Under the pieces are notes generated by a model, which saw nothing but the letters and a program-made list of their open reading frames with translations, was not told the origin of the DNA and made no database searches. A DNA stretch of 64,000 bases, taken from NCBI GenBank assembly GCA_946965045.2, contig OX337229.1:5766001-5830000 (forward strand). Reading direction: 5' to 3'. Positions 1-64,000 of this stretch are shown in pieces. A program made the position numbers and the translations under genes. This stretch comes from Epithemia pelagica. Its lineage: Eukaryota > Protista > Bacillariophyta. How positions within the stretch are numbered: the first letter of the stretch is position 1; each line of letters starts with the position of its first letter.

Positions 1-1
1 G

Positions 2-667
2 AAGTTCCATTGGACGACATTGAATTGTCGTTTATCAACGGGAAGGGCAGGATGTTGTGCTGTCGCGGTGCACGACCGATACATTGTGGTGATGGGCGGA
101 TTGAGGGGGAAAATCCTGTCGTCGGTGGATATTCTTGATACCAGCAGTCGCACGATAAGTGGGGGGCCGAGCATGAACTTTCCTCGAGCATGTTCTGCCA
201 GTGCGGTCATTGGCCACCGCATCTTTGTCGTTGGAGGCTTTTATGCGGACTCGGTGGAGTATTTGGAATTTGCAAAGACTTGTGAGAATGAGGAGACAAA
301 GGCAGAAACAGTTGCTAAAGTCATTCCCTTCTCCTCCAATTGGATGACTCATTCTGATCCGGTGCTTTCCCGCCCACGAGCTTGTGCAGTGGTTGCCGTG
401 GGATCGTGTCTCGTGGTGGCGGGAGGACTACCGGCAGGAAATTCAACTGTGGAAGTCTTGGATACGCACCGCAACCGCGTGTGGAATCTCCCACAAGTCG
501 GTGATGACCGATATGGCTGTACGATGGTGACTGTTGCCAATCAAATTGCCGTGATTAGTGGACGGCGCAATCCTAGCTGTGCGACAGTACCACTAATGGA
601 CAAGCATACGTGGTGTTTTCGACGACTCTGTGAGCAGCCCAACGAATGGTTTCACCAATGGAAATGA
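2..667 (+). CDS. Kelch-repeat protein, 3' part (5' end lies outside the window)
   Basis: Repeated Kelch signatures: IVVMGG...SSVDILD, PSMNFPRACSASAVIGHRIFVVGG, CLVVAGG...STVEVLD, RYGCTMVTVANQIAVISG. The frame is open back to the window start. Confidence 0.85.
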   Translation, partial: KFHWTTLNCRLSTGRAGCCAVAVHDRYIVVMGGLRGKILSSVDILDTSSRTISGGPSMNFPRACSASAVIGHRIFVVGGFYADSVEYLEFAKTCENEETKAETVAKVIPFSSNWMTHSDPVLSRPRACAVVAVGSCLVVAGGLPAGNSTVEVLDTHRNRVWNLPQVGDDRYGCTMVTVANQIAVISGRRNPSCATVPLMDKHTWCFRRLCEQPNEWFHQWK

Positions 668-1111
668 ATGAGTATTCGAGATGCCAATGCGGCAATCAAT
701 ATAAACCGTGCTAAATGGAAGGATGACACTCGGTGTTGTTGTTTGTTGTTGTACTAGAATTGAGCTTTTGTCAACCAAATTCCTGTGATGGGTTGTCTTG
801 ACGGAAGGAGCATGATCTGCATGAGAAGCAACGACATAAGTTCATGCGACTCATTTCTCACGAGTAGAAGCAAAACTATATTCACTAACAGTAGTTTCAC
901 AAGATCCAAAACTTTCCGTCGACTACTATTCCGTCCAAGAACACAACAGGGCGTTGACTCCATAGAGTCAACTCAAGCAAGTCATTCGAATTGCATCAAT
1001 GTAACACAGTACCTCTCTTCCACCTCGGGTCACATTCGACTATTCAACACAGGTATATGACAAGCAAGTATGTGTGATTTGCAGAAGTATTGGGGTTGCA
1101 TCCGTTACAAT

Positions 1112-4100
1112 CTACCCCTCCAGCATCGTGCCTCCCATCAGAACAGCCTCCGTATCCAGTTCGGCAACTAGCTGAGAGGCAGGTTGTAACATATTTGCTT
1201 GTCCAATGCCTTTGCTTGTCGTTGCAGCATCTACATGAAGAACGGTGCTGCGCCGCGACGATGACTTTCCAACGCGTTTCCATATCCATAGATTTTTCCG
1301 ATCGGTAACAAGAACCTTTGCCCGACGAGGACAATCGCACAACTCTTTCAACGCAGGGCCCTGGCACAATTTCCAACGATCTTCCGCGTTTGCACTTGCT
1401 GAAACGTCCACGATTGTCGACGAAGTAGAAGGTAACGCTGCGGTCGCAACCGTACGGCCGCGACGACGGCAATGCAATACAAAATCCGGTTGATTCCGTT
1501 TGGTCATACCCAATCCAAAAATCGCATCGATATCCGAGAATCTACATTGGACAGTGAATTTCGGAGGACTGTCATGAGTATCACGAACGAAATGAACAAC
1601 TTCACTCCTTTCTTCGTTGTTCTCGTGCGGAATGACAGCCAACAATCCACCAGTCTGGGTGGAGGACCCCAACTTGACGTCACTCGGCAAATCCCACACC
1701 ACGCGGTTCATATGAGAACATGTGAAATGCCATAACCCTGGCTCCAGCAGCTGATTCTGGTTGCTATCTGGCTGCAAAAGCAATGACGATGGCTGTTTGC
1801 GACTGAGAGCGTCCCGCTTTTCTCCGGTACTTGTGTTTGCGTCGTCGAAGGGCGGTACGAACAACCAAACACTATCATCCCTCTCTGCGCCGCGATATAG
1901 AACCGCATTGCTTGGGACATTCTGACATACAATATTTCCATTCGGATACTCACTGTCAAATCGAATCAGATCTGTACTCGACTGCGCAGAGGACTTGGGA
2001 ACAAGAGCGTAAATGCCTCCAAGGCCGTCACCCATCATCATTGAACAAACACATGGTACTTGGTACGCGACAGTGCCGCAAGTTCCAGTTCCTGCCCAGA
2101 CCTGTGTCAAATTCCAACAGTCGATTGAATCAGACTGGGACCTCTCTTCCTTGGTGCGATTCCTGAGCCACACTGACCCATTGGGACCACCTGGAATGAA
2201 CTCTGCCGAAGAAGGAAACGTCCCACGGCTGACGGCGAGCAAGTGACTGAGACTGTTTCCCTGTTCTGGATTATTTTCTTTGCTTTCAGATTCGTCCAAT
2301 GTGGATGGCAGGTGAACAAATGACAAGGTGAGTTGTTCCTCTTCTATATCGCTGTTCAAAGATCTGCTTTCAACTGTGGAAGCTGCTGCTGATGATGACG
2401 ACGATGAAAGAATCCACGTTCCCTTATGAGGAGGAGGAGTCCATTGACCAATTGGCTCCAGCTCGGGCATATCACGGTATGGATCGGGTGGTGGCGCCGG
2501 AGCTGGTTCTGGAGCCCGGCGGGCTGCCGCGTTTTTCTTTTTCTTTTTTCGTTTCTTTCGTTTTCTCTTTGCAGTCGCATTTTGGCCAGTTGCCGAGCGA
2601 ACCTTGTCCTGTCCACTACCGTCTTCGTCATCATCGTCCGTTTCGTCGTATGAATAGCGTTCCGAAAGGGTACTGGAATCGCGTTTGTTTTGACGTGGTA
2701 TCAGCGGAGGCGGTTCATCCTCACTGTCATCGTCGCTGTCGCTGGAACCCATTGAACGGGCTGTGGCTGTAGACCTCTCTTGTACGGGACGACGAGGCAC
2801 GAGTGGTGGCAAGTCGTCTTCATCCGAAGAGTCATCATCACTGTCATTTCCCGGAGTTGGTGCAGTGTCTTGTAGGGAACGTCGAGAAACTAAGGGTGGC
2901 AAGTCGTCGTCGTCATCGGACGAGTCATTATCACTGTCATTTCCCGGAGCTGGAACTGCGCGCTGATTGTCTGCACCGGAACGCCGAGGTACAAGTGGCG
3001 GCAAATCATCCTCGTCCTCCGACGAGTCATCCGCACTGTCATGCCCGGGGGATCGCGGAGCACTACGGTTCGCGTCATTGCTTCCACTCGGTCGTCCCTC
3101 CAACTCATCCTCCTCCGAACTGCTCGAACAACTCCGCCGACGTAGTATCAACGGTGGCGGTCCGTCATCGTCGTCGTCATCGGATGAAGACGATTCTCCA
3201 GAGGGACTGTTCTTTTCTCGATTGCCTCGGTCACCCATCAGGTTTTCTTCGTCCGAACTACTGTTGGCTTGATCGCGTTGAATCAACGGCGGGGGACCAT
3301 CGGAATCCAATGACGAATCCGAGGGACTCGTATTATTGTCCTCATCATCCCCTTGCGGTCTTTGATCAGTCCGACCCGAACCACCTGTAAGATTGGTGGT
3401 GGTCGTTCCTACAGCGTGCCGTTCCCGTTGCCCCGTAGTGGTTGTCATGGATGGGGATCCTTGGTCAACCATTCCTCGACCTGCTTGACCACGACCACCT
3501 CGACCTGTTCGACCACCACCTGTTGGACCACGACCTGTTCCACCTCGAGCAGTGGAATTGTTTGCTCTTTGAGGCGTCGGTGTTGCAGCCGGTCCAGACC
3601 ATTGACGACCTGATCTTGTTTCCACCCATCCATCCGTGTCGGTTTGTGTTTGTGGCTGGTTGGATGATTGTCCACGGCCAGCCTGCCCCCCACCCGAACG
3701 ACCTCGACCTTGTGGTTGGGTGGATGATCGTCCACGGCCAGCCTGGCCCCCACCCGAACGACCTCGACCTTGTGGTTGGGTGGATGATTGTCCACGGCCA
3801 GCCCGGCCCCCACCCGAACGACCTCGACCACCACCACCACCTCGAGAATTATTGATCGTTGTACTTTGACCAGTGCCTCGTTGCGGGTTGGTTTCATTGG
3901 ATGGTCGTCCACGACCACCCCCACCTCGAGAATGGGTGCCTGTTGGCATTTCATTGGATGGTCTGCCTCGACCACGACCACCACCTCGAGAAGCGGTGGT
4001 TGTGGATCGAGTTTCACTCGCAGCAGCAGAGGTGCCTTGGGAGGACGGCTCTTGTCGTCGTCCTCTTCCTCGACCCGCAGCAGCTGTCCGGCCACGACCC

Positions 4101-5428
4101 TGCGAGGATCGTGTTGCCGTTCCAGTCGGTTGGCCCTGTCCTCGTCTGCGAGAGAGTGAGGAGGATGGTCTCGCAGGGTCCGTAGTAGCAGCGGGCAGTG
4201 GAGCCAGTTCGACACTGTCATCGTCCTCATTGTGTCTCGGCAAGAGGGGTGGCAGCGAATCCTCACTATCATCCTCATCACTGTCCGGATTGTCATTGTT
4301 GTCGTTCATATGTCTCGAAACGAGGGGTGGAAGAGAATTGTCGCTCTCCTCCTCATCCTCTTGATCATCATTATCATTTGTATCATTGGTACGATTGTTT
4401 TGGAACCGGGAATCCATCAAATCAGGGAGATCGTCGGAATCATCATCCTCACTCCAACGGTTGGCCTCTTGCTGATTCCGCCGCAATCCAGTGCTCCTTG
4501 TTGGTTGACTTCGAAAAAACGGATTCTGCGGGGAATTGGGTTCCAGTAGCCCCGCATCCCAGTCGTCGGCCAAAGGTTCATAGTCGTCGTCGTCGTCACC
4601 ATCATCATCATCATCATCATCCATGTCATCGATAAATTCATTTTGGTGATAGTCATTTCGGACTGTGGTTCCTTGACGTGTTTGTATGGTTCGTCTCGTT
4701 TGACTTTGGGGAGGCGGCCGCATCATTCGCAAAAAAGGTGGTGGTGCAGCGGTTGTAGAGGTTGTGGTTCTTTGATCTCCCGTCGACTCGTCGTCGTCGT
4801 CGTCGTCGTCCTGGTTGTTGTCCCAAGGGGATTCTTGTGGACGTTGAGTTGATGTTGTGGTGGTTGGTTGGGGTGGCGGTTCTTCCTCCACAAAAATTTC
4901 GGAACCAACTTCCAGGAGTCCCCCCAAGCGTTGAAAATCGTCTTGACACAGGACATGGCCACAGGGCAAGACGAGGACGGGTTGTTTTGTGGGAACTTGA
5001 CGACACACGGGACACGTCCAGGCCGGTGGATGATTGTTGTTGTTGTTACTACTGTGATTGCTGGGTTGTCCACCCAAATACATGGCCCGTGCGCCATGGG
5101 AACACTGGAATCGACTGCCATGCGATGGCTGGACCTTGTTGTTGTTGTTGTTGTTGATGGTGGTTTGGTTGTTATTGTTGTGGTTGTTGTTGTCGTTGTC
5201 TGGTTCGTATCCTTGTGGCCCATGAATCCACTGACATACGGGGCAGGTCATTCCACCATCGCCATTATCATCAACATTATCGGGCCCGGGTGATGATTTG
5301 GCTCGAGGAGGAGGCCTCGTGATTGTGGTTGTGGCTGGAAGACAAGACGACGACGACAAGGACATGATGGTTTGGAGAGTGCGTGCACTTGCTGAAGTAT
5401 CTCGAACCAAAGAGCTTCTGGATGGCAA
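1112..5428 (-). CDS. Large protein with an N-terminal degenerate RING-like Zn finger, an acidic/RG-rich disordered middle and a folded C-terminal region
   Basis: 1438-codon ORF. CPVC...PCGHVLC RING-like motif (last CxxC absent). About 10 acidic (D/E)xxPPL motifs and GRG repeats. True start codon uncertain. Confidence 0.7.
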   Translation of the reverse strand: MPSRSSLVRDTSASARTLQTIMSLSSSSCLPATTTITRPPPRAKSSPGPDNVDDNGDGGMTCPVCQWIHGPQGYEPDNDNNNHNNNNQTTINNNNNNKVQPSHGSRFQCSHGARAMYLGGQPSNHSSNNNNNHPPAWTCPVCRQVPTKQPVLVLPCGHVLCQDDFQRLGGLLEVGSEIFVEEEPPPQPTTTTSTQRPQESPWDNNQDDDDDDDESTGDQRTTTSTTAAPPPFLRMMRPPPQSQTRRTIQTRQGTTVRNDYHQNEFIDDMDDDDDDDGDDDDDYEPLADDWDAGLLEPNSPQNPFFRSQPTRSTGLRRNQQEANRWSEDDDSDDLPDLMDSRFQNNRTNDTNDNDDQEDEEESDNSLPPLVSRHMNDNNDNPDSDEDDSEDSLPPLLPRHNEDDDSVELAPLPAATTDPARPSSSLSRRRGQGQPTGTATRSSQGRGRTAAAGRGRGRRQEPSSQGTSAAASETRSTTTASRGGGRGRGRPSNEMPTGTHSRGGGGRGRPSNETNPQRGTGQSTTINNSRGGGGGRGRSGGGRAGRGQSSTQPQGRGRSGGGQAGRGRSSTQPQGRGRSGGGQAGRGQSSNQPQTQTDTDGWVETRSGRQWSGPAATPTPQRANNSTARGGTGRGPTGGGRTGRGGRGQAGRGMVDQGSPSMTTTTGQRERHAVGTTTTNLTGGSGRTDQRPQGDDEDNNTSPSDSSLDSDGPPPLIQRDQANSSSDEENLMGDRGNREKNSPSGESSSSDDDDDDGPPPLILRRRSCSSSSEEDELEGRPSGSNDANRSAPRSPGHDSADDSSEDEDDLPPLVPRRSGADNQRAVPAPGNDSDNDSSDDDDDLPPLVSRRSLQDTAPTPGNDSDDDSSDEDDLPPLVPRRPVQERSTATARSMGSSDSDDDSEDEPPPLIPRQNKRDSSTLSERYSYDETDDDDEDGSGQDKVRSATGQNATAKRKRKKRKKKKKNAAARRAPEPAPAPPPDPYRDMPELEPIGQWTPPPHKGTWILSSSSSSAAASTVESRSLNSDIEEEQLTLSFVHLPSTLDESESKENNPEQGNSLSHLLAVSRGTFPSSAEFIPGGPNGSVWLRNRTKEERSQSDSIDCWNLTQVWAGTGTCGTVAYQVPCVCSMMMGDGLGGIYALVPKSSAQSSTDLIRFDSEYPNGNIVCQNVPSNAVLYRGAERDDSVWLFVPPFDDANTSTGEKRDALSRKQPSSLLLQPDSNQNQLLEPGLWHFTCSHMNRVVWDLPSDVKLGSSTQTGGLLAVIPHENNEERSEVVHFVRDTHDSPPKFTVQCRFSDIDAIFGLGMTKRNQPDFVLHCRRRGRTVATAALPSTSSTIVDVSASANAEDRWKLCQGPALKELCDCPRRAKVLVTDRKNLWIWKRVGKSSSRRSTVLHVDAATTSKGIGQANMLQPASQLVAELDTEAVLMGGTMLEG
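3657..3829. repeat. ~3 x 60-bp coding tandem repeat (GRGRSGGGxAGRGxSSxQPQ)
   Basis: Sequence lines starting 3661, 3721 and 3781 are near-identical, giving a 60-bp period. Confidence 0.9.
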
Positions 5429-5998
5429 TGGTGGTGGTGTAATCTATCGTCGAGTCTGTGTGTTGTGGTAGCTGTTAGCTGTTAGGTAGATCCAGGGACA
5501 CTTACACACCTGTCCACCACACAGACGACGAGAAGAACCAACAAAACGAAAAGAGAACACCACCACCACGCCAATGAATGGCAACGAGACAGAGAGAGAG
5601 AGCAAGAGCACTAGGGAGATGTATATCGTTTTGTTGGAAGCAGCCGTAAAAGATTGAGAAGAGAGAAATGAACGAGACGAGAGAATGTGTGTCACGAAAA
5701 AAACCCGGGACGAGTCCCGTCAAAACATGAATGAAATGACTTTTGCTACACGTCCTTCATCTCGGCGCCACATAGCAACGGCGGTGGCCTTCTCGCTAGC
5801 TACTCCTAACGTGCGCTCCGTCGGCGCACGCTCGTCGCATCAGTCGTGCGAAATTCGCACCTGCTTCCATCAGTCGTGCGAAATTCGCAACATCAGTCGT
5901 GCGAAATTCGCACCTGCTTCCGAGTGTCGGAACGGCTACGTGTACACAAAAGTCAAAGTATCGGTAGTGAGGACTCCTCTATTAGTTGTTCGACCATC

Positions 5999-6469
5999 AT
6001 GGTCTCTCCGACCAACGACACGGCCTATGTCGTCATGGCTTCCCACAACAACATTCCAGACCATGAAAGACGAGGAGAACAAGGAGGAGAACGTCTTGGG
6101 GACGGCGTGCCCGTCGTCAAAGAGCCTTCCACCACCATCCCCAAACCACCCGGACAATACCAACACCAACACCAACAACACAACGGATCCACATCACCCA
6201 CAACCACCACCATGGCGGCGGATAGTAGAGAGCCACTACAGTGTTGTGACTTGCGTTGGTTGCTCATTGTGCTCAACCTGGTCCTCTTGGCTGTGGTGTG
6301 TTTGTTGTTGGACAAGGACCAAGACTTTTTGGATATTGGCTACCTGGTCTTGGCCATTCTATCCGGTTGGAATCTGTTCATATTGTTGGCAATGATGCAT
6401 GGTTGGTTTTGGTGGAAGCACTCCGAGGACGCGAGAGAGAACCCTACCCCTATGAATCTGTCTATCTAG
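5999..6469 (+). CDS. Small membrane protein, copy 1 (internally deleted relative to copy 2 at 37353-38060)
   Basis: Hydrophobic segments WLLIVLNLVLLAVVCLLL and YLVLAILSGWNLFILLAMM. Lacks the ~230-bp block, including an intron, present in copy 2. Confidence 0.5.
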   Translation: MVSPTNDTAYVVMASHNNIPDHERRGEQGGERLGDGVPVVKEPSTTIPKPPGQYQHQHQQHNGSTSPTTTTMAADSREPLQCCDLRWLLIVLNLVLLAVVCLLLDKDQDFLDIGYLVLAILSGWNLFILLAMMHGWFWWKHSEDARENPTPMNLSI

Positions 6470-6755
6470 TGCTGCTGTGTCAGTGTCAAATCCTGTACTG
6501 TCGCTTGAAAGTATACTACAAACAATGTATCTTTACCATCATGGAAGCACAGACGGAGCCTTGAGGTGACCAGTCCTGGTCTCTTTCTTGTTCTCTCAAC
6601 GAAGCAAAAAAATTCGGGGTAAAGCATTGTTTCGACTAGATAGCCAAGGTTGTGCTTCCTATCGACTTGTGTGTGTGCGTGTGTGTTCTATAGTATGGGA
6701 CAAGAAGGATCATTCCTCGATTGGTGCTTTACAAACCAATGACAGTCCACTGTCA

Positions 6756-7352
6756 TTACTCGTCTTCCTTCTTGTCTTCTCGGTCCTCTTCTTGTTTGTA
6801 ACCGTCGGCTTGTGGAGGTTGCGGCGGTGTAGTAGCACTGCCACGAAACAATTGGACCATGTACAGTTTGCCATCGCTGCCCTTGGCCGTCCCAATGCCA
6901 AATTCGGTAAATTGCTTGCCCAAAATATTTTGTTTGCTGGCACAGTCTCGTCGTCGTCTTTGCTGTGCTGTTTCATTGTTCATGAATTCGTCATGCATTT
7001 CTTGGACACTAGCTCCTCGTTGAATGTTTTCTCCCACAATGGGAGACTGCACCACGTCTTGCAAGGCCTCGAGAGACGAGGCCGAATGCATGAGGGATAA
7101 TTGTTCCGCCATGGTTTGGGCATGATCGAGACGAATTTCATCCGATTCGACGCTCCGTTTCAAACTGGATCGTCCTCGCAAGGCCCGTTCCTTGTTGATG
7201 AGGGTATGGGCACTGCAAAAGCCCAAACTGCCCGGCGTCGATACCAACAATCGTTGTTTGGATTCGGAGGATGACGACGACGACGAATGGTCGTTGTCAT
7301 TTTCATCGACCGACAGTTGAGCACAAGAGAGCGAAGACTTGTCCATTGTCAT
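6756..7352 (-). CDS. Hypothetical protein (198 aa), intact copy
   Basis: ATG-initiated ORF. Its duplicate at 38347-38943 carries a nonsense codon. Confidence 0.55.
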   Translation of the reverse strand: MTMDKSSLSCAQLSVDENDNDHSSSSSSSESKQRLLVSTPGSLGFCSAHTLINKERALRGRSSLKRSVESDEIRLDHAQTMAEQLSLMHSASSLEALQDVVQSPIVGENIQRGASVQEMHDEFMNNETAQQRRRRDCASKQNILGKQFTEFGIGTAKGSDGKLYMVQLFRGSATTPPQPPQADGYKQEEDREDKKEDE

Positions 7353-7551
7353 GGTACTGAATGAATGGCAGAGTAGATTTGTTATGCTTTCTATCGCACC
7401 CGAGATAGGTCTTATTTGTGACGTCGAATGAGTTTGTCTCTTTGGTTAGTGTCCACCGTGTCTTGTTTCTTTTTTGCAAGCTGCAAACGGTTGCGAGTTG
7501 CGCCCAAGAACCTCGGGAGAATTCGACGGGGAGCGTGTACGAGTATGAGGT

Positions 7552-7972
7552 TTGTTGCTTCCCCGTGAACTTACTGTAGACGACGATGCATGCAGCAATC
7601 CCGGGTCAAGACCAAAGACAGACGGGCGCGAAATAGTTGTTATGCCCCAAATACACATTAACCCAGACTCTTTACTCGGAAGCACAACCAACACCAACCA
7701 TACGGGCACACGCACAGAAACAGAAGGAGACCGGGAAAACAAAAAAAAAGGAACCACAGAAGAGACAGAGGATTATAATATTCCATGGCGTCTCCCTTGT
7801 TGTCATCCCCTAATGAGACGAACGACAGGAGCCCACACCAACAAACTCAAACAAGATAAAGAATCGGAAATACACGTCGAGAGTCTCGATCCCACTCTTT
7901 CACCCCCCGATCCGTACCAAGACCCCACCAGTGGTTGTGGTGGCAGTATAATCATGTTTTGTCAATTGGTGC
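7552..7972 (+). pseudogene. 5' part of the small membrane-protein gene, cut by the retrotransposon insertion
   Basis: Nearly identical to 41593-42012 up to ...MFCQLV, then runs into element sequence. The intact copy continues LPFFCAY... Confidence 0.75.
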
Positions 7973-8165
7973 GTGTCTGTCGTGCTTACGTCGGAGCGGG
8001 GCAGTTGATCGCACATAGACTAGTACGAGCCCCACTGGACTTGGACATCTTTGTTGCGATGGACAAGCTCACAATTCTTGAGATTGCGAGCATTGCAACT
8101 GCATCCTCAAGACAAGGTCCACTGATAGATAGATCTAAGACTCTCAAAAACAACCTTGGTTTACG

Positions 8166-11036
8166 ATGACTGTTACTACCCCCTTTGATGAAGGAGATAT
8201 GTTCTCTGGTGTGTTGGATACCGATTCCGGCCCTCCTCCCCTTTCGGTGGCGAACGATTCCCGCAGCGGGACTCCTTCGTTGGCGCAAGTCATTTCCCAA
8301 CCTTCCTACCATGAATCCCACCATGGGACTGGAGATGACGATGATTTGTTGAGCCTCGACGGTGCTACCCACCCCGATGGAGGTTCTTCTGGCGGTGGCG
8401 AAGTTTCGGATTCCAAGGATGACGACCTCGATGACTATCCGACTCCGAAGAATCAACCTAAGCGCTCTTCTTCCCCAGCTCCTTTGCTCACTAAGAAGAA
8501 GTCTTCTTCCGCTTCTGCTCGTGTTTCTTCCGTGAAGAAAGATACCCCTACCACGACCTCTACGAAGAAGTCCTCTATTGTGCACCAGCCTGATTCTTTG
8601 TCCTCGATGCCGAATCTGTCCCGCCGCTCTGACTTGTTCAAGATGCCAGTCCCGATCCCTCAAAAGGTTCTCGATGCTGTTGAGAATCTTGCCCCTGAAG
8701 ATTGGTCCGACTCTTTTTGCCTCCCGTTTCATCAGATGATGGACCGACTCCCGAACTCTTGGTTAGAGTTTAACAAGAAGTTTTATTCAGTGACGACGAC
8801 TGACCAATTCCATCACTTCCTATCGTGCGAATTGGGTTCCTCTTCTCCTATGGCCTTCCTGGGAGTTGATCGTCGCGGCAAGATTCGTGTGATTCATAAC
8901 TTGATTGTTGCCCCGGACACGGGAAACTTCATGAATCCGATCCCGATTTTTATGGGTCTTACCCATTCGTCGTTCGATAGCTCTCCGTTCATGTTCGATC
9001 CCGATGACGTCGACGCACTTCTTCTGAACGTTGAGTATACTGATGTTCCTTCGGTTGCCGAGATTGTTAAAGCTTGTTGCTTTGATGATGCCTCCCCTGG
9101 TGGTATTTCTTCGTCGAGTCCTCGCCCTATTGGTGCAGCTCCGAAGTTCCGGTTTGATTCCTTACGCTTTGGTTCCCTCAAGAAAGCATCCCGTGCGTTT
9201 GACGAGGCTGATTCTACCTTCTGTTGCAAAGGATTGTTCCCGATTCATCCTTCCCTTTCAGGTGTGTTGTTGAATCATTTCAAGCTCATGGAGATTGGCT
9301 CGAACCGCTGCTCGGCTCCTTCATTGGCCTCGTTGATTTTCGAATTTATCCACGATCGTTGGTCTATTTCGACACCTTTTGAGACCAAGATGAAGTATAG
9401 CTCGTTCCCCATGAATCATGACTTGGTCCGTTTTAGTCATGAGTTGTTTCGTTTTCTGTGGTGTGCCCATCATCGTGCCTCTAAACTTGAGCATATCTCT
9501 CTCGAGATGCCTCCTGACCATGACGATGCGAAGAAAGTGTTCATTGCTCATTGCATGAAGATTTTCCCCAAGCTTTCCCCCCAGGTCTCTAACCAACAAC
9601 GTCGGTCGGTCTCCTTTCTCCCTCCCGAGAATTCCGATGACCCGATCCCCGTTCCCAAAGGACCGCCCCCGACTTTTGCGACGGATTCCCAGCACCCGAT
9701 CCCACAACATGCGCGAGTTGTTGCAAACCCTAACCAAGGTGTCTCTGCCGATACCGTTTACATGACCGAGAAATTGTCGGAGAGTTTTTCGGACGCTATC
9801 GCAAAACACACTTCGACGATCACTAAAGACAAAGATGAAGAGAAGAAGGAAATATTCAAGCACACGACCCACCTCCGGAACGCGATTGTTTTCGGTCAAG
9901 TCGGTCCCTCAAGCTCTTCCCTCCCTTCATCTCCTTCCGAGATTGCCACAGAATTGTTCCGACAGAAGAGTACCCACACCCTTTATTCGACTATCCATGC
10001 GCGAGTTTTTCGCAAGTCGGATAATGCGTGTTACATTCTGTTTGGGCAAGTTGGTGTTCTTCAAAAATTTGGTCTTCGATGGCGAGGCAATGATCATCCC
10101 AGCGGATTCTCCCCATTCTCCTTCGATCCTTATTGCTGTTCTGGTCCGGACTCTCACTTAGCATTGGACCACGATATTCAACATGCAATTTACGAGAGCT
10201 CGTTGAGAAGTGATAACGGACTCTCGACGAAGGATATGCGGGACATCTTTGTCAATGAGAAGCTATTTTGCCCTCTGACTTGCGATGAATACCAAACCCA
10301 GCTTCGATCATTTTATTTGTTCGCCTGTGCCATCTGGAACAATGAATGTTTTGTTGCATTGCAACTCCACAAGATGGTCGAACATATTATATCCAACAGA
10401 TACATCTACCGAAGTTCTCAAGCTATGGATCCAACGTTCCTTTGTCGAGTACTCTTTTCGTTGGATTTTGCGGTCCAGCGGTTTATCGACTCGTATCTCG
10501 AAGATGCTCAGTGCGTTGAAGATATTCGGGCTGATCGTCTTGATTATCACGTGAATAAGTTATGCGACAAGATTGAATCCAAAGAAGATATTTGTCGCAT
10601 GCTTCCCAAGTTTATCGAGACGGCAATTCGGTCTAAGGCGAAGGTTCATAATGACGCTATGAAAGTTTCTTCGTCCTCTGGTGGTGGTGGTGGCGGTGAT
10701 TCTTCCTCCCCCAAGAAACGAAAAGACCCGAACGGCGATTTAAATTCTGGGCCCCGTCCCACGATTGTGCGTTTCGACTCTCCCAACGAATGGTGTATCC
10801 CAGCAGATCTCCAGTACTCGAAGGTGTTTAATCGCTCCATACTTTCCTCGATTCCCCGTATGACTGTCGATGGGACCGACCGTCCCTTTTGCAACAAGCT
10901 TTTCACCTTACGTTACTGCCGAAACGGAAACAACTGTCAATTTAGCCATGCTGACCCTCGAGAGCACGGTAAGGGACCGGCGATGACTGCCTTCTACAAG
11001 AAAGCCTTCTCCGAAGCGAAGAAGACCTCTTCTTGA
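8166..11036 (+). CDS. Gag-like ORF1 of YR retrotransposon with C-terminal CCCH zinc finger
   Basis: 956 aa. C-x8-C-x5-C-x3-H motif (CNKLFTLRYCRNGNNCQFSH) near the C-terminus. Lies directly upstream of the pol frame. Confidence 0.75.
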   Translation: MTVTTPFDEGDMFSGVLDTDSGPPPLSVANDSRSGTPSLAQVISQPSYHESHHGTGDDDDLLSLDGATHPDGGSSGGGEVSDSKDDDLDDYPTPKNQPKRSSSPAPLLTKKKSSSASARVSSVKKDTPTTTSTKKSSIVHQPDSLSSMPNLSRRSDLFKMPVPIPQKVLDAVENLAPEDWSDSFCLPFHQMMDRLPNSWLEFNKKFYSVTTTDQFHHFLSCELGSSSPMAFLGVDRRGKIRVIHNLIVAPDTGNFMNPIPIFMGLTHSSFDSSPFMFDPDDVDALLLNVEYTDVPSVAEIVKACCFDDASPGGISSSSPRPIGAAPKFRFDSLRFGSLKKASRAFDEADSTFCCKGLFPIHPSLSGVLLNHFKLMEIGSNRCSAPSLASLIFEFIHDRWSISTPFETKMKYSSFPMNHDLVRFSHELFRFLWCAHHRASKLEHISLEMPPDHDDAKKVFIAHCMKIFPKLSPQVSNQQRRSVSFLPPENSDDPIPVPKGPPPTFATDSQHPIPQHARVVANPNQGVSADTVYMTEKLSESFSDAIAKHTSTITKDKDEEKKEIFKHTTHLRNAIVFGQVGPSSSSLPSSPSEIATELFRQKSTHTLYSTIHARVFRKSDNACYILFGQVGVLQKFGLRWRGNDHPSGFSPFSFDPYCCSGPDSHLALDHDIQHAIYESSLRSDNGLSTKDMRDIFVNEKLFCPLTCDEYQTQLRSFYLFACAIWNNECFVALQLHKMVEHIISNRYIYRSSQAMDPTFLCRVLFSLDFAVQRFIDSYLEDAQCVEDIRADRLDYHVNKLCDKIESKEDICRMLPKFIETAIRSKAKVHNDAMKVSSSSGGGGGGDSSSPKKRKDPNGDLNSGPRPTIVRFDSPNEWCIPADLQYSKVFNRSILSSIPRMTVDGTDRPFCNKLFTLRYCRNGNNCQFSHADPREHGKGPAMTAFYKKAFSEAKKTSS

Positions 11037-11598
11037 CGAGGTGCCGGGTTGATTGATGGTTCGGATAGAGTTGCTCCGTCCCCTTTTAACAATGCATTTT
11101 CCTCCTACTCGTCATCTCTCAACCCACCTTCTCCACCCATCCCTCGTCGGTCAGCGCAGCATTTCGACTCAAGTGATAATGATCCCATTATTTTACCGAT
11201 CCCCAAGGTCCCAGTTCCATTGATTCCCCGTGTCTTCTCCGATGAGAAAAGGATTTCATCCTCAGACGTTGCCTCCAAAATCTCGCCTCATGTCCGTTTT
11301 GTCCCCAAATTCCAAACGAAAATTTTCGACAAGATTGAGCCGGCGTGTGCCATACAAGATTCCATTTCCCCCAAGACAGATTTCGCGACCCCTTCCATTC
11401 TTCGTCGAAATTCTTCGGAGCCCGATCCTAATCTATCTCAGCTTGACAGTTCCGATGACCCTCCCCCAAACCCCCACCAACGCTCTTCTATTATGCCCCC
11501 AAGTTCACAATTTCTGGAATCCATCAAAGAAGCTTTAATTCGGAATTGCACGCAGGACGATTCGCCCTTTTCCCATTCGACATCTAAGGAAGGAACGG
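11037..11598 (+). pseudogene. N-terminal Pro/Ser-rich part of the YR pol frame, interrupted by the Plavaka element
   Basis: Same frame as gag after a single TGA. Joining 11598 to 30002 gives the in-frame sequence SKEGT-GPISLLRW continuing into RT. Confidence 0.65.
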
Positions 11599-11680
11599 TA
11601 CGCCAGTTTATGGCGGTTTAATTATCGATAAGAAAGCACCCCTAAGCGCATCCTACTAGAATCATCCGCGCGCAGGACAC

Positions 11681-11890
11681 GCGCACACCTACAAGAACAT
11701 GCGCACACCTACAAGAACATGCGCATGGCCCTTCCTCACGTTATTACTAAAAATGTGCTTTCCAGAACCAGCAAGCGCATGACCCACATTTCACCAACTT
11801 CAACACCATGCACAGTCAAGAACCAATAGTCATCACATCCCTCCACCTTCATGCACAGTCAAGAACCAACAGTCATCACATACCCTCCTA
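11681..11890. repeat. Left subterminal direct repeats of the Plavaka element
   Basis: gcgcacacctacaagaacat x2 (11681-11720), and catgcacagtcaagaaccaa(t/c)agtcatcacat x2 (~11807 and ~11850). Confidence 0.85.
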
Positions 11891-12088
11891 TGTATGCACT
11901 CATCCTTGATTGTGTCACATCACCATCATGCGCATTACTCCAGCATCAAGTGCAAGCAAGTTGAACACAGTGCATTTAACTAACACCATGCACACACTCC
12001 CACTAACAACCAGCGAATGAATGGAACACAATACATGTAGCTATATAGGAGTAGTATATGAAATGAAACCAATTGTCATTCTGATCAA

Positions 12089-14081
12089 TCACTGCCACGA
12101 CCGTTTTCGTGGCCTTTTAGAAGGCCTTGTCACAGCATCATCATCTGCATACCCCATTCGAGAGCGATATTGCCCATTGAGAAACATCATGAACCAGATA
12201 CCGCGGTCGCCTGCTCTGTCTTCACGAGCGATTTTCTCTTCCATATCCTCAAAATAGTCCATACCATCCTCATTCATACATCGACTTGAGTTCCAACTGC
12301 CTGAATATTTGAAGCGAGGATACCTTGCTGAGGATGTATCAATCATTTGATCAACACCATTTTCATTGTACCACCTTGGATTTAATTCAAATAGTTTCGC
12401 CTTGAAAGTGGTCTTGCCCATGTGAGTCCACACATCCCAGCAATCCACAAGGATGGTCAATATGAATGCCTCGTCACTTGAAGTGAATAACTTCAAGGCC
12501 TTTTCGCAATGTTCCTTTCCCTGCTGCTCAGTGTGGTCACCAAAATTGAAATCAATCACGGTTTTATGCATATTCTCACCATAGACACATGGACCAAACA
12601 ATTGCAAGAGATATGAATAGGGATAGTTGTCACACTTCTCTCCTCTCAATAACAGAAATTCTTCCAGGGTAGGCATTGGCCCAAAGTCTTCACAGTCGTT
12701 CAAAAGGCATGGATACCTCCGCTGGAAATTACTGTCACGCCATAGATCAAGACCCACATGTTCTAGATTCAGCAACAAATTATCTCACATCTCTTTATGA
12801 GAAGACGACATGATGAACCAACACATTCACTCTTCGATTGACACTTACTTATAAATGCTTTTCGCATGGAAGCCAGAACATTTGATCGTTTGCTTCGGAA
12901 CTTGTCAAGCATATAAGGTGAATGTTCAATCCACCACTCCTCTTGTTGTTTTGCATCCGTAATGCCTTTGCCTTTGAAATAGTGCTCAGTAAAATATGTT
13001 TTGCCATACTTCCCCCAAAGACCATTCGGATCTGCCTTAGTATCTTCGGACATGGAGAAATACTTGACATAACGCCATGCCACCTTCCGAACAAATGTAT
13101 CAAAGAACTTCTCCGATACCACCTCAGGCTTTTTCTTCGGCTTTTGCTTCTTATTCTTGTCCTTTTCGACAGAACCTTTGTGTGTAGTGGATGTTACAAT
13201 CGTACTTGTCGGGCAAGATGATTGATTATGGTGTACTGTTGTTGTCTGTGTTTCCTGTGCCAACTGATTTTGAATATCATCTTGTAGAAGAGTTTCCATC
13301 GCCTGATCAGGCCCTGTTGTTAGCAAAGTAGATGATGAAGATGACGACATATCCGAAAGGGAAGAAACGTCGTTAGCAAAGGTATCACCTGATGCATTCA
13401 ACCCACAAACACCCCCGTCATTAGAGCCGTCTCACCGACAAATTGTCCTCCTCTATTTTGTGCATCTAACAACTTACTGACAAGTCCTCCAGCAGGAAAA
13501 TGTCTCTCATTAGGATCAAAATCATCTCCATCATACTCACTGGGTCCATTGCCCATATTCTGCAATGCTCGTTGCATTTCAGGTCCAGTGAGAATATTTA
13601 CACCGACGTCGTCCTCCTCCATGTTATTAACTGCCGTGTTTGTTGGTTGCGCAAAACCAGATGATGGTTGTGTTCTCAGCCCACCCTGTTCATTATTGCT
13701 ATCATCTGCTGAAGTCACATCGGCTCCATCTCTTTCTGAATTTGTTGCCTGCTCCAAAAGATTACCACTCCCTTCCACAGTTGTGCCTTCTTGTGCTTGT
13801 GCTTGATCGTTGTTCATCGAGATCTGTTCCTCTTCTTCCTCGTCATCAGAACTATCTTCTTGGAGTACTAAACCTCCATTGGCTGCTGCAATAAGAGCAT
13901 CTTTGTTTGTAATTGTCCCGTCCTTGTTAGGAAGATTCTCTTTATTTCTTGTTGCCACTGCTGCCAAGATGCTTCTTCGTTGTCGTTCAACCTCTTTCTG
14001 ATTACTTCCATAGTTTGCATTTCGGACTGCTAAGGGTCGACGCCTCGTTGGAGCTGCATTTCTGGTGGTGACTCCTGCCAT
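12089..14081 (-). CDS. Three-exon accessory gene of the element (~605 aa, unknown function), divergent from the transposase
   Basis: Predicted exons 14081-13478, 13388-12849, 12762-12089. Introns GTAAGT...CAG (89 bp) and GTAAGT...TAG (86 bp), both phase 1, join three ORF-track fragments in frame. Motifs WW...KRSNV...M...F and SDEAF. Confidence 0.65.
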
Positions 14082-14645
14082 CGTTTATCTTGGATGCTCC
14101 GTCTGATTTATGACAAGGACGTGAACAAGAGCAGGGTGACAACAAGACCTCTGATGGACAACCATTCAAATTCAAACGCTGGAATGCTCCATGTTTGAAT
14201 CATAAACTCCGTGTTTGAACGATGGTCCTTTAGAGAACGTATGAAGATGAGCATAGGTGGTTTCAAGTACATCATACTTGTCAGATGGAACATTGGTACA
14301 TGGGTTTGAATGATTGTCATTTCCTTTCTAATGTCGACAGTGTCGGTATCCTCGGCATTGACACAGTGTTTGAATTCCAATCGCTGCTATCACCGTTGGT
14401 ATCTAACCCGGCAGGCTGGATTGGATTAAGTAAATACACACGACCGTTTGAAAATATTATGATCCGTTCATGTACATAAGCGATTTTCAGTCGCTTTTAT
14501 GCACCAACGTCGGCCGATCCACCCAATGCGGAGAAATTCTGATATATGCCACAAGATTGACCACCGATGTCTCAATTTGCAGAAATCGATTACAGAGCAT
14601 TTTTCATTACAAACCAAAATCTAAAACCACCAGCATCGTACCATC

Positions 14646-17600
14646 ATGGGCCAGCGTCGTAAAGTAAAAAAGAAGTTGCGAAAGAGATGCTCAAATACAA
14701 GCCAACAAGAGGAGTCCTTCATATCCTTTCAAGTGTGTCGTTTCTGTCAATCACGTTTCGATGCAAGAGGAATCAGCCGTCACGAAACAGTTTGTGAATT
14801 GAAAATGAACACCCAAAGGAAATGGCCAAATGTTGGCGATGACAACAATGATTGTGCCAGTAATATGAATGCTGATCCAATGAATATTGATATCATGGAC
14901 GATGAAACCACTATTCCGCATGCTGACCCACCAAAAGCATACTATGTACCTGGTGATACAGATAATATTATTCTGCGCAACAGCAAGGAGTGCCCGGTTG
15001 ATTTTCCTGCGTTCCTCGATAGAGATGGGAAGCAATTGAAACTTCATAAACACGATGCAGCCTTGGTCTCACTTATGATGTTACTTCGGAAAGCTGGTTG
15101 CCCCAAATATTTGTACAATTCGATCCTGGCATGGTCGAGTGACACATACTCAAGATGCGGTCCTGGGTTCTTCCTGGACAACCATTCAAAGAGGAAAACG
15201 TTCATCGAAAAGTTTTCTTCCAAAGGTTTCAATTATCCCAAGGCCAAATTTTTCCCGGTACCAATGGAATTCACCCAAAAACAGGGTGTGGTTGTACCAG
15301 AGAGTGAGAAATCAATAACAACACCAGTATTTGATTTGATCAGTCAACTACAGCGTGTATTACAAGATCCCGATGCAACCAAGAAAGAAAATACGATCCT
15401 CGATGATGACGATCCGTATCGTCCATATGTTCCAAACAAGCACATCCAAAATATACAAGACGGAGAAGTATTTTGGAAAACAGTGGAAAAATATAGAGAT
15501 GATCCAGATGCCTTCGTGGTTGGTCTTGTCTGTTATATGGACAAAACACATGCAACAGGGGATGGAAGATATACATCGGAGCCTGTTGTAATGGTGCCAT
15601 CTTTTCTAACGGAAACACAAATGAGGAAAGCAAGGCGACAGATCATCCTTGGGACTATTACAGACATGGAAAGAAAATCATCAGCGGCAAAACATATCCT
15701 CGATAAAGGGACTCCTTGCCGAAATTATCATGCTCAATTGACTAAGATCCTCGAAGGTCTTGTCAGTATCCAAAAACAGGAAGGTTTATGGATGAAACTA
15801 CGTCTCCATGGGATTATCAAAGTTGTCCGTTTGATATTGCCAATGATTGTTGTCAAAGGAGACGGGAAGTCTCAGGATAACCTTGCAGGTCGGTATGCCT
15901 CGCATCATCCAAGTGTTGGAAGACTATCATGGTGTTGCAACATTAAACCAAGGGATAGCAGATACCCATGGCATGAATGTTCTTATATCAATGCTGCAAG
16001 TACATACAAAATGTGCTTGAATGCATTGGGTCTTAATGAAAATCGAGAAAAACTGACTGAACAGGATGTTGATTACCAAGAGAGAGACAATGATACATTT
16101 TCGACTTTGACTGTTCCTACCTGTTTGAGCACATCGCAAGTAAGTCAAGAAAATAGCAGAGATGGAGGGGTCAATACTCTTGTGTCAGCTGCAAAAACCC
16201 AATTGCATGACATGGGACAGTATGCAGTCGATCTTTGTTTTTCCAAGGTTTACCTGGGTGAAGGAACCAATTCTGAACATGGGATTTTCTCGGCCAGTAG
16301 TTGTGATGTTCTTCATACATTGAAATCTGGGATAATGAGATACATCATGATTGACTTTTTCACGTTGATGACAAAAACTGAACGGGCCATGTTTGATTAT
16401 GTCTACAATTCAATCTTTCGGGCAAGTAGACAGACTGTATTCTCGTATTCATCGAAACTTGGATATCCCGGAACATCATTCTCGACCGGGATCAGTAACC
16501 TGTCAAAAGTAACTGCCAATGAGTGGGTTGGGATCATGTTTGCTTCAGCAGCTCTATGTGCCACTGCCAGAGGTCGCCTTATATTCGCGAAGAATATGGC
16601 AAAGAAATGGAACAAGGTGGTTGCGGAATGGAAAAAACGACAAGCAAAGCAAACATCCAAAACCACCAACAAGACATGTCAAGCGGACTTGGATCAAGTG
16701 CAAGAGACAAGTGAACCTATTGCTGACAATGAGGATGATACTCCACCAGATGAAGAGTACGAACGTACACGTCTTGATGATGATGATAGTGTTGACATTG
16801 ATATCACAGCTGAAACTGTTTTTGATGATGACCCAGTTGCTTACAGGTCTATCTGGGATGTTGATGAGCGGGAACCATACATAGACTTCCTGCATCTATT
16901 CGAGACTCTTTTGTGTTTCAACAGCTGGATTCGTATGGATACATTCTGGGAAACAGACCCAGACTCACAAGAAGGACAAACAACAGCATCCAAGTCTCTC
17001 GAATCAGTGCGGATTTTGATGGATGGCATCAGGAGATATGCACCCAGGCTCGATAAAAAAGGCAAATTGATGTCCAACGGGTGGATGATACCAAAATTCC
17101 ACAATCTCATACACATTATACAACAGATTCAGAATTTTGGACCAGCACGACTGCTTGATGTGGAGTCAGAGGAAAGTAATCATAAGGAAATTGTGAAATT
17201 GAATGCAAAAACGGTACAGAAACGTGGAAAAGGAATTTTTGAGTCGCAACTTGCAGAAAATATCTGGTGGATGCAAAGCTTGGAAATGCTGCAGGAAGCA
17301 ACAGGTCTTGAAGAAGATCATGTCACCTTTCTCCAGGAAGGGAAGTCGCCTTATGAAATAAGGAGAAAAAAGGGATCCCAAAACCAACTCCCTACCACAT
17401 CAACCTTGAATAGCCGTGGAACGGTCATAGTAGTATCCATGACCAGAGAAAAATGTTTGATTCCAGTACCTCACACGAACGTACATACTTCTGGTGATAA
17501 TCAAGACCAGTCATCAGATGAAATAGACAAGGATCTTCCGTCTCCATTGGGTATGTCGATTCAAGTTCCAGGCACGACCAGAAAAGAACAAGACGGATCA

Positions 17601-18503
17601 AACCGAAACCAGACGAATAGTGTACACAGGCGATTGACAGCAGCACCACACGAGGAGGATGTGGTATCAGTGAATATCGAATTCCATTCCAAAACAAATC
17701 ATGACATGACATTGCCACAGTTTTGTAATCACTTCTTTCGATTACATTACAAACGCTTTTTTCATCATATAGACGGGATGAGTGATGATCCAACAAATGA
17801 GACTTCAACCACACTGGAATTGTTCGGGAGCACAGAACTTAAGTTCGAAGACCCCAGGATAGGAAATATACGGGCTCATCCGAATTATCAAAGCGAGGGG
17901 CCATGGAGAGATTGGGTGATGGCTAAAGTTCCAAAGAAAAAAAGGAAACCTCTTGATGAGGTATACAACCAACCTCTCGGAGAATTTGATACCATCCTAT
18001 GTCAAACGATATGCTTCATTCAAATACCCATTACTCGAACAGACCACATACAAATGCAACCATCACCGGTATGTCAACCTTCAACTTCACCCGAGATGAC
18101 CCATGTCCTTCTCCGAACAACATATGTACGGAGTACAGCTGATATCGAGAAATCATCCGTTCTCTTTCAAAAATGGCGTAAGCGTTTTGACCTACATCGA
18201 ATAGCTGAAATTGTCATGGTTCCACTCCGGAATATTATTGAGGTTGTTGGTGTAGTGGATGAGAACCCAGAAATGATTCAAGACCGTGATTCTATCCCAA
18301 CATATTTCCATTCTTCACTTGAAAAAGATTTACTCCAAGAAGACAGTCGTAATTTGAGAAAGTTTAGTGACAATGTCTGGGCCGTACGCAACATCAAAGA
18401 ATGGGCTTCCGAATTCAATGAAAGTGCCCGTGACAATCTCGAGAAACGCTGTAATGAAATGAAAGAAAGATTGAAACAATCCGTCAGCAATTCGACGTCA
18501 TGA
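14646..18503 (+). CDS. Plavaka-family (CMC/EnSpm-related) transposase, intact
   Basis: 1285 aa. N-terminal CxxC...H...C finger, then YMDKT (first D), KGDGKSQD (second D), DVLHTLKSG, IPKFHNLIH...FG...ESEESNHK (E) and RAHPNY...WRDWV, matching the motif order of Plavaka transposases. Confidence 0.85.
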   Translation: MGQRRKVKKKLRKRCSNTSQQEESFISFQVCRFCQSRFDARGISRHETVCELKMNTQRKWPNVGDDNNDCASNMNADPMNIDIMDDETTIPHADPPKAYYVPGDTDNIILRNSKECPVDFPAFLDRDGKQLKLHKHDAALVSLMMLLRKAGCPKYLYNSILAWSSDTYSRCGPGFFLDNHSKRKTFIEKFSSKGFNYPKAKFFPVPMEFTQKQGVVVPESEKSITTPVFDLISQLQRVLQDPDATKKENTILDDDDPYRPYVPNKHIQNIQDGEVFWKTVEKYRDDPDAFVVGLVCYMDKTHATGDGRYTSEPVVMVPSFLTETQMRKARRQIILGTITDMERKSSAAKHILDKGTPCRNYHAQLTKILEGLVSIQKQEGLWMKLRLHGIIKVVRLILPMIVVKGDGKSQDNLAGRYASHHPSVGRLSWCCNIKPRDSRYPWHECSYINAASTYKMCLNALGLNENREKLTEQDVDYQERDNDTFSTLTVPTCLSTSQVSQENSRDGGVNTLVSAAKTQLHDMGQYAVDLCFSKVYLGEGTNSEHGIFSASSCDVLHTLKSGIMRYIMIDFFTLMTKTERAMFDYVYNSIFRASRQTVFSYSSKLGYPGTSFSTGISNLSKVTANEWVGIMFASAALCATARGRLIFAKNMAKKWNKVVAEWKKRQAKQTSKTTNKTCQADLDQVQETSEPIADNEDDTPPDEEYERTRLDDDDSVDIDITAETVFDDDPVAYRSIWDVDEREPYIDFLHLFETLLCFNSWIRMDTFWETDPDSQEGQTTASKSLESVRILMDGIRRYAPRLDKKGKLMSNGWMIPKFHNLIHIIQQIQNFGPARLLDVESEESNHKEIVKLNAKTVQKRGKGIFESQLAENIWWMQSLEMLQEATGLEEDHVTFLQEGKSPYEIRRKKGSQNQLPTTSTLNSRGTVIVVSMTREKCLIPVPHTNVHTSGDNQDQSSDEIDKDLPSPLGMSIQVPGTTRKEQDGSNRNQTNSVHRRLTAAPHEEDVVSVNIEFHSKTNHDMTLPQFCNHFFRLHYKRFFHHIDGMSDDPTNETSTTLELFGSTELKFEDPRIGNIRAHPNYQSEGPWRDWVMAKVPKKKRKPLDEVYNQPLGEFDTILCQTICFIQIPITRTDHIQMQPSPVCQPSTSPEMTHVLLRTTYVRSTADIEKSSVLFQKWRKRFDLHRIAEIVMVPLRNIIEVVGVVDENPEMIQDRDSIPTYFHSSLEKDLLQEDSRNLRKFSDNVWAVRNIKEWASEFNESARDNLEKRCNEMKERLKQSVSNSTS

Positions 18504-18698
18504 TCATAATTTGCCTCTATGGGGGGTTGTCACATACCAGCACTCCCCTCCTAATCTCCCCCCCAACCGTACGCGAGCCGACCAATTCAACTCAGAGTGT
18601 CACACACAAATTGGATGAAATAGTAGATACTTTCCATCGTTTTCCAAAAGTCATCCTCAGTCTTCAGTCAGTAAGGCTATTCTACTCCTCTTCAAACA

Positions 18699-19826
18699 AT
18701 GATCAACCCATACAAATCGAGGAAGAAAACAGTTCCACCCTTGGTGGTCAAACCAAACTTTCCAGTCACAAAGATACCTCCATCTAATGAAGAAATGATG
18801 ATCAACCCATACGAGCTAGAGGAAATAGAGACCCCCATGGTCAAAACGCACTCTCCAACCCCGAAAACTTGCGACGGTGAACATGACAAGAAGCCACCGC
18901 CTGCGTCCAAATCAATAATCAAATGTCATCCACTTCCGTCTTCTAAGCTTGATACCAAGGAAGAAGAGGAGAAGAAACTTCCACCAATCAAGCGCCCATC
19001 GTATCAGTTGATCCCAAACCCATATAAGAAGAAGCTCAAGGTTGCCGATCCATCTACTATTCCAATCTTGCTATTACATGACTCTCCTCCAATGTGTAAA
19101 CCAAGAGCAAACCGAGATAAGCTGCATCTCGAAGTTATTCGGTTCACTGAGCTTGTCAATAAAATCTATGGATCCAATGATGTTCCCCCAGAGCCAGTCT
19201 GTCCTTGGTGTTTTGTAACCGACAACCTTTCAACAGATCGTAGACTTACAGGAAAATGTTGGCATCGCTTCGGTAAATCTCTCTCATGTGCCGATTGTTG
19301 TTATGGTTGTGGAGTGCCCATGAACGGATGTGATTCAGGTGGGAATGAACGTTGTTGCACCGAAGCCCTGTATATCCATGATTCGATGAATATCACACGC
19401 GAAGAATCAGACATAAACAAGGTTCCATTGGTGTGTAAGTCTTGCTTAAGGCCATGCAATTCTTATTCAGAATGCGTCTTCTCGCATGGTTGTTGGAACT
19501 CTTGCAACAAGTACTTCGTCTGGCGATTCTGTCATATTGCTGGACGGGCGTTGGTGTACTCACAATTGAAGCCCAATTGCAAAGGACCAGGCACGATTCC
19601 CAAACATGCACAGGATATTATCAAAAACGCAACAGAGTTGATGTACAACGAACTGCGAGATCCGATGGAGTCTTCTCAGTACACATCTCCATTTTGTCAT
19701 GTTCTTGACCAAGACTCCTGGTCTAAATGGCTTGTCTCCATGTCTTTCGGTCGATACTACAATTACATGCCGTTCTTCCGTCATTGTTACACAGCCTTGA
19801 TGTCTTCATCGAAACCATTGTATTAA
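18699..19826 (+). CDS. Cys-rich putative Zn-binding protein (cargo, paralogue A)
   Basis: 375 aa, many CxxC pairs, C-terminal NKYFVWRFC...ELR...WSKWLVS...NYMPFFRHC. Confidence 0.7.
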   Translation: MINPYKSRKKTVPPLVVKPNFPVTKIPPSNEEMMINPYELEEIETPMVKTHSPTPKTCDGEHDKKPPPASKSIIKCHPLPSSKLDTKEEEEKKLPPIKRPSYQLIPNPYKKKLKVADPSTIPILLLHDSPPMCKPRANRDKLHLEVIRFTELVNKIYGSNDVPPEPVCPWCFVTDNLSTDRRLTGKCWHRFGKSLSCADCCYGCGVPMNGCDSGGNERCCTEALYIHDSMNITREESDINKVPLVCKSCLRPCNSYSECVFSHGCWNSCNKYFVWRFCHIAGRALVYSQLKPNCKGPGTIPKHAQDIIKNATELMYNELRDPMESSQYTSPFCHVLDQDSWSKWLVSMSFGRYYNYMPFFRHCYTALMSSSKPLY

Positions 19827-19887
19827 ACAAACTCTCGACTTCTTCGAAAGGCAAACTGGGAACAGATAACAAGATTTATAATATATG

Positions 19888-20955
19888 TCAATGATCATTA
19901 CCATCCATATTTCCACGTTCCAACTCCGCCGTCTCAGCCATTCTTTCGAGACAATTACGGAAGCACCTGACAAAGAGTGGCATGTAGTTGCGAAAACCAG
20001 CCGTAGAATGAGGCAACGAAAGCAACCATACTGCCCATGTTTTATCAGATGCTCGGGCATAATCGTATGGGGCACAATCGTTATCATCAAAATAGAAACG
20101 GGATCGCAATTCCTCAAGCCAAACGCTGCGGACAATAGTAAACATTGACCAGGTGATTTGACGGGGAAAGTTCACACCATCGTAAAATGATGTTATTTGA
20201 AAAGTACGCGCCACAATATGGCGTATGAGCATACAGAACTGCCACACGAAGTGCTTGTTCTCAGATTCCACACAGACACTGCATGAATCCAAATCTGGTT
20301 GTGGAATCCCAAAAGGTATTGAGCGTTCGGGAATTCGGAAACATTCCCTACACACCTGACAATGAAATGTTGGATGCCTGTGGCGGTGACATAAGTTACA
20401 ACGCATCAAAAAATTCTGCTGCCAGATAACTGAATAATCGAGATATGCCGCACGTGTTACCACTGTAGTATTTCCATGATTGCACTGGTGATGTGGTGTG
20501 GGACGACCAAGGATAACACAGTATGGACAGAGTTTCTCGCCTCTAAGCATTTCGTCCACCAACCGTTTGAATTCAGTCTGGATTTCATGACCGACACGCA
20601 TCTCTTCTCTGAGTTGTTCTATGACTTGTGGTACATCTTCTTCTTCATTATCGTAATCAAAAAAGATCCTCCCCGCGTCCCTGAAACAAGGCCGATCATT
20701 CACTTCCAAGTTCCTGTCGTTGATCGCCCGCATTTCTCGTCGTCGTCTACGTTCCCGAACATAAAAATCTTCTTCCTCCGATTCTTCTTCCTCCGATTCA
20801 TCTCCCGATTCATCCTCCGGTTGGTCCTCTGGATTGTCAGCCATTCTGTTTGCAGTCTCCTTCTCTTCGTTTTGCTGTGAATGCAAATACCTGTACTTGT
20901 TGCTTCTTCTTTGGATTTTTATGAAACCTCTGCTGTCATATGAACGAGAGTTCAA
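19888..20955 (-). CDS. Cys-rich putative Zn-binding protein (cargo, paralogue B)
   Basis: 355 aa, CPYC and further CxxC/H motifs, C-terminal NKHFVWQFC...ELR...WAVWLLS...NYMPLFVRC. Confidence 0.7.
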   Translation of the reverse strand: MNSRSYDSRGFIKIQRRSNKYRYLHSQQNEEKETANRMADNPEDQPEDESGDESEEEESEEEDFYVRERRRRREMRAINDRNLEVNDRPCFRDAGRIFFDYDNEEEDVPQVIEQLREEMRVGHEIQTEFKRLVDEMLRGEKLCPYCVILGRPTPHHQCNHGNTTVVTRAAYLDYSVIWQQNFLMRCNLCHRHRHPTFHCQVCRECFRIPERSIPFGIPQPDLDSCSVCVESENKHFVWQFCMLIRHIVARTFQITSFYDGVNFPRQITWSMFTIVRSVWLEELRSRFYFDDNDCAPYDYARASDKTWAVWLLSLPHSTAGFRNYMPLFVRCFRNCLERMAETAELERGNMDGNDH

Positions 20956-21436
20956 CTGGAAATAGATCCACGGATAACCGATCGGTCGCGTTTGTGTACA
21001 GAAATCGTCACACTATACTATTCACTGTGAGTATTACCACATACTGTGAGGATAAGTGTAATCATTCCCAACATGGTCGCGTTTCACTCGCTGGGCTGAC
21101 CTATCGGTGTGGCTTTGCAAAATTCCATGGACATGGAACAATGACATGCTTCTAGAACTCGAATAGCTCCAAATTTTCGTATAGACCATTTGGGTATCAT
21201 TTGCATGGACGGTAAAGGCTCTGAATTTGTCTATCATCAACCAAAAGACTTGCAATAGACCCTACCGGTGTGGTGTTGCCGTCGTCCCAAAATTCTATGG
21301 ACATGGAGCAAAGACATTCTTCTAGAAATCGAATGGCTCCAAATTTTCTAGAGGTCCTTGGGGTATCATAGGCATTGATTGATGGTAGGTAGTGGTTTTG
21401 CTGATAGGTGGGCATGGTCTTGTATATTAGAAATCT

Positions 21437-24400
21437 CTATTCGTCACTAGATTTCTGGTCCGACGCCAAGCCTCCAATTTCATGAGAATTGTCATCCTCG
21501 TTTTGTGTTACGGTAGCACTCAAAGATCTTGCATTTGTGCTAAAAAACCAACCAATCGTATGATTTCCCACATTCTTGTCTTTCGGTGGTATGGAGTGTG
21601 TATGGACAGATGTTCCATGTCTGATGATTCTCCCGTCCCATGCGATCGCAATGCCATGGAATAACCGGATACAAAGCCCATGATAAGTCTTGTCCTTATG
21701 CTTTATAAGGACATTGGGAAGGACGAAATACCAATTGTTGGTGCTGCCCGGGTTGGTTTCTGTCCAGATTGTAAAGGACACTGATGCATCATGAATATCA
21801 TAGTGGCTTGCATTCATCAAATCGCAACTCAAAATGATGGATGATGACACACCCCTTTCGTTTCCTCCCAATTCGTTTGGGACATCCAAACCGAAGTTTG
21901 TTTCCAGGTGTCTGAAAGCCGATAACACACCAGGGAATTTCCTCTCACAGAATCGCCGAACACCTCCACAGATTTTTGGCAATATATTCATCATGTTTGG
22001 AGATATTTTGAAAAGTTTGTCAGAAAAGAATGTACTTCTGCCACCCGTTTTTGTGCACACACCAACAGATGTCATGGTCCCCATATCACCATGGTTACAC
22101 CTTGCATTGGCTGATCTCTCTAGTGTACCGCTCTGCGCGAAGTGACATGACCTCTTGTGTAACAATGAAAGTAGGTTTTTGTCATTTTGCTGAAGTGTTG
22201 TCACTTTGACATGGCTGATGGTTTCGTTTTTACCCGCGTACCCACGTGTCCGAACAATGAATGTTGTATCTTCTCCGGTATCCCTTACATCAAACAGGAG
22301 CGGACGGACCGAAGTATCAGGCGGAGGGGACAGGTTTCTATACAATGCTCCATGGACGTACTTTCGGCATCCAGTCTTGTTAGCACTGGCTTTATTCAGC
22401 AGTGTTTCACGATACCACACTCTAAGAGAATGTTGGTCATTTGGTGTCATTTTTGGTCTGGACTTTTCACTTGTGTAATGATCAGGGGCCCAAAGTGGAG
22501 AACCACTTTCAACATCAGACGCTTGGTAGCATTCATGGACAACTCTCTTTGCACTTTGTGTCCAATCAATACACCAACACTTGATAACCTTTTTGAGGAA
22601 TGCCCCACCACTTGGTTGGCCGTCGGAATGTCGTAAGCGCAGCCAGGATATAGGTAGTGCTACCAAAGATGAAGTGCATTCCGATGTTGCATACCCAGTA
22701 TTCATTATCATTGCCGAAGTATAAAAAATACCGGCCAAAGGGATGATAACGATCACGTCATGGAAAATATGGTCCATACAATCATCACAGTTTTTCTTGG
22801 ATGTGCGACAATGGAAGATTGTATCGTCAAACGCAGACCACACGGTTTTGGGGTATTTCCGATGTCCCTTATGTCGTTGACAGCGATTCAGTACACATTC
22901 TACCAAGAAGGCACATGGAGACCGGGTTGTTAAGAACTTCGGGTCACATTCTGTCACATGAAGCTTGTTGTCTTCGAAACAACAATGGCTTGCTGGATCT
23001 TCCGTCACCTCACCAACCATGTCTTTCATTTGTTCGTATATGTTAGGTAATTTTCCCATGATTGTCTGGAGGTCTGTTGGTGTGATGTCGTAGTCTTTCA
23101 GAACCTTTGTATAGCAGATGCCGAACATTCTCCGATCATCATTGCTACTGAGACAGAGTGATAGTAAGTCGCGTAGTCTTTTTGCTACCTTGTCCATGTC
23201 AGGAATTCCAAAAAAACACATTTCTGTATGATCGGATTCATTTGGTTTGGAGAATTTTGTCGTCAAATGGCTAGGTTTCTCAGCCTGTCGTCTCTTATAC
23301 TTCTTCATCGTTTCATGTGTTAGTGTCAACTTCGATAGGCCCTCTTGTCGTCGTTGCTTGTTCGTGGGTAGTCCCCTGGATGAACCAATGGTCTTACATT
23401 CTTTTCTTTTCCTTTCCGGTGAAGTATTCTGTTCGTCAGTATCGTCATGATTACCGTGTATTGGAGATTTGTGAATCTCCTTCGTACCTCGTTCGTCTTG
23501 TATGCGCTGATCCGTTTGTTTTGTCGTGTTGATGCTACTTCCCTTGTTATGGTCGTTTTTTGTCATTTGGTCATCGTTGTTCTTGTTGCTACCTTTTTGT
23601 TTGTCTGTACTATCCTTTCCTTCTTTGGTTTGTGTCGCATCATCTTGGTTGACACTGTCATTGTGACAGCTAGACGGATTATCACTGTCAGGTGTGTTGT
23701 TGGCATTCTTAGACCCGTTCTCTCCAGAATTTCCGTGTTGTTCGTAAGCAACAATCTCTTGCTTGCCACATTCCTTGCCCTTTTGTTTGTCTGTAGAACC
23801 GTTGCCATCTCTGCTTTGTATCTCTTCTCCTTGTCCACATTCATCTTGGTGACTGGAGGTTGCTTTCTGACCGCTCTGTCTGTTCCGATCATCCCTCTCC
23901 TGATTGTCCTTGGAATTCCAACCAAGTTTGGATAGGCCATCCTGCCCTCCACGACTCGCTGTAGTGTGATGAATGTCCTTTTCTCTCTCTCTACGAGGTG
24001 ATTGATTTGGTTGACTATTACCTCTATCAGTTGAGGGACGGTTAGGCTCTCTCTGACGGGTACGCCTAGAATGATCGTTGTGTCCAGGATGACTGTCTCT
24101 AAGTGACAAATGGTGCCTGGAATGTTCGTTGTATCCAGGGAATCTCTCCCAATCCATCGGATCCATCGGATGTCGATTAGACCATTGATTGTGGCTATCT
24201 CTATATACCAAATGGTGCCTTGTATGTTCTCTCGAATGTTCGTTGTATCCAGAGAATCTCCTCCAATCCATCGAATGTCGATTAGACAATTGATTTTGAT
24301 TATCATGTCTTCTTTTTCTATCCCGGTAAGTGTTTTCCATGATTTGATCTCTTCTCCCTCTAGACTCGTCTTGGTGGTTATCATGGTATCCATGTTGGTC

Positions 24401-27400
24401 TTGTCGTTCAATGACTCCTCTTCTAGTTTGTTGGTTATCTTGATCGAAATGTGAATGACGAGACACATGATAATCCGATGTATTAGATCCTCTCGATCCT
24501 GGATGATCATCATTGAATCGATTCTGTCCATGCTTACAAAACACTGGCCTGTCATGTTCAGGTAGCGAACCCCACTCATTTGTTCTGGGGCTTCGAGTTG
24601 TCGACAGGACGTTGTTCAGATTCCGTCCTCCCCACAGCCCATGTGGATTCTCTCTCTTGTCCTTGGTTCTTTCGTTATCATGTTGGGTTTGCTCTGTTCT
24701 ATGTCTTTCTTCGGGCAGCTCACTCCGGTTACCCCAATTCGCAGGCATTGCAACGGAACGTGATGAGTTATTTCCTCCCCATTGCTGGTATTTAGGCTTC
24801 TCACCCTCTGGTGACTGATAGATTGCTTTGTGTTCAGAAGGATGAGTATATGTTCTTTGAACAGAACGTGTCATAGGACAGAAGTACAATAGACTTTGAA
24901 TATCCTGGCTGCACACCATACATGTGTTGTGGCCCCGCTGCATCCAATCTCCAACACATTCCCGACAAAATGTATGTCTACAAAGAAACAGTTCGCAATC
25001 CACTTTTCTGGTCATACAAATCGAACAAACCTCGGGCTTGTATTTTGTCTCAACTCCTCTTTGTTCTAGTGTTGATGGCTTGTTACTCACGGGTGATTTT
25101 TTTGATGATTCTTCAGGGCGTCCCTCAATCATAGTTGTAGTGTCTTTGACTGTTTTCCTATGTCCCTCTTCAGGGAATCCCTCGCTCGTAGTTGTAGTGT
25201 CTTCCGCTGTTTTCTTGTGTCCCTCTATCTTCTCCGCACCAAACATGTGGATGTTACTCTTGATCTTTTGTCCACACTGGGGACACCATACATTATGATA
25301 CTTGAACCGTATTCGTAAGCAATTTCCGTGAACCAGATGTCCACATGGGATGAGGGTACAGACTTCGCTGTCTGTATCTGTTTTCAATGCCCTGTTACAG
25401 CATACACAAGAATCTGGACAATATACAACGGTCGGTAGCAATCGATTTATATCTCTCTTGGAAAGTTTGGAGTCAAGTAACACCTCCTTGGGTTCTAATC
25501 CCACCCTCGGGCACGGTATGAACAATATGTCACCATCCGTAGTCCACGTCTCTGAACACCCACCATCAGATAGATCGACGTTCTCCTGGTATTCGTATTT
25601 ATCGGTACCACGTGAAAACCCCACTTCAACAGGATCGTCGTCGCTGTTGCCATTGAAATTGTCAGGTCCCAACACCAAAGGAGAAATCGAATTGCCTTCA
25701 ACAGCATGCTCTAGTCCTCTCGAAAATTCATTATTGTACCGTATTTGATTACTCGAAAAACAATTGGATATCGTCATACTCTTGTCTATCTGACCTTCTT
25801 TCCGACCCGGGTTTGGTCGACTACTCATTATGTTTCCAAGCATTCTGATCACAATAGCTTGTGGCATTGGCTTTGGAGTATCCTTCTTAGGTTCTGGCAT
25901 TTTCACAATGCGATATCGCCACTTGTTATATTCCTTGTTTGTATCATGTGTTGTTTCATCTTCTTCCACTAATGATGGGTCATAACATAGACTGACAGGC
26001 GGGGCACCTTTTGACGTATTGACCAGGTCCCATTTCCGTAGTACATGACGCGTCGTTCCTTCCCAGTATTGGTCTGATCGATTATGTATTGGTTCGTAGA
26101 TATGAAGTATCTTTTTGTCGATTTCGAAAGCCAATAAAGCTGGGTCGCTGACATCAGTTGCTGTTGTCAAGGCAATGATCGCCAATATCAGTGTGTTCGG
26201 ATCCTGTTGTCTCCACGATGACATAGGAATTTTCTTAGGAAATGGGTTCCTGTTTGCTTCATCAAATGTTACTTTGTCAACATATACTAGGTTCTGATGG
26301 TTGTGATGGACCATCAATTTCAAACAAGTATAGAAAGACTCAATCGGCATGCCCACCCTTGAAGTGTTGTAGCAAAGATCTCTCCGACGATGTCTATGTG
26401 GGATATGCAAAACACGCGTTGTAGGGTCCTGGTCATTCATCAACCCACTGTAAGACATGCATAGTGTGCACCTAAATAATGTCTTGATTTCGACATGCGT
26501 GTTGTCCTTCCCCATACTCTTAGCATACTGGGTTGCTAGCTTCATGGCCGACTTGATGTTCTCGTTGTTTCTGTTAGTTTGTTTTTCCGCGAACTTGTCC
26601 AAGTAACCGTCACCAATGTTGTCGATTAATTCATTCGAGTCCCATGAGTCTTTTCTTCTCTTCTGGTTTACTATAGGATCAAGAACGTGTGGAATTTCAA
26701 TGAAAGGCTGTGGTACCACACCATCACCTGTCTCCTCAATTCCCTTGTTTATGGAAGCACAACGTCTCTAAGACAAAGAGATCAATCATTTTTGAGATTG
26801 TCTAATCCTTCTCGATTCTTGGCAAGTCGCTCGAACATCTTACCTCGTTGTCTGCGGTTTTTTCATTGTCGTCGCTTATAATCTTCCTGACCTCTTCCAC
26901 ACGGTCTGATTTGAGGGCAACTTGGTTCGACGTTGTAATGGAAGTTGGTAGTACTTGATCCTTTTTCTCGTCAGTAGGATCATTACCAGCGACGACCTTC
27001 TGTCTCTTTTTTGCCGGCGAGTCTATACTCCGACGTTGCACGGCAATTTCTTTCGATTTCCTGGCAGACAGTACCTCTTGTTTTTCTATATAATGCAGTA
27101 GATCGTAGAACATACCGCCATCGTCTCCGTTTCTTCCATATTGTACCAAAGGATCTCTTTCTTCAAGGTACATCTTGAACCATGTGTCAGGCATCGTATA
27201 CAACAGTGCTTTCTCCATTTGGATATTGGAAATCACGTCCATGTTCTCGTCCGATGTCGATTCTGAGATGAAACGGTGTATGGCCACCATATGTTCGATA
27301 ACCCATGCGATTTTACCAACAGGTACGAGACGCGGTTTCCTGTAAAGGGAGGAATCATCTAGAAGGTATCGTTTCAATGCTTCTCCAATCCCACCGATCC

Positions 27401-27968
27401 CCTTGCGTGTCTTCTTAGAGACTAAGCCATGAGAGGAAAGAAATCTGATAATGGTTTGTCTCAGATTCTCAGCACCGTCTATCACTGTCGTCCCAAATGC
27501 CTGATTCCAAATATTGGAAACAGGACTGTAGAGAGTCTTTTTGAACAACAGTCGAGCAACCATTGGAGTCAACTTGTCATCATCATCCATCTCGTTCTTA
27601 ATTCTTGTGAAACAGAAAACGGAGTGACAGATGATATCTTGGAATGCAGGCGAATAACAGATTGGTAGGAATATCTTCACATAATGGCCGTCATGTGGTA
27701 CCTCCACTGTTGTCCATTTTCCTGATTTGTCTTGGAATACACTTTCATACCAATTGAGGACACTTTCGTATGTAATGGGCATAATACCGGTGTAGTGAGA
27801 TTCCTCGCTTGTGTGTGTTCGAAGTGTATGATTGGTACCAGAAACAGTCATAGTCGACACGTCCTTTCTTTTGTTTCGCACTTCATCATTCATTGAAGAA
27901 GGGTCACCAGGATTCTTGGCGGTCGGTGGTTTTTTGTAGCGAGGGCCCTTGATGCGGTTGCCCGCCAT
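21437..27968 (-). CDS. Spliced multidomain protein (~2151 aa): unknown N-terminus, possible inactive Ulp1-like region, RING-H2, RING-HC, low-complexity region, C-terminal TET/JBP-like 2OG-Fe(II) dioxygenase
   Basis: Exon 27968-26844, phase-0 76-bp intron GTAAGA...TCTTAG (26843-26768), exon 26767-21437. RINGs at 25274-25408 and 24911-25027. NASHYDIHD (HxD at 21797-21805) and RHGTS (His at 21617-21619), preceded by GDMGTMxxxG. Confidence 0.72.
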
Positions 27969-27985
27969 TTTGTACTTGTCACGAT

Positions 27986-29282
27986 GCGCTTTTTGTGTAG
28001 CGTCTTTGTTTCAACAACAACAACAACAAGGGTAGTCGAGGAAGCGCTTTAATTGTAGCGTCTTTGAGACAACCTTGTGTACTTGTCTAAACAGTAAAAA
28101 GTGTGCGCTGAATTGTGTAGCGTCTTTGGTTTGGTCCTGAACTCTGGTGGTAACAAAACAACAACCAAATCGAAGGAATACACTACGACGCGCTTTATGT
28201 GTAGCGTCTTGTTCGTTGTGATCCAAACAATCGGTGCCAGAATTTGCTACTCCAAAACCAGGGGTTGGTTGGTTGTCCAAGCAATCTCGCGACAAGAATA
28301 GAACAGAAGCAACTGGCTACCACCGTGTCACACTGCTTGCTTTGGGTCTGTTCTATTCAAGTCCGAGTATCACGAGGACAGGAGGGTTCTTGATAAACAA
28401 TCTAACAGATAGCCCGAAACCGCTTCAATTGTAATAGCGTGATTGGAGTGAAGGACAGAGCTGAGTGAAACAAGCAACAATCAGACAGATGCCCCAAGCC
28501 GCTTTAATTGTAGCGTGGTGATTGGAATGGCAGAGCTGCAAGATAGTGCAAGTGTCAAAGATAGGACAAATGTCGACAATATTTCGAATGCTCTGGTGGT
28601 CGTTCTTCTTCTTGGGTTCCTCTTCTTCTTGTTTTCCTGTTGTAGCGGTTTTGGAGTGAAGGTCGTGGTTGAAAGGAAGCAAGCAACAATCAGACAGATG
28701 CCCCAAGCCGCTTTAATTGTAGCGTGATTGGAATGGCAGAGCTGCAAGATAGTGCAAGTGTCAATGTCTCGAATGCTCTGGCCGTGCTTGAGTTCCTCTT
28801 CCTCTTCTTCTGGTGCAGCGGTTTTGGAGTGAAGTGTTGTAGCGGTTTTGGAGTGAAGGTCGTGGTTGAAAGGAAGCAAGCAACAATCAGACAGATGCCC
28901 CAAGCCGCTTTAATTGTAGCGTGATTGGAATGGCAGAGCTGCAAGATAGTGCAAGTGTCAATGTCTCGAATGCTCTGGCCGTGCTTGAGTTCCTCTTCCT
29001 CTTCTTCTGGTGCAGCGGTTTTGGAGTGAAGGTGGCTGAAGAGGAAGCAAGCAACAAAAAGGTGGCTGAAAAGGAACCAAGCAACAATCAGACAGATGCC
29101 CCAAGCCGCTTTAATTGTAGCGTGATTGGAATGGCAGAGCTGTTAGGTTGATGAAAGAAGTTGGATAGGTGAAAGGATTGAAAAGGGAATCTCGGCAGAG
29201 AGAAAGCAAGCAACAAAAAGGTGGCTGAAAAGGAACCAAGAAACAATCAGACAGATGCCCCAAGCCGCTTTAATTGTAGCGT
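27986..29282. repeat. Array of 10 CGCT-N8-11-AGCGT mini-palindromes; the last five sit in a longer degenerate tandem unit
   Basis: Copies start near 27986, 28044, 28105, 28190, 28421, 28500, 28709, 28906, 29107 and 29266. The unit caatcagacagatgccccaagccgctttaattgtagcgtg occurs five times. Confidence 0.9.
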
Positions 29283-29998
29283 GATTGGAATGGCAGAGCT
29301 GTTAGGTTGATGAAAGAAGCTGGATAGATAATGGGATTGAACAGGGGAATCTCGATAGCGTTGGGTGATCGATTGTTGTTGTTGCTGCTGCTGTTGTTGT
29401 TGTTTGTTGTGGTGTGTTGGGTGGAGGTGGAGGGAGATGAATGAGCATCGATTCTGGTGGTCGTTGATTGTTGAATGACTAGTATGCTAAGTTGTTCGGT
29501 TTTGTTCGATGGATCAGAGTGTCGAGTTGGTAATCCCCGCGGTTTGGGTGATTGGGAAGGAGGATCCATCTGAGACATTCTTTGGGACATCCATGTGCGT
29601 CAGTCTTTCTGGCAGCTGCTGTGTGATGTGGTGGGAGTGGAAATTCGTGATTCAAAGGTGAGGGGACAGACGCTTGCGCATGAGGGTTGCGTCATGCGCG
29701 TCTCGGGGGGGTCGAGCGCGCCAGATAGTTGTAGTGCGCATTATCGGAGTGTGGCGCGCGTTATTCGTGGTTTGATCGCGGGCTTGTGCGCATTAAAATT
29801 GTGGCATGCGCGTGATAGTCAGCTCGATCTCTAGAACTAGCTAGAGAAATGTGCATTGTTAGACCTAGATTTGCAGATTTAGTTGGGAAAGCAGGATTAT
29901 AGTTAAAAACTGCGCATATAAAAATAAACTGCGCATAAAAAATTTTAATTCGGCGAATTTTTTCTAGAAATTCGCTTTTGGGGGTGGAAATCAAGCGC

Positions 29999-31715
29999 CG
30001 GGGCCCATTTCCCTCCTTAGATGGAATGATTCCCCAATTATTCCATTCGGCAAACCTCGTCCACTTGGTTCCCCATCCCCTACGATTTCCTCTGACCTTT
30101 CAGGGAAATCGCTACAGAGAAACCTATCACGCCTCCAAAACGAACTAATTGCTGGTGAAGAAATGCTAGGTGAGTCTAATTCTTCCGATCCTCTATCTAC
30201 TCCCGAGAACCCTAGTTCTCCTCCCGTTGACTTTCGGGAATCTCTTCCAAACGACCCAGCGATAATCTTTGTCAACAAGATCCCACGGCCACCCAAGAAT
30301 CCACCCAAACACCTCCATTCCATTACCACCATCAAGTCCATTTGTTCGTCCATTGTACCCACGCCGTCACCATCCCCATTCCGACATGAGACGTCCGAAT
30401 CAGCTGCCGAATTCAACTCCAACTTAATCGCAAGCTTTGATCACAATCTCCAACGCCTTTTCAACGCATACCCAGGGACTACGATTAGTCCTGGCTCCAA
30501 ATTTCGTCCATTGAGTTCTATTGCCCCACTGTTACGTCACCATCCGTTCTGGGACACGATTCAAGATACTCTCCGCAACGGTGCACATTACGAATTCAAG
30601 GAACTCCCACCTGACGAAGACAGACAACGAGAGAATGACGCTATCCTCGCATATGGGAACCACGCGTCCGCGCGATTACGACCCGATGCCTTAGTGAAAG
30701 TGTGCAAAAAGGACACTCGATTTGGATATGCCTTCCCCATCACTTTCGATTGCGCGCGGTTGTTGGATCAAGGCCGTGCAGGCCCCTTGGGAGTCGCACA
30801 GCATCCTGGTATCGATGAACATGGGAACATTATCGTCAAAGACCGTCTTGCCCACGATCAATCCTTTTCGCTAGGCTTCGCCCCGTCTTTGAATGACCTT
30901 GTTGACGAATCAGGCCTCATTGATTTGGTGTTTGGTTGGTGCATCGATCGCATCATTCACCAGATTGTTGCGTTGCGCATTAAATACCCCGACAAGCGGA
31001 TTCTGGTTTGCAAGTTTGACTGGGGGTCGGCCTATCGTCGCATCAATGGTGACGGTATCCTTACATCCAACACCATCACAACGGACGCAAGTGGTGATTT
31101 TGCGAACCTTCTGACGAGGCTCTCATTTGGGGGCCGCCCCCACCCAGCGATGTTCAGCGCCTTCTCCGAGGCTGCGTGTGACTTATGTAACGACATCGCC
31201 GATGTTGATGAATGGACTCCCGAAGTTTGTCGTTCTCCACTGCAAGACTTGATGGGGGAGATTCAGAGGATTGACGACTCGGTCCCTTTTGCCCCCGGCC
31301 TCCCGCTAGCGGTCGACGTTGACGCCCGCCCACAAGGATACCATGATGTGTATATTGACAATATGGTACAGCTGTTCTTAGACTGCCAAGAACACCTCCG
31401 TCGGGCACCCGGCATAGTCCCACTGGTTCTCCACATGCTCGTCCGCCCTTCTGCACCAGACGAACCAATTGACAGGAACGACATCCTCGCCGCGGATAAG
31501 ATGAAGGCGGAAGGAGCCCCATCGGAGGAAATGCGTGTCCTTGGTTGGCTGATCGATACGAGGAGATTGTTGATTCGGCTTCCCTTCGATAAATACACAT
31601 GTTGGTCTCGCGAAGTTCGCGAATGGCTCGAGCCCAAGCGAACATATATCACGTTCCGCGACCTGGAGAGTCTCCTGGGGAAGATGGTTCATGGTTGCAA
31701 ATGTATACCCCTTGC
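29999..31715 (+). pseudogene. YR (DIRS/Ngaro-like) reverse transcriptase, right part; truncated and catalytically mutated
   Basis: RT motifs KDRLAHDQSF, KFDWGSAYRRI, LSFGG, VYIDNM (YxDD changed to YIDN), LGWLIDT. The sequence breaks off at 31715 into host duplicate DNA. No RNase H core or recombinase follows. Confidence 0.8.
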
Positions 31716-33085
31716 CCTTGGGAGGACGGCTCTTGTCGTCGTCCTCTTCCTCGACCCGCAGCAGCTGTCCGGCCACGACCCTGCGAGGATCGTGTTGCCG
31801 TTCCAGTCGGTTGGCCCTGTCCTCGTCTGCGAGAGAGTGAGGAGGATGGTCTCGCAGGGTCCGTAGTAGCAGCGGGCAGTGGAGCCAGTTCGACACTGTC
31901 ATCGTCCTCATTGTGTCTCGGCAAGAGGGGTGGCAGCGAATCCTCACTATCATCCTCATCACTGTCCGGATTGTCATTGTTGTCGTTCGACTGTCTCGAA
32001 ACGAGGGGTGGAAGAGAATTGTCGCTCTCCTCCTCATCCTCATTATCATGATTCGTATCATTGGTACGATTGTTTTGGAACCGGGAATCCATCAAATCAG
32101 GGAGATTGTCGGAATCATCATCCTCACTCCAACGGTTGGCCTCTTGCTGATTCCGCCGCAATCCAGTGCTCCTTGTTGGTTGACTTCGAAAAAACGGATT
32201 CTGCGGGGAATTGGGTTCCAGTAGCCCCGCATCCCAGTCGTCGGCCAAAGGTTCATAGTCGTCGTCGTCGTCGTCATCATCATCATCCATGTCATCAATA
32301 AATTCATTTTGGTGGTAATCATTTCTCAATGTGGTTCCTTGATTTGTTTGTATGGTTCGTCTGGTGTGACGTTGAGGAGGTGGTCGCATCATTCGCAAAT
32401 GTGGTGGTGGTGCGGCTGTTGTAGTGGTTGTGGTTCGTTGTTCTCCCGTCGACTCGTCGTCGTTGTCGTTGTCGTCCTGGTTGTTGTCCCAAGGGGATTC
32501 TTGTGGACGTTGAGTTGATGTTGTGCTTGGTGGTGGCGGTTCTTCCTCCACAAAAATTTCGGAACCAACTTCCAGGAGTCCGCCCAAGCGTTGAAAATCG
32601 TCTTGACAGAGCACATGACCACAGGGCAAGACGAGGACGGGTTGTTTTGTGGGAACTTGACGACACACGGGACACGTCCAGGCCGGTGGATGATTGTTGT
32701 TGTTGTTACTGTGATTGCTGGGTTGTCCACCCAAATACATGGCCCGTGCGCCATGGGAACACTGGAATCGACTGCCATGCGATGGCTGGACCTTGTTGTT
32801 GTTGTTGTTGTTGATGGTGGTTTGGTTGTTGTTGTTGTGGTTGTTGTTGTCGTTGTCTGGTTCGTATCCTTGTGGCCCATGAATCCACTGACATACGGGG
32901 CAGGTCATTCCACCATCGCCATTATCATCAACATTATCGGGCCCGGGTGATGATTTGGCTCGAGGAGGAGGCCTCGTGATTGTGGTTGTGGCTGGAAGAC
33001 AAGACGACGACGACAAGGACATGATGGTTTGGAGAGTGCGTGCACTTGCTGAAGTATCTCGAACCAAAGAGCTTCTGGATGGCAA
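31649..33085 (-). pseudogene. 3'-truncated duplicate of the RING-like gene, reading into antisense RT
   Basis: Matches the first ~460 aa of 1112-5428 up to RRQEPSSQG, then has a novel tail QGVYICNHEPSSPGDSPGRGT. Confidence 0.8.
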
Positions 33086-33604
33086 TGGTGGTGGTGTAAT
33101 CTATCGTCGAGTCTGTGTGTTGTGGTAGCTGTTAGCTGTTAGGTAGATCCAGGGACACTTACACACCTGTCCACCACAGAGACGACGAGAAGAACCAACA
33201 AGACGAAAAGAGAACACCACCACCACGCCAATGAATGACAACGAGACCGAGAGAGAGAGAAAGAGTAAGAGGGAGATGTATCGTTTTGTTGGAAGCACAC
33301 AGCCTCAAGCATTGAGGCGCATCGGGGTCGTAAAAAAAATTCGAGGCAAAAATCAAGATTCGAGTTTCGAGGTTGGTCTAATAGGTTATGAATAGGTTAT
33401 GTGTACCCTCGAATCTTGACCTCGACTTTTGACCGAGGCGCACTTTTGAAAATTTTTGGGCCAAAGTGCGCTCCGACCAAAAATCGAGGTCAAGATTCGA
33501 GGTTGCTCCTCGTCCGAGGTTTCCTCAAAACTCCAAACATCATCCCTATCTCTTCTTGTTGTTGTCTTTGTTAAAATCAACACGAGAATCAAGAATCAAC
33601 CACA

Positions 33605-35284
33605 ATGAGTCTTCATGGAAAGTCCTCCCATGAAGACAATGTGATTGCTGAAGAAATAGATGGAGAGGAGAACCCAGCAACCACAAAATTTGTCTCGACA
33701 GAGTCGGAGCACCAATTTTACAAGGAGAAAGTCAACCTTCTCCAGGACAAGAGGCGTCTCCAACAGCATACGAATCCCTTTGCCACACCAATTTCTGTTG
33801 CTCCTCAAACCCGAAGAAATGTTGATTCATCCCATTCAAGCAGTAGTTCCACCACCATCCAGGCATCGTCACAAGATCATCTTTCACCGGATTTAGCCAA
33901 AAATGAGACTTCTCCTTCCGAACAACATTTCCTATCCACTGGTGGAAATTGCAAAGCCCTCCTTGCAATGTGCATTGGATTACATGGGAAAGAAGATAGC
34001 TCATTCTGTGACCCGAAAGAAGACAAGGACTACAAGAGAGCTAAAGATCGTCTTATAAGGTTGCCAAATGCCGAAGACTTTAAAAAAGAGGTAATCCGCC
34101 GTCATGCTCTTGAAAATCCTGCCAAAAAAGAAAAAGGCTGTCGATCATGGACAATTGGCAAATGTAAAGAATGGCTTCTTGACCATCCCATAGTGAATAA
34201 AGCTTGTCGACAATTCTTGGAAAAAGAAGAACAGCACGTACGGTCCATTGTTGTAAAATCAATTGAGGAGTCAGCTTCATCTGCTGTGCTTGCTCCTACG
34301 GCAGATTCATGGGTAGGTATGGAGCCATACTTGCGACTTTTTCATGCAATGGTCGAAAATGAGGTTTACGCTTCCTACATGAAGATTCATGAATGGCAGG
34401 ACCGTGCCTCAACAGATGCACGTAGCTCCGACATTCGCCCGAAGACGTTCTACGAACTTTGCGCGGAGAAGTTTAACGATGAAGAGTTCTGGCCAATAAC
34501 GAAGGCATATCCAAGCCTTCATGACGACTTTCAGGTACGCCACGTGCTGAAACCTTACAACATGCCTGTTGTGACGGGAGACAAAATAAAAGAGAAATTA
34601 GGAACACTCCGTTGCAATCTCATGCGGATTGTTATGAATTGGGACAAGAGTGGAAATGGCAGCGGTCAACGTGCAGAGACTGACGAGGCATTTGGCCATA
34701 TTGATCCAAAGTCTCAAAAGTGGTTGAATGTGACTGGTGATGGAGAAGAAGAGTATGTCGATGGAGATAACAGAAAGTCATTTTTGGGAAACCATAAATC
34801 ATATTATCTGTACATGTGGGCATTTTTTGACGAGCATGACATGCTCCATCAAACTTTTTCTAAGTTATCATCAGAAGTCAGTGTTTCCTCGGACACTGTT
34901 CCCTCATCTTCCTCCGTTCCACTCTCGGTAACGCAGAAGCTACGTCACAACAAGAACGACAAGACAGAGAGACAGAGGGTAAAACAAGAGAGAGAAGAGA
35001 AAGAGGACCGTCGGGTTCGCAAGAAAATATCAAGATCGTTCGAGAAACTTGCATACTCTGACCTCAACCGTAATATCAAAGATCTACTCAAGGACCAGTT
35101 TGATTTGAAATTGCGCATGCTTCGTTCGAATGACTCTGAAGAACAAAAACTGATTGAAGATCACATGGCAGCCAATGAAGATCTCATTGGCCAACTGCGA
35201 ACGAGACTGCAGGGAGAGGAAGGCATGGAAGCAGAGACCACCAGCAATGAAGAAAATGAAGAAGAGTCTGCTGATGAACACTAG
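33605..35284 (+). CDS. Harbinger accessory ORF (putative DNA-binding partner)
   Basis: 559-aa intact ORF inside the TIRs. Harbinger elements typically carry a second, Myb/SANT-like gene, but that domain is not clearly recognisable here. Confidence 0.7.
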   Translation: MSLHGKSSHEDNVIAEEIDGEENPATTKFVSTESEHQFYKEKVNLLQDKRRLQQHTNPFATPISVAPQTRRNVDSSHSSSSSTTIQASSQDHLSPDLAKNETSPSEQHFLSTGGNCKALLAMCIGLHGKEDSSFCDPKEDKDYKRAKDRLIRLPNAEDFKKEVIRRHALENPAKKEKGCRSWTIGKCKEWLLDHPIVNKACRQFLEKEEQHVRSIVVKSIEESASSAVLAPTADSWVGMEPYLRLFHAMVENEVYASYMKIHEWQDRASTDARSSDIRPKTFYELCAEKFNDEEFWPITKAYPSLHDDFQVRHVLKPYNMPVVTGDKIKEKLGTLRCNLMRIVMNWDKSGNGSGQRAETDEAFGHIDPKSQKWLNVTGDGEEEYVDGDNRKSFLGNHKSYYLYMWAFFDEHDMLHQTFSKLSSEVSVSSDTVPSSSSVPLSVTQKLRHNKNDKTERQRVKQEREEKEDRRVRKKISRSFEKLAYSDLNRNIKDLLKDQFDLKLRMLRSNDSEEQKLIEDHMAANEDLIGQLRTRLQGEEGMEAETTSNEENEEESADEH

Positions 35285-35313
35285 ATACTGATTGTGAATA
35301 CATATGACCAAAA

Positions 35314-36684
35314 TTATTTCCACTGAATTGGAATAGGTCTCGTCAAGTCTTGATCTGTTACTGACTGCAACAGTTGTTTCTGGGGAGTATTGTCATTGTC
35401 ATTACGTTGACGAGTCCTCCTATAATGGCGATTCATGTCATCCCCATAATTATCACAGCCATCCAGTAATGCAGATGGTCGTCCGTGCTCTCCTTCCAAT
35501 GCAACACCACCTACTGACATGATAGACAGATTGTCATCCGCTGTAACTTGAGGGACATCACCATCCTTGTTTGCAATGCAGTAATTGTGCAATTTGCACG
35601 TACAAAGGACCAAAGAAGTTACCCGTCTCAGCGGAATGGCTCGGGGAAGGGCTTTGCGAAGAATGCCAAATCTGTGAACCAGCTTTCCAAATGCGCATTC
35701 AATGTTGATGCGCAATTGTGACTGATAGTAGTTGAATGCATCTTTTGCACCACTTGTAACATTTTTGAAAGGGGTGACCATGTACCTATTCGCAACATAC
35801 GCATTATCCCCAAACACCGCCAGACCAGGTGCTAAGAAGGAGTCGTCTTCCAGTTTGAAATATAGTGGACTTGTCACAAATGCAAGATAGTCCGAAGTGG
35901 ACCCAGGATGGGCAATGCATACGTCGAGGAATTTCCCCTCACTGTCGCACATTGCCTGCATGTTAAATCCGAACTTCTTCTTTCTACCACAATAGAATTT
36001 CTTGACTCCCACCCGTGCCGCCATGCTTTCCTTTGGAGAAGGACGTTCGATCCAAATTAGAATGCCGTCAATAGCCCCAACACAACAGTCAAAGCCTGCA
36101 TAACTCTTGTCCCTGAATCTCTTGGCAATCTCAATTTGTTCATGGTGCGATGAAGGAAAGGAGATTTCCAAATCAGGGCACTCATGAATTGCATCAACCA
36201 CAATCCATAGCGAAGTGTAAACCTCGGTTGGGCTGACTCCGTGAACCAATGCTATATCCAATACACTTCCTCCTGCCATGTATCGAAGGGCAATGCTTAA
36301 ACGAGCATCGGTTGCTATTGGCCCATTGTGAACTGGTAGACGGGTTCCACGGTTTTTGAATTTTCTTGTTCTATTCCTCCGTCTTCGTTTATTCGCGTAT
36401 AATGTGCGTAGGGCTGCCATTTTCACTATGAATGGACGCAAAATATCATGGAGGTGCCAGAATGCTGGAACCGGCATCCGATAGTACCGCTTAGCAAGAG
36501 GCCCAAGTTCATAGATAATACTGTGCACACTGCGACGGGTCCTTGGAATGATCGACGACAAGAGGCGTTGGTTTTCAATAATCCTTTGCCTGCGACTTTT
36601 GAACAAGAGACCCGAAGCCATTAGAGCTGCGGATAGTACAATACTCTTTTCATGTGATGTTCGAGAGTGCATTGTTCTTGTCAA
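35314..36684 (-). CDS. Harbinger DDE transposase (DDE_Tnp_4 / HARBI1-like)
   Basis: GAIDG...FYCGRKKKFGFNMQAMCD...PGSTSD...FGDNAY...FNYYQSQLRINIECAFGKLVHRFGIL. Confidence 0.93.
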   Translation of the reverse strand: MTRTMHSRTSHEKSIVLSAALMASGLLFKSRRQRIIENQRLLSSIIPRTRRSVHSIIYELGPLAKRYYRMPVPAFWHLHDILRPFIVKMAALRTLYANKRRRRNRTRKFKNRGTRLPVHNGPIATDARLSIALRYMAGGSVLDIALVHGVSPTEVYTSLWIVVDAIHECPDLEISFPSSHHEQIEIAKRFRDKSYAGFDCCVGAIDGILIWIERPSPKESMAARVGVKKFYCGRKKKFGFNMQAMCDSEGKFLDVCIAHPGSTSDYLAFVTSPLYFKLEDDSFLAPGLAVFGDNAYVANRYMVTPFKNVTSGAKDAFNYYQSQLRINIECAFGKLVHRFGILRKALPRAIPLRRVTSLVLCTCKLHNYCIANKDGDVPQVTADDNLSIMSVGGVALEGEHGRPSALLDGCDNYGDDMNRHYRRTRQRNDNDNTPQKQLLQSVTDQDLTRPIPIQWK

Positions 36685-36743
36685 ATTCGTTTGGTTATTG
36701 GTGATGTTGGAGGCAGTTGTATGAGATGAGGAAAGGGGAAAGT

Positions 36744-36911
36744 AGGTGTAATTGGAAAGGGCGGTAAAGATCTAGGTGACAAAGGAGGAGTAATTGGAAA
36801 GGGTGGTAAAGATCTAGGTGACAAAGCAGGTGTAATTGGAAAGGGCGGTAAAGATCTAGGTGACAAAGGAGGAGTAATTGGAAAGGGTGGTAAAGATCTA
36901 GGTGACAAAGT
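36744..36911. repeat. 4 x 42-bp tandem repeat, alternating A/B variants (84-bp higher-order unit)
   Basis: Units at 36744, 36786, 36828 and 36870: aggtgtaattggaaagggcggtaaagatctaggtgacaaag alternates with aggagtaattggaaagggtgg... Confidence 0.92.
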
Positions 36912-37352
36912 AGGTACGTGAAACCTAGTGGAAACTCGAAACTCGAAACTAATCTTTTACCACCGTGAGACATCCTAGGTTAAGAATTCGAGGCCCGTAG
37001 AAGACCCCACCTCGAAACTCGAATCTTGATTTTTGCCTCGAATTTTTTTTACGACCCCGATGCGCCTGAAGATTGAAGGAGAGAGCGAGAATGTGTCACG
37101 AAAAAAACCGTGACGAGTCCCGTCAAAACATGAATGAAATGACTGTTGCTACCTGTCCTTCATCTCGGCGCCACATAGCAACGGCGGTGGCCTTCTCGCT
37201 AGCTACTCCTAACGTGCGCTCCGTCGGCGCACGCTCGTCGCATCAGTCGTGCGAAATTCGCATACCTGCTTCCGAGTGTGGGAACGGCTACGTGTACACA
37301 AAAGTCAAAGGGTATCGGTAGTGAGGACTTCTCTATCAGTTGTTCGACCATC

Positions 37353-38060
37353 ATGGTCTCTCCGACCAACGACACGGCCTATGTCGTCATGGCTTCCCAC
37401 AACAACATTCCAGACCATGAAAGACGAGGAGAGCAAGGAGGAGAACGTATTGGGGACGGCGTGCCCGGCGACGAGCCTCCCACCACCATCCCCAAACCAC
37501 CCGGACAATACCAACACCAACAACACCACGGATCCACATCACCCACAACCACCACCATGGCAGCGGGTAGTAGAGAGCCACTACAGTGTTGTGACTTGCG
37601 TCGGTTGCTCCTTGTGCTCAACAGTTTGATGATTGTCCTGGTCCTCTTGGCTGTGGTTTGTTTGTTGTTGGACAAGGACCAAGACTTTTTGGAATTCCAG
37701 AATCGCATCGTTTCTTCGTCTTTTACGATGGTATTAGTCATTTGTAGCATGGCCGTACGTTCCAAAAAAAAATCTCACACAAACAAGACGGACCGTGTGC
37801 GAGACTCACACACGTGTTCTCTTGTTATTTTTGTTTTTTTTTCTCAGGTACTCGTGGCCCTGTCGGGTATTTACAGTGCACTCCAAGTTGACCCAACGAC
37901 CAGCACCCTGTGTACCGGTAGTGGCTACCTGGTCTTGGCCGTCTTGTCCCGCACGGATCTGTTTCTGTTGTTGGCCATTGTGCATGGTTGGTTTTGGTGG
38001 AAGCACAGTGACTCCGAGGAAGCGAGAGAGAACCCTACCCCTATGAATCTGTCTATCTAG
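37353..38060 (+). CDS. Small multi-pass membrane protein, copy 2 (probably the complete version, one intron)
   Basis: Several hydrophobic helices. Likely 93-bp intron GTACGT...TTCTCAG at 37755-37847. Confidence 0.55.
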   Translation: MVSPTNDTAYVVMASHNNIPDHERRGEQGGERIGDGVPGDEPPTTIPKPPGQYQHQQHHGSTSPTTTTMAAGSREPLQCCDLRRLLLVLNSLMIVLVLLAVVCLLLDKDQDFLEFQNRIVSSSFTMVLVICSMAVRSKKKSHTNKTDRVRDSHTCSLVIFVFFSQVLVALSGIYSALQVDPTTSTLCTGSGYLVLAVLSRTDLFLLLAIVHGWFWWKHSDSEEARENPTPMNLSI

Positions 38061-38346
38061 TGCTGCTGTGTCAGTGTCAAATCCTGTACTGTCGCTTGGA
38101 AGTATACTACAAACAATGTATCTTTACCATCATGGAAGCACAGACGGAGCCTTGAGGTGACCAGTCCTGGTCTCTTTCTTGTTCTCTCAACGAAGCAAAA
38201 AAATTCGGGGTAAAGCATTGTTTCGACTAGATATCCAAGGTTGTGCTTCCTATCGACTTGTGTGTGTGCGTGTGTGTTGTATAGTATGGGACAAGAAGGA
38301 TCATTCCTCTATTGGTGCTTTACAAACCAATGACAGTCCACTGTCA

Positions 38347-38943
38347 TTACTCGTCTTCCTTCTTGTCTTCTCGGTCCTCTTCTTGTTTGTAACCGTCGGC
38401 TTGTGGAGGTTGCGGCGGTGTAGTAGCACTGCCACGAAACAATTGGACCATGTACAGTTTGCCATCGCTGCCCTTGGCCGTCCCAATGCCAAATTCGGTA
38501 AATTGCTTGCCCAAAATATTTTGTTTGCTGGCACAGTCTCGTCGTCGTCTTTGCTGTGCTGTTTCATTGTTCATGAATTCATCATGCATTTCTTGGACAC
38601 TAGCTCCTCATTGAATGTTTTCTCCGACAATGGGAGACTGCACCACGTCTTGCAAGGCCTCGAGAGACGAGGCCGAATGCATGAGGGATAATTGTTCCGC
38701 CATGGTTTGGGCATGATCGAGACAAATTTCATCCAATTCGACACTCCGTTTCAAACTGGACCGTCCTCGCAAGGCACGCTCCTTGTTGATGAGGGTATGA
38801 GCACTGCAAAAGCCCAAACTGCCCGGCGTCGATACCAACAATCGTTGTTTGGATTCGGAGGATGACGACGACGACGAATGGTCGTTGTCATTTTCATCGA
38901 CCGACAGTTGAGCACAAGAGAGCGAAGACTTGTCCATTGTCAT
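38347..38943 (-). pseudogene. Duplicate of 6756-7352 with a premature stop
   Basis: CGA (Arg) in copy 1 is TGA at 38608-38610, which splits the ORF. Confidence 0.8.
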
Positions 38944-39025
38944 GGTACTGAATGAATGGCAGAGTAGATTTGTTATGCTTTCTATCGCACCCGAGATAGG
39001 TCTTATTTGTGACGTCGAATGAGTT

Positions 39026-41475
39026 TGTTCGACTGAGTTCAGAATGAACGTGTCGGGTAAGCCGGCAGGCTAAGGGGGTCTGGGGGTGGAAAAACATCAA
39101 AGACTAGATAAAACTTTTTTAGCTCAAGAGTCGAAATTCAGTACTTTACACCAAAACCTTCCCATGTAAGGCAAAAAACGCCGGGCCAACCCCTATTCAA
39201 AACCATTCAGCCCCGAAGAAAAACAATGATCGAAGAACGGTCATCCATTGTTTTATCAATCCATTAAATAAAAACCATTTCACCACGCTGTTCCACGTCA
39301 GAATCACGCCCAACGAACCAACCCACGAAACATCTCCCCACGTCCTCTAGTGAGAGTAGCAACTATGTCACTAACACCTAACCAAACATAGTTGTGCTAT
39401 CTCTCAGTAGCTAGGATTGAGTACAATAGGTCCCACGCATCTATTACTCCTAGGTTCCTACTTGATTGATTGCATCAAGTATAATCCATGTCGACTACAG
39501 TTTGGTTGCCATCATAGCTACCCCTAGTATCTCTGGAGTCCAAGTCGACTCCATTATTGGAATATCCATTATCCATCACAAATTGGATCTGAGTCTTGGC
39601 TTCAGTCATGAATGACATAGTCGTCTGCCCATCATCCGAATCACATCCGGGTGGTTGTATGAGTAGTGAGTAGCTATGCTATCTAGCTAGTAGACCGCTA
39701 GCTACACTCAGAAGAGGTAGGAGCAGATCCGGACCTAGATGCTGGTGATTGTCACCAATTGGTTTTGGTAGGAAAGCAGCAATCTCTTGGTAGCTAGGAT
39801 TGAGTACAATAGGTCCCACGCATCTATTAGGTTCCTACTTGATTGCATCAAGTATAATCCATGTCGACTCCAGTTTGGTTGCCATCATAGCTACCCCTAG
39901 TATCTCTGGAGTCCAAGTCGACTCCATTGGAGTATCCATCGCAAATTGGATCTGAGTCTTAAATTCAGTCATGAATGACATAGTCGTCTGCCCATCATCC
40001 AAAGCAAATGAATCGACTTTGGGGGCCGGCAATTTTCAATCATTAAATTTCATAGTAACGTTCATGTTCAGCATCGGGGGTGTAAAGAAGGGTTGGATGA
40101 ACTAGAATCCAGAAAGGCTATGCTTCGAAGCGCAGCCTTAACCCTAATTACAATACCCATCATGTGGTATCTCTTGTTTCTGCTATTCTTGATTCTCTCC
40201 CGTCTTATGTGAGATGTGAGCCATTGCGATAGAAAGGCTTGAACGTGAGGAGTGAGGAATGTGGGGGTAACCCTATAGTTGGTCAAGAGCCTACAGATAA
40301 AAATTGAGGGAGCGATGTACGCTGAAGTTAAATGGGGGGTCCAGGGCTATGGGGGGTCAGGAATTTGCAAATTACGGGTTGGCAGCCCATAAATGAAGTC
40401 AACTCAGCTTTTAACTTTGAAGTCAGTTCTTGGTTCTGCGGTAAGCAGTAAGCAGTCACGCATCTTCAGCGCTGGAGATCCAGCGCTAGAGAATCCCCAG
40501 CAAAGATTTTCTGTTGCGTGTATACGTTAGTCACCGTACTCTTTTCTCTGCACTGGTCACTTTTATCCTTTCTCATTTGTTTGTTTCATACTGGTCACTC
40601 TGTGTCATTCATTTGCTCCACACAGCCTTCCAAAGTGTCTGATTGCAATAAGAATGATGACTCTTCAACTGTGGAAGAGTGCAATGTGGATAGCAGTCCG
40701 AAGCACACCCCCAAAATGAAGGTTCTGTTAGAGGACACCTATCAGTGTATTCTTGAAAGGAGATAGTATTGACATGGCAACAAAACAAAAAGATTCTGCT
40801 GGATACCAAGCAACTATTCCACCACTGGAAAGGAAAGCTCTCACCAAGATAAGTGCTCTAGTTACTAGGAGTACTCCCCTAGCTAGGCATTTTTATCATG
40901 GTAGCACAGGTAGTCTTATCTCCAGCGGATGCGCATACCTAGATCCAGCAGAGACCTCTCCGGCGCACTCTAGCAGAGATGAGCTGTTGCGAGACCGACC
41001 TCTACTAGAGATTTTGGAACACACAAACTCAACAAATTCTTGAAAAAGGAACAATGGAGTTCCAATTCAATTGCCACAAAAGTTCTGCAAATTGACTTTT
41101 TACTTTTTCAGAAAGAAAAGTCGACTTAAAGTCAGAAGTCAGAAACTAAGATATTATTGACTTCCACGATTCGAGGTACGAGTAATGGTAGAAGTCGCAG
41201 CTCACGCTGACGTTGGAAGGTCATAGTTCAGAACTTGACTTCATGAAAAACGTTAAGTCAAAGTTGAAAATGTGGTGCTGTCCAACTTGATTTCACTAGG
41301 AAAAGAGAAAAGTCATGGGATCTCGGCTGGAAATTGACTTGACTTTCATGAAAAAAGTTAAAAGTTGTAAATTTTAGCTTAAAAGTGTAAAACAGTCAAG
41401 TAGAACTTCAACACTCAACACTCTGGTTGCGTTTTGCGTGATCACTGAACTCAGCCGTTCCATCCCGAAGGGTAC
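39026..41475. mobile_element. 2.45-kb non-coding insertion, Helitron2/Helentron-like non-autonomous element
   Basis: Absent from the copy-1 empty site gagtt|tgtctc (~7435). Asymmetric inverted repeat ctgagttcag (39033-39042) / ctgaactcag (41445-41454). 5' hairpin gttca-gaa-tgaac and weak 3' hairpin ccc-gaa-ggg. Ends are ambiguous by a tgt microhomology. Confidence 0.6.
39408..40000. repeat. ~220-bp imperfect direct repeat inside the insertion (~39408-39637 and ~39790-40000)
   Basis: Both copies run from gtagctaggattgagtacaataggtcccacgcatc to catagtcgtctgcccatcatcc. Confidence 0.88.
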
Positions 41476-41592
41476 TGTCTCTTTGGTTAGTGTCCACCGT
41501 GTCTTGTTTCTTTTTTGCAAGCTGCAAACGGTTGCGAGTTGCGCCCAAGAACCTCGGGAGAATTCGACGGGGAGCGTGTACGAGTATGAGGT

Positions 41593-42300
41593 TTGTTGCT
41601 TCCCCGTGAACTTACTGTAGACGACGATGCATGCAGCAATCCCGGGTCAAGACCAAAGACAGACGGGCGCGAAATAGTTGTTATGCCCCAAGTACACATT
41701 AACCGAGACTCTTTACTCGGAAGCACAACCAACACCAACCACACGGGCACACGCACAGAAACAGAAGGAGACCGGGAAAACAAAAAAAAAGGAACCACAG
41801 AAGAGACAGAGGATTATAATATTCCATGGCGTCTCCCTTGTTGTCATCCCCTAATGAGACGAACGACAGGAGCCCACACCAACAAACTCAAACAAGATAA
41901 AGAATCGGAAATACACGTCGAGAGTCTCGATCCCACTCTTTCACCCCCCGATCCGTACCAAGACCCCACCAGTGGTTGTGGTGGCAGTATAATCATGTTT
42001 TGTCAATTGGTGCTGCCCTTTTTTTGTGCCTATATCTTTGTGTTGGTGACCACGGGCGTGACTCCCAGTTATTTGGTCGCCATGGCGAGTGCGGATGGAG
42101 AACCCATTTTTCTGCCCATGCTCGTGGCATCCCTGATTGTAATCTTGGGTGTCGGTGTACTGGTGCGTCGTCATGTGGAACAACAGGAACACTTGTTTTG
42201 GAGAACGGTACAAGAACGAAATCAAGCCCTCTTTCATTCTCATTCTTTCATTCCCTGGACAACGAGACAACACATGCTGCCTCTCACCAAGCGTTGGTAG
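41593..42300 (+). CDS. Small membrane protein, intact allele of the gene disrupted at 7972 (start codon uncertain)
   Basis: Two hydrophobic helices (LVLPFFCAYIFVLVTTGV and IFLPMLVASLIVILGVGVLV). Confidence 0.55.
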   Translation: MLLPRELTVDDDACSNPGSRPKTDGREIVVMPQVHINRDSLLGSTTNTNHTGTRTETEGDRENKKKGTTEETEDYNIPWRLPCCHPLMRRTTGAHTNKLKQDKESEIHVESLDPTLSPPDPYQDPTSGCGGSIIMFCQLVLPFFCAYIFVLVTTGVTPSYLVAMASADGEPIFLPMLVASLIVILGVGVLVRRHVEQQEHLFWRTVQERNQALFHSHSFIPWTTRQHMLPLTKRW

Positions 42301-43142
42301 AGGCCTTGGAAGCGCAGCTATGGGTCCTCGACCAAGAACGAGCCCGAAAGCTGCGCCTTCCCCTACAAAAGCATCATTTTTAAACGTCAGTCTTTTTCCA
42401 ATCCACACGAATCTTTTTCGTATAGTGTTACGTTTCGTCCGCCCACGACATGGACACACTCGAACGAAACAAGAAACTCGGGCGAACTCGTCTATAAGAT
42501 TAAGGAAGAACGTGCCATGAGGATGGCCATTTCTCACAAATCATTGCTAGAGAAAAAGTAGACCTTTCATTTCAAATCCAAACAAATCTTTGCTTCTAGG
42601 TAGGCAGTTGTATGTTTCGTCACGTCACGACATGGACACACTCGAGAACCATGACTTCAAGCTATTATGAATTGAGAAAACTCTCAAGAAAGTATTCGCA
42701 TGGCAAAGAACTTGCACACTTTTTCGAGTCTCGTGGCTTTCCACGGTCCGGACACACTCTGCACAGGAAAACGGCACTGCAACAAAAGACCTCGGTAGAA
42801 TTCCCCAACGATGCTCTCCAGTCATTCCTCATGGTTGGATACAGGGAGACGGCCGGGCCCTGCGACTGGTCTGGCTCGTCGTTGAGCGCACACATGATTT
42901 TCCGAGGAGGAGGCCATTTGTTGTTGTTGTTGTTGTTGTTGTTGTGGGCCCTGTGGCACAAGCCTTCTGAACATTGATTCAAACGAATGACGACACGCAC
43001 CAAAATATACCATAGTCTTGGCAAATTGCGCAGAAACACAAAGACACCACTACCAACACACACGTGAACGTGTGCCGGAGCGTAGGTCCTCCTCCTGATC
43101 CACTCCCACAGTCTTCTTGTTGTTTTGTGTATATGTGTATGG

Positions 43143-43898
43143 TTAGCCGGTGGCTTGTTCCACCGCTTGTCGGTACGATTGCACGACCAGATCCACCGTC
43201 GTTCGAAACACGTGTGGATCGCGGCCTCGTGGAGTGGGTTGGAGGGAAATGCCCACAATCAGTGTCATCGAGTGTCGTGTCGTTTGGGTCGCCGCAAGAC
43301 ATTCCGCCACTCGTTGGGCATAGACGGACAGGAGGGCATCGTCGCGTTGAGGGCCCAACAAATGGGACACGTCATAGTGGTACGCCGTGGGTTGAACGGG
43401 ACTGGGTTCCACTTGCACCAAGAGATAATTGCCGATGCGACCCTGCGTTTGCGAAATGCCCACGACCATGGCATCGCCAAAGACTTGGACGAGGAGATCG
43501 AGTGGAATGGGTGGTTCTGGTTGTTGTTCTTGTTGTTGATCTCCTTGTTGTTCCTCACTGCTGTTGCTACTACTACTAGTGCTAGTACTGGAGGGAGGAT
43601 GGATCCGGTAGGATCGAGTCAAGGTAATGGGAATGGAGGAGGACCGTGGAATGACATGCTCTTTCAAGGGTGCTGCCACCAGCAAATTCTCCAGGAGCGG
43701 GTGGGTGGTTTCCAAGGATGGTTCCGGAATGTCCAGTGTCGTGGCTGTGGTTGCCGGCAGGGCATTCGCAGTCGCAGCAGCGGGTGCTGTGGTAGTTGTG
43801 GTTGTGGTCGTAATCACCAAGTCGTCCAAGGTCAGTGGTCGTTGTTGGACCGTAGGAGTAGTATCCGTAGTGGTAGTTTCCTCCTCCTTGTCTGTCAT
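43143..43898 (-). CDS. Proteasome assembly chaperone 3-like protein
   Basis: C-terminal ~115 aa (LLVQVFGDAMVVGISQTQGRIGNYL...SHLLG...LLSVYAQRV...LIVGISL) resembles PAC3/PSMG3. Low-complexity N-terminus. Confidence 0.6.
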   Translation of the reverse strand: MTDKEEETTTTDTTPTVQQRPLTLDDLVITTTTTTTTAPAAATANALPATTATTLDIPEPSLETTHPLLENLLVAAPLKEHVIPRSSSIPITLTRSYRIHPPSSTSTSSSSNSSEEQQGDQQQEQQPEPPIPLDLLVQVFGDAMVVGISQTQGRIGNYLLVQVEPSPVQPTAYHYDVSHLLGPQRDDALLSVYAQRVAECLAATQTTRHSMTLIVGISLQPTPRGRDPHVFRTTVDLVVQSYRQAVEQATG

Positions 43899-44498
43899 GG
43901 TATTTTTATTCGGGGACTCTTGCGTATTTGTGGTGGAAAGGATGCACAAAGTATCAAATGTACACGACAATATAATATATCGATTATCGATGTAACCTTA
44001 GTACGACGCCTCGAGAATGACGATGAGATTTGAATTTTCAAAAAGCTCAAAGAAGACCGACCATGGTGCAGTTTCGAAATGATTCTGGTTGCGTCTTCCC
44101 GCGCGAGCGCCGTCAGTGGCGGGCCACTAACTGAGACCGACGAATCTGACGTATTTCTACAATTCCCAAGAACTCGGAACTTCCAACGAGTACACAATTC
44201 TCATACTCACGATACCCGAACTCCGCTTTTCAGGAGTCGGCATTTGAGTGGCACAAAGTTGTAGTAGGAACTGTTGTATTATCATCATCATCACTGACGA
44301 TTCCAATGGGGGAACCTATCCTATGGTGTGGTGTTGCTTGAGAATAATACCAAGAAAGGAACAGAATTGTCGGTCACACCTTTGTATTTGTATTCAAAAA
44401 AAGACTCCTGTCTCGTAACCGTATCATCATTGTTACATTGTTGTTGTTGTATGTTGGCGCAAAACCAACGTGCAACACAGACTAGAACCGATACAATC

Positions 44499-46229
44499 AT
44501 GACTGTAGAACGTTTCATGCTGGGCGGCTGGATGATAGTCGTCCTCTCTCTTGCATCTGCTTCGTTTTGTCCTTTGGCCCTCGCATGGTCTCCACACCAC
44601 GCTGGGTTGGCTCGTGGTGTCCAACGGATGCAACCCTCCTCCTCTCGTCCAATGCTCCATGACAAAGACTCCATTGGAACACGGCCTCACTCGGCATTGT
44701 CCGTACTTCCATCTCGTTCTTCGTCTGCGTCATCATCATCATCATCATCTTCCACACCCTTGGAAGCCGTGGCGCTTTCTTCCACCTCCTCGGAACCACC
44801 CGTCTATTCCTCGTCTCCCTCGTTGCAACAACAACAACCACAAAACGAGCAAGACTCTTCTTCTTCCTTTTGGTGGCCCGTGGTGAGTGCCGCCTTGCTC
44901 ATTACGGGCAATACCTTTGGTGCGGGCAGTCTCGTCTTGCCCACCTTGGCGGCCGGACCGGGATTGGGCCCTTCCACGGCCGTCTTTGTCCTTGCCTATA
45001 CGCTCAATCTCTTGTCCGGTCTCACCTTGGCCCATGTCGCCATTACGCAATACGAACAACAGCAAGACAAGGAGGCAATTCCATCGTCGTTTCAAGAATT
45101 TGTCCAAACCAATTTGGACAGTCCGGAATTGGCCGTGACCATGTCCGGCATTTCCTTTGTCATGAATTCGCTCGTCTTGGCCTTTGATATTTCCCGCGTC
45201 GGGTGCCTGTTGCAAGGCGCCTTGCAGCACAATCCCTTGGTGACCTGTACGGCCTGGTCCGGCTTGTTGTGGGTCTTGGTGGCCACACAGAGTAGTCATC
45301 GCTTGTCTCAAGTGGCCAGTGGGTGTGTCTTGATTTTGTTTGCCAGTTTTGCCAGTCTGCTGGTACCCGGCTTGGCCTCCTTGACCAATCCGTTGGGCGA
45401 TTGGTTCGTACCGGGCACGGCCGCACACGATTCCAGTTTGTGGTGGCATTCCTTGACGGAATTGGCACCCGTCGTGGTGGTCTGTACCATTTTTCAAAAC
45501 ATTGTGCCCACCATTTGTCAATTGTTGCAGTACGAGCGGAGGCAATCCATGACGGCCATTGTCTTGGGATCCTCTCTCCCCTTGTTCATGTACATTGCCT
45601 GGTGTTGGGCCTGTTTGGGACAAGGAGGATTGGATTTGACCACCACGATGCATGGCATGACGACCAATCCACTCTTTGTCATCTTTTCCTTGGCCACACT
45701 GGCCGGTTCCTCCATTGGCTGTTCCCTCTCGTGTGCGTCCGAAATGGAACAGTTTGTGCAAAAGCAACAACAACGACTTTCGCAATCGAAACCACCCGTT
45801 CCTCCAGAAACGACTACTACCAAACCACGAACCAAAGCAGCAGCAGCCGATTCGGAGGGCTTTCAATGGATTACCGTCTTGGCGACGGTCGCTTTCCCCT
45901 GGAGTCTCAATGTGGCCTTTTCGCAAGGGGGTGATTTGACCAGTGCCTTGCATTGGGCCGGTGGATTGGGCAGTCCCATTTTGTATGGCATCATTCCGGC
46001 CCTCATGGCCTATCAACAACTCCAAACCAGCCAACAGCAGCAGCAAGACCAACGACAAGAAGAACAAGCGCCATCCATCATGGGACAACAAGTTGGCTTT
46101 GGAGTCTTGGGAGCCGCTTCGACGGGATTGTTTTGTGGCAATTTGGCCGATGGAGCCACAGCCTTGTGGCCCAGTCTCCCCACCGCGGCCGCGGCCGCCG
46201 TGGCTCTCACCGAAGCCGTGCCGATATAA
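44499..46229 (+). CDS. Aromatic amino acid permease (TyrP/Mtr-like), probably plastid-targeted
   Basis: ALLITGNTFGAGSLVLP first-helix motif and ~11 hydrophobic segments. Signal peptide followed by ALA^WSP and a Ser-rich transit-like stretch. Confidence 0.8.
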   Translation: MTVERFMLGGWMIVVLSLASASFCPLALAWSPHHAGLARGVQRMQPSSSRPMLHDKDSIGTRPHSALSVLPSRSSSASSSSSSSSTPLEAVALSSTSSEPPVYSSSPSLQQQQPQNEQDSSSSFWWPVVSAALLITGNTFGAGSLVLPTLAAGPGLGPSTAVFVLAYTLNLLSGLTLAHVAITQYEQQQDKEAIPSSFQEFVQTNLDSPELAVTMSGISFVMNSLVLAFDISRVGCLLQGALQHNPLVTCTAWSGLLWVLVATQSSHRLSQVASGCVLILFASFASLLVPGLASLTNPLGDWFVPGTAAHDSSLWWHSLTELAPVVVVCTIFQNIVPTICQLLQYERRQSMTAIVLGSSLPLFMYIAWCWACLGQGGLDLTTTMHGMTTNPLFVIFSLATLAGSSIGCSLSCASEMEQFVQKQQQRLSQSKPPVPPETTTTKPRTKAAAADSEGFQWITVLATVAFPWSLNVAFSQGGDLTSALHWAGGLGSPILYGIIPALMAYQQLQTSQQQQQDQRQEEQAPSIMGQQVGFGVLGAASTGLFCGNLADGATALWPSLPTAAAAAVALTEAVPI

Positions 46230-46485
46230 CACCCAAGCCACAAAAAAGCGAGAGCCATGCCCATGCCGTCACGGATGAAACAACCACTGTAGTTTGACTG
46301 TAATTTGCTAACCCACACACTGCTATATTTTTGCCACGACACCAATCCTTCACCTTGTTTGTAGTAGATATATGGTCCAGAGAATCCTCCGTTCTTTTAA
46401 AACGATTAATACAAAGTCCCACGAGTTTCCAGTCGTTGGACTGATACATTCCTTTATCGTTCCACCAAACTCAAAATCCTTCTCC

Positions 46486-48168
46486 TCACAGATTGTTCCG
46501 AGAGTTCGTGTTGCTGTTCGTTCTGCCCGTATCACTGGCATTATCCTCCTCCCGTGGTTTCGTTGTCGTCGAATCCTGGTCGTGGGTAGATGATCCTGGT
46601 CTTGTGGTGGTGGAGCGAGACTGCGAGGTAGTACGGCTCGAACTACGGTTTCGTGGTGGGTGGGAACGGTTTTGTTGTTGTTGTACTACTGGTGGTTGTG
46701 TACGTGAGCGTGAAGAACGTGGTTGTGGTACTGCTGGTTGCGGTTCGTCTTTTTCCAAGGATGGTGCTCTAGTATTCGTGTTTTGTGGTTTCCTCCTCCA
46801 AGCTTGGGGTGGTGGGTTGGGATTCCTTTCGTCGTCATTGTTGTTGCGAGGATGATAAAAGGTCGAACGGTCGGGCCAGTTGTACGGACGATTATTAGAC
46901 GACGACGATACTCCCGCAAGATTTTGTGCCAAGGGATGCTCGGTGTTGGGCGTTTGAGGACTGTCGATCGTACTACGAGAGGTTCGCACCAACTGTTGTT
47001 CAGCAAAACACACATTGCAAATCACCTTCCCGGTTCGTGTGCGTCGAGCCGTGTCCCATTCGTCGGGGGTGAGAATGGCCTGACAGGACGAACACGTGTA
47101 GTCTTGACAGTCCTGACGCAAGGCCTGCAATTCTTGGAGTTGTTCTTGCAGCTTGATTTGGGCGGCTGTTTGTCGTGTTTCAAAGGCTGCCTTGTGACGT
47201 TTGGCCAAGGCCTCGCGCGTTTTGGAAGCATTGGTCAAGGATTCTCGAAACAATTGGCTTTGTTGCAAAAATCCTTGTTCCTCTTGAAACACTTGACGAT
47301 GCAGTTCTTCCGAAGTTCGATTCTTTTGTAACGACGCGGTTTGCCACGCATTTAACAAATCCTGCAACGAGGGCTCGTTTTCCTCTGCCGAGTTGGCATC
47401 GATGACATTGTTATTGTTGTTGTTGTTTTGGTTTCCATTCAGACTCGAGGGTGGTGGTTGTGCGAGACGCCGACCCGCCCATTGATACCGTTCTTGCACG
47501 GCACGATCGACCATACGACGAGGACCAACGGCTCGATCCAAGACGGCATTGTATCCATGGTCCCCCATTCCTCCACGGTTTAATCGAGGATCCTGGTCCC
47601 CCACATACTGGGACAATTCGACATAGTCGTCCGAATCCAACTGGACTCCATCCAACATGCCATTGTCGTCGTCATCCTCTGTACTAGAACTACTAGCTGG
47701 CCCATGCTCCGTGTCCTGGTTGGTCCGCGAGTCGTCTTCCAAGCCAAGGCTTTGCAATTGTTCGGCTTGTTGTTGCAAGTATTGTTCCAAGTCATATGGA
47801 GATAGACTTTGGCTGACATCATTCTGAGAGGGATCCGCAAATTGGGGATCCACGGCCACGTTGTTACGATTGTGGAGGGCCTTGCGCAAGGATGCGGCAG
47901 GATCTATCAGATATTCGTCGTCGTCGTCGTCGTCGTCTTTGTGGTTGACGCGAGGCTTGTTTGTACTACTACAGCGACAAGTCGTCCTTCGTGTTCTTCG
48001 TACTTTTGTGTGTGTCGGATGCTGTTGCCCTTCCCTTCGATGCAACACCATGCACGAACTGCTAAAGGAAAGAGCCACCGGAACCCAAGTCGCACCCAAT
48101 ACGAGTAGGGTAACCCACCAGCAGCCATGAATGACAACGAGGGTCCGAGGAGGAGGAGGAGGACCCAT
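46486..48168 (-). CDS. Hypothetical protein with bipartite plastid-type presequence and a CxxC...CxxC Zn ribbon
   Basis: Hydrophobic N-terminus then ALS^FSS; CSSC...ICNVC motif; coiled-coil-like middle region. Confidence 0.6.
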   Translation of the reverse strand: MGPPPPPRTLVVIHGCWWVTLLVLGATWVPVALSFSSSCMVLHRREGQQHPTHTKVRRTRRTTCRCSSTNKPRVNHKDDDDDDDEYLIDPAASLRKALHNRNNVAVDPQFADPSQNDVSQSLSPYDLEQYLQQQAEQLQSLGLEDDSRTNQDTEHGPASSSSTEDDDDNGMLDGVQLDSDDYVELSQYVGDQDPRLNRGGMGDHGYNAVLDRAVGPRRMVDRAVQERYQWAGRRLAQPPPSSLNGNQNNNNNNNVIDANSAEENEPSLQDLLNAWQTASLQKNRTSEELHRQVFQEEQGFLQQSQLFRESLTNASKTREALAKRHKAAFETRQTAAQIKLQEQLQELQALRQDCQDYTCSSCQAILTPDEWDTARRTRTGKVICNVCFAEQQLVRTSRSTIDSPQTPNTEHPLAQNLAGVSSSSNNRPYNWPDRSTFYHPRNNNDDERNPNPPPQAWRRKPQNTNTRAPSLEKDEPQPAVPQPRSSRSRTQPPVVQQQQNRSHPPRNRSSSRTTSQSRSTTTRPGSSTHDQDSTTTKPREEDNASDTGRTNSNTNSRNNL

Positions 48169-48723
48169 GATTGTTCTATGAGACTTGGTTGGTCGAATCC
48201 AACAATCCAAACGTGGTCTGTGATCGAATAAGGTCTCACTCAAAGACAACAAGGAAGAAGAAGAACTGTGGAGGAGAGGATTCTTTCTCAAGTGTCCAAT
48301 GTCAGAGATTCAAACCACCAGAACAAACGGTGCACCTCAAATTCCCATGGCGGCCATTGTGTGCCATCTGGAATCTGAAATCTGGCGAAATGAAAAAAAA
48401 ACGGGGCGAGAAATGGGGGGATGAAAAAGCTATGTCTCCTCCGCGTTGCTGCTCCTTCCATAGCGACAGCTAGAGGAAATCGAAAGTCAACCTCGGCACC
48501 CTAGGAGTTGGTGGCTGTTGTGTTCTTCTCACAATCTGTGGAAAGGAAGGGAGATGGTATATGCTCTTGTTGCTGTGGTAGAACAGTAGCTACGATCGCA
48601 GCCGCGCGAATGTGTCCTGACACGTACCCTCTAGAGCTAGAGGCCAAGAGGCTCTGCCTATTCTTGATCGGTAAACTACTTAGAGAAACAAGTATCCGTT
48701 TTGTATCCTTTTTATTCGAACGT

Positions 48724-48759
<36 letters not shown>

Positions 48760-48957
48760 CTCTCGGTTTTCGGATCCAATCTGTAACATATTGTGTGCAT
48801 ATATGTGGTTGTGCAGGTCGTTCCCCTTGAAACGTCTGTACTGTTGTGGTTGTGTGCTGTAGGGTGTTGTGAATCCAACGAATAGAGGGTGGTCGTGGTG
48901 GCTTGCCAGACTAGTCCTCGTCGTTGTTGTCCATTCTACAAGAGAAACTGTGCTGTA

Positions 48958-50061
48958 TTAATTGAATCCACCCAGCCATCGTTGTTTGCCTCGTCGAACC
49001 AAAATGGTAATTTCTTGTGGCAATTCGCTAATGATATGGGCAAAACTGGCTTCCTTCATTTTGTCACATAAGATATCATTGACACTCAAAATATGATCAT
49101 TTTCTTTCAAGACGGTCTTGCTCCAAATGGAATCATCGGCAATTTCCTTGATACACAAGACCCCCCAATACCAGACCACCATTCCCAAGTCCTTGTAGGT
49201 CATGTCGGCCTTGGGTTTGACGACTGTCGCTTGGACCAAGGAATCTTGGCCGGATGGATTCAAGACTTGGACATGCAAATAAGAGTCGCGTTGATAACAA
49301 GTGTGCAACAATTCCGTTGTGCGCACGGCGTTGAAACTGGGACCAATGGTAGTGCCATTCACCAATCGCATGGAATCGCCGGGTTGAATGAGCGAGTATT
49401 GACGAATGATACCACCCACGGAATCGACCAAGACGGGACTGGCACCCGCATTCGCACCACCATTGCTGTTGCTGCGACGCAATTTCATCAACCGCTTTTT
49501 CGTCGTGGGAGGCGCATCGACCAAGTCCAACGTCCACTCGTGATTGTCGGAAGCAGCAGGCGCAGAAGTAGGCGCTTGGTCGGTCATGGTCACCACCACG
49601 GGCGTGTCCCCGACGGGTCCTTTTGCCGTCCCAGTGCCGCCATTCTCGGTGGCAGGTGCTTGGTCGTTGTTGTCATTGTTGTTTTCTTCTTCCTCTTCTT
49701 CTTCGACAATGGCCACAGCCAACGAATCTTGGGTAAAACTATGATTGCTATTGCCATTGCGCGACGAAACCGACGACGATTGTTTGGTCGGTGTCAATTT
49801 GGTAAAGGACGAGGCCGATCCTTGACTGCTACTCCGCGAATGCGTCCGCGTGTGTTGCTTATTCTTTTTATTGGAGGCATCCATGTCGGGTGGTTTCAAG
49901 AGACCGGGTTTCAAAAAGGTAATGCTGCGCAAATACGCATCCTTGGGTCGACCCACCACCGAACCAACTTCCGAGGCCAAGGCCGTCGTGGCCACCGAGG
50001 CATCGTCCGATCCCGGACCGGGAGGACCGCGAGGAATACGAGCCAATTGTGTCGCGTTCAT
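48958..50061 (-). CDS. Protein with tandem PDZ-like domains
   Basis: LIQPGDSMRLVNG and LKENDHILSVND...ITILVRR resemble the PDZ GD-x-I-x-x-V-N motif. Confidence 0.5.
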   Translation of the reverse strand: MNATQLARIPRGPPGPGSDDASVATTALASEVGSVVGRPKDAYLRSITFLKPGLLKPPDMDASNKKNKQHTRTHSRSSSQGSASSFTKLTPTKQSSSVSSRNGNSNHSFTQDSLAVAIVEEEEEEENNNDNNDQAPATENGGTGTAKGPVGDTPVVVTMTDQAPTSAPAASDNHEWTLDLVDAPPTTKKRLMKLRRSNSNGGANAGASPVLVDSVGGIIRQYSLIQPGDSMRLVNGTTIGPSFNAVRTTELLHTCYQRDSYLHVQVLNPSGQDSLVQATVVKPKADMTYKDLGMVVWYWGVLCIKEIADDSIWSKTVLKENDHILSVNDILCDKMKEASFAHIISELPQEITILVRRGKQRWLGGFN

Positions 50062-51094
50062 GGAGGAATGGGTTGTTGTTGCTTTATTGCTCGTTGGTTG
50101 GTTGGTAGGGTTTTGTTTGTCACGTGCGTGGTGGGATCAGTGTGTCGGACCGTGAGAATTGGCAATCGCTGAAACGCAAGTAGCTACGATTTTGTAGAGG
50201 GTGAAGGATTGGGGGGATGGATTCCGCTGCTGGACTGGAGAGACCAACCACAAGATCGGATGTTGTTGTTATTTGTTTCTCCTTGGATGGATGATACAGT
50301 ATTGGACTCTTTTGCCCAGAGAAGTTTGCACAGTTCCGATTGCTTGATGTGTGATATACTGTGACGGTGAGGTCCTTTGACCGTGGATGACGACGAGAAA
50401 AACGTTTCTCGCTATTAGATAGAAGGTGGATCCTTTTTCTGCTGGATGCGTCATCTACTGATCACGATGAGAGTGTGAACTTTGTTTTCTCGGAAGTTGT
50501 GGAGGCACTTTGTTCGATAGCGATCCAGAACCGGGAGGGGGTTCGTGATCGGATGTCGCACTGGTATCGTCAAGCTATCAAAAGAGGAAAGCATGACGTG
50601 GTATGCGAACGACGGTCGCGAATCTCAAAGATTCCATCTCGATTTCCTAGTTTCGAGAGATAGGCATAGCGGAGTCCCACAAATCACCAGTCACGCAAAG
50701 CTATTCGACGGACAGACGTTCCGGGACACGGATGAGAGCTTCGACGAAGTTCGTGACTCTTCTTTGGGTGGGACCCAGGTACTACTGAGTGGTACAAAAA
50801 CTGCATACCAATATTGAGTATAGCATCTCTTTATGGATCCGAACGCCAAGACGTTCGGCATGATCGCGTGTGGTCTCTCTCTTGGACGCAACTTTTTACA
50901 CCACGAGCACAACCATATCCGCAGCAGCAAGAGAGAAACAAGCGAACAACAATAGAGAGGGAATTGTATACTCTCAAACGCATCGATTCATTGGAGAGGC
51001 AAAAAGAAAACAGTCTTTTTTTCTCTGTCGAGGAAAAGTGGAGGGAAAATCGATTCTTGCGGACCAATTTAGGTGGAAGGAGACGAGCAACAGT

Positions 51095-54000
51095 ATGGCC
51101 GAGGGTGTGATGGTCGCTCCATCCCCGGAGCAGCAACACGACGATCATCCTTTGGAGGATCCTCGTGCGCTTTCGCCATCGTCTTCTTCTTCGTCATCAT
51201 CCTGGTCCAATGCTTGCAACGACAATCACGACAACAAACTACAAGAAGAAGAAGAAGAAGAAGAAGCATTACAGGCACACTCTCATTCCCCTTCCATGGC
51301 CAAACCACCAGACTCTTGTTCTCGTAGTACAACCACAAACTCCACCAATACAGCCACATCCTCGTCGTCGTCTTCGACGTTGGATGGTTCGTTGATATCT
51401 CGGGAAACTTCGGAACAAAACCATGACCATTTTTCCACAAGCCAACCAAACGAAGCCACTGTTGGTGTGTCCGGAACCGAATTGAATCAGCGAGAAGAAG
51501 AACAAGAAACCAAACCGGAGGCATTCTCGAAACAGCCACACAACGATATTTCGGTGGCAACAACAACACCCAAACAACCACCGCCGTCTTCCAACATGGA
51601 CACCTGGAATCATCATCCTTCGAGGGTTACTTCCGAAACCATGGCTCCGGATGGACCTCAGTTTCGACAAAAGGCCTTGATGATGATGCAAAACCACCCA
51701 CTGGATTCGACCACCACCAACATGACCATGGAAGCATCCTCCTCCGAATCTTCCGCGATGGATGCCGTGACGACGACAACGACGCCGCCGCCGAAACCCA
51801 TGGACGACGAGACTACTCGAACCGCGAAGGAATCACACGGCTCCACTACCTCGTCCATTTATGTCGGCAGCACTCTGTCCAATCCGTGGGTGACCAAGGC
51901 TCGATTGCAAGCTCGAGCTGCTCAAGCCTTGCAACCCTATCAAGAGACCTTGCAAGAAATTTATTGGAATCATTATTATCGTCCCTATTATTACAACAAT
52001 AAAAATGGGAATGCGAAGGAACCTCTTACCATGGAACAAACAATCACCATGGCAGATCCAACGGGGTTGCTGGCACCGCATGACATTCGTTCCCAACCAT
52101 GGCATTCATCACCACCAACGACAAAAACCACAACAACGACTATGACGCCGGAAGCATTTCTACAGGACCGAAATCATCATCATCAGCGTCGTCGCAGCAT
52201 GATTGTCGTATCGGGTCCTCATGGATGTGGCAAACGGACCTTGGTTCAAACCGCCTTGCAACCCTTGGTTGTGGAACAACACAATGGGTATTTGTTACAA
52301 GGTCATTACGATCCACCACCCTTGTCATGTCCGGGAGAATTGCAATGGCAATCCCACAAGACGCTCCAGGGAGGAGGAGGAAGTATCATTCCCTACAGTG
52401 GATTGGTCATGGCCTTTTCCTCCTTTACCGCCCAAGTCATTCAACGTCATTCCGTCAAGGAAGTCCGGCAAGCCATTTTACAGTACGTGAGCAATACCAA
52501 TCCCAATCACCATCAATCCACAAGCAACAACAGTAACAACAATACAGCGGCCAATTTGTCCGTCTTGACCAGCATGATTCCAGCCCTGGAAGGTATTTTG
52601 GAACAGGACATGCCATCTACTCATCTCCAACCATCCACGCAAGGCAGCAGCACCAATTCGTCGTCTTCGGAAGATCCCATTCAACGCTTTGTCTTGGCCT
52701 TTCGCATGTTTGTTCGAGCTATTACCAGTTTGGCACCCGTCGTCTTGGTCTTGCACGAGTTGCAGTGGGCCGATCCCTGTTCCTTGGATTTGCTCACGGG
52801 CATTGTCACGGACCATGGCTCGCCAGCGGATCGACGACCACCCCTCTTGGTGGTGGCCACGTTGGATTGGACGCTCGTGGCGGAGGATTCCTATGTCGCT
52901 CGCAAATTGCGAGAATTGGAACAACCGGCTGTCGTCGAACCTCCGACTGTCCTGCCATCGTCGTCGTCGAACAGTCGAGACAAGGAAGAAGAAAAAGAGG
53001 GCCAGGCAATGCTTTCGAGTATTCATACCGTGGAATTGTGTGGAGGACAAGAATGTTCTTTGCTGGACTCGACCAACCGTGAATCGAGTAAGAATTCCGA
53101 GGACGTGTTGTGGTTCCGCGAATGGTTGGCGCAAGCCTTGGAAATGGACAATGCCGATCATGCCGAAACCTTGCAGCGATTGATGCGATTGTTGCCTCAA
53201 CATGTACCGGCCGGGAATTGGTTTTTGGTCATGGAATTTGTGCACTTTTTGCAAGAATCCGACTTGCTCTTTTACCGACCCTTTTCGCCCAATCAGGGTC
53301 GTTGGGAATTGGCCAGTCCCGAAGAACTCAATGTCGTCTTGGCCCATCTTCAAGACCATCCCGGAGAATTTTTGGTGGACAAGCTACAGCATCAATTATC
53401 GCCGCCGACCAAGCAAGTCTTGATGGTGGCAGCCTGTTTGGGGAGTCGAGTCAATGTCCGGATCCTGGAATGGATTTTGGGTGCCAATGTGGCGGAGCAG
53501 TTGGACGAGTTGGAAGAACGGGGATGGTTGGCGCGCAACAAACTGGATGAATTGCCCTCCACCTGTTGTCCCGACCATAATCCAAAGCTGGCGGCGACGA
53601 CGACTACAACACCGACCTGTCGCAAAGCTTGGCAATCCCATGAAGCCTATACCTTTGAACACATGGCGGTGCGAGAAGCAGCACAAGCCTTGATTGCACG
53701 GTCATCCACCTCCAAACTGTTCAGTTCGAGCGGTGGGTTGAGTGTGGGTCACGATAGTATTTCGTCACCACGATCCGACAGCAGCAGCAGCAAATCTAGC
53801 TTGGAACTCTTTCATTTGGAAATTGGACGCAAATTGTGGAAGAAATTATCCTCCTTATCGGACAATGACGATGCATTGTCCCAACATGTCTTTGTTGTCT
53901 TGTCCCAAATGTCCATTGGACGACAATGGATTACCAATGAAAAAGAATGCGTCGCGACCGCCACACTGTGTCTGTTGGCAGGTCAAAAGGCGGCCCGATC

Positions 54001-55963
54001 CAGTACCTTTCGAACGGCCGCTGTCTATTTGAAAATGGGACTGGAACTCTTGTACAATAACAGCCATCGACAAAAACATCGTTCGAGCAGCAGGAGCAAC
54101 AACAACAACAACAGTAGCATGAACCTCATGCCGGATGATGAACGGGAACAACAAGAACAATTGGCCAAAGGAAATTACTGTATTGTCCACAGCCGGTGTT
54201 GGAGAGACCATTACGATTTGTCCTTGGCCTTGCATTCTGCGGCGGCCGAAATGACCATGGCCAGTGCTGATTTTGACGCCACCAATCTGTACATTGAATG
54301 CGTATTGGAAAATGCTCAATCGTTGGACGACAAAGTACAGGCCTATACGACCAAAATGTTGACACTGAGTCAACAAGATCAGCACAATGAATGCATTGAT
54401 CTCGGTATTTGGCTCTTGAAGCAATGGGGAGAAACCTTTCCCAGTCGAATGTGTATGGCTCATTTGGGCCAAGAAATGAGGTCGGTGGAGCGGTTGCTCC
54501 GGAATAAGAGCAATGAACAAATCTTGCGCATGCCCTCCCTGACCGATGCCAACAAGTTGCGAGCACTCCAAGTTTTGGGATTCATGATGATGCCGACTCT
54601 GTCGTATCGACCCAAGATGTCTCCCTTTGTCATGTTGAAAATGATGAAGATCACCCTGCAACATGGTTTGAGTGTGTTTGCTTCCAGTGCGTTTGGTGTC
54701 TATGGCATGTTGTGCATTTGTTTGTATTGCAATGTCGAAAAGGCGACACGGTTTGCCGATTTAGCCTTGATCTTGTTGGATCGGTATGCCATGATGGAAT
54801 ACATGCCGCGCGTCCACGCTGCAGTCTATGGGTGCGTTCATGCATGGACGAAACCCATCCAAACGGCACTGGAACCCTTGTTGCATGCGCATCGGGTGGG
54901 AATGCAGATTGGAGATGCGGAGTATGGAGGATTGTGTGCCAATCTCTATTGCTTTTATGCCATGGACAGTGGCTGTAATCTTGGTGTAATTCAACGGGAA
55001 TGGAATGGATTCAAGGAATCCTTAGTGACGGCCAAACAAGCAGCTCTACTTCGCATGGTTTCGCCGTTTATGCAAAGCATTCATCACCTCATGGGTTTGA
55101 CCGACGATCCTTTGGCATCCAAGGGAGATTTGCTCGATTTTGATGAGTTTGAGCGAGCCTGTATGCAACGAGGAGCCTTTCTGGGCATTTGCTCGGTTCG
55201 GACCTGTCGCATGCAGCTGGCCTATATCTTTGGAGATATTGACATGGCGGAACGGTTCTTTCTGACCTTTCAGGACGTGATGCTTACACCACCAACCTTT
55301 GAACGTGCGACCTATGTGTTCTACATTGGTGTCGTGGCGGTTGCCATTGCCCGCAAGGAACTGGAAGAACAGGGAGGAAATTCGACGAGGAATCAAGGGA
55401 CAAAAGGCAAACGCTATTGGAGCAAACATCGGAACTGGAAGAACGCCAAACAGGCGGAAAAAATGCTCATGCGATATGCTCGGTCCTCTCCTGTGAATTG
55501 TTTGGACAAGTCCCACTTACTCCAAGCCGAGCTGTCGTCTTTACAAGGCGATCATTGCAAGGCGTATGAAAAGTACTTGATTGCCATTGCCCTGTCGGCC
55601 GAGAATGGTCATCTTATGATTCATGCGCTCAGCAATGAACTTTTGGCCCGGCATTTGCTGCGAATCACGTCAACGGCGGCTGGATACTCATCATCGACCT
55701 CCTTTTCGAGGCGAGGTCTGTTTGGTCAATCGGGATCCTTGTGGTCGTCCTCGTCGGCGTCCTCCTCGTCCTTTTCCAGTGCGAGAATCCGTGACCAAAC
55801 ACAAAAGGCCAAGGAATGCTTGGAACGTGCTATTCGATCGTACCAAGACTGGGGTGGAATGGCCGTGGTACGAAAACTTCAATCCGAGTTTGCCTCCATG
55901 CTGGGGACTGCGGAAGACCACAACAGCAAGGACACAACGAGTAGTAGTCGATCAAGATTGTGA
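51095..55963 (+). CDS. STAND-type AAA ATPase with helical/TPR-like C-terminal region (multi-sensor kinase core family)
   Basis: IVVSGPHGCGKR (Walker A-like), VVLVLHELQWAD (Walker B-like), VLMVAACLGS, F.H..VREAA, LELFHLEIGR, WRDHYDLSL. No kinase domains seen. Confidence 0.8.
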   Translation: MAEGVMVAPSPEQQHDDHPLEDPRALSPSSSSSSSSWSNACNDNHDNKLQEEEEEEEALQAHSHSPSMAKPPDSCSRSTTTNSTNTATSSSSSSTLDGSLISRETSEQNHDHFSTSQPNEATVGVSGTELNQREEEQETKPEAFSKQPHNDISVATTTPKQPPPSSNMDTWNHHPSRVTSETMAPDGPQFRQKALMMMQNHPLDSTTTNMTMEASSSESSAMDAVTTTTTPPPKPMDDETTRTAKESHGSTTSSIYVGSTLSNPWVTKARLQARAAQALQPYQETLQEIYWNHYYRPYYYNNKNGNAKEPLTMEQTITMADPTGLLAPHDIRSQPWHSSPPTTKTTTTTMTPEAFLQDRNHHHQRRRSMIVVSGPHGCGKRTLVQTALQPLVVEQHNGYLLQGHYDPPPLSCPGELQWQSHKTLQGGGGSIIPYSGLVMAFSSFTAQVIQRHSVKEVRQAILQYVSNTNPNHHQSTSNNSNNNTAANLSVLTSMIPALEGILEQDMPSTHLQPSTQGSSTNSSSSEDPIQRFVLAFRMFVRAITSLAPVVLVLHELQWADPCSLDLLTGIVTDHGSPADRRPPLLVVATLDWTLVAEDSYVARKLRELEQPAVVEPPTVLPSSSSNSRDKEEEKEGQAMLSSIHTVELCGGQECSLLDSTNRESSKNSEDVLWFREWLAQALEMDNADHAETLQRLMRLLPQHVPAGNWFLVMEFVHFLQESDLLFYRPFSPNQGRWELASPEELNVVLAHLQDHPGEFLVDKLQHQLSPPTKQVLMVAACLGSRVNVRILEWILGANVAEQLDELEERGWLARNKLDELPSTCCPDHNPKLAATTTTTPTCRKAWQSHEAYTFEHMAVREAAQALIARSSTSKLFSSSGGLSVGHDSISSPRSDSSSSKSSLELFHLEIGRKLWKKLSSLSDNDDALSQHVFVVLSQMSIGRQWITNEKECVATATLCLLAGQKAARSSTFRTAAVYLKMGLELLYNNSHRQKHRSSSRSNNNNNSSMNLMPDDEREQQEQLAKGNYCIVHSRCWRDHYDLSLALHSAAAEMTMASADFDATNLYIECVLENAQSLDDKVQAYTTKMLTLSQQDQHNECIDLGIWLLKQWGETFPSRMCMAHLGQEMRSVERLLRNKSNEQILRMPSLTDANKLRALQVLGFMMMPTLSYRPKMSPFVMLKMMKITLQHGLSVFASSAFGVYGMLCICLYCNVEKATRFADLALILLDRYAMMEYMPRVHAAVYGCVHAWTKPIQTALEPLLHAHRVGMQIGDAEYGGLCANLYCFYAMDSGCNLGVIQREWNGFKESLVTAKQAALLRMVSPFMQSIHHLMGLTDDPLASKGDLLDFDEFERACMQRGAFLGICSVRTCRMQLAYIFGDIDMAERFFLTFQDVMLTPPTFERATYVFYIGVVAVAIARKELEEQGGNSTRNQGTKGKRYWSKHRNWKNAKQAEKMLMRYARSSPVNCLDKSHLLQAELSSLQGDHCKAYEKYLIAIALSAENGHLMIHALSNELLARHLLRITSTAAGYSSSTSFSRRGLFGQSGSLWSSSSASSSSFSSARIRDQTQKAKECLERAIRSYQDWGGMAVVRKLQSEFASMLGTAEDHNSKDTTSSSRSRL

Positions 55964-56281
55964 ATCTGTCTGGGTTTGGGTACGGAAGCGTGACCGGTTT
56001 GTACAGGTTATAATTAATTACATCCATTTTTGCATTGTCCAGAAAAAGAAAAAGAAGAAAGTGCCATGGAATCCGTTCCATGAGGTCTATTTTGTTAGAG
56101 CATCATATTCGTGTCATAAGTCGTCTCTGTATTAGCATATAAGGGAGTATAAAACTCCTATCTTTTACGCCATGGTTCGGCCTCTGGCCTGCTCGTATTA
56201 CAATAGATGCAGATAAACCCGAAAGGACTCGACACCGGGAATTGTTAACCAACGCTAGCCACTACAACCCAGTGAGGTCTG

Positions 56282-57190
56282 TCACCGACCACGAGCCACA
56301 AGCGAAACGGACAAATAGGGTTCCTCCGAACGGTCCCCCTCCACCTCCTCCACAGTATTAGTAGCCATTGGATCCGACGCCGCTGTTGCTGCTCTCCGCC
56401 TGTATTCATGTAGTTGAAACTGCTGCTCGTCAATGGCCACAAGAAAAAGACCGTGCAGGAGGACGGCTAAATAGCCCACAAAGATGCTGGCCAATCGCAC
56501 GGCAATCCAAATTTCGTGCAATTGCGGCGCGGCCGGATCGTGCGAATCCAAGGCATAGGAAACAGTGGCGCCCAGCACGCTAACGAATCGACAGTACTCG
56601 ATGCCAATGAGAATGTCCAATAGAGCAAAGGATGAGAATGGTGATGAAGCCAGGTCACCACCAGACGATCGATTGGACTCGATCCTCCTATAGAGGCGCA
56701 GATTCTGGATGAGGGGGAAGAATACCACTGCATCGCCGGCTCTCTTGAGAGCCCAGAATTGTGGGGCCACGTTTGTCGTTAGAAAGATGGCTGTGCAGTC
56801 TAGAAGCAGAATAGCATACAGCCAGCCCTGTAAATCTTTACCAGGAACAATATTGATCTTTGTAGCCAAGTATCGTTGGAGCAAGAATGGCGTGCAAAGC
56901 TTGAGGAAACAAAACAGGACACTCTCCATGCCCACCCAGAAATAGTAAAAGTTTCCAACACCACCACTGCCTGATCCGGCGGAGAAGCGACGATCTTCGA
57001 AAGCAAAGCATCGTAGCGTTAAGGTACAGGTAACGGCGAAAAGACACTGCCGAAAGGGACGCGACAAATCGCCCGAAAACAGAGACCGGTCGCGAGGATC
57101 AACGCTAGGAGTGAACAAGGCTATCGTGATGCAAATGAGAAACCAAGCTTGCGCTATGGCAAACACATGACTCTGGTTATCGTTCGCCAT
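56282..57190 (-). CDS. Multi-pass membrane protein of unknown function
   Basis: 302-aa ATG ORF with about 7 hydrophobic segments. Confidence 0.6.
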   Translation of the reverse strand: MANDNQSHVFAIAQAWFLICITIALFTPSVDPRDRSLFSGDLSRPFRQCLFAVTCTLTLRCFAFEDRRFSAGSGSGGVGNFYYFWVGMESVLFCFLKLCTPFLLQRYLATKINIVPGKDLQGWLYAILLLDCTAIFLTTNVAPQFWALKRAGDAVVFFPLIQNLRLYRRIESNRSSGGDLASSPFSSFALLDILIGIEYCRFVSVLGATVSYALDSHDPAAPQLHEIWIAVRLASIFVGYLAVLLHGLFLVAIDEQQFQLHEYRRRAATAASDPMATNTVEEVEGDRSEEPYLSVSLVARGR

Positions 57191-57362
57191 GGTTCTTTCT
57201 CTTTACGGACGGAAGAGGGAGAGAGAGAAAAGATGTCTCATCAAAAGTCATCAATAAAACCCTCTATGTCTATGTGCCTCTGCGCACAGAGCTATGTGCC
57301 CATTTCATCGATGTACGCCTCGGGGCGGATTTTTCTGCCCCGTACTCTCACTTTGTTTCCCC

Positions 57363-59126
57363 ATGGTGAAGGTCGTTCGTCGTCACCGTCGTCGTCCTCC
57401 TCAGGACCACCACAATCGAGGCGATGGTGGCCGTTCCTTTTTGTCGTCATTATCGTCGTCGACTCGTGTTATTTGGGTCATGGCCAGTCTTCGAATGGTG
57501 ATTCATTGGATCTGGAACAATTTGTGGAATATCGTCCTGGGGTGGACCGTACTCGGGTTGCTTGCCTCGATGCAGGACCATCCTGACCATGCAGTTGCAA
57601 CGACGACAATCCTGACACGGACCAACCATTCGTTGGCAAGCGTTGCACCACAAAAACAACAAGATGAAGCAACCACTAGGAACAACGATGTACGAGCCTC
57701 CTTCCATGGTGAAGATTCGACCAGGACCACAACTCCCACCACGAGAAACATGGCAAACCAATCGGTGGCTGCTGGACACCGCCAACAACAAGACCAACAA
57801 GAAGAACCATTGCCCAAAATTGCCTATGTGGTAACCGTCACGAGTTGTGGAAGCAATTCCAATGCCACCACCACCACGAACGGCGCAGCCCATGCCTTTG
57901 AAATTGCCGAAGGAGCAGCCGTCTTGGCCCATTCCATTCATGTGCAACATCAACGACAACGACACAACTCCAGTCAACACGATCGTTATAGGGATTACGA
58001 TTTGGTGGTCTTGCATCCGCCCGAAGCACAATCCTGTGTGTCGGTCTTGGCCGAATTGGGCTTTACCACACAGTTGGAACGACCCGTCTTTGTCCAGGTG
58101 GAGGACATTCAAGGAGACTTTTTGCGGTCCACGATTCGCACCAGTGGATGTTGCGGGGAACGAGAATTGCTCAAATTGGAAGCCTACAGTTTGACACACT
58201 ATTCGGCGGTTGTACTCTTGGATTTGGATTGTTTACTGTTGCAACCACTCTTTGCCCTGTTTGATTTTTTGCTCTACCACACTCCCTTGCCATCCTCCCA
58301 TTTGCAATGGCCCAACTACGAATCCGAAGCGCCACCCGTCGCTTCCACGACCCATGCCACGGACGACGACACGGTCTCCTTGTTGTATACCTTGGATTAT
58401 TCCATGGTAGCTCCGATGCGACGCATGAAACCCATGCAAGGAGGATTCTTGGTCCTAAGACCCGACATTGAAATTTATCGCGAGTTGCAACACTTGGTAG
58501 TCGTGGGCGATTATCGGCAACGGGGTGGATGGGGTGGCCAAACGGGCAAGTATTGGGGTGGCCATACCGTTCAAGGTCTCTTGCCCTACTATTACTTTGT
58601 CTGGCAATACCAACAACAAGAGCAAGAAAAAGAAAAACAACATAATTCATCATTACCCATTCAACAACCAGACGACCACAAGAACAAGAACGGTACAGTC
58701 ACTCCGTCAGCACAGCAACCACCATCACCACGACGCCGATCGTTGAAACGCGCCGTGGAATTGAATCGATGCATGTACAACAACATGGCGCAAAATCCCC
58801 GCACCAACGACGGTCAGTGCTTTGTGCCGCATCAAGAGCCGTGTCACGATTGTCGACTCTGGAATGTCTCGCAGATTGTCTCGACGCATTTTACCAATTG
58901 TCAAAAACCCTGGCATTGTCAACGAGCCTTGCAATCCAATGCACTCTGTCGCGCCTTGCATGAAGCATGGTTTCGAGTGCGATCGCAAATGGAACAAGGG
59001 TGGGGACGATCGGGATGGGGATCGGCACCCACATGGGCCGATGTCCATCATTTTTATGGCTATTGTCGTCGACGAGGCATTCAAGGCTATGAATATATTG
59101 CTCGACCCTATGGTCAACCCGTCTAA
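57363..59126 (+). CDS. Glycosyltransferase family 8-like protein (type II membrane)
   Basis: N-terminal TM helix; AAVLAHSI, ELLKLEAY...VVLLDLD (DxD), QGGFLVLRP, QGLL, HFT.CQKPW. Confidence 0.8.
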   Translation: MVKVVRRHRRRPPQDHHNRGDGGRSFLSSLSSSTRVIWVMASLRMVIHWIWNNLWNIVLGWTVLGLLASMQDHPDHAVATTTILTRTNHSLASVAPQKQQDEATTRNNDVRASFHGEDSTRTTTPTTRNMANQSVAAGHRQQQDQQEEPLPKIAYVVTVTSCGSNSNATTTTNGAAHAFEIAEGAAVLAHSIHVQHQRQRHNSSQHDRYRDYDLVVLHPPEAQSCVSVLAELGFTTQLERPVFVQVEDIQGDFLRSTIRTSGCCGERELLKLEAYSLTHYSAVVLLDLDCLLLQPLFALFDFLLYHTPLPSSHLQWPNYESEAPPVASTTHATDDDTVSLLYTLDYSMVAPMRRMKPMQGGFLVLRPDIEIYRELQHLVVVGDYRQRGGWGGQTGKYWGGHTVQGLLPYYYFVWQYQQQEQEKEKQHNSSLPIQQPDDHKNKNGTVTPSAQQPPSPRRRSLKRAVELNRCMYNNMAQNPRTNDGQCFVPHQEPCHDCRLWNVSQIVSTHFTNCQKPWHCQRALQSNALCRALHEAWFRVRSQMEQGWGRSGWGSAPTWADVHHFYGYCRRRGIQGYEYIARPYGQPV

Positions 59127-59838
59127 CACGAACAAAGTGGCTTGGAGTTTCTGGAATGACGCGCATTCATGGATTGCAGCCATGGATTGTGGACGAACTG
59201 AAACACGCCGAAACGTTCTAAAAGATGCAGAGAAAAGATTCCGCACAAGCATCCAGAAACGGAGATATGATGGAAACCCAACTCCTGGTTTGCAACAAAG
59301 GCCAGGAAAGTCGGCATCATGGTCAACCTCAGGGAGCACACGAAGCAGCAAACATCTCAATGCCGTTCTACATTGCCCAAAAAATTAACCACCGTGACCT
59401 ATCGTCGGGTGGTGGTTGCAACCAATCCCAATGATTGTGCCGTGTGTGTGTGAGGTGTCAGTCGTGGGCAAAGAGGATGAGTTGAAATTCACCAAAGAGT
59501 CGAAAGGGGCCAAGACCGCGCTGAACGAGTGCATCGTCCACTGTAGCATGGCACAGATAGGTATAGTTGTTCTTCCAGGCCATAATTCTGGGCTACCAAC
59601 CATGGCGTTCTCTTTTCCAGTTCAAGAGGAGCCATGGAAAAGTCGGGAGTTTCCATACTTTTCCTTCAACATGCGCTACCTATTCTTTGTCTTTGAAGAT
59701 GATATTCCAAATAATAGTACTATACTGTTATGAACGAAGGGACTTGGCTTTGAACAAGGCCAAACAGAGGACAAATATACATCGTCCTCATCCCATGGGG
59801 GCTTCAATTTCCTCAGGGCATCCGTTCAAGGGGTGCGC

Positions 59839-61179
59839 TTAGTATGAAATTTCAATTTCTCGCAGATAGTAGCCATTCTCTCCGGCAGTTTCCTTAATGG
59901 AGCCCTTGGCACCTTCAAACTGACCGGTTCCGCCGGTAATGACATAGTGTCCAACGTCTTCTCCAGCGCCCTTGTGGAAGCCGGAAAAGGCCAACTTGCC
60001 ATGGCAATCATACAAGTTGATGTAGGTTCCTTCGCAATGCCAGTATTCATCGTCATTCACTCGTTCACAGAGTTGCACGTCAAAGGCAACTTCTTGGTCC
60101 CGGTCGTAGGCATCGAGTACTTGGTCGACAAAGGACAATCGAACTCCCATCTTTCCAGACAAGCCACTAACATCTACCACCTTGGTACCATCTGGTTCCA
60201 AGCCAGGTCCTTCCCATCGTTGAGCAATCTTGAAGGTACCGGCACATTTGGGGAGGGGCACATAGGGTTTGGCCGTGGGCTTGTCGGTGGGCTCTGGGGT
60301 GACGGGTTTGGGTGTGGGAGCTGGTTCGACTGGTTTTGCGGTGGGAGCAGGAGTGGTCGGCTTGGGAGTAGGTTTGGTGGTAGGGGCAGGAGTGGTTGGC
60401 TTGGTAGTAGGGGCAGGGGTTGGCTTGGGCGTGGGTTTGGGAGTTGGCTTGGTGGTAGGGGCAGGCGTAGGCTTGGGTGTTGGTTTGGCAGTTGGCTTGG
60501 CCGTAGGAGCAGGGGTAGGCTTGGGTGTTGGTTTGGCAGTTGGCTTGGCCGTAGGATGAGGCGTAGGCTTGGCGGTAGGGGCAGCCGTAGGATGAGGGGT
60601 CGGTTTGGGTGTTGGTTTGAGAGTGGGAGCCGGTGTGTAGCCTTTGCCCTGCAAGAATACACAAAATGGCATTCAAACGAACAAGAGATAAAAATAAATG
60701 CGTGAGATACCAATCGTTCCAGTCAACTATCGTGCGCATCCATTCACCACACGGATCTCTTCGTACCTTTCCTTTGCCGTTGTAATAGTAATATTCGTAT
60801 CCCTTGCCCTTGGCCTGTAGTCATAAAAGAGAGAGTTGCTATGGTGTGAGAAAAGTTCCATGCCACGCTCTGACGATTGGACTGTCATTCATCAAGATGC
60901 ACAGGAAGCATACCTTCTCCTTCTTTCCTCCTTTTCCTTTACCACTTTTATATCCTTTTCCTTTTCCTTTGGCCTCGTACTGTAGTCAAATAATCCAAGT
61001 AACGGGTGTGAGAGAAGACATCGGATACGACACAAAGTGAAGTGTCATGTTTTGGTCGAGAATCCGACACTGACCTCGAGGGTACGCTCTTCTTCGGGGT
61101 TGGCGATTGTTCGGGCGTTGACAGTCGTCAAGCCTTGGAGGACAAGGAGCGCAAGGGTAGCAACAATTGAGGTCTTCAT
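59839..61179 (-). CDS. Secreted protein (~342 aa): signal peptide, Lys/Gly/Tyr-rich segment, PT/PK repeats, C-terminal dirigent/AOC-like barrel
   Basis: Exons 61179-61075, 60979-60914, 60814-60767, 60648-59839, joined by three phase-0 GT-AG introns. PTAKPTPKPTPA repeats; YVITGGTGQFEGAKG motif. Confidence 0.75.
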
Positions 61180-61954
61180 CTTGAGATCGAGTTGGACGTT
61201 TGAGTTTGAAGATGGTGCTGAAAAGCGATTGCCTGGTTGGTTTGTTGCTGTGGTGGTGGTGGGATGCAGCTTGGCTTGTCTCCGGAATTGTGAGAGAAGG
61301 AGGGTGGAGAGCCATCGAGACACAGAATTTGGAGAGGCAAGTCTTGCGGTTGAGGAATCGTTCTACATCGGTGTCTCTATGCTAAACGATGATGGATGAA
61401 CGGGGCGCCATTCCAATCGAAACTTGGAGAAGCTTCCACAGTCTTGTGATAATGGATGTCTTTTCTACGCGACCTTGATCAACGGCAACATGATCCAACA
61501 GTTCAGCGAGAGTGACATTTTACTTATTGGTCATGTCTCGTGAGTAGCTTTGGATCCGTTCCACAATCCATAGCTTCCCGTAATCTTCAAGAGACATTCA
61601 CTGACATATAGGATGGGCAATGGACGGTGGCTCTTGCGGCGGGATGCAAAGAACCAATCCTCATCCTAGGTTCCAAGTCATGTGGTCCGAGACAGCCATA
61701 CAACAAGATCCGTTGTGAGGGGCGCCATCTATTTCCCAAATGGCGCCGCATCGCCGTGCTTGGATTCGTGGATACCCCCAAGCACGGGTGAGAATCAGGT
61801 CGCACGTTAGTCGGATCCAGAGGAGAATTCCCTTCTCACCCCCACGGCGCGGCCACCCACCTCTCGAGGCTGATACAAATTTCCAAATACCACATTTATT
61901 CTCCCCGCATTCATCACGACAGGGGAGGTACGGTGGTTCGATAGCGCCTCCTTG

Positions 61955-62648
61955 ATGTCGACCAATACACACCAACGTCGTCGGCGTTCTCAAAAAGCCG
62001 CAAGGGCGGCGTTTGCAAGTTACAGTGAGTCCTCGATTGCGTCTTCGTCCACAAGCGAAGGACGAAACAACAGCATCGCCAAAACCACAAGCACCGCATC
62101 TGGACAACAAGAAACCAATCCTTCGACATCCACCGTTCCTACGTGGCTCGCTGTTGTTCCCTGTGCGACGCCCCAGCCCTCTGCTCGCTCACAGTCAAAC
62201 AACGATCCTAATTACAGCCGACCCGAACCCACAACGTTTTTGGACAGCGCCGTTGCCACCAGCTCTATTTCCTCCGTTCCATCGTCGACTCCACGCTTCC
62301 ATGCCATACCACCACCCACCCATGCAGGTCCGCTTGAAGCCTCGTCGACAACAAGCGACAACAGCCACGCTCCATCCCAGCAATCCAGGCTTTCCTCTTC
62401 GTCTTTCAACCTCTGGTATCGTTGCCATTCCGTCGGTTTCGTCCAATTTGGCACGCAGTCGTCCCCCCCCCCCCCCCCCCCAAAAAAATGAACCTTCTTC
62501 CTGCCATCGAGGCATCGTCTACTACGGAGGCCTCGGGCAATGCACCTGTGCCCAACAACAACAGCAACGATGAAGACAGACCACCAAACAACAACAACAA
62601 CCACGACAACCAAGACAGACCAAACAACAACAACAATGAAGACAGTCC

Positions 62649-62699
<51 letters not shown>

Positions 62700-64000
62700 A
62701 GAGCCGAGCACTTGCACCAATTCCTTTACTGTCCCTACCGCTGTTGCCCCTCCTACTGCAAGCAGCAACACAACTGCTTCATCAACTATAGACCACCTTG
62801 GTTCTGGTCTTAATTTGGCCGCACGGGCTGTCTCGTCTACCCGTCCACCTGAAGCTGTTGCTCCTCCTGCTCCTGTCGCTGGTCCACCTGAAGCTGTTGC
62901 TCCTCCTGTCGCTGCTGGTCCTGCTCCCATCCTCCGCCTGCGGCGACCTGTACTTCAACAACCTCAAGCTATGCTGCAATATCCAAATTTGAAAATGCAG
63001 GTTAAAAAATTACGGAAGGGTCTTTCCTTCTCCAATTGCGGCGCCACCCTCCCCTCCATTGCCTCAACCCTGGAGCGTCGTCCACCAACAATCCTACAAT
63101 GATTCTCGTCACACAAAACCCCCAGTGATGACTCAAATCTCTCATTGGTGTCCAATTTCTGTGGACCTCTCATGAGAAAGGCCAAGAACTTTACCTTCGG
63201 TGCCACGAGATCTGTCGCCGGCAAATCCAAACAACGACGATACAACAAAAACAACAACAAACGCAAACAGCCTGGTTCGAGCGAGACTGTCTCATCTACG
63301 TCACAAGCCGAGGATGATGCGTCCTCTTCCCCGACTACATCGCTCCAAATTGTCACCTCTTTTGGATTGCGTACACTGTTGCTGGAAGACATGTGGTTTA
63401 TTGAAAATGGTACTTCCATTGCCTTATTTTTCAATATCGACATACTACCACCTCGCTATGGGAAGAAATGGACGAAAGTTTGGTGTGATACGTCACAATC
63501 AAACTACGTTCCGCTTGTCCTTTTCGAGGGTCGTTCCTACCGGCAAATAACAGGTTGGGTTCTGAAGAAACCCGACCTAAGAAGCGTAACCGGTGTTCAA
63601 GTGTACGATGACATCATACTGGCTATGAAAGAAAAAGAACAACGTGGGATCCACTTCAAGTTTCCTGTATTCTCCTCGGATGACTGTCAATTTCCACATC
63701 CACCGACTGCTTGTATCGGAGAAGCATTGACATGGTTTGAAGTTTTCAATTACCCACAAGGGGTATTTGTACAGGCGGATTATCATCCCGAGAGGAGTTG
63801 GAACCACATTTTCAAGCGCTTGAAAGTGGACAATGGCGATCGTCTTACGCTTCTGCATCGCCTAGTACAAGAAACGCCAGGAGATCGCTATGTGCTAGCC
63901 GAGTTAAAGCATATTTGGGAGCGTTTACAGGTCAAGCAGAACCAGGCTCAAGCAATTGAGGAGCACCACAACGTTTTGGCTGAGCTTCAAGAAGCTCTTG
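61955..64000 (+). pseudogene. Long low-complexity reading frame with an apparent frameshift (C19 run) and an in-frame TGA; continues off the window end
   Basis: ORF 61955-62491 shifts frame at the poly-C (62463-62481) into 62422-63102. After TGA at 63100-63102 the same frame stays open to 64000. Poly-Asn (aac)n near 62649-62698. Confidence 0.45.

Follow-up and report, generated by a model that had tools for sequence, protein, structure and literature searches.

A stretch of 64,000 nucleotides from the diatom Epithemia pelagica (hereafter the window) contains an 18.4-kb DNA transposon that is real and recently active. It encodes a Plavaka-lineage transposase, a large protein in which two RING fingers are joined to a module of predicted TET/JBP fold, and further accessory proteins. 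The element is very probably a Plavaka-lineage, TET-carrying transposon. Taken as a whole, we moderately favor the explanation that it is autonomous and that its TET-like enzyme oxidizes 5-methylcytosine (5mC) against silencing. TET/JBP genes within DNA transposons have so far been characterized in fungi only, and the diatom case extends this pairing beyond fungi. The preliminary description of this DNA had not recognized a bounded stramenopile element of this architecture as described, and our literature search found no element of this kind reported for diatoms or any other stramenopile. The diatom origin read from the sequence agrees with the silicon transporters encoded in the genome. To our knowledge, diatoms are generally treated as being without a TET pathway. 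With this element, the unsettled question of a TET pathway in diatoms gains a concrete candidate for base oxidation or active demethylation of DNA.

Boundaries, copies and mobility of the element

The ends of the transposon were aligned against 10 other genomic copies, which placed it at positions 11581–30023 of the window (18,443 bp, plus strand). The sequence common to the copies begins at 11581 (CATCTAAGGAAGG...) and stops at 30023 (...CCCTCCTTAGATG), and the element has 15-bp imperfect inverted ends: CATCTAAGGARGGAA. All copies read have the termini CATCT..AGATG, which agree with the PlavakaB consensus at four of five terminal bases. A perfect 2-bp duplication flanks nine of the 10 bounded copies (GA in four, AG in two, and AT, TA and CA in one each). 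The tenth is rearranged and has ACTC on both sides in place of the 2-bp duplication. Eight of the 10 TGCGCA motifs in the element sit within 350 bp of an end. The features of the element are listed in Table 1.

Table 1. Positions of the features of the element and its flanks in the window.
Feature	Position	Strand	Basis or remark
Left target site duplication (TSD) copy, GA, 2 bp	11579..11580	.	Same dinucleotide after right end
Left terminal inverted repeat (TIR), CATCTAAGGAAGGAA	11581..11595	+	Complementary to right end at 14 of 15 bases; same in all copies read
Left subterminal repeats: 20-bp tandem, 43-bp tandem, three TGCGCA motifs	11677..11930	.	
g1, three consecutive ORFs (227, 210 and 229 aa) that may be exons of a single gene	12089..14081	-	
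Plavaka-lineage DDE transposase, 1285 aa	14646..18503	+	
Cys-rich accessory protein, 375 aa	18699..19826	+	Intact ORF
Cys-rich accessory protein, 355 aa	19888..20955	-	
Repeat of ~170 bp, two copies (~20 copies in family B)	21118..21379	.	
1760-aa ORF: N-terminal region of unrecognized fold, two RING fingers, ~520-aa low-complexity linker, TET/JBP-like module	21437..26719	-	
TET/JBP-like dioxygenase module, residues ~1140–1760	21437..23302	-	Extent from reach of free-standing homologues
C3HC4 RING finger, residues 563–609	24893..25033	-	Pfam
Second, RING-H2-like Cys/His cluster, residues ~434–484	25268..25420	-	Read from sequence
Accessory ORF, 388 aa	26802..27968	-	No recognizable domain
Tandem array near right end, ~5 units of 160–209 bp	28439..29354	.	
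Right subterminal TGCGCAT motifs, five copies	29675..29935	.	
Right TIR (TTCCCTCCTTAGATG as read on plus strand)	30009..30023	-	End alignment of copies
Right TSD copy, GA	30024..30025	.	End alignment of copies

The junctions proposed earlier (11596/11599 to 30001) need correction, since the copy-end alignment puts the true edges 15–22 bp further out. It had also been argued that excision restores a retrotransposon pol frame across SKEGT and GPISLL. Removal of the true element with one duplication does leave an open host ORF of 790 aa, but SKEGT and GPISLL are encoded by the TIRs of the element and not by the host. The frame argument survives by luck, because the claimed and the true excision differ by 42 bp, a multiple of 3. 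The host ORF is part of a repeat that is dispersed in at least 10 copies of 64–76% identity. It has no reverse-transcriptase match in Pfam, and its label as a retrotransposon pol is therefore unconfirmed.

The genome-wide search with both ends, which had been proposed as a check, found at least 22 left ends and at least 24 right ends (at least 22–25 copies). The 11 copies examined are collinear and 98.7–99.7% identical, and four of them are internal-deletion derivatives. The window copy aligns end to end with the copies on C17 and C11 at 99.6–99.7% identity. Three copies are 99.6–99.7% identical, two of them with every ORF open. Collinearity over the whole length, with the same two ends, holds for six full-length copies that lie at unrelated loci. 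Full-length copies at different loci also have their own 2-bp duplications, in line with the proposal that the whole block moves as one unit. As first described, this mobile block of about 18.4 kb contains one long, intact ORF for a transposase and several cargo ORFs that are likewise intact. The window copy is intact and probably still mobile, and the element is best explained as an autonomous DNA transposon of the Plavaka lineage.

A composite of nested insertions was considered separately, and nothing in its favor was found. It is rejected, with practically no weight left to it, on the grounds of the six collinear copies with the same ends at unrelated loci. Within the element, no internal segment was found to have inverted ends or a duplication of its own.

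Transposase and accessory genes

The 1285-aa transposase has a C2HC-like zinc finger at its N-terminus. No Pfam match was obtained for it, PF18759 (Plavaka) included, even at E ≤ 10. A total of 1429 relatives were retrieved at E ≤ 0.001. Among 20 sampled relatives, PF18759 is matched by 10 and other transposase families by none. The protein P0047, for example, is linked to the window transposase with a phmmer E of 3.7e-53 and matches PF18759 with 46.9 bits (cut-off 26.3) over positions 15–318 of 325. Plavaka membership is thus transitive, because PF18759 is matched by relatives and not by the window protein itself. Language-model features of the transposase agree with this assignment. The residues D299, D406 and E843 (candidate catalytic residues), H819-x3-H823, C431 and C445 are invariant in 20 relatives. 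C431 and C445 are located between the candidate catalytic residues, and the window protein has CC (430–431) where some relatives show C-x2-C.

Direct HMM searches with PF18759 and PF12851 had been suggested as a test, and neither profile matches the window proteins at E ≤ 10. The assignment is rescued by structure comparison and transitive searches, which support it despite the failed profile test. The Plavaka-lineage identity of the transposase is upheld by the transitive homology to PF18759 together with the PlavakaB-like termini and duplication length. PlavakaB elements have the termini 5'-CATCA..TGATG-3' and TSDs of 2–3 bp, Plavaka elements generally have 5'-CA..TG-3', and PlavakaB is the sole Plavaka group known to carry TET (PMC12730594). 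Judged from the sequence, the ends and the duplication length of the diatom element fit Kojima's "PlavakaB." The Plavaka lineage is placed in the CACTA/EnSpm-Mirage-Chapaev-Transib (CMCT) clade.

A second family, family B, is represented by locus L052, which comes from a second ENA assembly; the genome assembled there is the same one or nearly identical to it. Family B has retained g1, the transposase, the two Cys-rich genes and the TET gene, with 35–52% protein identity to the window family. The three-ORF layout of g1 is intact in all 11 copies. The g1 ORFs have no Pfam match, and their homologues in family B share 35–50% identity and lie at the same position. The 375-aa and 355-aa ORFs are weak paralogues (E 9e-9). 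The 375-aa ORF has a homologue in family B at 40% identity and an omega of ~0.12–0.14. A homologue of the 388-aa ORF was not found at L052. Every ORF of the element has an omega of ~0.1–0.5, and the N-terminal 1139 residues of the 1760-aa protein show some constraint (omega ~0.4–0.55). The accessory genes are shown to be kept under constraint.

The RING and TET/JBP-like protein

The C-terminal module of the 1760-aa protein is, by its predicted structure, a TET/JBP-fold Fe(II)/2-oxoglutarate (2OG) dioxygenase. An AF2 model was built from the last 499 residues (window 21437–22936; pLDDT 75.8). The model matches TET2 with a VIA Z of 19.3 over 293 aligned residues and a Foldseek E of 3e-10. The VIA Z is 15.8 for NgTet1, 15.3 for CcTet and 15.2 for CMD1. 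Matches to AlkBH3 and FTO (10–11) are well under those to TET/JBP proteins. Atlas fold neighbors of the dioxygenase carry PF20515 or PF12851, and the nearest of them is a basidiomycete cluster. Across 20 homologues of 27–39% identity, the iron ligands H1639, D1641 and H1688 (numbered H378, D380 and H427 in the 499-aa piece) show little or no variation, and they fall on the expected strands of the predicted model. R1697 and R1700, positioned 9 and 12 residues beyond H1688 and kept in at least 90% of the homologues, are candidate 2OG-binding residues. The fold comparison and the presence of the iron-binding residues thus bear out the TET/JBP-like C-terminal domain that had been read from the letters.

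The C-terminal ~600 residues gave no match to PF12851 (Tet_JBP) or PF20515 (2OG-FeII_Oxy_6) even at E ≤ 10, and PF20515 is touched by one of the 20 homologues (E 0.0014). A profile of the TET-like clade found no solved TET among PDB sequences. Homologue searches with the dioxygenase recovered no named fungal homologue. At the sequence level, the dioxygenase clade is separate and unannotated, and this TET clade missed by curated profiles is now defined.

The RING finger at residues 563–609 matches PF13920 with 31.0 bits (cut-off 27) and PF00097 with 27.1 bits (cut-off 21). Pfam zf-RING_2 reports two stretches in the 1760-aa ORF, below its cut-off. Neither family B nor any of the environmental homologues has the RING and N-terminal region, and all of them keep the dioxygenase module only.

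The genome contains at least 50 TET-like loci. The TET module occurs at 96–100% identity at no fewer than 16 loci, and those examined are all within TIR- and TSD-bounded copies. A third group of TET-like genes is transposase-free and includes a cluster on contig C5. In environmental contigs, the TET clade adjoins a Plavaka-family transposase in eight of 10 informative ones, with the two genes on opposite strands wherever strands were checked. The TET-Plavaka partnership recurs in many environmental eukaryotes.

Proposed function and comparison with known systems

At least five C5-DNA-methyltransferase loci were found in the genome. Among the copies, the per-site frequency of CpG transitions is 4.2 times that of other C/G transitions, an excess that indicates CpG methylation of the copies, past or present. 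In the proposed mechanism, the CATCTAAGG... inverted ends are presumably where the DDE transposase cuts, and the cut 18.4-kb element would be pasted elsewhere with duplication of 2 bp of the target. The diatom would methylate CpG on transposons, and the dioxygenase of the element would convert 5mC in element DNA to 5hmC and to more oxidized forms. Such oxidation would remove or blunt the silencing mark, so that the transposase and the cargo stay expressed. Three sequencing runs contain the sequence, all of them as DNA-type contigs, and none on record is an RNA run. More speculatively, the oxidation may be directed or aided by the RING fingers, by the Cys-rich accessory proteins and by the tandem repeats within the element. 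We infer action on 5mC to counter silencing as the likeliest function of the dioxygenase, with about even confidence. The excess CpG decay also means that methylation affects the copies, or once did, even though the enzyme is present, which counts against an anti-silencing role. According to a review, 5hmC is undetected in diatom DNA (PMC9033121), which counts against 5mC oxidation. In Naegleria, a proven TET-like enzyme occurs alongside no detectable 5hmC (PMC12344493). For the transposon-borne TETs of fungi, the function is itself still a proposal (PMC12730594). Intact, TET-deleted and decayed copies in one genome offer a natural experiment on the enzyme and the methylation state of the copies.

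The same element and fold could also serve an enzyme that is not a 5mC eraser. Thymine hydroxylation (JBP-like), glyceryl modification of 5mC (CMD1-like), 6mA demethylation (of which CcTet is capable) or an RNA substrate would then leave a hypermodified mark on element DNA or transcripts instead of demethylation. The fold matches to CMD1, CcTet and NgTet1 are about equal, the clade is too divergent for Pfam Tet_JBP, divergent transposon TETs may depart from canonical behavior (Kojima, PMC12730594), and the reported absence of detectable 5hmC in diatoms (PMC9033121) points the same way. However, TET2, a 5mC oxidase, is the best structural match by 3.5 Z units, and no glycosyltransferase or other hypermodification partner is recognizable among the cargo in Pfam. 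CpG methylation of the copies is indicated, so 5mC is a substrate at hand. We regard such a non-erasing enzyme as unlikely.

A role of the protein mainly as an E3 ligase is quite improbable. In that case its RING fingers would direct it against the transposition complex or against chromatin or silencing proteins of the host, and the dioxygenase module, with little catalytic part to play, would serve to target the protein by binding DNA or 5mC. A ligase role is predicted from one RING above the Pfam cut-off and a second that is evident, and the N-terminal 1139 residues are somewhat constrained. However, only the dioxygenase module is conserved across the homologues, which makes it the essential part of the protein, and its metal-binding residues are invariant. 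That the cargo consists of functionless passengers, host genes captured once (Pack-type capture), is strongly disfavored and very improbable: most cargo ORFs have no recognizable domain, but family B, with a protein identity of only 35–52%, has retained the gene set as well, omega is below 1 in every ORF, and the TET-Plavaka pairing recurs in environmental contigs.

A wider joint reading of these data is tentative and rather doubtful. It holds that the TET-like genes of diatoms all derive from Plavaka transposons, that these carry a self-contained anti-silencing cassette, that the transposase-free group is domesticated, and that the partnership is ancient and spans several supergroups. The cassette may consist of the dioxygenase (RING-fused here) and Cys-rich DNA-binding partners aimed at the tandem repeats of the element, and oxidized methylcytosine may be made specifically on these elements. 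The transposase-free TET-like genes, the contig C5 cluster included, may be domesticated copies used by the host, and the partnership may have spread through vertical descent or horizontal transfer.

The closest known systems are the TET+ PlavakaB transposons of the Agaricales fungi Agaricus bisporus and Gymnopus confluens (Kojima, 2025; PMC12730594). Like these, the diatom element has a Plavaka-lineage transposase, a CATC start and GATG end, a 2-bp TSD (2–3 bp in the fungi), and, inside its inverted ends, a very divergent TET/JBP-like dioxygenase recognizable mainly by structure, for which escape from methylation silencing is the proposed role. It differs in its stramenopile host, its 18.4-kb length with at least five further accessory ORFs, its 1760-aa protein in which the dioxygenase is fused to two RING fingers, and the fifth terminal base (CATCT here, CATCA in the fungi). 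What the diatom case adds is a recently active element whose boundaries are complete, a second, diverged family of it, and at least 50 TET-like loci within a 60-Mb genome.

Coprinopsis and further basidiomycetes contain KDZ (Kyakuja/Dileera/Zisupton) transposons that carry TET/JBP genes (Iyer et al., 2014; Chavez et al., 2014; as summarized in PMC12730594). According to that summary, they also show a transposon-driven lineage-specific TET/JBP expansion, with 46 copies in Coprinopsis; the diatom genome has at least 50 loci. CcTet is among the best structural matches of the diatom dioxygenase. In contrast, the KDZ transposase superfamily is unrelated (the relatives of the diatom transposase match Plavaka alone in Pfam), the KDZ duplications differ (8 bp for Zisupton, as summarized there), and KDZ TETs are seen by Pfam whereas the diatom TET-like module is not.

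The Arabidopsis VANDAL/VANC anti-silencing transposons, as cited in bioRxiv 10.1101/2025.02.11.637652, offer an analogy, in that a DNA transposon carries its own factor against methylation of its own copies. In the account cited there, VANC is a sequence-specific DNA-binding protein and not an oxidase, and the transposon is of the Mutator type.

Giant Plavaka elements of 17.4–19.1 kb with the accessory genes PAG1-3 have been described in the red alga Bostrychia moritziana (bioRxiv 10.1101/2025.02.11.637652). PAG3 is described there as a ParB-like DNA-binding domain with a generic 2OG oxygenase whose best hit is not TET, whereas the predicted diatom fold, compared by description, is specifically TET/JBP; in Pfam searches the diatom element has no N6-adenine methylase or SET gene (PAG2). 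The two have in common their unusual size, the presence of several accessory genes with a 2OG-dependent oxygenase among them, arrays of tandem repeats beside these genes, and an accessory set conserved across families.

Element boundaries, copies and transposase

The preliminary description had proposed looking for other copies of the element ends. Searching the source genome of the window (60.5 Mb in 23 contigs) with the outermost 800 bp of either end retrieved at least 22 occurrences of the left end and at least 24 of the right end. Most of them are 91–100% identical and form left–right pairs within a contig. The termini were placed by reading the junctions of fetched copies. The sequence common to the copies extends outward to these termini, and the edges 11596/11599–30001 assigned earlier were wrong. 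The terminal inverted repeats show 14/15 complementarity, and the window copy is flanked by a 2-bp direct duplication, GA. Other copies carry GA, AT, GA, TA, AG, CA, GA and AG.

Coordinates of the element, its cargo and the flanking features in the window
Feature	Position	Strand	Description
Element	11581-30023		18,443 bp
Element start	11581		CATCTAAGGAAGGAACGG
Three split ORFs (g1)	12089-14081	-	three ORFs
~170-bp repeat	21118-21379		2 units
1760-aa ORF	21437-26719	-	two RING fingers and C-terminal TET/JBP-like module
Length variant	24152		9 bases, in the low-complexity linker of the 1760-aa ORF
~200-bp array	28439-29354		repeat array
Element end	30023		CCCTCCTTAGATG
Host ORF	8166-11580 and 30026-31866		interrupted by the element
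478-aa ORF	31649-33085	-	antisense to the host repeat

Set against these end counts, 11 copies were taken into the copy comparison; they share 98.7–99.7% identity with the window copy. Six copies of 18.0–18.5 kb are collinear with the window copy. Collinearity extends to the copy on contig C6 (~18.1 kb read), whose right end is missing its last bases; this copy was left out of the bounded-copy count. Four shorter copies (15.2, 14.2, 11.9 and 8.0 kb) arose by internal deletion and retain the two ends; copies from which TET is deleted include those on C18, C2 (6.06 Mb) and C16 (3.13 Mb). The collinear copies with the same ends, the short ones being internal deletions, exclude a composite of separate insertions. 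The whole block thus moved as one unit, as first proposed, and 9 of 10 bounded copies have a perfect 2-bp duplication of their own. The element is shown to be a bounded, multi-copy and recently moving transposon of the Plavaka lineage. All ORFs are open only in the window copy and the copy on contig C17; the rest of the 11 carry stops, frameshifts or deletions. A rearranged copy, G000:C16:3130030-3144150 (L030 and L031), has ACTC on each side without a matching 2-bp duplication; either a 4-bp duplication made aberrantly or recombination between two copies could account for this.

Direct profile searches, the check put forward in the preliminary description, failed on the window's proteins. Among all element ORFs, a RING finger alone was found in Pfam at E ≤ 10; PF18759 (Plavaka) and PF12851 were silent, and the 1285-aa transposase ORF had no match. 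The Plavaka assignment itself held up through its relatives. An exhaustive phmmer search with the central 1100 residues of the transposase against 1.84 billion representatives retrieved 1429 relatives, 147 of them below 1e-30. PF18759 is matched by 10 of 20 aligned relatives (best E 4.6e-14) and other transposase families by none of the 20, and the language-model neighbours of the transposase are Plavaka clusters. Invariant positions in the alignment of relatives include D299 (Y-x-D-K-T), D406 (G-D-G-K-S), E843, H819-x3-H823, C431 and C445. Plavaka group A elements have TGT..ACA ends and 2-bp duplications, whereas group B elements have CATCA..TGATG ends and 2–3-bp duplications, and all TET-carrying Plavaka families fall in group B (PMC12730594). 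The CATCT..AGATG ends and 2-bp duplication of the present element appear to fit group B. The motif TGCGCA occurs 10 times in the element, eight times no more than 350 bp from an end, and short tandem repeats also occur near the ends. Subterminal repeats of this kind are the usual look of transposase-binding regions in CACTA-like elements.

The SKEGT and GPISLL residues, previously taken as a restored retrotransposon pol frame, are encoded by the element's inverted repeats. Excision of the true element with one duplication, 42 bp apart from the excision first proposed, does open a host frame of 790 aa, and that part of the earlier reading stands. The host ORF is part of a repeat dispersed in at least 10 copies, which are 64–76% identical. 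No empty site was found in the genome, where the nearest paralogues of the flank are only 64–76% identical. The name "retrotransposon pol" lacks Pfam support, as the host ORF has no reverse-transcriptase match there; Pfam finds nothing more than a weak zinc finger of CCCH type upstream. In the host ORF, a Y-I-D-N motif hints at a degenerate reverse transcriptase. The antisense 478-aa ORF matches a RING-type zinc finger (PF13445) with 25.9 bits (cut-off 25.2).

The dioxygenase module and the accompanying cargo

The module is limited to residues ~1140–1740 of the 1760-aa ORF, since free-standing homologues of 550–700 aa align to this range. A word-indexed search found only ~30 clusters; all are unnamed proteins of metagenomic or ENA origin in which Pfam has no domain. 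A profile of the TET-like clade had no TET match among PDB sequences. In the module alignment, H1639 and D1641 (H-x-D), the distal H1688, R1697, R1700 and H1701 show no or almost no variation. By conservation, the two arginines R1697 and R1700 are candidate 2OG-binding residues. The AlphaFold model built from the homologue alignment (pLDDT 75.8) is closest to TET2 (Foldseek E 3e-10; VIA-align Z 19.3), followed by NgTet1 (Z 15.8), CcTet (Z 15.3), CMD1 (Z 15.2) and AlkBH3 / FTO (Z about 11). The Atlas folds nearest to it belong to an unnamed basidiomycete cluster, to one from a diatom, to one with PF20515 and to phage clusters with PF12851. With the metal ligands conserved, the module is a predicted TET/JBP-type enzyme by fold and metal site, in agreement with the preliminary description. 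By sequence it appears to form a separate clade that curated profiles miss.

A C3HC4 RING at residues 563–609 of the same ORF scores above Pfam cut-offs, and a second, RING-H2-like cluster lies at ~residues 434–484. Residues 620–1140 are low-complexity, with R, S, N, D, Q, G, H and E abundant. The N-terminal 620 residues have a pLDDT of 31 in a single-sequence fold, and an Atlas feature search with residues 1–450 gave no usable match. The two Cys-rich ORFs (375 and 355 aa) are weak paralogues (E 9e-9). The three ORFs of g1 may be exons of a single gene, because their split layout is the same in 11/11 copies. In two public DNA runs, contigs lack the nine bases listed for the low-complexity linker, so that copies or strains differ in length here while keeping the frame. 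The three public runs that hold element sequence consist of DNA-type contigs in which the repeat is collapsed, and their few joints are single low-support contigs.

Linkage of the enzyme and the transposase

The TET-like loci of the genome fall into three groups. Group 1 is the family of the window element (96–100% identity). Group 2 comprises ~12 loci at ~49% identity, each 2–14 kb from a transposase ~61% identical to that of the window. Group 3 (35–39% identity) has no such transposase nearby. The group 3 ORFs are 620–650 aa; 11 of them cluster within 85 kb on contig C5 (~847–932 kb) and others are scattered. They may represent another element type or domesticated copies.

The second, diverged element family, family B, was read at one locus on the ENA contig L052, which comes from another assembly of this genome or of one almost identical to it. 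Its gene order is that of the window element: g1, transposase, Cys-rich, repeat array, second Cys-rich and TET. Amino acid identities are 35–50% for g1, 52% for the transposase, 40% and 31% for the Cys-rich and second Cys-rich proteins, and 42.5% for TET. The RING/N-terminal part and the 388-aa ORF are absent from L052. The ~170-bp repeat, which separates the Cys-rich genes from the TET gene, is present ~20 times in tandem in family B (L052:15826-19623), recalling the arrays beside accessory genes of red-algal Plavaka.

From variants among copies, omega is 0.1–0.5 for every ORF, and with variants common to at least two copies the transposase has 0.09 and the TET module 0.37; these values are crude, based on small counts and include CpG bias. 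Environmental contigs with this TET clade and enough flanking sequence were also considered. In L044, L049, L050, L051, L059, L063, L069 and L071, the TET gene has as its neighbour, on the other strand, a transposase of the Plavaka family (profile E 1e-20 to 1e-112); no such transposase adjoins it in L065 and the L045-48 family. The linkage in environmental contigs is thus frequent but not universal, since the neighbour in L045-L048 is not a detectable Plavaka transposase. In these ENA metagenome contigs, the TET-like gene has a conserved neighbour of 1066 aa, in which neither a Pfam domain nor similarity to Plavaka transposases is detectable, and one contig has a copia-type reverse transcriptase downstream; a different carrier element may be involved. 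The second family, the omega values and the recurrent pairing say that the cargo is kept for a reason. The enzyme and the transposase have been inherited together over a long time.

Known relatives, methylation substrate and proposed role

The genome encodes silicon transporters (PF03842; at least 10 full-length genes, scoring up to 755 bits) and is therefore that of a diatom, as the preliminary description had judged. The closest known systems include TET-carrying PlavakaB families of Agaricales and KDZ/TET elements of Coprinopsis (PMC12730594), as well as red-algal Plavaka of 17–19 kb, whose accessory genes lie next to repeat arrays and include a 2OG oxygenase that is not a TET (bioRxiv 10.1101/2025.02.11.637652). 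Full-text searches, which covered papers mentioning Plavaka but reached few subscription journals, yielded no description from a diatom or other stramenopile, in line with the preliminary description. Compared to known systems, the host supergroup, the RING fusion and the larger conserved cargo are new, as is a TET clade that appears distinct in sequence.

The element carries an intact enzyme of predicted TET/JBP fold with conserved metal ligands. This enzyme would oxidize 5mC on element DNA, and such oxidation would in turn weaken methylation-based silencing. An anti-silencing role of TET has been proposed for fungal elements and is untested there (PMC12730594). Roles of the RING fingers, Cys-rich proteins and repeat arrays in this mechanism are speculation. 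Caution is warranted because 5hmC has been reported as undetected in diatoms (PMC9033121), and Naegleria has an active TET-like enzyme with 5hmC nonetheless undetectable (PMC12344493).

The genome has at least five loci of the C5-DNA-methylase family above cut-off. Among the aligned copies, transitions affect 8.4% of CpG sites; the share is 2.0% at the remaining C/G sites and 1.2% at A/T sites. This CpG excess is a signature of 5mC deamination; the copies therefore are or were CpG-methylated, and 5mC is available as a substrate. The CpG decay also shows that the copies are not fully protected by the enzyme.

Follow-up and report, generated by a model that had tools for sequence, protein, structure and literature searches.

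The locus at positions 21437 to 27968 of the window (the whole 64,000-nucleotide stretch of DNA analysed here) raises the question of whether two RING fingers and a TET/JBP-like dioxygenase are encoded as one protein, and what such a protein would do. With moderate confidence, we read the locus as one spliced gene of ~2151 codons that encodes a RING-RING-TET-fold protein, travels as cargo in a Plavaka-type transposon of recent activity and, as we infer, has an anti-silencing role. The predicted order along the protein is a constrained N-terminal domain, a possible dead Ulp1-like region, RING-H2, RING-HC, a long disordered basic linker and the TET/JBP dioxygenase.

Two minus-strand open reading frames were listed for this region, 26802-27968 (388 aa) and 21437-26719 (1760 aa), and the earlier note had linked them through a 76-bp phase-0 intron. 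Comparative evidence supported this link. The whole gene would run from 27968 to 21437 on the minus strand, with two exons of 375 + 16 + 1760 = 2151 codons. Exon 1 (26844-27968, minus strand) comprises 375 codons from the ATG and encodes an N-terminal domain with no assigned function and no Pfam match; its start, MAGNR..KGPRYK, is kept in a paralogue (L001; 35% identity over 347 aa). The predicted intron (26768-26843, minus strand; 76 nt, GT-AG, phase 0) has its donor GTAAGA directly after codon 375, exactly on a codon boundary, and its acceptor at TTGTCTTAG. Exon 2 (21437-26767, minus strand) consists of 16 codons followed by the 1760-codon second frame (ORF2), stop included. The ORF2 frame is open for these 16 further codons upstream and reaches the acceptor, whose AG falls on the very stop at which ORF2 opens. 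In three other copies of the locus (L002-L004), the intron is kept with single-base changes only.

The same DNA could be read as encoding two separate proteins, namely the 388-aa ORF alone, ending at a stop inside the "intron", and a RING-TET protein of ~1700 aa starting at ORF2 codon 59. Public gene calls do divide the locus into 388 aa and 1699-1757 aa, and the three public runs containing the locus, which are contig-level and DNA-like, cross the intron unspliced, so that their contigs carry it. However, the split calls were made by prokaryote-style callers without intron modelling. Codon 59 is the earliest ATG in the ORF2 frame, yet codons 2-58 are still conserved as protein in L001, and L001 has no intron at the junction, which it crosses in a single continuous frame. 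The placement of the donor and of the acceptor AG also argues against two proteins, and we consider that reading very unlikely. Because coding conservation extends upstream of the first ATG of ORF2 and the intronless paralogue has one frame, sequence comparison supported a single coding unit of ~2151 codons joined by a predicted splice.

Both RING fingers proposed earlier, one RING-H2 and one RING-HC, were recovered by regular-expression and Pfam searches. RING-A (RING-H2 type, C3H2C3; 25274-25408, minus strand, ORF2 aa 438-482) and RING-B (RING-HC type, C3HC4; 24911-25027, minus strand, ORF2 aa 565-603) each have all eight ligands in canonical cross-brace spacing. Pfam zf-RING_2 matched two stretches above its cut-off (2.7e-9), and zf-C3HC4_3 matched RING-B with 2.2e-7 and 31 bits, where the cut-off is 27. 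Both RINGs are intact in every long copy; RING-A is conserved in L001 and in 9 of 9 long cluster members, while L001 keeps a remnant of RING-B (..CDHCFCRQC..CPKC). No basic residue stands right after the last Cys of RING-B. The spacer between the RINGs contains a 57-nt (19-aa) tandem duplication (25110-25226, minus strand), for which Tandem Repeats Finder reported 2.1 copies with 83% matches. Beyond RING-B lies the low-complexity linker (23222-24883, minus strand, ORF2 aa ~613-1166), whose composition, rich in R, H, D, S and N, agreed with the long Arg/His/Asp-rich linker described before (noted at aa ~700-900). RINGs are unusual partners for a TET/JBP fold, as the earlier note had also held: the RING pattern was present in 0 of 152 other family representatives, and our literature search found no description of a RING and TET-fold fusion, let alone of the RING-RING-TET-fold combination.

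Upstream of the RINGs, ORF2 aa 94-330 (25730-26440, minus strand) had been suggested to resemble the Ulp1/SENP fold without its catalytic His and Cys. By eye, His and Cys were again absent from the catalytic positions, and the one lead to the fold came from the Atlas language-model feature search. There, 23 of the 30 nearest clusters carried PF02902 (score 0.93), and the region shared 168 features, a borderline value slightly short of the 170 that true members typically reach. No Peptidase_C48 signal was found by Pfam, PDB phmmer or hhalign. In a by-eye register, which is an unproven alignment, the positions of the His-Asp-Cys catalytic triad of Ulp1 read Ala, Glu and Thr, and L001 likewise has no His and Cys at these positions in the same alignment. 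The motifs DPALL, EP..NRS and PKPMPQAIV.R.LG of this region are kept in L001. The region may be described as a candidate degenerate Ulp1/C48-like segment, that is, one that may have a catalytically dead Ulp1-like fold. We also considered family member P0083 (1739 aa), whose N-terminus shows an H..D..C pattern by eye, as a link to Ulp1, and rejected it: compared by BLASTP with the N-terminus of the window protein, it scored E 17, its hhalign probability was 0.3%, and Pfam and PDB searches had no match. The element's own copies were the only matches when the N-terminal parts of the window protein were compared by phmmer with all 169 fetched proteins, and again when a word index was queried with the full-length ORF or with the N-terminal 430 aa.

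The C-terminal domain (21440-22960, minus strand, ORF2 aa 1254-1760) was modelled with AF2, a check that the earlier note had itself suggested, and the model was compared with known structures by Foldseek and VIA. The model built on a 61-sequence alignment reached a pLDDT of 90.7 and a pTM of 0.91, superseding a run on a 7-sequence alignment (pLDDT 49.8). Foldseek matched it to TET2 at E 5e-10. In VIA, TET2 gave Z 19.4 (287 aligned, rmsd 4.1), NgTET1 16.2, CMD1 15.6 and CcTet 15.4, all well above the next family, AlkBH3/FTO (Z ≤ 11.7); sequence identity to TET2, NgTET1 and CcTet was 8-13%. In the Atlas feature search, PF12851 was carried by 24 of 30 matches, and the fold matches included phage Tet_JBP and basidiomycete Tet-like clusters. 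Together with an intact iron-binding motif, the model confirmed that the predicted fold of this domain is TET/JBP, a double-stranded beta-helix bearing TET-type elaborations, in agreement with the dioxygenase first proposed for this position.

Searches based on sequence gave a different picture. Pfam PF12851 (Tet_JBP) was absent for the window protein and 60 relatives, whether the whole ORF, segments or the 117-aa core were used; Pfam recovered the RINGs and reported neither Tet_JBP nor Peptidase_C48. Against the PDB, a single-protein sequence search with the dioxygenase returned nothing. One whole-domain profile also returned nothing, a second gave only chance matches to seed storage proteins, and a core-only profile had CMD1 as its sole match, a weak one (E 0.058, 16 bits). 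This TET-fold clade, large and unannotated with its 1222 representatives, goes unrecognised by Pfam.

The predicted active site was read from the 61 aligned family members. The HYDIHD motif (21788-21805, minus strand) would provide the iron ligands H1639 and D1641, and also contains D1644; these three residues are invariant in 61 of 61 members, and a profile alignment placed them onto CMD1 H345, D347 and D350. Further downstream, R1700-H1701 (RHGTS; 21617-21622, minus strand) contains an invariant distal His. H1701 is present in 61/61 and R1700 in 59/61, R1697 and R1540 (60/61) are also conserved, and the HGT motif at H1701 matches CMD1 H397-G-T399. Judged from this conservation, H1701 is most likely the third iron ligand. 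In the HMMER register against CMD1, the third iron ligand would instead be H1688, and R1700 would take the part of the canonical 2OG Arg. This register is less likely because H1688 is kept in only 49/61 sequences, the other 12/61, otherwise fully conserved relatives, having D, S, K, Y, N or Q there, because H1701 is invariant, and because the stretch GLCIRLFHG..RIIRHGTS aligns gap-free with the TET2 stretch GVAIAPAHG..RRELH1881ATT, whose numbering agrees with the residues cited in PMC7854593.

The co-substrate pocket departs from that of TET2 in the direction of CMD1. No conserved Arg follows H1701 in the 61 sequences at the place of the strand-VIII Arg that holds the C5-carboxylate of 2OG (TET2 R1896, NgTET1 R289); at the expected place, six residues before a conserved aromatic F, 47/61 have Asn. 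The absence of this Arg makes both the 2OG dependence and the reaction product uncertain. A Trp at H+13, found in 53/61, aligns to CMD1 W358; according to the CMD1 paper, W358 sits where TET2 has its Arg and would collide with the C5-carboxylate of 2OG (PMC7854593). These features are what would be expected if the enzyme did not follow TET chemistry and were CMD1-like, using a non-2OG co-substrate such as ascorbate and leaving a bulky 5mC adduct rather than 5hmC. The Thr at distal His+2, which matches the vitamin C contact T399 of CMD1, points the same way, as does the fact that CMD1 was the only PDB sequence match of the core profile. On the other hand, TET2 is the better match in structure (Z 19.4, against 15.6 for CMD1), and the HMMER register sets CMD1 R410 on R1700. 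Other 2OG oxygenase subfamilies hold 2OG by an Arg from different strands, and the conserved R1700, R1697 and R1540 could do so here. We regard CMD1-like chemistry as unlikely; it would concern the mechanism only, with an identical gene architecture.

The setting of the gene was resolved by comparing its copies. It lies in a Plavaka-type DNA transposon of 18.44 kb (11581-30023), delimited by copy comparison, terminal inverted repeats (TIR) and target site duplications (TSD). The copies L002-L004 align end to end with the window element at 97.7-99.5%, and their flanks are unrelated. The termini are CATCTAAGGAAGGAA and TTCCCTCCTTAGATG, with CATCT..AGATG ends and a 15-bp TIR matching at 14/15 positions; the TIR was found by comparing copy ends and went unreported in a default inverted-repeat search. 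A 2-bp TSD is present in 4/4 copies (GA, GA, TG, TG). PlavakaB elements have CATCA..TGATG termini and 2-3-bp TSDs (PMC12730594), and the ends and TSDs observed here fit this PlavakaB pattern. A 1285-aa ORF (14646-18503, plus strand), present in every copy, is the probable DDE transposase. It has no Pfam match, Plavaka included; by eye, it contains the motifs YMDKT, KGDGKSQD, FHNLIH and ESEESNHKE, in which D, D, H(3)H and E are seen; of the C(2)C and H(3-4)H motifs that mark Plavaka/EnSpm DDE transposases, no clear CxxC is visible. It is homologous (E 4e-26) to an unannotated 1263-aa gene at a locus from another sample (L005), where this transposase homologue stands beside a 28%-identical TET-like gene. 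The 90% protein cluster of the RING-TET gene has 47 members on many contigs. The gene is thus the cargo of a multi-copy 18.4-kb Plavaka-type (CACTA/EnSpm-related) transposon and not a host regulator. The element is recently active and, with its dozens of near-identical intact copies, has remained a live system that has not decayed into a fossil.

Purifying selection on the gene was shown by comparing these copies. The pN/pS ratio was 0.27-0.45 for the whole gene, with the lowest values in exon 1 (0.08-0.28) and the TET-fold domain (0.07-0.28), the two most constrained parts, and the highest of the large segments in the linker (0.35-0.75). The RING segment gave 0.26-0.78, a range resting on very few changes. 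The four DNA copies are free of stops, and their sole indel is an in-frame one of 9 nt in the linker.

Because the gene is the cargo of a transposon, the coupling of ubiquitin signalling to base oxidation that the earlier note had envisaged is best read as a counter-silencing device. An escape from methylation silencing has been proposed for TET-carrying fungal transposons (PMC12730594), and the gene described here probably helps its element to escape silencing by DNA methylation. The dioxygenase would flip out and modify 5-methylcytosine, either within the element or on DNA nearby, and so remove or mask the silencing mark. Through an E2 that they recruit, the RINGs would ubiquitinate chromatin, silencing proteins of the host or their own protein. 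As a result, the element would stay transcribed and mobile.

The protein might instead serve transposition or target choice, for example by marking or opening chromatin at insertion sites or by ubiquitinating the transposition complex, with a dioxygenase acting on T, 6mA or RNA. RINGs are not known to take part in demethylation, which would suit such a function, and among enzymes of this fold JBP acts on T and CcTet (PDB 7w5p) can act on 6mA. CcTet is among the structure matches, and the next-best matches are the AlkB/FTO nucleic-acid demethylases. Against this stands the invariant D1644, which follows the iron Asp by three positions: its equivalents CMD1 D350, NgTET1 D234 and TET2 N1387 bind N4 of 5mC, the Asp being the cytosine N4 reader in NgTET1 and CMD1, and the CMD1 authors argue that Asp at the D350 position disfavours thymine (PMC7854593). 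We give this function as little credence as the reading as two proteins. A further and distinctly doubtful suggestion, which we rate below CMD1-like chemistry as such, is that of a bifunctional epigenome editor. Here the lost 2OG Arg and the CMD1-like Trp would mean that the clade writes a non-canonical, possibly ascorbate-derived base, while the fused RINGs ubiquitinate chromatin or silencing factors at the same site. The anti-silencing role remains our preferred reading, and the locus makes two questions testable, namely how algal transposons evade 5mC silencing and whether CMD1-like chemistry exists beyond one green alga.

In concept, the gene matches VANC of the Arabidopsis VANDAL elements, a factor encoded by the transposon that lowers the methylation of its own family. 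This is an analogy only, as VANC is an unrelated protein and not an enzyme of the TET/JBP fold. With human TET2, Naegleria NgTET1 and Coprinopsis CcTet, the window protein shares the fold, the HxD...H arrangement and the N4-contacting Asp or Asn at the third position beyond the iron Asp, and TET2 R1261 may have its counterpart in a conserved Arg that precedes HxD. Unlike them, it has large N-terminal elaborations and neither the strand-VIII Arg (RxS motif) nor a Cys-rich/CXXC domain. Chlamydomonas CMD1, a vitamin-C-dependent 5mC glyceryl transferase, has in common with it HxDxxD, the Trp at H+13, FVLP and His-Gly-Thr at the distal His; however, the sequence match is a weak one of 16 bits, and CMD1 belongs to its host and has no RINGs.

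Among transposons, the nearest counterparts are the TET-carrying elements of fungi, especially PlavakaB (Iyer et al. 2014; Kojima 2025, PMC12730594). These are likewise cut-and-paste elements of the CACTA/EnSpm-related Plavaka lineage, with CATC-type termini, 2-3-bp duplications, an accessory TET/JBP-fold dioxygenase and a proposed anti-silencing role (PMC12730594). The element described here differs in its host, apparently a diatom-like alga, and in its size of ~18.4 kb with several extra ORFs. Its dioxygenase has HxD, whereas the fungal Plavaka-borne "PE-type" enzymes have HxE, and it shares one chain with two RINGs, an N-terminal domain and a ~550-aa linker and goes undetected by Pfam Tet_JBP. 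Giant Plavaka elements of 17-19 kb with accessory genes PAG1-3, 2OG-oxygenase cargo and adjoining tandem arrays have been described from red algae (Bostrychia; bioRxiv 10.1101/2025.02.11.637652). By description, PAG3 combines ParB with an oxygenase and PAG2 a methylase with SET, whereas the partners here are RINGs (10.1101/2025.02.11.637652). The theme of TET-carrying transposons in fungi and of giant Plavaka elements with oxygenase cargo in red algae is thereby extended to a diatom-like alga. The window element resembles the red-algal ones in its non-fungal host, its similar size, its 2OG-oxygenase-type accessory protein and a nearby tandem array, which here consists of 197/159-bp repeats at 28638-29354, just upstream of the gene.

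Our analysis demonstrated a spliceable, selected, multi-domain gene carried by a recently active transposon; the gene's TET-fold domain retains the iron ligands and the cytosine-contact residue. On the minus strand, a 388-aa ORF (26802-27968) lies head to tail with a 1760-aa ORF, ORF2 (21437-26719). A splice donor (GTAAGA) starts at 26843, directly after codon 375 of the 388-aa ORF, and the pyrimidine-rich acceptor TTGTCTTAG ends at 26768. Inside the predicted 76-nt intron lies the stop codon of the 388-aa ORF, and the intron ends on the stop triplet from which the ORF2 frame opens. The predicted spliced product (375+16+1760 = 2151 codons) agrees with the earlier note, which had proposed a ~2150-aa protein joined by a 76-bp phase-0 intron.

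Alternatively, the locus may encode two separate proteins; the first ATG of ORF2 is codon 59. The locus was found in three public runs, all contig-level and DNA-like, and in no RNA run. Contigs of the three runs read straight through the unspliced intron; they are also broken up and include variants 95-99% alike, a pattern typical of a repeat. Since these runs behave as DNA, the case that the exons form one gene is comparative. ORF2 codons 2-58, before that ATG, are conserved at the protein level (..LDNIGD.YL.KFA..) in the diverged paralogous locus L001 of the same assembly. L001 matches exon 1 at 35% identity, and exon 2 at 41% up to and including the first RING and at 49-59% towards the C-terminus; the matching parts are collinear and cross the junction in a single continuous frame without an intron. 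L001 keeps the gene start MAGNR..KGPRYK and is decayed, with three in-frame stops and one frameshift. Both exons are stop-free and the splice sites are kept in 4/4 DNA copies (the window and the near-identical L002-L004), among which the sole indel is an in-frame 9-nt one in the linker.

Pairwise among these four copies, pN/pS was 0.27-0.45 overall. Values were 0.08-0.28 in exon 1, 0.31-1.35 in the N-terminal part of exon 2, 0.26-0.78 (on few changes) in the RING segment, 0.35-0.75 in the linker and 0.07-0.28 in the TET domain. Judged by these substitutions, the gene stayed functional during the spread of the family.

Each exon was searched on its own, and a Pfam scan of the ORFs found RING fingers as the only domains. 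Of the domains listed in the earlier note, most held: both RINGs, the TET-like fold and the Arg/His/Asp-rich linker, which is also enriched in Ser and Asn; the Ulp1-like fold is unproven. All eight ligands are present in the RING-H2 finger (C-x2-C..C-x-H-x2-H-x2-C..C-x2-C, ORF2 aa 438-482) and in the C3HC4 finger (aa 565-603). The RINGs proved to be conserved, both being intact, together with the catalytic motifs, in every long copy. L001 has the first RING and a remnant of the second, which indicates that the RING-TET fusion arose before the two paralogous lineages diverged. The RING pattern was found in 0/152 other family representatives. As a separate observation, the decayed ORF of L001 continues past the dioxygenase domain into ~580 aa of PPKDSEQAT-type repeats (L001:11100-12862, P0001 tail), which are absent from the window's gene.

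The C-terminal domain gave no match in Pfam at E up to 10, and a single-protein search of the PDB found no chain; two whole-domain profiles gave only chance PDB matches to seed storage proteins. A word-index search found six relatives, and a profile search of 1.84 billion library proteins recovered 1222 representatives (E <= 1e-3), 320 of them at E <= 1e-30. Pfam Tet_JBP matched none of 60 relatives scanned. The AlphaFold model had a pLDDT of 49.8 on a 7-sequence alignment, and of 90.7 (pTM 0.91) on a 61-sequence alignment. Foldseek ranked human TET2 first for this model (E 5e-10), followed by CMD1, CcTet, NgTET1 and then FTO. VIA-align gave Z 19.4 for TET2 (287 residues, rmsd 4.1), 16.2 for NgTET1, 15.6 for CMD1 and 15.4 for CcTet, with a gap before AlkBH3 and FTO (Z <= 11.7). 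Atlas feature search placed PF12851 in 24/30 matches, Atlas fold search returned phage Tet_JBP and basidiomycete Tet-like clusters, and the nearest Atlas cluster is mostly Bacillariophyta, a weak pointer to a diatom host. The agreement of model, Foldseek, VIA-align and both Atlas searches establishes the predicted TET/JBP fold, as the TET/JBP-like dioxygenase claim had it.

We then compared active-site residues across 61 family members. H1639, D1641 and D1644 (HYDIHD), S1631, G1689 and H1701 are present in 61/61, R1540 in 60/61 and R1700 in 59/61. A core-only profile found one PDB sequence, CMD1 (E 0.058), aligning HxDxxD with H345/D347/D350, W1652 with W358 and F1665 with F371. In CMD1, NgTET1 and TET2, the N4 of 5mC is bonded by an Asp/Asn three residues past the iron Asp (PMC7854593); D1644 occupies this position, which argues for a cytosine-type substrate. 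The domain may perform CMD1-like chemistry rather than that of the TETs. TET2 R1261/R1896 and NgTET1 R224/R289 hold 2OG, and in CMD1 the second Arg position is filled by W358, which blocks 2OG (PMC7854593). The Trp at H+13 is kept in 53/61 family members, and no Arg after H1701 is conserved across the family. Six residues ahead of the conserved aromatic F1725, 47/61 have an Asn, where R1896 sits relative to Y1902 in TET2. The conserved upstream R1540 is possibly equivalent to TET2 R1261 or CMD1 R244. Residue conservation and the CMD1 alignment indicate a canonical iron site and base-contact residue together with a non-canonical co-substrate site.

The HMMER register, with CMD1 H397 on H1688 and R410 on R1700, is less likely, because H1688 is substituted in 12/61 otherwise intact relatives and the HGT motif at H1701 matches that at CMD1 H397. 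In TET2 the stretch is AHG-x11-H1881-ATT, again spaced by 13 residues; this is a lead rather than a test.

For ORF2 aa 94-330, the Ulp1-like region, Atlas feature search gave Peptidase_C48 clusters in 23/30 matches (score 0.93, 168 shared features; borderline by the tool's guide). Pfam and PDB (phmmer) searches gave nothing, and a word-index search returned only the element's own copies. Motifs DPALL, EP..NRS and PKPMPQAIV.R.LG are kept between the gene and L001, indicating constraint. The claimed absence of catalytic His and Cys was borne out by eye, and the fold, beyond the borderline Atlas score, was not; a dead Ulp1-like fold is possible and unproven. P0083 (L005:295-5514, sample ERZ28668934) is a 1739-aa TET-fold family member in a related element, without RINGs and with Gly/Arg/Asp-rich linker repeats. 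Its N-terminus has a Ulp1-like His..Asp..Cys pattern by eye (..NPHMVLL..VYDCG..NHCGANV..), no tool confirmed a protease, and hhalign against our region gave a probability of 0.3%.

The transposon context alters the interpretation of the RING-TET gene. The 90% cluster of ORF2 comprises 47 members, spread over many contigs of a single ENA assembly and full length in 6/15 among the members listed. L002-L004 are 97.7-99.5% identical to window 11581-30023, with unrelated flanks. The ends CATCTAAGGAAGGAA and TTCCCTCCTTAGATG form a 15-bp TIR (14/15 matching), and 2-bp duplications (GA, GA, TG, TG) flank 4/4 copies. PlavakaB, a TET-carrying Plavaka branch in fungi, has CATCA..TGATG ends and 2-3-bp TSDs (Kojima 2025, PMC12730594). 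The 1285-aa ORF (14646-18503) is a probable transposase, in which inspection by eye shows motifs of DDE type (D, D, H(3)H, E). It is homologous (E 4e-26; 22-30% identity) to the gene adjoining a 28%-identical TET-like family member at L005, in another sample, and matched nothing in Pfam at E up to 10. Pfam includes a Plavaka model.

The element also holds three small ORFs, subterminal repeats and two Cys-rich ORFs in tail-to-tail arrangement (375 aa, 18699-19826, plus; 355 aa, 19888-20955, minus), which lack Pfam matches and occur in every element copy. An 84%-identical piece of the 375-aa ORF lies at the end of L001. Immediately interior to the left terminus, 11677-11899 contains short tandem repeats with units of 20, 23 and 43 bp; short subterminal repeats are common in CACTA-type elements. 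L004:1690-6138 contains, side by side, sequences 66-84% identical to window flanks 7972-11146 and 30040-30869 (gap ~440 bp, against ~450 bp in the window). This looks like a diverged empty site, and the window element thus seems nested in another repeated unit, carrying 956-aa and 567-aa ORFs.

The dioxygenase would modify 5mC on or near the element, countering silencing, a role proposed for fungal TET-carrying transposons (PMC12730594), and the RINGs would contribute ubiquitination of chromatin or host factors. The gene's role may instead be in transposition. At 28638-29354, between the start codon and the right terminus, 2.5 copies of a 197-bp unit overlap two copies of a 159-bp unit; this tandem array could serve as a promoter or as a platform for binding. 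It resembles the repeat arrays beside the ParB-oxygenase gene of red-algal Plavaka elements (bioRxiv 10.1101/2025.02.11.637652). With this array just upstream, exon 1 may provide targeting. Transposons with TET cargo are already known, as are giant Plavaka elements; the novelty lies in the host group, in the RING-RING-TET architecture and in a large TET-fold clade that Pfam misses and whose co-substrate pocket is non-canonical. Elsewhere, a 607-aa family member occurs on 22 metagenome contigs (P0003 loci, L006-L008). Their 1066-aa ORF had no match to the window's putative transposase at E 1e-4, and their gene order is element-like, running from small ORFs through the 1066-aa and a 358-aa ORF to the TET-like gene.
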